29,865 nt of DNA from positions 1 to 29,865 of the IMG/VR virus record IMGVR_UViG_3300033067_001429; one strand, written 5' to 3'. Within the stretch, counting starts at the first letter, position 1; each line of letters begins with the position of its first letter. The notes under the pieces were generated by a model that did no database searches, was not told where the DNA came from, and saw nothing but the letters and a program-made list of their open reading frames with translations. Of the stretch, positions 1 to 29,865 are shown piece by piece. The position numbers and the translations under genes were made by a program. Source of the stretch: a virus (lineage: Duplodnaviria > Caudoviricetes).

Positions 1-1
1 G

Positions 2-298
2 TCTGAATCTGGTGTGTCAATAGCAGACTTTAAATTGCTTGGAGTACACCAATCAATTTTGCATGGTCGTAAAGATCGTCCATTAACCAAGGTGTCTAGA
101 GAGACAGTAGAATGCTTGTTGAAGCACTTCCCAGACAGATACCATTCATTACCTGCCTATCAGAAACTGTTGAAATTAGCTGATCCGACGATTTATTGGG
201 ATACTATTACAGATTTAATTGATGGACATTCTGAAGTAATGGACTTTACTATTCCAAAAACATCGGCCTTCTGGTCTAATGGTTTTGATTCTCATAAT
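2..298 (+). mobile_element. C-terminal part of an intein in the large terminase
   Basis: IYWDTITDLIDGHSEVMDFTIPKTSAFWSNGFDSHN|T matches intein blocks F and G. The terminal His-Asn (cat aat, 293-298) is followed by a +1 Thr nucleophile. Confidence 0.9.
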
Positions 299-1738
299 AC
301 CAATGGTATCGGAGGCTGGTACTGGTCGACGATGACGGATGCCGAAGCCGGTCTTAATCAATTCCACCCAGTTATTATCAACTGGTGGGACATGGACTGG
401 GAGATCGAATACACCGATCCATTGTCTAAAGAGCACCGCCGAATTGCACCACGTGACGGTCTGGTCACATGTAATAACCAAGTAATTCATAGCAAGACAT
501 TTGGCGATGTAAGACTCGACCCGATCCGATATGGCCCATACTGGTCTCCGTGGCTTGAAGAACAGTATCGCGGTTTGCAAGAGCGCGGTGAAGGCTGGAA
601 ATTCAAGCAGGAAGTTTTGGCGTCATACGTCGGCTCTGGTAATACTGTTTTGGACGAAACGGTACTTGCCTATATGGGGACGACTGTAAAGGACCCGCCA
701 TTCATAGTTTCTGGCAATCAATCATATGTGAATCCGGTTAATGGAACCAGGGATACTCTTCCGTTCGACTTCAACGAGGCCGATGAAGGTTTCTGGATTT
801 GGGAAAAGCCGGTTTTGGCTGTGCCACAGAAGCGACGTGGTAGCGTGCTGGTCAGTCCCGGTTCTCCGGCTCACGCATACGTCATGGGTGTTGATATTTC
901 GACTGGTAAGTCGCGTGACTATTCCGCCATTGAAGTGTTTGATATTGACACTAGAGAGCAAGTTGCCGAGTTCATGGCACGGGTGAAGCCGCGTGAGTTG
1001 GCCAAATACATTGACAGAATTGGTAGATGGTATAATTGTGCCTTGACGGTGGTTGAACGTAACAATGGTGGCGATATTGTCATTGATATGTTACGCCATG
1101 AGATGATGTATCCCAGACTATGGCGTAAGAAGGATATTAATGATAAGCCGCAACCAGCTGGTGGCCGCAAGAGAAAGGCACGGGCCTTGAAAGTTGGTGC
1201 GTACGGGTTCTTTACTGGAACCGGTACCAAGGCTATGCTTAATAAGATTTTAATTGATTATCTGCGATCCAACCCTGAAGAAGGGTTCACCATACGCAGT
1301 AGGCGCTTGCTGAAGCAGTTCCACACGTACGTTCGCAAGCGTGATAGAGCTGGTCGCGACACGATGAAGACCGAGGCCGAAGAAGGTGCTGGAAACTTCG
1401 ACGACTTGGTGATGGGTAGCGGGCTGTCGCTGGTCGCAGTTAACGATGCCGTGATTGTGGATGCCAGTAATTTGGTTCCGACGGCTGGTGGTGGCGACTT
1501 TAAGGCCATGGTTGGTCCGACTATATTGTCGGACGAGACCAAGTTGAATACCATGGACGATTATGCCAGCAAGGGCGGCCCGTCTTTGTTGATGCCTATG
1601 TCTATGGCACCTATTGAATATCCAGATGTTGCTGCCTCGCGGCAACTGGATGATTTCACTATGCAGCTGGGGGCTATTCCGATAAGCCAGGGCAGGCCGC
1701 TCATAACTCCCAAGAAGTTCTTCTTCACTAGAGAATGA
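2..1738 (+). CDS. terL: Terminase large subunit (T4 gp17-like), 5'-truncated by the window edge, intein-containing
   Basis: The frame is open from the window start. The ATPase coupling-motif remnant (T)NGIGGWYW follows the intein. RNase H-like nuclease motifs: YVMGVDISTG..DYSA, EQVAEF, VVERNN, FDDLVM. It lies upstream of the portal. Confidence 0.92.
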   Translation, partial: SESGVSIADFKLLGVHQSILHGRKDRPLTKVSRETVECLLKHFPDRYHSLPAYQKLLKLADPTIYWDTITDLIDGHSEVMDFTIPKTSAFWSNGFDSHNTNGIGGWYWSTMTDAEAGLNQFHPVIINWWDMDWEIEYTDPLSKEHRRIAPRDGLVTCNNQVIHSKTFGDVRLDPIRYGPYWSPWLEEQYRGLQERGEGWKFKQEVLASYVGSGNTVLDETVLAYMGTTVKDPPFIVSGNQSYVNPVNGTRDTLPFDFNEADEGFWIWEKPVLAVPQKRRGSVLVSPGSPAHAYVMGVDISTGKSRDYSAIEVFDIDTREQVAEFMARVKPRELAKYIDRIGRWYNCALTVVERNNGGDIVIDMLRHEMMYPRLWRKKDINDKPQPAGGRKRKARALKVGAYGFFTGTGTKAMLNKILIDYLRSNPEEGFTIRSRRLLKQFHTYVRKRDRAGRDTMKTEAEEGAGNFDDLVMGSGLSLVAVNDAVIVDASNLVPTAGGGDFKAMVGPTILSDETKLNTMDDYASKGGPSLLMPMSMAPIEYPDVAASRQLDDFTMQLGAIPISQGRPLITPKKFFFTRE

Positions 1739-1763
1739 TGCTGCAGTATATAACATATGTCTA

Positions 1764-2390
1764 ATGCAGATAATCAAAAAAAGATTAAGAGAAAAACGCA
1801 AAGACGCTGGGTTATGTGTTTCGTGCGGAAAGGTGGCACCAAGGCCGCAGCATACTAGATGCGAAGAATGTGCCGGTAAGCATATTAGTGGCGGTAAACT
1901 ACGATATAAATCGATAAGGGAAAACGGTTGCTGTGCGATTTGTAAGAGGCCATCATTAGAGACTAACTGTGCCGAATGTAAAAGTAGGCATTTCCAAACT
2001 CAAAAAGATCTACGACAGCATAGGAAGAATAATGGTCTATGTTGCAAATGTGGTATTCCAATTATTAAATATGTCTATTGTGTTGGGTGTCGAAAAAAGA
2101 TTAAAAAATCAAATATTGTGGCCGTTAAGAAAGTTTATGAATACTATGGTGGTGCAAAATGCTCTTGCTGTGGGGAAACGCAGTTTTTGTTTTTAAGCAT
2201 TGACCATATCAATAATAATGGTGCGGAACATCGTCGAGAGCTTAAACATGGAAAATATACGACTGGTGTTGCGATGGCTAGGTGGTTAATTGCTAATAAT
2301 TATCCAGATGGATTTCAAATATTATGTATGAATTGTAATTTAGGAAAGCAGCGTAATGGTGGTATATGTCCGCATAAGGGTGTTCAATAG
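1764..2390 (+). CDS. HNH endonuclease with Cys-rich (CxxC) N-terminal repeats, probable free-standing homing endonuclease
   Basis: C-terminal CSCCGE...LSIDHINNNG...FQILCMNCN.GK. There are multiple N-terminal CxxC pairs, and it is an AT-rich insertion directly after terL. Confidence 0.85.
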   Translation: MQIIKKRLREKRKDAGLCVSCGKVAPRPQHTRCEECAGKHISGGKLRYKSIRENGCCAICKRPSLETNCAECKSRHFQTQKDLRQHRKNNGLCCKCGIPIIKYVYCVGCRKKIKKSNIVAVKKVYEYYGGAKCSCCGETQFLFLSIDHINNNGAEHRRELKHGKYTTGVAMARWLIANNYPDGFQILCMNCNLGKQRNGGICPHKGVQ

Positions 2391-2406
2391 TTTAGGACGC
2401 ATCGTT

Positions 2407-2754
2407 CTACGACGGTTTCAGATCTTTATTGAATATGTCATTGTATTCTGATAACGGAATCCACTCCCGATGGGTGTCGCATCCTGGGCAAATCCAATGT
2501 GTCCTGTTGAATTCCAGATTCTCTTCCAGAGTCGTAAAAAGGACCGCCGTCTCGAACATTGTTAAATCTCGATATTCTCTTCGAATTGTCTCGTTCGAGT
2601 GATCCCACCGCCACCGCTCCTCTATACAAGCACCACCGGTTCCATTATATCCGGTCACAACTACAAAAACATCCCACCAATGATTGGCACCGAACCATGA
2701 CCAACTCTCAGTAGACTTCCAATAATATTCTTTACCTTCGACTATTTCTGACAT
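2407..2754 (-). CDS. Hypothetical protein (Trp-rich, one CxxC)
   Basis: 115-aa ORF that ends a chain of overlapping - strand genes. No recognised family. Confidence 0.6.
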   Translation of the reverse strand: MSEIVEGKEYYWKSTESWSWFGANHWWDVFVVVTGYNGTGGACIEERWRWDHSNETIRREYRDLTMFETAVLFTTLEENLEFNRTHWICPGCDTHREWIPLSEYNDIFNKDLKPS

Positions 2755-3064
2755 TTTTAATCACTTTCGCTGCCTTATCGAGTGCCTCTGGGTCAGATAA
2801 ATCAATAAGTGAAAAGCTACAGCCGTCCACTATCAGTATTTCAATACATAGCATGATATTAACATCATGGTCGATCCACGCATTGCCGCCAGCCCATTCC
2901 AACTGGTAGATCAGATTCGGACGGTTTTCAGGGTAGTAGATTGGCCGTCTAGCGGTCGATGAGACTTTCAGATCTCGAACATGTCCAGTTACAAGTTCCT
3001 GCAGTCCAGACAGCACTGGAACATCGAACGCATCTCGACCATTTACGTTCTGGTATGGTTCCAT
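2732..3064 (-). CDS. DP-motif family protein
   Basis: C-terminal LIDLSDPEALDKAAKVI. Its ATG overlaps the upstream TGA (TGATG). Confidence 0.75.
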   Translation of the reverse strand: MEPYQNVNGRDAFDVPVLSGLQELVTGHVRDLKVSSTARRPIYYPENRPNLIYQLEWAGGNAWIDHDVNIMLCIEILIVDGCSFSLIDLSDPEALDKAAKVIKNVRNSRR

Positions 3065-3912
3065 CACCGAAACGATCTAAAAGTAAGACTTATTCGACAC
3101 CCGCATGGCTTGTCATGCTTGGGGATTTTGTGGAAGTGTGTATCCTGATATCCTGGTGCCATCACGAAGAGGCTACCGTTTTGCAATAAGAATCGTTGGT
3201 TGGCCGGAACGACACCTTTTTGGTCTTTGGGTTTTACCCAGATTTCTCGTTCCGCTCCATAAGAGCAGACGGCGATCGGTTGATCACTACGCATTCCTTC
3301 GAAGTCATCAGCATGCCATCCTAAATGCTGGTGCTGGTCGTCATATTTGTTCATGAAACAGACATTAAACTCTGCCCCTAATTGCTGATTGAGAGTCATT
3401 CTCAGCGAGTCAATTGTTTCTGTGAATGGTTTGCTATGGTATTCCGTATCACCAGCCGCACGATTGCCGTAAGAGTATGTGCGTGGGGTTTCAGACATGA
3501 AATACTCATGGCGGGCTGTTCTCTTGGTTTCCCAATCGAGGCCGAGCAGGTGCTCAAGCATATACTCTACATGCAATTCATTGAATTCTGGAGGGGCACT
3601 GTAGAATATTCCATCAACGTACTTGATCATCATAACCTTCTGAAGCTTTTCGTAAATTGTTTCGAACAGGTTTGGATCACTGATGCTTATCGTATAAGAA
3701 GAGTTATCCGAACCAAGCACACTATCAAATACGGCGATGACTACGTTTTCTCTCTGAAAAAACAGAGCCACGCTGTTGGTTGGAGATCGTAACTCTAGTG
3801 AGTTTGGTCTAGACGCTATACCGGCATATGAATGAGGGCCGTTGACAATATGCTTAGCGAAACGCTGGCGTATGTCGTTTATGATCAGTTCTTTGATAGT
3901 TTCTTCGGTCAT
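3064..3912 (-). CDS. AlkB-family 2OG-Fe(II) dioxygenase (ALKBH2/3-like) with an N-terminal DP-motif domain
   Basis: AlkB motifs: FNVCFMNKY, GWHADD (HxD), GSLFVM, HKIPK, RISLTFR. The first ~93 aa end in ISISDPNLFETIYEKL. Confidence 0.88.
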   Translation of the reverse strand: MTEETIKELIINDIRQRFAKHIVNGPHSYAGIASRPNSLELRSPTNSVALFFQRENVVIAVFDSVLGSDNSSYTISISDPNLFETIYEKLQKVMMIKYVDGIFYSAPPEFNELHVEYMLEHLLGLDWETKRTARHEYFMSETPRTYSYGNRAAGDTEYHSKPFTETIDSLRMTLNQQLGAEFNVCFMNKYDDQHQHLGWHADDFEGMRSDQPIAVCSYGAEREIWVKPKDQKGVVPANQRFLLQNGSLFVMAPGYQDTHFHKIPKHDKPCGCRISLTFRSFR

Positions 3913-4376
3913 TGTTTTGGCAATCTCTTATTGCCAATCACGGTCTTGCGATAAGCAATGATGGCTGGTAGAAGATTGGAAACTATTTCTTCGGCGGTGC
4001 TGACGACTTCTTCCATACTGTTGGCCCTATTGTTAGCCTCTGAGGTCACATATTCAATGAACTCTCGAGGCAATTCGCTTAAAGCTTCGGTCATTTCTTC
4101 ATCAAACTCTTTACTGGTCATTCTCTCCAGTTGCGGAGTGATGTCGTATTTGGACGACAGTCGGTAACCAACTTCACCGTTTTTGACGTACTGCGAGAAG
4201 ACTGCAACAGGTACTGTAACAGGATTCTTGCGAGATGTAGTCAGTTTGAAATGTTGAACCGCATCTTCGGCTACCGACTTGATGTCGTAGGTGTTAAAGC
4301 GGTTGTCTACCTGCACCTCCTTGAAGTATTCTCGACCATCTGGAAGCACAGCCTTATATAATTCTGCCTTAGCCAT
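3909..4376 (-). CDS. Hypothetical protein
   Basis: 155-aa ORF with an AGGAG Shine-Dalgarno upstream. Its stop overlaps the next start (ATGA). Confidence 0.7.
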   Translation of the reverse strand: MAKAELYKAVLPDGREYFKEVQVDNRFNTYDIKSVAEDAVQHFKLTTSRKNPVTVPVAVFSQYVKNGEVGYRLSSKYDITPQLERMTSKEFDEEMTEALSELPREFIEYVTSEANNRANSMEEVVSTAEEIVSNLLPAIIAYRKTVIGNKRLPKQ

Positions 4377-4412
4377 TATCGCTCCTGTATGATGTGACTC
4401 TACTCTAATACG

Positions 4413-4736
4413 CTACGTGCAGTCGCCGTAGAACCAGATGAATTCGATAATAGCATCGATAGCATCTGGATTTGACAGTTCTATCTCGAAAATACGCAGT
4501 TGATCAGACCACTCCATCGGATCTGACCCACACCATATACTAGCATGTACCATGGTTATAAGAACGTTGATCTTTTTGGCCGTGACCCATACCAAGCCCC
4601 TCGAACCATTCCACATCAATGTCTTGATACCACTGCCAATGCAATTTCCAATCAGATCCACGTTCTCGTAATTTAAATCGTAGAGTAGATTACGAATAGT
4701 ATCTAGTATGCAATCTTCAATATCAGTGTTCAGCAT
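4413..4736 (-). CDS. DP-motif family protein (NP variant)
   Basis: N-terminal helix EDCILDTIRNLL and C-terminal FEIELSNPDAIDAIIEFI. Confidence 0.7.
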   Translation of the reverse strand: MLNTDIEDCILDTIRNLLYDLNYENVDLIGNCIGSGIKTLMWNGSRGLVWVTAKKINVLITMVHASIWCGSDPMEWSDQLRIFEIELSNPDAIDAIIEFIWFYGDCT

Positions 4737-4764
4737 ATTTTCCAGTTCCGGCGATTAAACTATA

Positions 4765-6207
4765 CTAGTCGACATGCTTTGCTCCAGTACGCTTTAGAAC
4801 GTAGCATTCTTTTGGGCCACCAACGATCTTCTGATACTCAAAACGTTCTGCGAATTCGCTTTCTGTAAGTCGCAGATTTTGTGCGCGATTGTATAATGTC
4901 TTTTTGTGCATGATATATCCATCCTTATCCATATACCAATAATCTGGTGGTACAGTGTGATGGTGCTCCCATCCAGCGGCTTTATAAATGGTCCCGATAT
5001 GTCCGACAGTGGTATCGGCATATGAATAGATAGTATTTGGAATTGCCTGAGTTGTTTTGCTAAGGAACCAACTGGCGAAATTTTTCTTTTGATACGATGG
5101 GTGAATACAAAATCTCGAGCACTCTAGGGCTTTTTCGTCAAATTGTTGCAGAATGTTTTGTCGCAGTGGTTTTGAAAATAGTGCGACAGCTATAAGATTA
5201 TCACCTAAGAAGGCACCATATTTTATACCACCTCTGCCTGGGCCAAGATAATGATACAGATCAAGGAAATGTTTAGTCTCTTCGACCTTTTGCACACGGA
5301 CATCTTTAAAGTCGAAATCGACATGCGGTTGTGGAAGGCCGAGTAATGATCTTAGCCTAGAAATCACTCTGTTGTCCTGATAAAATTCTCTCTCCCAGAA
5401 ATATGCTATTTTGTATTGTGGAAAATACTTCGTAATATATGTGAACTTTTGCTTATCCCGCATCTGAGCGACTTTTAACGAGTGCCAATAATCACCTTGA
5501 CACTCTATTAATAAATTATTAGTTGGAATTAAACAGTCGAAACAATAATATCCAATTTTGGTCAATGGACCTTCTTTGTGATAATCAATATTCAAATCGT
5601 CCAATAATGTATACAGCATCTGTTGTATGCCAGAAATATTCTGCTGCTGATTGCTTCTAATGTCAGCCATCTTTTCGCGGTATGCTATAGTTTTCCAGCG
5701 TGCTCTAGCCTCTTTACTAATTGCTGACCTAATTTCATCAGAATTCATAATCAATTTGTGTTTCAGGCGGAAAGCCTCATTCTTCCACAATTCTATGGCG
5801 GAAGCCTTTACTTTGGCTTTTTCTGCTGGGTCCTTATATCGTTCTCTCAAGTAATGGCTCATATCAACATTTAGCATGGCCTTTTTCACAGCCGCACTGT
5901 GACGCTTCCTATAATCTATGTCTTTCCACAATTTTAACGAATTATTAGTTATATTAGCTGCATAATTGGTGTCTTCCCATTGTTTCAACAATTGTGCAGA
6001 AATTTCACTACTACGTTCTTTTCCGATGCATGAATAGCATTTCCATGTCATATCATTATTAATCACTTTAGACTTTACTCTGACAGTTATTGTCTCGCGT
6101 TTCTCACAATTATCACACTTACAAATAACCTTCGGCCTTTTCCCTTTCAGGTCTAGGCTACTTGTATATCCGAATTGTTTCTCAGTCTCTACCCAGTCAA
6201 TTGCCAT
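4765..6207 (-). CDS. Vsr/DUF559-like endonuclease fused to a Mom-like GNAT domain (Hef-like architecture)
   Basis: N-terminal CxC/CxxC and WxD/NxxY/FR helical repeats. Endonuclease motif FDCLIP...LIECQGDYWH...RDKQK...FWERE. C-terminal FLDLYHYLG, ECSRFC, NFASWFLS and SYADTTVGHIGTIYKAAGW, typical of Mom-family proteins. Confidence 0.8.
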   Translation of the reverse strand: MAIDWVETEKQFGYTSSLDLKGKRPKVICKCDNCEKRETITVRVKSKVINNDMTWKCYSCIGKERSSEISAQLLKQWEDTNYAANITNNSLKLWKDIDYRKRHSAAVKKAMLNVDMSHYLRERYKDPAEKAKVKASAIELWKNEAFRLKHKLIMNSDEIRSAISKEARARWKTIAYREKMADIRSNQQQNISGIQQMLYTLLDDLNIDYHKEGPLTKIGYYCFDCLIPTNNLLIECQGDYWHSLKVAQMRDKQKFTYITKYFPQYKIAYFWEREFYQDNRVISRLRSLLGLPQPHVDFDFKDVRVQKVEETKHFLDLYHYLGPGRGGIKYGAFLGDNLIAVALFSKPLRQNILQQFDEKALECSRFCIHPSYQKKNFASWFLSKTTQAIPNTIYSYADTTVGHIGTIYKAAGWEHHHTVPPDYWYMDKDGYIMHKKTLYNRAQNLRLTESEFAERFEYQKIVGGPKECYVLKRTGAKHVD

Positions 6208-6254
6208 AAAATGCCTTTACTGATGGACGTAAATATAATACATCGGAGAACAAT

Positions 6255-8189
6255 ATGCCTAGTAATTGGTTAGTATTCGACAGAATCCGAGCGATGACTC
6301 GGCAAGGTCGCGTACATCAGGTAGAACGAGTTTATCAAGATCAATCACAGCTGGATCGGTTGACGGCTGGTGGTGACTTCTTAGACTTTAATTCGCAATC
6401 TGCGATTTTAGATCAGACAAACCTCCAGATAAATCGCTTAGAGAGATATAAGGATTACGAGCTTATGGACAATACGGGCGAGATTTCTCTCGCCCTTGAC
6501 TTGTATGCGGATGAGGGGAGTCTGGTAGATCCGGAACGTAAGCATACGCTGATCATCCGTGCCCGTAACCGACGACTCAAACGAGAATTAGAAGATCTTT
6601 TCTTTAACGTTCTACAGTGGGATACTTATTGCCGCCCAACTATACGATACTTGTGCAAGTATGGCGATATGCCATATGAAATAGTTCTAGACCAGCACCG
6701 CAGCAGTGTCTCTGCACTGAAGTTTATGAATGTTTATAATTTTACCAGAGTGGAGACACGATTCGGAGACCTGATCGGTTTCTTCTACATGGATGCTCTG
6801 TGGCCGAAACCGCAGTTTCTGCATCCGTGGCAGACCATGCACTTACGGTTGACAAGCTTCGAAAACTTGTATCATCCGTATGGCAGGAGTATTATTGACG
6901 GGGGCCGTAAGGCTTTTAAGCAGTTGCGTCTGATGGAAGATGCGGCTCTGATTTATCGTATTACTCGTGCTCCTGAAAAGCGTAAGTTTACGATACCTGT
7001 TGGAAATATCGCTCCGATGGAAGTGCCTGGCTATATGCAGATGATTGCCAGAACTTTCAAACGGCAGCGGTTCTATAATCCGACTACTGGCTCATTTGAT
7101 GAACGATATTCTCCGCTTATTCAAGAGGATGACTTTTTTCTCCCTCGTCGTAGTGACGGTACCGGACCGGATATTGACACTTTGCCGGGCGGCGAGAATA
7201 TGGATAAGATTCAGGATATTGAGTACTTCAAGAAGAAGATGATTGCTCCTACCAAGATCCCGTTTGCCCGTGTGGGTATCGGTGAGGGTGGTGGTGAGGC
7301 TAGTGAGAAGTCGCTGTCCCAGTCGCACTCGGAATTTGCCAAGGCTGTGCAGTGGGTTCAGCGGGAGGTTGCTTCCGGTCTACGCAAGGTGGCTATTGTT
7401 CATTTGGCTCTGCGTGGCTACAGCATTGAGGATTTGAAGGGCTTTGAAATTGCCCTTACGGCTACCAGTGCCATGGAGGAACTGTATAGGATCGAGACGT
7501 GGCAGACCCGTGTGGGTGTTATGTCTGATCTGAAGGAGTTGGGATGGTTCCCCAAAGAATGGATTGTAACGCATTTTACTGATCTGTCTCCTGACGAAAT
7601 TGAAGAATTGAAAGACGCTGAAGAAACGGAATCGCAGGGTGGTGTTGGTGGCGGGATGCCTGGCGGATTGGATGTGCCTGGCGATGATATGCCTGAACCG
7701 CTTGGCGGAGATATGGACCCAACTCAGATGGAGCCTCCGCCTCCTGATGGTACTGTGCCGCAGGATGCTGAACCGTTGCCGCAACCACCTTTGGAAGGGT
7801 TTGATCAGGCGGCTGCTAATAGGTTGTTGGTGGAGATGCGTAAGGAGCGTTCGAAGGCTGCCAGAATCAAGCTGGTTGAACGTTGGGCAAAACGTGCTGG
7901 TAAGTTGTCTACTGCCGATGATCGCGAGTTTATAAGTGGTTTCGATCACTTATTGGAAAGCAAAGAATTGGATGGTCTGTCGATGACCGTTGTCTCGTCT
8001 TCAGACGCCATTCATGATCCGAATGATGACCATGGCTTGCTTGTGGAGTGGTCCGTTCCAACGGATCTTCGCAATGCGGCTATCAAGGAAGTTTTGGATG
8101 TTATCACTGTTGGTGGCATCGTCGAAGAAGACTTGGACGATGAGATCCAATTTAGTGATATTCCAACATCCACGATCAGTGGCTTGTAA
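6255..8189 (+). CDS. gp20: Portal protein (T4 gp20-like)
   Basis: QLRLMEDAALIYRITRAPEKR.F...VGN, EDDFFLPRR, IDTLPGG and DIEYFKKK motifs. GGAG SD. Acidic Pro/Gly-rich tail. Confidence 0.95.
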   Translation: MPSNWLVFDRIRAMTRQGRVHQVERVYQDQSQLDRLTAGGDFLDFNSQSAILDQTNLQINRLERYKDYELMDNTGEISLALDLYADEGSLVDPERKHTLIIRARNRRLKRELEDLFFNVLQWDTYCRPTIRYLCKYGDMPYEIVLDQHRSSVSALKFMNVYNFTRVETRFGDLIGFFYMDALWPKPQFLHPWQTMHLRLTSFENLYHPYGRSIIDGGRKAFKQLRLMEDAALIYRITRAPEKRKFTIPVGNIAPMEVPGYMQMIARTFKRQRFYNPTTGSFDERYSPLIQEDDFFLPRRSDGTGPDIDTLPGGENMDKIQDIEYFKKKMIAPTKIPFARVGIGEGGGEASEKSLSQSHSEFAKAVQWVQREVASGLRKVAIVHLALRGYSIEDLKGFEIALTATSAMEELYRIETWQTRVGVMSDLKELGWFPKEWIVTHFTDLSPDEIEELKDAEETESQGGVGGGMPGGLDVPGDDMPEPLGGDMDPTQMEPPPPDGTVPQDAEPLPQPPLEGFDQAAANRLLVEMRKERSKAARIKLVERWAKRAGKLSTADDREFISGFDHLLESKELDGLSMTVVSSSDAIHDPNDDHGLLVEWSVPTDLRNAAIKEVLDVITVGGIVEEDLDDEIQFSDIPTSTISGL

Positions 8190-8265
8190 ATCGCGTGGTT
8201 AACTTGTGGTTTTGTGTCAAAACTAGTAATAGTTACACGCGGCGATAGAATATCAGGAGTACGTA

Positions 8266-11200
8266 ATGATCACGAAGAATACCTCCAATGCCGTCAGTAT
8301 GGATAGTAGACGGTTTTTGGGTGCTCTCAATGATTCCGCCCAGTCTCGCGTTGCCTTCTTTGAAGAGCGTGTCCAGCAGATGGGTCTGCAGGCGGGCAAG
8401 ACTTGGCGATTAGCCGCTCTGCATGCCAAACAGCTTTTTATCGAAGATGTGAACACTCACAACTATCTGATTGCTGAGCATGCTCGTGAAAGTCACGGGA
8501 AGGTGACCATCACCAATATTCGCCCCATCGAGATCGTCGAGGGCGAAAAGCAGAGTCTGTTTAGCGAGTCTTGTACACGGCTCGTATCGGCTCTGGCTGC
8601 CAATAACCAACGCGAAATGAGCGTGGCCTTCGACAAAATGAAGGCTCACCGCTTCTCTGGTCGGGCCATTCCGGCATCGGGAGTGGTTCGCTGCAAGGAC
8701 AATGTCACCAGAAACATCAGTATCACATCGCCCACCATGGTCGGCGAGGACGTACGTGATCAGCTGGTGGCTGTCATTGTCGAATCTCTGCGGGACAAAG
8801 TCATTGTCGAAAACGGCAGCGTCGTCGCCGGATATTTCGATGACGGCGAAAAGTTCAGGCTGCCGGTGACCAAGTGGGGTGGCCGCAAACTCATCGCTCG
8901 CCGCATGCGAGACGCGGCCTCCAATGCCTACTGGTCGGAAGGTTTCCAGGCTCGCATTACGGAAGTGGCGAGACTTATCTCCGAGAACAAGATCGAAGAA
9001 GCCGTCAGCATGATTTCTCCATTTCTGGATGAAATGGAAGAATTCACGATGCTTACGAGCGGACAGGTCAAGACGCTCGTCGAGAACACTCTCGCGACCC
9101 AGGGCGTGTTCAATCAGCAACTCTGTGACGACACGGCTACGCTGTTCCATCGCACCAATATGCGGGTGAACAAGGCCAAAATCGTCAAGGAATGGCACAA
9201 CATCGCCAAGGCTGCTGAGCATCCAGTGCTGTCTGAGAACGTGCACCGGTTGGCTGAATCCAAGAACTTCGACGCGGCGATGGATAAGTTCCTGAGCCTC
9301 ATTTTCGAAGCTATCAGCAATCGGGAAGTGGCGGCTGGAGCACTGGCTACCACTCTTGAATCGCTGCGGGATAAGACTCCCAAGATTCGTGAATCGCACG
9401 ACTTGTCCGGCAAGCTGAACGGCCTCATCAGTCGTTTGCAGCAGCAGGACTTCGATGACGCTGCCATCTACGAAGCTGAAGACCTCATCGCCACCATTCA
9501 GGAAGAACTGTCGGCTACCGACACTCTGGGCAATTTTGATCAGATGCCCGGTACTGATTCTGGCATGGGTGCTGGTGCGGGTGGCGTGGCCGATAGCGGC
9601 TTGGATGTCGAACCTAGCGAAGGTAGCGGTGCCCCAGTCATCAACATCAATTCGCCGCTCATCCAAATCGGTGGTTCCAGCTCCGCTGCTGAAGAAGGTG
9701 CGGACGACCTCGGTGGGTTGGACGACGATCTCGGTGGAATCGGCGAAGACGATCCTATGGGTGGTGAGGGCGAAGAGGACCTTGACGCCCTCCTGGGTGG
9801 TGGGGCCGCTGCTGCTCCTCCCGCTGCTCCTCCCGCTCCCGCCCAGCAAGCTGGCCAACAGCCTTTGATGCAAGGTAAGGAACGCAAGGGGAAACCTTTG
9901 GCCGAGTCTCGTCCGAATCACTTCGAAATGAAGACCGAAGATGATGACGACATGCCTGATGATGATTGTGAATTGGAAGAAAGCAGCGATCCATACGCAT
10001 TCCGTCGGGTCGGTAAGGTGGCTGCCGAAAGCCTGCGGGCCTTCGACTATGGTGCTCCTGTCCTGACCGACGAGGGTGACATTTATCGGGTCGTCCAGAT
10101 CATGCATCGTCTGGCTACCGAGCACAAGCTCAAGGGGAAGGGTCTGGCTCTGAACCTCGAGAGTATGGCTAAGGCCGGTATCAATGCTCTGGGTCTGCGA
10201 ATTCCAGCCGGAAAAATGCCCAAGGCTCTGGAGCAGGTTATCACCAGCTTCCACGAGTCAAAGCTGCCGTTCCCCGGAGCGGCTGCTCCGTTTGGGAAGA
10301 AAGGCAAGCAAGACGACGAATCCGAAGATTCCGAAGATTGCGATGACGATTGCGACGAGGGCGTCGCCGAAGATCAGCATCGCGGTCCGTGGATGAAGCG
10401 TCGCGGTTTTGCCAAGACGAGCTACAAGAACCAGCAGCACGAAGGCCGTGCGAGAGTCCAACAGGCCATCAATGAGGGCATTCAGTGGGCTGCACGCGGC
10501 CAGGATGATGCTATTCTCGGTGAGATGGCTGGTGTGCGATTCATCTTCGACCACGGAACTTCTGAAGACGTCGAACCGATTATCTTGTCTGAAGACGGTC
10601 AAGTAGAAATTCCGATCCCGGAAGACATTCGCGAATCGGCCTACGCTTCGGCGAATATGGTCGAAGGGGATGATCGGGAATTCGTCACGTGGTTGGCCGA
10701 ATCCATCGAGCAACTCCGCCCCATCGGTGACGGTGAAGACCAGGCGTTGTCGGAAGCCATTGCCAAGATCACCACTGGTCCAGACGGGTCGTTGAGTGTG
10801 GAAGTCACGCCTGACGTCGCGGTTGGCGAAGTGGAAGAGGGTGGCATGGGTGAAGAGGATGGCATGCCTGGGATGGGCGATGAAGAGATGGGCGACGAGA
10901 TGGGCATGGGTGACGAGGAAATGGGGGATGAGGTTCCGGAAGACGGAATGGCCCCAGTTGACTCCATTGAAACTGGTGGTGAAGAAGGTCCTCCAGAGAT
11001 GGGTGGCGATAGCGAAGCCATGCCGGACTTTGAAGGACCGGACGGCGGCGAAGGGCCTGTCGGTGGCGGCGAAGAGCCAGATAGTGGCTCGGTAGCCGAT
11101 CTGGCTGGTGCCGCTACTCGCCAGATGGCTCCTCCAGCACGCGGTGGCGGACACGAAGACGAACATGGAATGTTCGAAGATGAAGATGTGACCGTCCCAA

Positions 11201-11367
11201 CCAGTGCCAAGTATACTAAGCACGTCAAGGACGATCGTCGTGAAATTCCAGCTTCAAAAATGCCTGGAAAAGCTGGTAACAAGCTGGCGGACATCGGTCC
11301 GGAATTAAAGGTGGACGATGGGTCTGGGACTAACCCGCCCACCGCCAAGAAGGGGAGCGACCAGTAA
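8266..11367 (+). CDS. Large acidic putative prohead core / internal scaffold protein
   Basis: It sits between portal and protease, where T4 has gp67/gp68. AGGAG SD. Acidic low-complexity tracts and many [LIV]xE motifs resembling gp21 cleavage sites. Confidence 0.6.
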   Translation: MITKNTSNAVSMDSRRFLGALNDSAQSRVAFFEERVQQMGLQAGKTWRLAALHAKQLFIEDVNTHNYLIAEHARESHGKVTITNIRPIEIVEGEKQSLFSESCTRLVSALAANNQREMSVAFDKMKAHRFSGRAIPASGVVRCKDNVTRNISITSPTMVGEDVRDQLVAVIVESLRDKVIVENGSVVAGYFDDGEKFRLPVTKWGGRKLIARRMRDAASNAYWSEGFQARITEVARLISENKIEEAVSMISPFLDEMEEFTMLTSGQVKTLVENTLATQGVFNQQLCDDTATLFHRTNMRVNKAKIVKEWHNIAKAAEHPVLSENVHRLAESKNFDAAMDKFLSLIFEAISNREVAAGALATTLESLRDKTPKIRESHDLSGKLNGLISRLQQQDFDDAAIYEAEDLIATIQEELSATDTLGNFDQMPGTDSGMGAGAGGVADSGLDVEPSEGSGAPVININSPLIQIGGSSSAAEEGADDLGGLDDDLGGIGEDDPMGGEGEEDLDALLGGGAAAAPPAAPPAPAQQAGQQPLMQGKERKGKPLAESRPNHFEMKTEDDDDMPDDDCELEESSDPYAFRRVGKVAAESLRAFDYGAPVLTDEGDIYRVVQIMHRLATEHKLKGKGLALNLESMAKAGINALGLRIPAGKMPKALEQVITSFHESKLPFPGAAAPFGKKGKQDDESEDSEDCDDDCDEGVAEDQHRGPWMKRRGFAKTSYKNQQHEGRARVQQAINEGIQWAARGQDDAILGEMAGVRFIFDHGTSEDVEPIILSEDGQVEIPIPEDIRESAYASANMVEGDDREFVTWLAESIEQLRPIGDGEDQALSEAIAKITTGPDGSLSVEVTPDVAVGEVEEGGMGEEDGMPGMGDEEMGDEMGMGDEEMGDEVPEDGMAPVDSIETGGEEGPPEMGGDSEAMPDFEGPDGGEGPVGGGEEPDSGSVADLAGAATRQMAPPARGGGHEDEHGMFEDEDVTVPTSAKYTKHVKDDRREIPASKMPGKAGNKLADIGPELKVDDGSGTNPPTAKKGSDQ
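10856..10932 (+). repeat. Imperfect coding tandem repeat (MGDEE/MGDE units) in the core protein
   Basis: atgggcgatgaagag / atgggcgacgag / atgggtgacgaggaa / atgggggatgag. Confidence 0.7.
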
Positions 11368-11369
11368 TC

Positions 11370-12197
11370 ATGAGACAACCAGGTATCATCAGCCGCCGAA
11401 CTCCAACGACTCGCGTTGACATGGGCGACAGATTCGTCCAGATCAACAGAGCCATGATCGCCGAAACCGGTGTTATCCCAGCCGGTTTGCGGATGATCAG
11501 CGATACCTTCCCATTCCAGGTGATGGATAAGAAGGATGTGATGAGAGAAGACGCATATGGGCGTGAAATGCCCGTGATGCGTGTAACTGGTCTCATCCAG
11601 AATGGCGACAAAGAGAACGCCAATGGTCGGTACTACTCGACATCAGAAGTTCTGACGCCAGCCGTTCGCCAAATCCAAGAAGACATCGCCAACCGGGCTG
11701 TGCCAGGCGAATTTGACCATCCAGTGGACGCCAAGATCCATTTGGACCGTGTCAGCCATCTTATGACGAAAGTCTGGATGGAAGGGAAGAAGGTGTACGG
11801 CGAGGCTGAGGTCTTGCACAAGGTTCCGTGTGGTGCTGCTCTGCGTGGCCTTTTCGAACACAAGATGCGTGTGGGTATTTCCTCACGCGGTGTGGGCGAC
11901 ATGCAGGTTTCGGAACGTGATGGTCATGAAGTCTACCGGGTTATGCCTGGATATGCTTTCGTGACGTGGGATGCGGTAGCTGAGCCGAGCGTGTCGGGAG
12001 CCATTCTGAATATTCAGGAGGGGCTGACCAAGCGTTTGCGACCGATCAAGGAAAGCCGGAATAAGTTCTCTCCGGAAGTATACGATAGTATGCTGGTGGA
12101 AGAGATCCAGAAATATTTCGGCCTCGATAAGAAGCGGATCAACTTTCCGGTGACTCAAACCAGATCTGTGAACAAGCTTCGAACTCGACGGTCGTAA
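11370..12197 (+). CDS. gp21: Prohead core protease (T4 gp21-like)
   Basis: NANGRYY, GEFDHP, DRVSH, GISSRGVG (catalytic Ser region) and TWDAVAEPS. Confidence 0.95.
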   Translation: MRQPGIISRRTPTTRVDMGDRFVQINRAMIAETGVIPAGLRMISDTFPFQVMDKKDVMREDAYGREMPVMRVTGLIQNGDKENANGRYYSTSEVLTPAVRQIQEDIANRAVPGEFDHPVDAKIHLDRVSHLMTKVWMEGKKVYGEAEVLHKVPCGAALRGLFEHKMRVGISSRGVGDMQVSERDGHEVYRVMPGYAFVTWDAVAEPSVSGAILNIQEGLTKRLRPIKESRNKFSPEVYDSMLVEEIQKYFGLDKKRINFPVTQTRSVNKLRTRRS

Positions 12198-12200
12198 TTT

Positions 12201-12596
12201 CTATAAATCGGTCATAAGTTGGATATTGATTGCTCCTATATCCCACCCATAAAATATTAGGGTGTTTACGTCTATTATTCGGTGTTCGTGCTCTAATTCG
12301 AACCCATTTAACTCTTTGAATAGATTATTTGGGAATTCTGGATCACAAATTTCATATATCTTAATCATTACCCCACATATATTATAGATAACTTCATCTT
12401 CTTTTATGACTATGCTATATTCTACATATCTTGTTTTTAGATCGCGTCGTTCAGTTTCTCTAGTCCATGCTATAACATATGGTATCTTATTAAGATTGCT
12501 ATCTATGATGATGTTATTAAGGTTGCTATTTATGATGATGTTTGGAAATAGCTGTTGTACGTGCGATAATATGACTTCGCTGAGTTCTTTCAACAT
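12201..12596 (-). CDS. DP-motif family protein
   Basis: IYEICDPEFPNNLFKEL. AT-rich and antisense within the head operon. Confidence 0.75.
   Translation of the reverse strand: MLKELSEVILSHVQQLFPNIIINSNLNNIIIDSNLNKIPYVIAWTRETERRDLKTRYVEYSIVIKEDEVIYNICGVMIKIYEICDPEFPNNLFKELNGFELEHEHRIIDVNTLIFYGWDIGAINIQLMTDL
12487..12540. repeat. 27-bp tandem duplication (2 copies, 25/27 identical)
   Basis: ttattaagattgctatctatgatgatg followed by ttattaaggttgctatttatgatgatg, encoding NIIINSNLN/NIIIDSNLN on the - strand. Confidence 0.85.
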
Positions 12597-12892
12597 TTGT
12601 TGATATCCAAAAATGCCATGTTGTCTCTGCGGATGTCATCGCACATGTTGTCTGGGAATTCGGGATCGTTTATTTCATACTCTATTGTATGCTGATTTGT
12701 TGTATATTTAACAATCGTGCTACGAACGACTATTTGTTTCGGATCACATGGTATCCATGGATGTTCGGCGGTACGTCCCCATCGTATGACTATCATAATA
12801 ACAAATTTATGTGAATCGTATAAATCTGTCCATGAACATATCCCTAGAGCGTTTAATTCCTGTACTACAAGTTCTTTAATCATTTCCATCAT
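12590..12892 (-). CDS. DP-motif family protein
   Basis: MIKELVVQELNALG N-terminal helix and IEYEINDPEFPDNMCDDI. Confidence 0.75.
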   Translation of the reverse strand: MMEMIKELVVQELNALGICSWTDLYDSHKFVIMIVIRWGRTAEHPWIPCDPKQIVVRSTIVKYTTNQHTIEYEINDPEFPDNMCDDIRRDNMAFLDINKC

Positions 12893-13006
12893 GTTATGTA
12901 AGTAAACACATTAGTGGTTGTGCAAAGATATTGGTATACCAACCATAATAAAGACTTTCAATTCCAGTCAAAAATATTTCGAAATAGTCACCGGAGAGTA
13001 GATTTC

Positions 13007-13741
13007 ATGGACAAGCTCAAGGCGTTACTGGAAAAGACCGGCTGTAAGCCGGAATTAGCCGAAGCAGTAATCCAGACCTTGGATGAATACAAGACTACTC
13101 TTCGTGAGCAGTTCGAAGCCGAATACACCACGAAGGTGGAACAGGCTAAGAAGATCTGCCTGGAAGAAACTGAAAGTCATAAACGCGAACTCTCTCGTCG
13201 TTTGCAGATTTTCTGCGAGACGAAGGCGGTCGCGATTGATGCTCACCTGATGAAGCAATCGGCCATCAAAGAGACTGCGGCCCAAGCCAAGCTCCGCGAA
13301 CTTCGCGCCACCCTTGAAGGTGTAGAGCTGAATGGCGGGCAGAACGGTCAAACAATTGTGGCTGTGGAGAAGGCCAAGCGGCAAATCCAGCAACTGGCCG
13401 AAGATAAGAATCGAGCGATCGAAGTTGCTAATCGGCAAACTGCCATCGCTGAACGAGTGCTGAAGCAGAACCGTGCACTGACCACCGAAAACGCTCGCCT
13501 CAAGGCGAGTCGGTCAGCGCCCAGCCAACGCCCAGTATCCGAGAATCGGAACCGTTCTAACAGTTCCGCTCGCATCGACGGCCAACGCCGAAACGGCTCT
13601 CCCACCACCACTCGCCCCACGATTGTGGAAAACCAAGACCGACGGGCACCAGTTGGTCGCCAGAATCCGCCGACTTCTACCCCCAAGCGGGTCTACGGAG
13701 TCGAAGATGTCGCTAACTCAATGGACGAAGATCTCGTATAA
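13007..13741 (+). CDS. gp22: Prohead scaffolding protein (T4 gp22-like)
   Basis: Coiled-coil, charged protein directly upstream of the MCP. The start is moved to ATG 13007 because of the GGAG SD at 12993-12996. Confidence 0.75.
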   Translation: MDKLKALLEKTGCKPELAEAVIQTLDEYKTTLREQFEAEYTTKVEQAKKICLEETESHKRELSRRLQIFCETKAVAIDAHLMKQSAIKETAAQAKLRELRATLEGVELNGGQNGQTIVAVEKAKRQIQQLAEDKNRAIEVANRQTAIAERVLKQNRALTTENARLKASRSAPSQRPVSENRNRSNSSARIDGQRRNGSPTTTRPTIVENQDRRAPVGRQNPPTSTPKRVYGVEDVANSMDEDLV

Positions 13742-13807
13742 TTTCGCGATTTACGAATAAGATCGAGTCCTTCTCCCACACAACACACGCCTACGGAGTA
13801 TACTTTT

Positions 13808-15442
13808 ATGTTGCCCAGTCGCAACTCGTCCCGTTTCTCGACCCCCACGCAAGCCGCTCAGCGTGCCCAGCGCCGCCACCTCACCGAAAGTGCGAATGGC
13901 GTCCGCCGCACGATGACCGAAGAAACCGACCTCCACCGGGCGGCGGTGCTCCACGAGAGCAAGAAGAACCAGACCGTGGCCAAATGGTCCCCGGTGCTCA
14001 GCAAGTGCCGCGAAATCGCCCCCAGCAAGTTCGGCATGATGGCTGCCGTGCTGGAAAACCAGTACAAAGCGTGGTCCCCCGAAAACCGCTCCATGCTGTT
14101 TGAGGACCAGACCACCACCGCCAACATCGCGGACTTCACCCGCTTCGCCCTCCCCCTCATCCGCAAGAGCTACTCCAAGCTCATCGGCGACAACCTCGTC
14201 GGCGTCCAGCCGATGAGCCAGCCCGCCAGCCTCATCTTCTACATCCGCTACCGCTACGCCCTCTCCAAGGGTCAGACGGTAGCTGGAACGCAGATTATGC
14301 GGCAGAACACCAGCCAGGGCTACGCCCGTCAAAACGGCTGGGCCTTGGACCCCTACTACTCGTCCCAAGAAGTGCGTGGCGAAAGTGCGACGGTCAGCGG
14401 CGGTAACACCATCTCCGCCACCCTCGCCCACCGCCCCGTCCTCGCTGGGACGGTAGTCGTCGAAGCCTTCGCCACCGAAGACGATGCCAGCCCCAACTGC
14501 GACGACGCTGTCCCCTGCCTCCGCGTCAGCTTCGACTCCGACGGTGCTCCAGACGTCGTCCTCATCGGCGACTGCACCGAGTTCACCGACACCATCGCCG
14601 TCGACACCGTAACGGCTGGGGCCACCGCCTTCAACCACTCCACCGGTGCCGTCCAGATCAAGTTGTCCGCTGGCTCGTTCCCCACCGGAGCAATCGCCCG
14701 CGTCAACTACGAATACGATCTGGAATCCAACCCCTTCCAGCCCGAAGTCACCCTCTCAATCGACAGTGACTCTGTCGCCGCCATCACCCGCAAGCTCAAG
14801 ACTAGCTGGAGCTTGGAAGCCGCCCAGGACCTGAAGGCCGTTCACAACATCGATGCCGAAACCACCCTCACCGACCTCATGGCCGATGAAATGGTTGCGG
14901 AAATCGACCGTGAAATCATCAACGACCTCATCATCGCCGCCGCCATCCGTGCCGACCACAACTTCGCCACGGCTGCCGGAGCCTCGGTCAACTTCACCGA
15001 CCGTAACATCGCGCTGATGTACAAGACCCTCGAAGTCGCGAACATCATCCACCGGGTCACCCTCCGTGGTCCCGCCAACTGGATGGTCATGTCCGCCGAC
15101 ATCGCCTCCAAGTACGAGCAACTGAACGACTTCCGAGCTTCGGATGCCTTCACCACCGAAGGGGTGGACATCGGCATCATGAACATCGGAACCATCCAGG
15201 GCAAGATGAAGATCTACAAAGATCCCCTCTTCCCCAACTGCAAAATCCTCATGGGCTTCAAGGGGAACTCAGTACTGGATGCCGGATACTTCTACGCTCC
15301 ATATATCCCACTCCTCAGCACCCCAACCGTCATCGACCCCAACTCGTTCACACCGAACAAGGGCGTCATGTGCCGGTACGGAAAGAAACTTATCGAGGAT
15401 GGCGGGCTGTACTACGGAGTTATTACGGTGTCGAACCTGTAA
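13808..15442 (+). CDS. gp23: Major capsid protein (T4 gp23-like)
   Basis: VGVQPM..P..LIFYIRYRY, RKLKTSWSLEAAQDLKAVHNIDAE, EIDREII, YAPYIPL and RYG motifs. Strong C-ending codon bias. GGAG SD. Confidence 0.97.
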   Translation: MLPSRNSSRFSTPTQAAQRAQRRHLTESANGVRRTMTEETDLHRAAVLHESKKNQTVAKWSPVLSKCREIAPSKFGMMAAVLENQYKAWSPENRSMLFEDQTTTANIADFTRFALPLIRKSYSKLIGDNLVGVQPMSQPASLIFYIRYRYALSKGQTVAGTQIMRQNTSQGYARQNGWALDPYYSSQEVRGESATVSGGNTISATLAHRPVLAGTVVVEAFATEDDASPNCDDAVPCLRVSFDSDGAPDVVLIGDCTEFTDTIAVDTVTAGATAFNHSTGAVQIKLSAGSFPTGAIARVNYEYDLESNPFQPEVTLSIDSDSVAAITRKLKTSWSLEAAQDLKAVHNIDAETTLTDLMADEMVAEIDREIINDLIIAAAIRADHNFATAAGASVNFTDRNIALMYKTLEVANIIHRVTLRGPANWMVMSADIASKYEQLNDFRASDAFTTEGVDIGIMNIGTIQGKMKIYKDPLFPNCKILMGFKGNSVLDAGYFYAPYIPLLSTPTVIDPNSFTPNKGVMCRYGKKLIEDGGLYYGVITVSNL

Positions 15443-15466
15443 TAGCTTCTTCCCATTGACATGATC

Positions 15467-15498
15467 ACAAGGCCCACGGAAAGTTCCGTGGGCCTTGT
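15467..15498 (+). terminator. Probable intrinsic terminator hairpin after the MCP
   Basis: Perfect 14-bp stem acaaggcccacgga / tccgtgggccttgt with a 4-nt loop, 25 nt after the MCP stop. The U-tract is weak. Confidence 0.7.
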
Positions 15499-15544
15499 TC
15501 GTATGTATATATGGTAAAAAACCAACATAGAACGTTATTTTTCG

Positions 15545-15588
15545 CATGGTTAAAAACTAATATGATGCTGTATTAGTTTTTAACCATG
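15545..15588. repeat. Perfect 18-bp inverted repeat with an 8-nt spacer
   Basis: catggttaaaaactaata (15545-15562) and tattagtttttaaccatg (15571-15588). A degenerate third copy lies at 15511-15528. Confidence 0.85.
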
Positions 15589-15655
15589 TATTTGTTTGCT
15601 TTAAGACATCGCCACACAAACCGGTCGTAAACTGTCTAAACAATATGGAAACAAA

Positions 15656-17839
15656 ATGACTGAAAGTCAGCAGTTAGCAATCGTGTTGAGACAACAAGGA
15701 GCAATTCTTAAAGATATCGCTGATAGAACTGGGATCAGCATGACTTCATTATCGAGATTGTTTAAAAAACAAGATCTTATTATAAGTCATCGCCACCCAT
15801 GCTTTTCCAAAGAGTGGATGGATGCTCATAGCCATTTAACTAAGCGTGACAAAGCTAAATTAGCTGGTGTCGATATTGGGACAATCGCTTATTGGTCTAG
15901 ATCATTAGCTGGAAAAACAGCGCGGATTAAAACAAATGATACTTTAGCTCAATTATTGCCTGATGAAACTTGGGATAATTATGAATGGTTAAATGATCAT
16001 TATAATACACAACAGTTGGGTATTCCAACTATCGCTAGAAAGATAGGTGTCAGTAATAGTCGAATAGTTGGTTCTTTAGAACGATTTGGAATTAAACGAC
16101 GTTCACTTAAAGAAGCTATGAATAATTTGGCCAAACGCCCTACCAAAGAATGGATACAACAACATTATATTGATTTGGGATGGTCGATTGATAAGTGTGC
16201 GGCAAAAGCTCAATGCGGATGGGCAGCTATGTATAAAACTATTATTCATTATGGTTTCCAGGATCGATCTGCTAAAGAACAATTTAGTGGTGTTATGAAC
16301 CCATTTTATGGTAGAAGACATACTGATGAGGCCAAGGCGGTTTGCACAGAATCCGGAGCCTTTCATGGAACAAAATATTGGACAAGTGGTGATATATCCG
16401 AAAAAGTCAAACAAATTACTGAAAAAGCCAAATTAATTTGGTCTGATCCTATCCGTAGGGAAGAACAATCTAAACGAATTACCAAATTGTGTCAAATTGG
16501 ATTATGTAATGCTAAAAAACATGTTTATAAACGTGCGAATGGAGAATTTATATATCCAGCTTCGTCATGGGAGCTTGCTATTGCTGAATTGCTCGATGAT
16601 TTGGAAATAGTGCAGTCATGGGGATATGAAGAACTAGCTATTCCGTATATGTTCAATGGCACTCTGCATAATTTTATTGTTGATTTTCGAGTGACATGGA
16701 CAGATGGTCTGACTACATATATTGAATGCAAGAATCAGCATTTGTTAGAACAAGAGAAGGAACAATCTAAAATCGCTGCGGCCACTCAATACTTATCACA
16801 GCATAAATCAAATTTCATTCTTGTCTCATCGATGCAGGATATAGCCCATTGTAAAGCACGATCTAGAATCGATCCTGGGTGGCAAGTTGGCAATAGATAC
16901 AATATTCCATCATCAATTATCAAGAATACTCCATCCATTATATTAGAAATTCTGAAACATGATATTACGTTACAATTAGTTGATAATTGGAAACCAATGA
17001 CATATTCAGATACAGAACTGCAGTTGGACTTAACGCGATTGAAGTCGGAGAACTTAAATCTCTATACTAGGAATAATGAAATAGTGGCGACACCTGGTGG
17101 ACCAATGGCCGGAAGGATCATTACCACACACTTTCACGAGCACTTCTACAAAGTGCGTTCTAATGATCGATTAACATTGATTGATGCAATGAGCGATCCA
17201 TGGGTCATCTATCGTGGTTTAGATCAGTCTATAAGCGAAGGTGATGGTCTGACATTAGAGCGATTATTACGTGAGATATGGTTTTTATTTCCTGGAGCAT
17301 ATTCAAGAACTAGCCATTTTCCGACTGGACTGGCTCGGCATATTATTAGAAAGTTATTACCTGATCCAAAAGGAAAGTTATTTTTCGATCCGTGCTGTGG
17401 ATGGGGGAGTAGATTATTAGCAGCCCATGTTGATGGCATGCGATACTCTGGGTGTGAGCTGTCAGATCTCACATATAGTGGATTACAACAATTATCAGAT
17501 TATATAGGATGTGATAGTGACCTGCATAATATCGATTGCTTAGCTCATGATTGGCCAGATGCTGATATTGTGCTTACTAGTCCACCATTTTATGATATTG
17601 AAGAATATATTGGTGGTGATCAATTGCATCGTCTCGAACATCGTGAAGATTGGGTTTCCCAATTCGTAGAGCCATTTTTAGGAAAATTGGGGAATATGGT
17701 TGGGGCGTTCTACTTAGATCAAAAGACGCTAGATGATTTTACTAGTATAAGGAAACCAACTGCTGTGATACCTGTTAAAAGCCGTCGTCACCCTCGCCAG
17801 AAGGTTGGATACGAGTATTTTGCTGTGTACAATGCCTGA
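15656..17839 (+). CDS. Multidomain protein: HTH repeats + NUMOD3 + TnsA-like PD-(D/E)xK endonuclease + N4C/N6A-type DNA methyltransferase
   Basis: HTH-like segments (LKDIADRTGISMTSLSR, IPTIARKIGVSNSRI). NUMOD3 NPFYGRRHTDEAK. TnsA-like SSWE...WGYE...IPY...VDFRV...YIECK. MTase motif I DPCCGWGSR and motif IV TSPPF. Confidence 0.8.
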   Translation: MTESQQLAIVLRQQGAILKDIADRTGISMTSLSRLFKKQDLIISHRHPCFSKEWMDAHSHLTKRDKAKLAGVDIGTIAYWSRSLAGKTARIKTNDTLAQLLPDETWDNYEWLNDHYNTQQLGIPTIARKIGVSNSRIVGSLERFGIKRRSLKEAMNNLAKRPTKEWIQQHYIDLGWSIDKCAAKAQCGWAAMYKTIIHYGFQDRSAKEQFSGVMNPFYGRRHTDEAKAVCTESGAFHGTKYWTSGDISEKVKQITEKAKLIWSDPIRREEQSKRITKLCQIGLCNAKKHVYKRANGEFIYPASSWELAIAELLDDLEIVQSWGYEELAIPYMFNGTLHNFIVDFRVTWTDGLTTYIECKNQHLLEQEKEQSKIAAATQYLSQHKSNFILVSSMQDIAHCKARSRIDPGWQVGNRYNIPSSIIKNTPSIILEILKHDITLQLVDNWKPMTYSDTELQLDLTRLKSENLNLYTRNNEIVATPGGPMAGRIITTHFHEHFYKVRSNDRLTLIDAMSDPWVIYRGLDQSISEGDGLTLERLLREIWFLFPGAYSRTSHFPTGLARHIIRKLLPDPKGKLFFDPCCGWGSRLLAAHVDGMRYSGCELSDLTYSGLQQLSDYIGCDSDLHNIDCLAHDWPDADIVLTSPPFYDIEEYIGGDQLHRLEHREDWVSQFVEPFLGKLGNMVGAFYLDQKTLDDFTSIRKPTAVIPVKSRRHPRQKVGYEYFAVYNA

Positions 17840-17912
17840 GGCGATGTCTTATCGTTCATGTATTTGCGGTGTGGTGTCTGGGGATGGTTTCTTCAATTTT
17901 CGGGAGAATGGT

Positions 17913-18254
17913 ATGCTGGCTCAAAGAACTCGGCGGCGGATGCGTAAGAATACTACGGTGGCTGTGTCGACTGTTGTTCAGTTGCATGTCGAGTACAAGC
18001 TGTCTGGTGGTAAGGATTCTCTGTATGTGACTTCTGGGGATATCGCCGAAGCCATCATCGCACAGCAAAAGGGGCACTACTGGGACCGCAATCCCAATGC
18101 CATGGATTCTCATGGCTTAGCTCGGAGCGTCGGCGATATCATGGGACAGTCGCTGAAGTCTCATGGTGTCAAGCTGCTACCCAAAGATGGGAACTATTGG
18201 GTTATTAATGATGATACTATCGCGGCAATGCATAGGATTGTTGAGAGTCTGTGA
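17913..18254 (+). CDS. Hypothetical protein
   Basis: GGGAG SD before ATG 17913. It is the first gene of the coupled array. Confidence 0.65.
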   Translation: MLAQRTRRRMRKNTTVAVSTVVQLHVEYKLSGGKDSLYVTSGDIAEAIIAQQKGHYWDRNPNAMDSHGLARSVGDIMGQSLKSHGVKLLPKDGNYWVINDDTIAAMHRIVESL

Positions 18255-18565
18255 ACAATGCTCCTGCTGGTCTGCTGCCTTGTGATATCCTGGCTCTGAA
18301 CGTATTCGCCGAGTTGCGGCGGCTGCTTGGGGATGGGTTGTCACTGCGCATGCGTGAAGAGTGGTCTTCGAATGCCTGTGTGCGTGCTGGGACAGGATTT
18401 CCAGTAATCTGTTTGATTGCCTTTCATTATACCACTGGCATTGTCGAGGTGGAGCCATTTACTGGCTCTGCTTCATTGGGGGCAGTGGGGTTCGAACTAG
18501 CAGATCCTGATTTCTTCCATAAACTAGTGGAATATATTAAGAGGTTGCATGCTCTACTTCAGTGA
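18251..18565 (+). CDS. DP-motif family protein
   Basis: FELADPDFFHKLVEYI. GTGA start/stop overlap. Confidence 0.8.
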   Translation: MNNAPAGLLPCDILALNVFAELRRLLGDGLSLRMREEWSSNACVRAGTGFPVICLIAFHYTTGIVEVEPFTGSASLGAVGFELADPDFFHKLVEYIKRLHALLQ

Positions 18566-18878
18566 GGTGCGGCATATATTGCAGTGCATAAATGAGATAT
18601 TGAATGCAAATGGGTTTACAAGTCATACACATAATACGGACGCCCGAGGAAGTGAATCTACTCTTTATGTTGGCATGGGTCTGTTCGCGAAATTCGCTCA
18701 TGTTACAGTGTATAGAGATGCCAGCGTTGTAGTGCATGCTATGTATGGCGATGAGACTGATGGCTTTAATTCGCGGCTTTCTAAGCGTTTTGAATTGAGT
18801 GATCCAGAGTGTTTTGATAATATTGTCAAATACTTGACAGAATACCATAAGCGGTTACTTATAGGGCTGGGGTCATGA
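18549..18878 (+). CDS. DP-motif family protein
   Basis: HILQCINEILNANG and FELSDPECFDNIVKYL. Confidence 0.8.
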   Translation: MLYFSEVRHILQCINEILNANGFTSHTHNTDARGSESTLYVGMGLFAKFAHVTVYRDASVVVHAMYGDETDGFNSRLSKRFELSDPECFDNIVKYLTEYHKRLLIGLGS

Positions 18879-19096
18879 AAATATCTGAACTGCGGTCTGG
18901 GATTGGAAAACGGCTGTGTTGGTACACGGTACTGGATAGGTTCAGGGGATTTGTTCGTGTTTCGCACGGGATCTTGTCAGAAGTGTCTGGAAAGAATGTC
19001 AAGATTGATGGTGAATGGCGGTATGTTCCGGAGTTGTTAGGATTGCGGTTTCAAGATGATGTTGCCGCGTATATCGAAAGCGTGAAAAATGATTAA
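18875..19096 (+). CDS. Hypothetical protein (no DP motif)
   Basis: 73 aa, with an ATGA overlap with the previous gene. Confidence 0.6.
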   Translation: MKISELRSGIGKRLCWYTVLDRFRGFVRVSHGILSEVSGKNVKIDGEWRYVPELLGLRFQDDVAAYIESVKND

Positions 19097-19448
19097 TATG
19101 GCCAAACGTATCCGTAAGTCAACTGACTCTGAGAAGTTGGCTGCGGCTATATTCGATGAATTGCAGAAGATGCTTGGGGATGCATATTCTTTAACACCTG
19201 ATGGGGTTTATCATGTGCACGTTTATAATCTTAGCCAACAGATCGATGGGCGTGGTGGGTATGTTGCTAAATTGAGCGTCCCTTGTGGTGATAGTGTGCT
19301 TAAATTGCGATACGAAGATAAATTATTAGAAGAGTTTAAATATCTCGATTTTCTTTTTGCTGACCCCGAATTTTTTGATAAAGTGGTGAGATGTATTATC
19401 GCTCGTCATGATCCAGAGAAGTTTTGGGGTTGGCCTAACAATGCCTGA
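19089..19448 (+). CDS. DP-motif family protein
   Basis: FLFADPEFFDKVVRCI. Confidence 0.8.
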   Translation: MINMAKRIRKSTDSEKLAAAIFDELQKMLGDAYSLTPDGVYHVHVYNLSQQIDGRGGYVAKLSVPCGDSVLKLRYEDKLLEEFKYLDFLFADPEFFDKVVRCIIARHDPEKFWGWPNNA

Positions 19449-19782
19449 TGATGTGCTGATTTTTAATATGGTTTTTATGTGGCTGAAGTCGCGTAATGCG
19501 AAGTGTCAGAAGAAGCCATTTTCTTCTGTCGTTACCAGAATCTTACAAGAATGCGACGTGATTATGGCGTGTGGCGTTGATCGAGTGGTCAAGGTGTGTG
19601 TTAGTAGTGGTGATGTTGTATGTGGTTATTCTGCCTTCGACAATGTTGTGGCTGATTATTACGCTAATAAAACTGGGCTGTGTGATCATGATACTATTGT
19701 TAAAGTTGCCTTATGCGATCCGCAGTGCTTTGAAAAAGTGTGGATAAGTATTTGTAAAATGGTTGGACATGATGGATTATGA
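19441..19782 (+). CDS. DP-motif family protein
   Basis: VALCDPQCFEKVWISI. Start placed at the ATG overlapping the end of the previous gene. Confidence 0.8.
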   Translation: MPDDVLIFNMVFMWLKSRNAKCQKKPFSSVVTRILQECDVIMACGVDRVVKVCVSSGDVVCGYSAFDNVVADYYANKTGLCDHDTIVKVALCDPQCFEKVWISICKMVGHDGL

Positions 19783-20092
19783 CATTCTATGTGCATTGCA
19801 TGAATGGTTAACCCATAGTGCTGCTGTTGATCTTGTTATTAATTTTCATCATCCAGACTATGAATCGCCGGAATCCTTGATCGAAAAGTCATCAACTGTT
19901 GCAGCTATTTCGATATCGTTTGATGACGCTGAAGTGGCTGTATGGATTATTGGTTGTGATTTTATGGTTTATAAGTCTACTTGGGTTAAGACTTTTGATG
20001 AAGTAGTGTCTACCAGGATTCCGGTTAGCGATCCTGATAGCTTTGATAGGGTATTAACTACGGTTTGTGCGAAGTTGGGATATGGCTACTGA
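19769..20092 (+). CDS. DP-motif family protein
   Basis: DILCALHEWL and IPVSDPDSFDRVLTTV. Confidence 0.8.
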   Translation: MMDYDILCALHEWLTHSAAVDLVINFHHPDYESPESLIEKSSTVAAISISFDDAEVAVWIIGCDFMVYKSTWVKTFDEVVSTRIPVSDPDSFDRVLTTVCAKLGYGY

Positions 20093-20363
20093 CATTCTTC
20101 AAATATTGTGTGAGTGGTTGTCTCAATATGAAGGGGCTAGTGTCGCTGTTAGAATGTTTAGGTATGAAGATGCTGCAAGAGATCATATTGGTATTCTTTT
20201 TACTGAAAGTGCTATAGTTATTAATGTTAGGATAGTTGGAGGTGATATAAAATATGGTGGGCCGTATGCCAAGGCTGGCGGGGGCGTGCCGTTGGTTGAT
20301 CCTGAATGTTTTGAGAAGTTGTGGTCGGTTATATGTTATGCTGCTGGTGCGATTAATGGATAA
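20082..20363 (+). CDS. DP-motif family protein
   Basis: DILQILCEWL and VPLVDPECFEKLWSVI. Confidence 0.8.
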   Translation: MATDILQILCEWLSQYEGASVAVRMFRYEDAARDHIGILFTESAIVINVRIVGGDIKYGGPYAKAGGGVPLVDPECFEKLWSVICYAAGAING

Positions 20364-20841
20364 TCTTACTGTTGCTAATGCGATTGCTCAACAGATCACT
20401 AGTGAGAATTTGGTTGTTACACGTGTGAGGAATGTGCATAGTGAGTATATTGCTACGATGCTCGTCGGATGTACTATTGATATTCGGGTATGTGGTGTGG
20501 GTGGCTCAATCAGAATGCATCAAATTTTTTCGACTTTGAAAGATCAGTTATTAGCTCCTGGTAAGCAGATTGAACTTAGTATTCACGATTTTGATAATGG
20601 TATTGAACTTACCGTTTGGTATGTTTTGTGTCCGATTACTGATAATATTAAGCACTGTATTCAGGAACGGGCTGTTTTTATCATCGGAGGGTATATAATA
20701 TGCGAAGAGATTAATAACAAGAGCACGAATCCGCGTATGCGGCTGTTTTATCTCATTGAACTGTCCGATCCGGAGTGTCTTAACAAATTTCGGTTGTGGC
20801 TTTTAGAATCTGATGGATATTATTCAAAACAAGTTAAATGA
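20356..20841 (+). CDS. DP-motif family protein with N-terminal extension
   Basis: IELSDPECLNKFRLWL. The start is uncertain. Confidence 0.72.
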   Translation: MDNLTVANAIAQQITSENLVVTRVRNVHSEYIATMLVGCTIDIRVCGVGGSIRMHQIFSTLKDQLLAPGKQIELSIHDFDNGIELTVWYVLCPITDNIKHCIQERAVFIIGGYIICEEINNKSTNPRMRLFYLIELSDPECLNKFRLWLLESDGYYSKQVK

Positions 20842-21292
20842 ACAATATTCTAATGTAGAAGTCCTTGCTAGGAGTAGTAGGAAAATGGATTTCAATGCGA
20901 ATGAGTGGATCGCCAGGACATTGAATACTGAACTGGATACGTTAGATGCTATGGATCTAGATGAGTCCATATTATTTGAACATCTGGGTGACTATAAAAT
21001 TCCTGCTGAGCACTTTTTGCTGCGGAGATTTTTGAGATCGCTGGGTTTCAAGACTAGATTTAATAGTGTGGCTTCATGGGCCAATGACTGGGAGATCAAC
21101 AAGCCGTCTATAGTATTCATCATAAATGAGCCACCGAACTACTTTTATATTACTATCGTGAAGACTTCGGTAGAGGTGTCTCCGCATTATGATCACAATA
21201 GTCCTTGCTTGTGTTTGGATATGTGTGATCCGGATTTCTTCGAAAAACTTGCTGAGCTACTGGAAAATTATAGAGATTTTCAATATGCTTGA
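20813..21292 (+). CDS. DP-motif family protein with N-terminal extension
   Basis: LDMCDPDFFEKLAELL. Confidence 0.78.
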   Translation: MDIIQNKLNEQYSNVEVLARSSRKMDFNANEWIARTLNTELDTLDAMDLDESILFEHLGDYKIPAEHFLLRRFLRSLGFKTRFNSVASWANDWEINKPSIVFIINEPPNYFYITIVKTSVEVSPHYDHNSPCLCLDMCDPDFFEKLAELLENYRDFQYA

Positions 21293-21653
21293 TGTAATTA
21301 TCGATTTTATGATCAATAGTGGTCTAAATATCCACACACTAAGTAATGCTGCTTTAGTTTTAGATCCCGAGTCGCAACTGTCTTCTTTGGGGCCAGCAAC
21401 TGGTCAAGAGTTTGTGCGTGGCGGAGTACGATGTTGTGTTGTGTTGGTAGAGGCTGTGTGTGTTGTGTCTTTTGATTTTATTGATGAAACAGGGACATAT
21501 TGTTTCGATTGTATTCGTATAGATCTTAGTAGTCCGAATTTCCTTGATGAGTTATTAGAGACTATTAATGATGTAGCATCTCGCTGTGTCTTAGAGGTGA
21601 ATTTGCGACGAGTGGTATTGACGATCGGTCTTATCAAGGATGGTGTAATATGA
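21285..21653 (+). CDS. DP-motif family protein (SP variant)
   Basis: MLDVIIDFMINSG and IDLSSPNFLDELLETI. Confidence 0.75.
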   Translation: MLDVIIDFMINSGLNIHTLSNAALVLDPESQLSSLGPATGQEFVRGGVRCCVVLVEAVCVVSFDFIDETGTYCFDCIRIDLSSPNFLDELLETINDVASRCVLEVNLRRVVLTIGLIKDGVI

Positions 21654-21985
21654 ACGCACAGAATGATGTTTTTAATACTGTCTTTGATTTTATCAAAGCC
21701 AATGGCGTTACTGCCGTGATGTACACCAATGCGACCATATCAATCTTCGCTTCTGAGGAAGATTTCCAATCTGGCAAGCATGCTTGTTCTGTGACCATGT
21801 CTTTGCAGTTTGCACATTTGATACATTATGATAAACCGATGGTCGGTAGGATCAAGGATAAAATTCAAACATTTGATTTAAGCGACCCAGATTCTCTTGA
21901 TAAATTGTTAGAAGGAATACGAATGTTGATCTGGATAAGATTGAACAAGATGACTCAGGCGATGCCGCGTTCTCACCATGCTTAG
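21650..21985 (+). CDS. DP-motif family protein
   Basis: DVFNTVFDFIKANG and FDLSDPDSLDKLLEGI. Confidence 0.8.
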   Translation: MNAQNDVFNTVFDFIKANGVTAVMYTNATISIFASEEDFQSGKHACSVTMSLQFAHLIHYDKPMVGRIKDKIQTFDLSDPDSLDKLLEGIRMLIWIRLNKMTQAMPRSHHA

Positions 21986-22346
21986 GGAAGTATTAGAACA
22001 CGTACGAGAAAATTTTGGTGGATTTTCGTGTCCAATATATAGTTATGGTAAAAGAGTGGAATGGCACTATTTTCATGTGCTTACATGCGAACAGCACCAG
22101 TGTTATCCATATAATATCGATGTAATATCTTCTGTTTGGGGTCCCGGTGGCAAACAGATTTGTCGCGTGACTGCGACTGATGAGTGCATCATTGTTTGGG
22201 GATGGAGTTATGAAAATGGCCGCTATCATATGGACCACCCATATGATAATACTACTAAAGTATACCTGAGCGATCCTGACTTATTCGATAAGGTGTATAC
22301 AGCCATTCGAAATTGTTACCCTAGGAGCAATTATGTTGAACTCTGA
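21978..22346 (+). CDS. DP-motif family protein
   Basis: VYLSDPDLFDKVYTAI. Confidence 0.8.
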   Translation: MLREVLEHVRENFGGFSCPIYSYGKRVEWHYFHVLTCEQHQCYPYNIDVISSVWGPGGKQICRVTATDECIIVWGWSYENGRYHMDHPYDNTTKVYLSDPDLFDKVYTAIRNCYPRSNYVEL

Positions 22347-22629
22347 CATCGAAACGGCTCTTCTGGAACACTTTGCGGAGAGGTTCAACAGCCTCGAATA
22401 TCCCGTATCATCACATATGCTTGTGAACGGTCTGATTATAAATGAGGCTTCTGATAATAGTATTGTGTTGTCTATAGATAAGTGGACTATAGCAGGCAAT
22501 ATAACAATTATTGTGTGTTATGATGGATATAAGTCTGACGCTGGGTATTTTAATGTGTGCGATCCAAACTGTGTCGACAGTGTTGTTGAATATGGTGTGA
22601 AGTTATTGGAAAGGCGTCGGCGTGATTGA
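22333..22629 (+). CDS. DP-motif family protein
   Basis: FNVCDPNCVDSVVEYG. AGGAG SD. Confidence 0.75.
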   Translation: MLNSDIETALLEHFAERFNSLEYPVSSHMLVNGLIINEASDNSIVLSIDKWTIAGNITIIVCYDGYKSDAGYFNVCDPNCVDSVVEYGVKLLERRRRD

Positions 22630-23146
22630 TCCGGTTGATAAGGCTAAGACGTTTGACTGGGTTTTAGTCAAAATCAAGACTTGTTATGATAAGTATAAAA
22701 AGTATCATGAACGTGAAGACTTTGAGATAATGGGAGCGATGCACTGCTTGGTATCTGATGCTAATTCATATCACAAGTATATTGTATCATACAAATGTGA
22801 CGATAAACAGGGTGAAATCGCCAGGCAGCATAACCGCATTCTGGAACTAGAAAAGGAAGTGGCTCATTTGAAGAATTTCATGCTATTGGAATCCATAAGT
22901 CGACTACTGAATGATAATGGGATCACAACGACCACATATCCCGAAGTTGATTCAAATATTCGTGATGATATCTCAATTATCACAATCGATATCGATCAAC
23001 GTATAATTCGTATTATATTAGATGACGGCATGATTATGGTGGTTTCACAACACTATCCGTCGATATTAATCCAATTGGCAGATCCGGACTGTTTCGATCA
23101 GTTACTTGATGTTATCAAGAAAATCAGAAACCATGCCGCGCCGTGA
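22622..23146 (+). CDS. Helical/coiled-coil N-terminal domain fused to a DP-motif domain
   Basis: EIARQHNRILELEKEVAHL followed by MLLESISRLLNDNG...IQLADPDCFDQLLDVI. Confidence 0.75.
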   Translation: MIDPVDKAKTFDWVLVKIKTCYDKYKKYHEREDFEIMGAMHCLVSDANSYHKYIVSYKCDDKQGEIARQHNRILELEKEVAHLKNFMLLESISRLLNDNGITTTTYPEVDSNIRDDISIITIDIDQRIIRIILDDGMIMVVSQHYPSILIQLADPDCFDQLLDVIKKIRNHAAP

Positions 23147-23495
23147 TATTTTATGTGTTGTGAGTGAGTTTCTGGAAGCCAATGGTGTATGTGGCTGCCT
23201 GTGGGGCAATGGTTTGGTAGCCCAGCATAGAGGTGAACAGGAATATTTGGTATACAAAATCCAATCCATTGATTCTCAGAGGTTTCCGATATTTGGAAAG
23301 TCGTGTGGTCCTAATAGTTTGCGTTTGATATACGCGATGACTATTGAACTGTCGGATGACGTGGTTGAGGTGAGGGCGCATACTAATGCGGTACATGCGA
23401 AAGACGGTTGTGTTGGATTCGAGCGACATAGAATTCAATTGTCCGACCCCGACATGTTTGAAAAAGCTTTAACGGCAGTCCGATCATGGCTGTAG
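23133..23495 (+). CDS. DP-motif family protein
   Basis: DILCVVSEFLEANG and IQLSDPDMFEKALTAV. Confidence 0.8.
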   Translation: MPRRDILCVVSEFLEANGVCGCLWGNGLVAQHRGEQEYLVYKIQSIDSQRFPIFGKSCGPNSLRLIYAMTIELSDDVVEVRAHTNAVHAKDGCVGFERHRIQLSDPDMFEKALTAVRSWL

Positions 23496-23946
23496 CCTAT
23501 GAGATGTTATGGGCCGTTACGAAATCGCTTACTGACAATCGGATGTCTTATACAAATATCCAAATCCAAGAATAACACTTCCTCCAGGCCAGCCATTTTG
23601 GCGAGTCGAATGCGAAATGGCTACGATCACATATGATATGTATAAGGACGAATATATAGCAGAATTAAGAGTATCTCTAGATGAATCGATGCTAATAGAT
23701 TTAGGCATCATTGAGCCAAGGATGTATCGGCGGCGTTTCGATATTAATGATTCTAATGCCTTCGATGATATTGCTGAATATGTCAGTCCAAATAAGTTCC
23801 ATCTCATGGATAGGTTCATGTATGGTAAGGTTGTGACATGGTTTGATATGCTCAAACGTGTTCTAATCATAGGCGGCACATCATTAGCATTTGGTCTGGT
23901 TAGTGTAGCCATTGTGTTCGTGATAATTTACTTCAAAGGGACATAG
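23486..23946 (+). pseudogene. Frameshifted DP-motif family member with a C-terminal hydrophobic (TM-like) tail
   Basis: A coupled ATG at 23486 gives MAVAYEMLWAVTKSLTDN..., which stops at 23575. The -1 frame is open from 23536 to 23946 and has FDINDSNAFDDIAEYV plus a hydrophobic tail. Confidence 0.55.
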
Positions 23947-24318
23947 ATGGATAATCGCGAAATCAGGATCATATCAGAAGGCTCTGAAGACTTTCGGATA
24001 GCTCTTTCGCTATTCAAGGCTAAGACAATAATCGGCTATAAGATAATAGAGAGTGCAGATCCAACAATTCCTGATTCGATGGTGTTGTATGAATTTCCTT
24101 CGAAGCATGCGACAGCATTCCCATTTCCATTCACTTCCAAACTAGCGTGTGATTTCGTCCTGGCCTGGCTCGAACAGGTCGATTACGGTAAACAACCTGA
24201 TCACGATGGCGATAATCATAAAGGGTGGAAGATGGAGAATGAAGAGTGGGGTCGAGTTAATGGCGACTCGGCAGCTTTCGTCAAGATCTCGCCAGAATGG
24301 GCTATGTACGGGAAATAG
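23947..24318 (+). CDS. Hypothetical phage protein (no DP motif)
   Basis: 123 aa with PDHDGDNHKGW...WAMYGK. It abuts both neighbours. Confidence 0.7.
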   Translation: MDNREIRIISEGSEDFRIALSLFKAKTIIGYKIIESADPTIPDSMVLYEFPSKHATAFPFPFTSKLACDFVLAWLEQVDYGKQPDHDGDNHKGWKMENEEWGRVNGDSAAFVKISPEWAMYGK

Positions 24319-24320
24319 AT

Positions 24321-25040
24321 ATGGATACTATCGAAACAATGTCTAATGATCTGTTATACATGCTGAGAAATCGGTATTGCAAGATAATGCATGCCGATGA
24401 CTTCGATCCAGATGAGGATATCACATATGAGGAAGTTGTAGACCTGTGGCGTGCACAAAAGGGGCTTTGTGCGTTAACTGGTCTGCAGATGACGTATGGT
24501 GCTCCGGACATGGGCACTGTTACGTTGAATCGCAAGAATCGTCGCGGATCATATTCGCTTGTGAATATGCAATTGGTTTGTGCCTGGGTGGACCGGGCCA
24601 AAATGTGCGACGATCACGAGTTTCGCAGGCTATTATTGTCGTTGCAGGAAAATAAACGACTGACTGCTCATAAGCTAGATCCAGTTGTTGTGGATGTCGA
24701 TTTCGCCTTTCTCAATGACATTTACGAGTGGGCTGTGGACCAATTTTGGTGCCATAATGTTTCATTATTTCTTAATACTAATCAGAGTTTGAGAATCGCT
24801 CACGACATGACGACTGAGTTGTTTATAGATATTGCCGCATCAGGAGTGGTAACGGTTATTCAAAAGCATTTTCATTCATCACATGCTGACGAAACAATTT
24901 TTAAGACAGAACTGGCTGATCCTAATTCTGTATCGAATATTAAAGATGTGCTGGGTGCGAAACTGTCGGATATAATCGCTAATTACCCGTGTGTAGATGA
25001 CTTATATGGGGCTAAGCAGTCCGGCCTCACTGAGGTGTAA
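24321..25040 (+). CDS. Degenerate HNH-like domain fused to a C-terminal DP-motif domain
   Basis: LWRAQKGLCALTG...TLNRKNRRGSY...NMQLVC, and C-terminal TELADPNSVSNIKDVL. Confidence 0.68.
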   Translation: MDTIETMSNDLLYMLRNRYCKIMHADDFDPDEDITYEEVVDLWRAQKGLCALTGLQMTYGAPDMGTVTLNRKNRRGSYSLVNMQLVCAWVDRAKMCDDHEFRRLLLSLQENKRLTAHKLDPVVVDVDFAFLNDIYEWAVDQFWCHNVSLFLNTNQSLRIAHDMTTELFIDIAASGVVTVIQKHFHSSHADETIFKTELADPNSVSNIKDVLGAKLSDIIANYPCVDDLYGAKQSGLTEV

Positions 25041-25073
25041 TTTACGTATGGCAGCGGTGGGTCACAATGGTAT

Positions 25074-25661
25074 ATGGATACTACTAGGCCACCGCTCATC
25101 CGCCCGCCACAGCACGTCACTGATGCGTACCGTCGTGTGTATGCCGATCTACGTAATGCTGGTATTCTTGCGAAATTGCAGCCAGCGATACACGCGGACA
25201 AACTGCATTGGCGGCTACGTGCCTATGCTTGTCCTAATGATAAGGCTGCCTATACGAAATTTTATGATATTTGTATTGGCAATGATTTTATTGAGGTTTC
25301 TGCTCCTAGTTATATTGTCCCAAATTTGACACTTCAAAGGAGTCAAATCGATCAGGTTGTGGCGTGTGTACAGTCGCAGATGCGGGCTGTTCGTCACGAT
25401 ACTACTCAGATCGATGAAGCATTATATTGTAGTATATTCGAATTACTGTTGGAACGTGGTGTAAAGTGTGTCAAATCTGACATGATATACTTTGTGCTAG
25501 ATGATATGAATCATGTTCCAATCCTGGTTGAGCACGAATATGTAATTGTTGGTCATGTCGAACGCTGGAAACAGTATTCATGCACCTTTCGAGTGGGGTT
25601 GGGCGATCCAAACATGATCGATGAACTTGTCGCGTACTTGGAGAACTTGCGTGCCGCTTGA
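25074..25661 (+). CDS. DP-motif family protein, probably two tandem domains
   Basis: 195 aa. The second half is ALYCSIFELLLERG...VGLGDPNMIDELVAYL. Confidence 0.72.
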   Translation: MDTTRPPLIRPPQHVTDAYRRVYADLRNAGILAKLQPAIHADKLHWRLRAYACPNDKAAYTKFYDICIGNDFIEVSAPSYIVPNLTLQRSQIDQVVACVQSQMRAVRHDTTQIDEALYCSIFELLLERGVKCVKSDMIYFVLDDMNHVPILVEHEYVIVGHVERWKQYSCTFRVGLGDPNMIDELVAYLENLRAA

Positions 25662-26034
25662 TTTAGCCATGTTCATCGTTTTGGAGACTTTGCGGCTGGC
25701 TGTTCGTCCGTATCAATATCTGACTGTATTGCCTCCAACCAATACAAGTGCGTACTGTGTAGTGCTGTTCTCTGAAGCACCATGTGGTGCGTTTGAGACT
25801 TTATTGCACTGGCATTTCAATGACGACGAGATGATCATATCGACTGCGTTGATACATGGACGCAAGAGGCGTAAGCTTCCGGATGTACATGTGGTCGTTT
25901 GGCTTTCGGACCCACAATTTCAGAAGATATTGATAGAGACCATCCAGGGGTTGATTAACGATTGCTCTACGATGCGATGTTTTGATACTAGCCATACATG
26001 GACAATTGACAACGCCGTAAAGGTGCGGTTGTAA
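25651..26034 (+). CDS. DP-motif family protein
   Basis: VWLSDPQFQKILIETI. GTG start after GGAG. Confidence 0.72.
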   Translation: MPLDLAMFIVLETLRLAVRPYQYLTVLPPTNTSAYCVVLFSEAPCGAFETLLHWHFNDDEMIISTALIHGRKRRKLPDVHVVVWLSDPQFQKILIETIQGLINDCSTMRCFDTSHTWTIDNAVKVRL

Positions 26035-26384
26035 TGGATGATGCTCAGGTTATGCAGAGTCTGAATTTATTTCTGCTGGATAACAATATCCCAGCTGATA
26101 TCCAATATGTAAATGTTCCGAGAGTGCCGCCGTTTGAATCTTTAAAGTATCATATGATAAAGATTTACGGGGTAATAGTAATCTATTACGAATCGGCCAG
26201 CGGGAATTTCGAAATCGCCATTCACGGAGAATTCAAACAGTTCCTTGAGCGGTGCTGCAAGGACATTGATCTTGCCGTCTATAAGTTTAAAGTCAATATT
26301 GTTGATCACGACTCGTTTGATAATGTGTTGGTTATAGTTAGAGACTTAATGCGAATACATCAGAACTGTAGGATTGGAAAATGA
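26034..26384 (+). CDS. DP-motif family protein (DH variant)
   Basis: QVMQSLNLFLLDNNI and VNIVDHDSFDNVLVIV. TAATG overlap. Confidence 0.7.
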   Translation: MDDAQVMQSLNLFLLDNNIPADIQYVNVPRVPPFESLKYHMIKIYGVIVIYYESASGNFEIAIHGEFKQFLERCCKDIDLAVYKFKVNIVDHDSFDNVLVIVRDLMRIHQNCRIGK

Positions 26385-26776
26385 CTGATGCCACATATAC
26401 TCACATTTCTGTGATATATGGTATACAAGACATGTTGAGAAAACGTGGCATAGCATCTCAAGTCAATTGCGATGCGTCTGACCCACACTTGACGTGGGAA
26501 ATGGGATGGATTTATTTCAGAAATAAAATCGATGAACCCATTATCATAATCGTTCGCACGACATGTGTCCGTTCGATGCCCGGCGGAGAGATGGTCTTAG
26601 ATATTGATGATCCGACAAGTTTTGATAAAATCATGGATTTTGTTGGATCGCATAATTTTTTCGACAGAATAATGTTTGGTATGATTATTGGATGGTGGAA
26701 TTTGTTATGGAGGTTGGCTTTGGCTGTGGTATTTTATGGGACGGCTATTACGGTTATCGCAATGGTGCATAAATGA
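26381..26776 (+). CDS. DP-motif family protein with a C-terminal TM-like tail
   Basis: LDIDDPTSFDKIMDFV followed by the hydrophobic LLWRLALAVVFYGTAITVIAMV. Confidence 0.75.
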   Translation: MTDATYTHISVIYGIQDMLRKRGIASQVNCDASDPHLTWEMGWIYFRNKIDEPIIIIVRTTCVRSMPGGEMVLDIDDPTSFDKIMDFVGSHNFFDRIMFGMIIGWWNLLWRLALAVVFYGTAITVIAMVHK

Positions 26777-26961
26777 CAATTGAAGAATTGCGAAGTATGA
26801 CCCCTGAACAATTGCATGAATACTTTTGCGAACATGCGAGGTATTTCATGCATAATCCGTATCATTATGAAATACGCATCGGTAGTGATATACTGCGTGA
26901 TAATGATACTATGGACTTGTTCAAAAAGTTCACAGCATATATTAAACACGCTTCTTCTTAG
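26773..26961 (+). CDS. Hypothetical protein
   Basis: 62 aa, ATGA overlap, last gene of the array. Confidence 0.5.
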   Translation: MTIEELRSMTPEQLHEYFCEHARYFMHNPYHYEIRIGSDILRDNDTMDLFKKFTAYIKHASS

Positions 26962-27703
26962 CTATTACCAGTGCGTGCCACCCGGTCGGCTTCTTCTTAT
27001 AATTCTCGATGTCTCCGATACATAATAATTCGAATCCCGACCATTGCAGGAGTAATTCTAATTCGAACGGGAAGAAGAATCGTAAGTGGTGCGTACTGGT
27101 ATATTCCGATCCGTCTCCACAGTTCCAGAACTTATAATCTGTTGTGTATTTCTGCTGCTCGATGTTGATGCTGCCCTTGGCATATCTTACGAGTGTGCCG
27201 TCTGGCGTTTCCTTTGACCGGACTGACACGCTGGCACCATCCCGAAGCACAGACGGCCCATACCAGACCTCAAAGAACAGAAGACCGCCCTTGACGAGGT
27301 TGTCGTAGGCATTTTCCAGAGTGCTATAAGCAGATTCATTGTCAAGTTGATACGATAGGATATCACCCATAATGATGGCAATATCCGCATTAGTGGTGAA
27401 GTTCAAATCTTTAGAAATGTCACCGACATAGAATTTGGACTTTTGGCCGCCAAACCGGCACTTCGCCCTGGCTATATCCAGCATATGCGGCGATAAATCG
27501 ACACCGACCACGCTGCATCCCAATTCCAGGAAAGCCTTCGTATATGACCCCGTACCGCAGCCCATATCAAGAACGTTAAATTTCTTGCTTTTGAGGTGCT
27601 TGGTAGTGATCTTCTTGAAAAGCTTAGCGTGCTTCTCGTAATCAATCTCTGGGCAGAAGACGTCATAGTATTTTGAGTAGAATTCGTCAAAAATCATAAA
27701 CAA
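26942..27703 (-). CDS. Class I SAM-dependent methyltransferase (sugar-cluster associated)
   Basis: VLDMGCGTG, VGVDLSPHML, GDI and GGLLFFEVWYGPSVL. Confidence 0.9.
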   Translation of the reverse strand: MFMIFDEFYSKYYDVFCPEIDYEKHAKLFKKITTKHLKSKKFNVLDMGCGTGSYTKAFLELGCSVVGVDLSPHMLDIARAKCRFGGQKSKFYVGDISKDLNFTTNADIAIIMGDILSYQLDNESAYSTLENAYDNLVKGGLLFFEVWYGPSVLRDGASVSVRSKETPDGTLVRYAKGSINIEQQKYTTDYKFWNCGDGSEYTSTHHLRFFFPFELELLLQWSGFELLCIGDIENYKKKPTGWHALVIAKKKRV

Positions 27704-28785
27704 TCCCTTACAGCTCTACAAACAGTGGTGATTTGGGCATCAGTCAGAGCAGGTCCAGACGGCAAATACAGTCCGAACTCTGATAACGTGTTAGTAACTG
27801 GACAATCTGTTGTGGCATATTGCGATAATACTGGCTGTTTATGCAATCCATAGAAGAATGGGCGAGTGTCTACCCCAGACTTAAGCAGCCGCTCGCCAAG
27901 AGTTGCATTGTCTATATTACTAACTATACCAAATACCCAGTGGGCATGGCGAATATTATCATTACTGCTCTGAAACTTTATCGGAAGACCGCTGAGTCCT
28001 TTCCGATAAAGTCTATCAATTTCCTTCCTGCGTACTAAAAACGTGTCTATTTGCGACAGTTGAGCACACCCAATAGCGGCTTGTAGATTGGTCATTCTAT
28101 AATTATAGCCTATTCCGGTGTGGATGAAACGCTCACTCCCTTCTCCGAAACATAAGTTTCGTAATCCTCGTAATCTTTTGGTGATATGCGACATATTCGT
28201 GAGGACCATTCCGCCCTCACCGGTGGTTATGATCTTGTTGCTATAGAAGCTGAAGCAGCTCACATCTCCAAACGATCCGCACTTTTTCCAGGATCGGCCT
28301 ACTTTAATAGCTCCGCCGTGAGCCTCAGCGGCATCTTCGATCACGTACAGGGCGTTTTCAACGGCTATTTTGCAGATCTTCTCCATGTCAGCCGGATGCC
28401 CATAAATGTGTACGGGCATGATGGCTTTGGTCTTAGGTGTTATGGCTTGCTTGATTAGGTTAGGATCTATGCACCAAGTTTCCGGATCAACATCTACGAA
28501 GACCGGTCGCAGATTGGCCTTGATGATGGCATTTGCGCACGAGATGATTGTAAATGATGGTAATATTACTTCTGATCCTTCTGGCAGTTGTAAGACTTCT
28601 ACAGCTAGTTGCAATGCAGAGGTGCCGTTGGAGACGGCTACTCCATTGGACTTGCCGCAGTACGCAGCCCATCGTTTCTCGAAGATTTCGATGTTGGGGC
28701 CGGACGCAATCCATCCTGAATGTACTGCGTTGGAGACGCTATGTTGCTCCAGACTTCCGATTAATGGGTTATTGACAGAGATCAT
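27694..28785 (-). CDS. DegT/DnrJ/EryC1/StrS PLP aminotransferase, GDP-perosamine synthase-like
   Basis: SNGTSAL, PVHIYGHP, IEDAAEAHG, FSFYSNKIITTGEGGM (PLP Lys), GYNYRMTNLQAA and GLYLPSG. The start is moved to ATG 28785, which overlaps the cupin stop. Confidence 0.93.
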   Translation of the reverse strand: MISVNNPLIGSLEQHSVSNAVHSGWIASGPNIEIFEKRWAAYCGKSNGVAVSNGTSALQLAVEVLQLPEGSEVILPSFTIISCANAIIKANLRPVFVDVDPETWCIDPNLIKQAITPKTKAIMPVHIYGHPADMEKICKIAVENALYVIEDAAEAHGGAIKVGRSWKKCGSFGDVSCFSFYSNKIITTGEGGMVLTNMSHITKRLRGLRNLCFGEGSERFIHTGIGYNYRMTNLQAAIGCAQLSQIDTFLVRRKEIDRLYRKGLSGLPIKFQSSNDNIRHAHWVFGIVSNIDNATLGERLLKSGVDTRPFFYGLHKQPVLSQYATTDCPVTNTLSEFGLYLPSGPALTDAQITTVCRAVRDCL

Positions 28786-29180
28786 AGGTTGATTTTTTCT
28801 GATGTGCCATGGTATGGACCTTGTTTTACTTCCAAGAATGTTGTATCTTCTAACATGCGAAAGCCGTGGCCGCCGTCTAAGATTATAACGACGTCGTCTT
28901 TCTCTAATAGGTGTGTGACTAATTTGGTTTTGTTTTCGCGATAGAAGTCTACTAGGCATCGGCCAGATATGACGACTAGTACTTCGGTGGTTTTGGAGAG
29001 TTCGCGATGTTGTGGTTGGTGAATATGTGCTGGTATTTCGGAATTTTCAGGATATACGATATATCCTACTTGTTGCTGGCAATCTGGAGTTGTTACAAAT
29101 GTGGTTTTGTCTGGTAGTGTTTGGGTATTGATGATATAGGCTATGAGGTTATTACCATCATATATCTTGGTTGTTTTCAT
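28782..29180 (-). CDS. Cupin-fold protein (WbuC-like, common in O-antigen clusters)
   Basis: IPAHIH...EVLVVISG...GGHGF...EVKQGPY. Confidence 0.85.
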   Translation of the reverse strand: MKTTKIYDGNNLIAYIINTQTLPDKTTFVTTPDCQQQVGYIVYPENSEIPAHIHQPQHRELSKTTEVLVVISGRCLVDFYRENKTKLVTHLLEKDDVVIILDGGHGFRMLEDTTFLEVKQGPYHGTSEKINL

Positions 29181-29865
29181 AGATAGCAGGTACTATAGTG
29201 CCGTTGCGTGGATGATTCAGAGCGATCGTTGGATCAACATATATACGATGCCCGTTGCTTCGCATGTTTCTACACAATCCAACTATTTCATCTTCTTCGG
29301 AAAATCTGGCTCCATCTTTGAAGACGGATGCCTTGATGAGCATTTGTCCTGCACTGCCTACTTCGAACAATTTTTTGCGATCGTAATTATCGCAATATCT
29401 GGGACGATTCATGAACTCGTCGCCATTTTTATTATCCTTGGTTGGTAGTGTTCTATATCCCCATGTGTCTCTGAAGTAGATGCTCTTTTCGAAGAACAAC
29501 ATTGGTGCCACGATGTCGATGTTGTGGCTTAACAGCTGAGTAATAAGTTTTTTGGGAGTTGTGACGTCTGAATCCAACAATAAAATGTAGTCTGGGTTTT
29601 GGCTCAGAGCTATTTCTAAAATGTGGTTGGATGTGCGACCTAAGACCATCATGCGTTCTGGTACTATTACGCTACCATATTTGGGGTGCCCCATGTCGTA
29701 CTTGGACAGGATGATGTTTTTGTGTCTGTCGGCGTACGATTGAAGGATGGCATATGTGTCGTCTATGCTATCTCCTTCAACATAGGCGTGTGTTATTAAG
29801 CTGTGGTCGTAGTCCCATCGCAACCTGTCGGCCATCATTCTGTCGATGTCCGAGGCACCATCACG
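29158..29865 (-). CDS. GT2-like (GT-A fold) glycosyltransferase, 5'-truncated by the window edge
   Basis: EGDSIDDT, DYILLLDSD (DxD), DIVAP and IYVDPT. The frame is open to the window end (RDGASD...). Confidence 0.75.
   Translation of the reverse strand, partial: RDGASDIDRMMADRLRWDYDHSLITHAYVEGDSIDDTYAILQSYADRHKNIILSKYDMGHPKYGSVIVPERMMVLGRTSNHILEIALSQNPDYILLLDSDVTTPKKLITQLLSHNIDIVAPMLFFEKSIYFRDTWGYRTLPTKDNKNGDEFMNRPRYCDNYDRKKLFEVGSAGQMLIKASVFKDGARFSEEDEIVGLCRNMRSNGHRIYVDPTIALNHPRNGTIVPAIYENNQDI

Follow-up and report, generated by a model that had tools for sequence, protein, structure and literature searches.

A ~35-copy zinc-ribbon family in Bacillus phage G has been reported as a lineage-specific expansion of untested function (PMC7824862). 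The family reported here, found in a 29,865-nucleotide stretch of viral DNA (the window), follows the same pattern, with a single small domain repeated dozens of times in a jumbo phage. Unlike the phage G zinc ribbons, its domain is alpha/beta and lacks a conserved Cys pattern, and the family extends across an entire uncultured clade. A similar fold is predicted for several phage G proteins that are uncharacterised. In our view the family itself is undescribed, and the kind of phage gene expansion to which it belongs is known.

Small alpha/beta proteins are also known as inhibitors that each block one host or rival protein, among them PsiB (RecA), T7 Gp1.2 (dGTPase) and TriTu, all of them single-copy genes. 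These three appear among the structural neighbours of the modelled family members (PsiB at Z 7.4 and 7.1, TriTu at Z 6.0, T7 Gp1.2 at Z 5.5), with a fold likeness at the level of a common arrangement.

A divergent paralog family

The window comes from the genome of a T4-like jumbo phage that has not been cultured (Table 1). All of the approximately 25 ORFs or domains that a preliminary description had claimed, at three loci and on both strands, are present: 25 copies of a domain of ~95 residues, whose genes occupy 31% of the window's DNA. Leave-one-out profiles, the recovery check proposed in that description, placed all non-members among the window's 342 stop-to-stop ORFs below 24 of the 25 members; the exception (25651-26031) fell below one non-member. 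Identity to the first sequence of alignment A1 is 10-27%, and body alignments scored a mean of 23.2 vs 22.2 for shuffles. The earlier picture of a conserved motif on a variable body needs a correction: the hydrophobic pattern is kept along the full domain and not in the motif alone. Between copies, DNA identity in the motif region is just 69-87%, and so the family is not a DNA repeat.

Table 1 Family members and context genes in the window. A1, present in alignment A1; HMM, recovered with the leave-one-out HMM.
Feature	Coordinates	Strand	Evidence
Terminase large subunit (part)	14..1738	+	PHROG/profile annotation
Member 1, 110 aa	2732..3064	-	A1; leave-one-out 19.1 bits
Member 2, N-terminal family domain (3628-3912) + AlkB-like 2OG-Fe(II) dioxygenase	3064..3912	-	PF13532 E 2e-17; HMM
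Member 3, NP variant	4413..4736	-	A1, HMM
T4-like portal	6255..8189	+	profile annotation
Prohead protease	11370..12197	+	profile annotation
Member 4, between protease and scaffold genes, opposite strand	12201..12596	-	A1, HMM
Member 5, nearest paralog member 4 (33% over 67 aa)	12590..12892	-	HMM
gp23-type major capsid protein	13808..15442	+	marker defining phage clade
Member 6, starts main array	18251..18565	+	A1, HMM
Member 7, modelled; motif at residues 81-92	18549..18878	+	pLDDT 83, pTM 0.73
Member 8	19098..19448	+	A1, HMM
Member 9	19441..19782	+	A1, HMM
Member 10	19769..20092	+	A1, HMM
Member 11	20082..20363	+	A1, HMM
Member 12, N-terminal extension	20356..20841	+	A1, HMM
Member 13, N-terminal extension, start uncertain	20813..21292	+	HMM
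Member 14, SP variant	21285..21653	+	A1, HMM
Member 15, with strain variants	21650..21985	+	HMM; strain contigs
Member 16, Atlas model resembling DUF5655/DUF3788/DUF1801 (TM about 0.5)	21978..22346	+	HMM
Member 17	22333..22629	+	A1, HMM
Member 18, N-terminal extension, domain 22862-23143	22622..23146	+	A1, HMM
Member 19	23133..23495	+	A1, HMM
Member 20, frameshifted, hydrophobic C-terminal tail	23486..23946	+	frame analysis
Member 21, endonuclease VII-like N-terminal part + family domain (24690-25037)	24297..25040	+	phrog_1035 E 3e-4; HMM
Member 22, family domain C-terminal; divergent allele 25286-25405	25074..25661	+	strain contigs; model
Member 23, weakest	25651..26034	+	leave-one-out HMM, 4.1 bits
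Member 24, DH variant without Pro	26034..26384	+	A1, HMM
Member 25, predicted C-terminal transmembrane tail	26381..26776	+	HMM

The preliminary description recognised no known family, and we found none that fits in Pfam, PHROG, NCBIfam or PADLOC: a Pfam search of 102 members yielded no family, and no PADLOC, PHROG or NCBIfam model matched more than one of the 102 at E 0.01. HMMER searches of 1.84 billion representatives gave 29 matches (19 in the window, nine outside it with the same plan and one unrelated repeat protein). A word-index homolog search with A1 returned only four window proteins among 407 candidates, longer forms sought with alignment A2 were absent from the 8000 sequences scored (weak evidence), and ESM Atlas feature searches gave no usable match. 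A first iterative profile (158 loci) drifted into unrelated motif-bearing proteins and was discarded; the rebuilt profile comprises 21 loci picked by hand for several members or the full plan, and A2 excludes the window's frameshifted copy as well as five of 83 profile matches that were partial or doubtful. The published literature searched held no description of the family, and neither did the accessible part of a 2026 huge-phage structure survey contain a relevant passage, though its supplements may list the family (10.64898/2026.10.24.761521). Profile, predicted fold and database searches together support an undescribed, highly diversified paralog family.

In the main array 20 of 23 junctions overlap, start codons in the window having been picked partly by overlap; across 134 family genes, 61% overlap or directly adjoin a neighbour, compared with 33% of 2835 genes outside the family. 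Each of the 25 domains in the window is acidic (pI 4.1-6.5, net charge -1 to -11), and pI exceeds 8.5 in 16% of 201 members. Family GC3 is 0.40 vs 0.82 for the capsid gene, with third positions that follow the strand bias without the capsid's C-rich codon use; in relatives, family and core-gene GC3 are equal. Several members are fusions, with an AlkB-like dioxygenase, an endonuclease VII-like domain or a transmembrane tail, and known enzyme domains were found in none of 24 longer members checked. The region 25074-25661 was considered as a clean tandem of two domains and rejected, its N-terminal half holding no clean second copy. Promoter and terminator scans of the main array gave chance levels, and tRNA genes and Rfam families had no match inside the window.

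Predicted fold and the Asp-Pro motif

AlphaFold predicts a helix, five strands and a helix for member 7, and a second modelled member, 15-25% identical, has the same fold and the same structural neighbours. All matches lie at Z 8.8 or below, a range that may reflect a mere common arrangement according to the structure-comparison tool, and the top ones, Mediator Med17 and frataxin, are not decisive. Frataxin/CyaY-like folds (CyaY 4hs5, the Med17 C-terminal domain, the Fbxo7/PI31 FP domain and type III chaperones/YbjN) align over 85-100 residues at Z 6.9-8.8 and, like the predicted family fold, carry a pair of helices on the same face of an antiparallel sheet. However, identity is 7-14% and no match stands clear of the rest; CyaY 4hs5 (Z 7.9, rmsd 3.1, 87 residues aligned) is tied with unrelated entries, and the frataxin sequence signature is found in 0 of 102 members (Pfam, NCBIfam). 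Type III secretion chaperones and YbjN have a central helix between strands 3 and 4, whereas the model has only two terminal helices.

The motif proposed in the preliminary description matches just two places in its literal form; a relaxed form holds up, matching 15 places in the window against a mean of 1.41 and a maximum of 4 in 100 dinucleotide shuffles. Only its Asp and Pro stand out: in A1 both are at least 90% conserved; Pro stands at 88% in the window and reaches 99% in relatives, where the collection rule demanded it. Asp or Glu at +5 occurs in 61-76%, and the Lys of 'FDKL' (K+6) in 44% of the window's copies; in three complete relatives, whose genomes were found by their capsid gene, this Lys is present in 22% of 67 members. 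Across 201 members, positions -4, -2, +4, +7 and +11 are hydrophobic in 87-97%, position 0 is D, N, E or S, and positions predicted to be exposed vary. In the model of member 7 the motif forms the last strand and the helix start (pLDDT 95/92, and 95 for residues 81-90), the most confidently predicted part of the folded domain and not a flexible tail. Residues of the strand core are followed in it by Asx as the N-cap, Pro at N1 and a helix of amphipathic character; according to published work, helices most often start with just these two features, an N-cap Asx and a Pro at N1 (PMC4515027). ABC1 kinases, NMT1 proteins, capsid E, ACS/CODH and Rab GTPases also contain this string, as does an unrelated 4003-aa repeat protein that matches by the motif only. 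The Rab matches (best E 0.002) were rejected as a strand-turn-helix coincidence because the model has no P-loop fold.

Since conservation is limited to core and cap positions and the string recurs in unrelated proteins, the earlier proposal of a constant docking motif for one common partner is not supported and becomes less probable. The motif is most likely a folding feature that caps the last helix, with its burial deduced from the sequence pattern; Pro conservation in the window (88%) nevertheless exceeds the need of a generic cap.

Relatives, expansion and turnover

The family occurs in a widespread, uncultured clade of phages with genomes of 350-410 kb. Searches with the capsid protein found no cultured relatives (best match 39% identity) and no relatives among the GTDB contigs searched. 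The host is possibly a planctomycete, a hint based on two named ClpS relatives; a sigma-factor search for the host gave matches of only 31-34% and no clue.

Family domains number about 47 in G003, 35 in G006, 24 in G001, 11 in G004 and 10 in G002, and among complete relatives the family accounts for 40 of 606 genes (G003), 11 of 552 (G004) and 10 of 490 (G002). The family is absent from two complete relatives whose capsid proteins are 76% identical (0 of 523 genes in G005, 0 of 477 in G007). The family profile found no match in phage G, PA5oct, Atu_ph07 or LR756511, with 30 matches in the positive control G003. Up to about 7% of a complete genome's genes share one scaffold, diverged beyond BLAST recognition; most small jumbo-phage genes look like unrelated orphans, and here many are one family. 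The copies also offer a way to test directly what makes jumbo phages so large. In a comparison of members from six genomes, 52% (motif) and 43% (body) have their nearest neighbour within their own genome vs 20% when permuted, and the genome effect is stronger on motif similarity (0.36) than on body similarity (0.23). Copy number has grown largely within each genome, and co-evolution with a partner would also make motif similarity track the genome more strongly.

Of the window's copies, 24 of 25 are open. The frameshifted one, member 20, has a first helix that starts at 23486 and stops after 29 codons, with the remainder in the frame of ORF 23617-23946, and its letters are identical in a contig of run X1. 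Outside 25286-25405, codon changes in family genes are 8 synonymous vs 2 non-synonymous (p 1e-4), a signal of 10 codons from contigs of one run, perhaps the window's own sample. The segment 25286-25405 of member 22 carries 10 non-synonymous and 5 synonymous changes and is indistinguishable from neutral (p 0.19). A contig joint in one run skips 1891 bases of the main array, possibly through loss of several copies.

Candidate functions

Our best explanation, to which we give about an even chance, is that the 25 genes form a birth-and-death repertoire of host-protein binders built on one scaffold and expressed from coupled operons. Each copy of the small acidic domain would bind a different host protein, probably through its variable remainder; with both helices predicted to pack on one side of the sheet, the other face and the loops would be free to diversify. 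The overlapping genes may be read as long operons by translational coupling. Copies would be born by tandem duplication, diverge fast, and disappear through deletion or frameshift when the host targets change. By analogy with PsiB, T7 Gp1.2 and TriTu, the targets may be host defence or regulatory proteins. If the members are binders, they constitute a natural library in which to look for new anti-defence proteins and the host defences that they target, possibly those of planctomycetes, a group with little-known phages.

A rather unlikely alternative, raised in the preliminary description, is an adaptor repertoire in which the Asp-Pro turn and last helix dock on one machine, such as the Clp protease system or a phage MoxR-type AAA+/vWA chaperone, and the variable sheet picks substrates in an F-box-like manner. 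It would account for a Pro that is near-invariant amid saturated divergence and for the genome-specific flavour of the motif. A set of 32 genes is shared by the three complete genomes that carry the family and missing from two complete ones that do not; it includes ClpS, a MoxR-type AAA ATPase and a DUF2201 vWA/peptidase, and no ClpS was found in the five records without the family (G007-G011). However, three and two genomes on two branches of one tree mean that shared descent explains this co-distribution; ClpS was not found in any of the five partial family-bearing records (24-50% complete), the presumably exposed Lys is not conserved, and conservation is confined to core and cap positions of a motif that the model places in the folded domain. 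Somewhat less probable again is the specific version in which the turn plugs into Clp with phage ClpS, or into MoxR-vWA, and the sheet selects host proteins for removal. If true, it would be a prokaryotic-virus counterpart of F-box proteins, reshuffled among strains by copy gain and loss.

We consider it improbable that the copies are weakly selected filler, spread by tandem duplication in spare headful capacity and kept merely folded and harmless. Body alignments that barely beat shuffles, low GC3 with third positions following strand bias, complete relatives lacking the family and one frameshifted copy are all in keeping with filler, but the open copies with overlapping junctions, the synonymous excess in strain alleles and a hydrophobic pattern maintained across the whole domain speak against it. 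Quite improbable is a poly-immunity array, each copy neutralising another toxin or nuclease of the host or rival mobile elements: the genes are tandem, diverse, small and acidic, nuclease genes lie nearby and the TriTu immunity protein is a fold neighbour (Foldseek E 0.096), but that match is weak and each immunity family in PADLOC or Pfam matches at most one of the 102 members.

MotA-like DNA-binding regulators or nucleoid proteins are very unlikely. The T4 MotA C-terminal domain is the best full-length Foldseek PDB match (TM 0.61, E 0.21; Z 6.9), an Atlas model resembles DUF5655/DUF3788, and MotA, DUF5655 and DUF1801 are likewise small, alpha/beta and phage-encoded (TM 0.5-0.6). MotA, however, binds DNA through a basic surface, whereas the family domains are acidic, bear no sequence relation to these proteins, and have no conserved basic positions in their strands and no shared upstream motif visible by eye. 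Least probable of all is the virion or packaging tag for internal head proteins that had also been suggested: window copies flank terminase, portal, protease and capsid genes and two are joined to an enzyme, but five lie on the strand opposite the head genes, the longer members carry no known enzyme domain, two complete relatives lack the family, and in the other relatives the copies are scattered over the genome, away from virion genes.

The family and its phage clade

We delimited 25 domains at three loci of the window, in agreement with the preliminary description, and family sequence amounts to 9114 bases (31% of the window). The proposed C-terminal string, L-x-D-P-x-x-F-D-K-L, occurs in its literal form at only 2 places; the sharing itself holds for a relaxed form, found at 15 places versus 1.41 in shuffles. 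Pairwise BLAST yields just 22 weak pairs of members, mostly limited to the motif, and in a leave-one-out HMM ranking 24 of the 25 members score above all non-member ORFs. The view that no known family is involved was borne out, as the family domain itself has no Pfam or PHROG match in any member; with 102 family sequences from the window and its relatives, no model in Pfam, PADLOC, PHROG or NCBIfam was matched more than once.

The 29,865-base window encodes terminase, T4-like portal, prohead protease and gp23-type capsid proteins and is a piece of an uncultured jumbo-phage clade. Its capsid protein shares 68–86% identity with its counterparts at 75 IMG/VR loci, whose contigs reach 408 kb, and 77% with that of related record G001; the closest capsid match among 50,697 deposited phage records has at most 39% identity. 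Large small-protein expansions are known in jumbo phages, such as the ~35 zinc ribbons of Bacillus phage G (PMC7824862); what is new is an undescribed, clade-wide family. Its profile has no match in phage G, PA5oct, Atu_ph07 or LR756511, and no description was found in a literature search covering mainly open-access papers and the main text of preprints.

Neighbouring genes overlap at 20 of the 23 junctions of the main array, some starts having been picked by overlap; with automatic first-Met starts, overlapping or abutting genes make up 61% of the family (134 genes) and 33% of the other 2835 genes. Shine-Dalgarno-like words precede 0–10% of family genes in four genomes and 36% in G001 (core genes, 29–44%). 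We infer that the family genes are translationally coupled.

Predicted fold and shared motif

An AlphaFold2 model built from the 102 sequences (pLDDT 83, pTM 0.73) places five strands between helices at 4–20 and 88–108, and the modelled C-terminal domain of a second member has the same element order and structural neighbours. Foldseek returned zero matches at E 0.001; its viral matches are small and uncharacterised, and several belong to Bacillus phage G. The VIA-align scores form a tight series: Med17 (Z 8.8), Pfu 1yb3 (8.1), CyaY (7.9), PsiB (7.4), the FP domain (7.3) and type III chaperones (6.9); because these values lie so close together, the predicted fold is a common arrangement from which no function can be named. 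The family fold may have expanded independently several times. In BFVD, the predicted fold also appears, without a profile match, in six Bacillus phage G proteins and in pairs from other phages.

In the model, the motif takes in the last strand, the turn that follows and the opening turns of the last helix. Across 201 members, its strand part conserves alternating hydrophobic residues and its helix part an Asx cap, proline at N1, an acidic first turn and, at +4, +7 and +11, hydrophobic side chains (Asp = 0). Asx N-caps and N1 prolines are the foremost helix-start features of solved structures according to PMC4515027, and a wide pattern scan finds the same string in unrelated enzymes and capsid proteins. 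The shared motif is probably structural and, judging from its sequence pattern, likely buried. Proline conservation of 88% in the window counts against a purely structural cap; the 97–99% seen in relatives is inflated by the collection rule. Conservation extends beyond the motif: hydrophobic columns are just as regular along helix 1 and across the middle strands.

Expansion and turnover

Scanning contigs of viruses and metagenomes for the motif pattern located further arrays, and decoy-controlled iteration on 21 selected loci added 83 domains. Of 15 viral records, 8 have a match to the family profile at E ≤ 0.001. In seven records read nearly whole (cut-off 10 bits or more), family genes number 40 of 606 in G003 (408 kb; 47 domains after iteration), 31 of 150 in G006, 23 of 244 in G001, 11 of 552 in G004, 10 of 490 in G002, 0 of 523 in G005 and 0 of 477 in G007; reversed decoys produced 0 matches at 12 bits. 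G005 and G007 form a single branch of the capsid tree with G009 and G010, all family-less; G008, G011 and G013 (49–70% complete) fall among family-bearing genomes, yet have 0 matches. G006, in which the capsid gene was not found, was placed in the clade by shared core genes.

Members are closer kin within than between genomes. Just 25 body alignments score above the best shuffle, and 17 of these pair members of one genome. Recognisable orthologs are thus absent, and each lineage has expanded its own set. In AT-rich relatives (L027, L063), tandem small genes share the family's N-terminal helix pattern, and their motif is decayed or missing; several have hydrophobic C-terminal tails, and most fall under the score threshold.

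Contigs of sequencing run X1, possibly the window's own sample, supplied strain alleles. Outside one segment of member 22, codon changes in family genes are synonymous in 8 cases and non-synonymous in 2, where synonymous sites make up 21% (p 1e-4; a compensated one-base in/out was excluded from the count). The segment itself lies beyond the family domain, in a linker modelled with low confidence; there, besides a 12-base insertion, 10 changes are non-synonymous and 5 synonymous (p 0.19). In one contig 22080 is joined to 23972, so that four members and the greater part of a fifth are passed over (the short side of the joint is 30 letters and the intervening letters are not known); another contig lacks 242 bases of member 25, and member 20 is frameshifted. 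Thin but consistent evidence thus indicates purifying selection alongside gain and loss of copies.

Possible roles and neighbouring genes

By analogy with PsiB, T7 Gp1.2 and TriTu, fold neighbours with unremarkable Z scores, the copies are most likely protein binders: the open sheet face and loops would bind a different partner per copy, and the partners would be host defence or regulatory proteins. An adaptor repertoire serving a shared machine retains some plausibility, since ClpS, a MoxR-type ATPase and a DUF2201 protein co-distribute with the family (3/3 complete family-bearing genomes, 0/2 family-less), although 32 genes hold this same presence profile and descent accounts for it. A virion role fits poorly with scattered copies and complete relatives lacking the family; low family GC3 relative to the capsid gene also fits a non-virion protein, yet in relatives family GC3 equals core GC3. 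A MotA-like role, MotA's C-terminal domain being the best full-length PDB match in Foldseek, is opposed by the acidity of all 25 window domains.

Capsid codon use (GC3 0.82, C3 0.61, in a window of ~45% G+C) suggests adaptation to a GC-rich host. Only 2 of 92 ClpS relatives bear an organism name, from Pirellulales and Gemmata genomes, a weak hint of a planctomycete host.

Coordinates of features in the window and related loci
Source	Coordinates	Feature	Occurrence or remark
Window	4765-6207 (-)	Homing-endonuclease-like gene	Inside head cluster
Window	8266-11367	1033-aa acidic, low-complexity protein	Between portal and protease
Window	13808-15442	Capsid gene	
Window	15545-15588	Inverted repeat, perfect 18-base arms, 8-base loop	Just 3' of capsid gene; probably a terminator
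Window	15656-17839 (+)	Homing-endonuclease-like gene	Inside head cluster
Window	18251-26776 (+)	Main array	
Window	21936-21943	Compensated one-base in/out	
Window	25286-25405	Variable linker segment	
Window	26942-29838 (-)	Sugar-modification cluster	
G003 L189	1827-2153	Phage-encoded ClpS	Common to G002, G003, G004; absent G005, G007
G003 L184	3381-6708	MoxR-type AAA ATPase and DUF2201 partner	Common to G002, G003, G004; absent G005, G007
G003 L186	958-1560	WGR protein	Common to G002, G003, G004; absent G005, G007
L027	6253-7043	Tandem small genes	
L063	2144-7786	Tandem small genes	
L082	3622-5813	NAD-salvage-like gene pair	Adjoins family array

The 1033-aa protein has zero matches in Pfam and PHROG, and its position is kept in relatives. 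One homing-endonuclease-like gene has a terminal Mom-like acetyltransferase domain and the other a TnsA-like nuclease with a weak methylase-like part; comparable genes follow the capsid gene in relatives. The sugar-modification cluster comprises a methyltransferase, a DegT aminotransferase, a small unannotated ORF and a GT2/Anp1 glycosyltransferase. In L082, the gene pair, which we take to be NAMPT-like and NUDIX-containing, lies beside a family array with at least 15 members.
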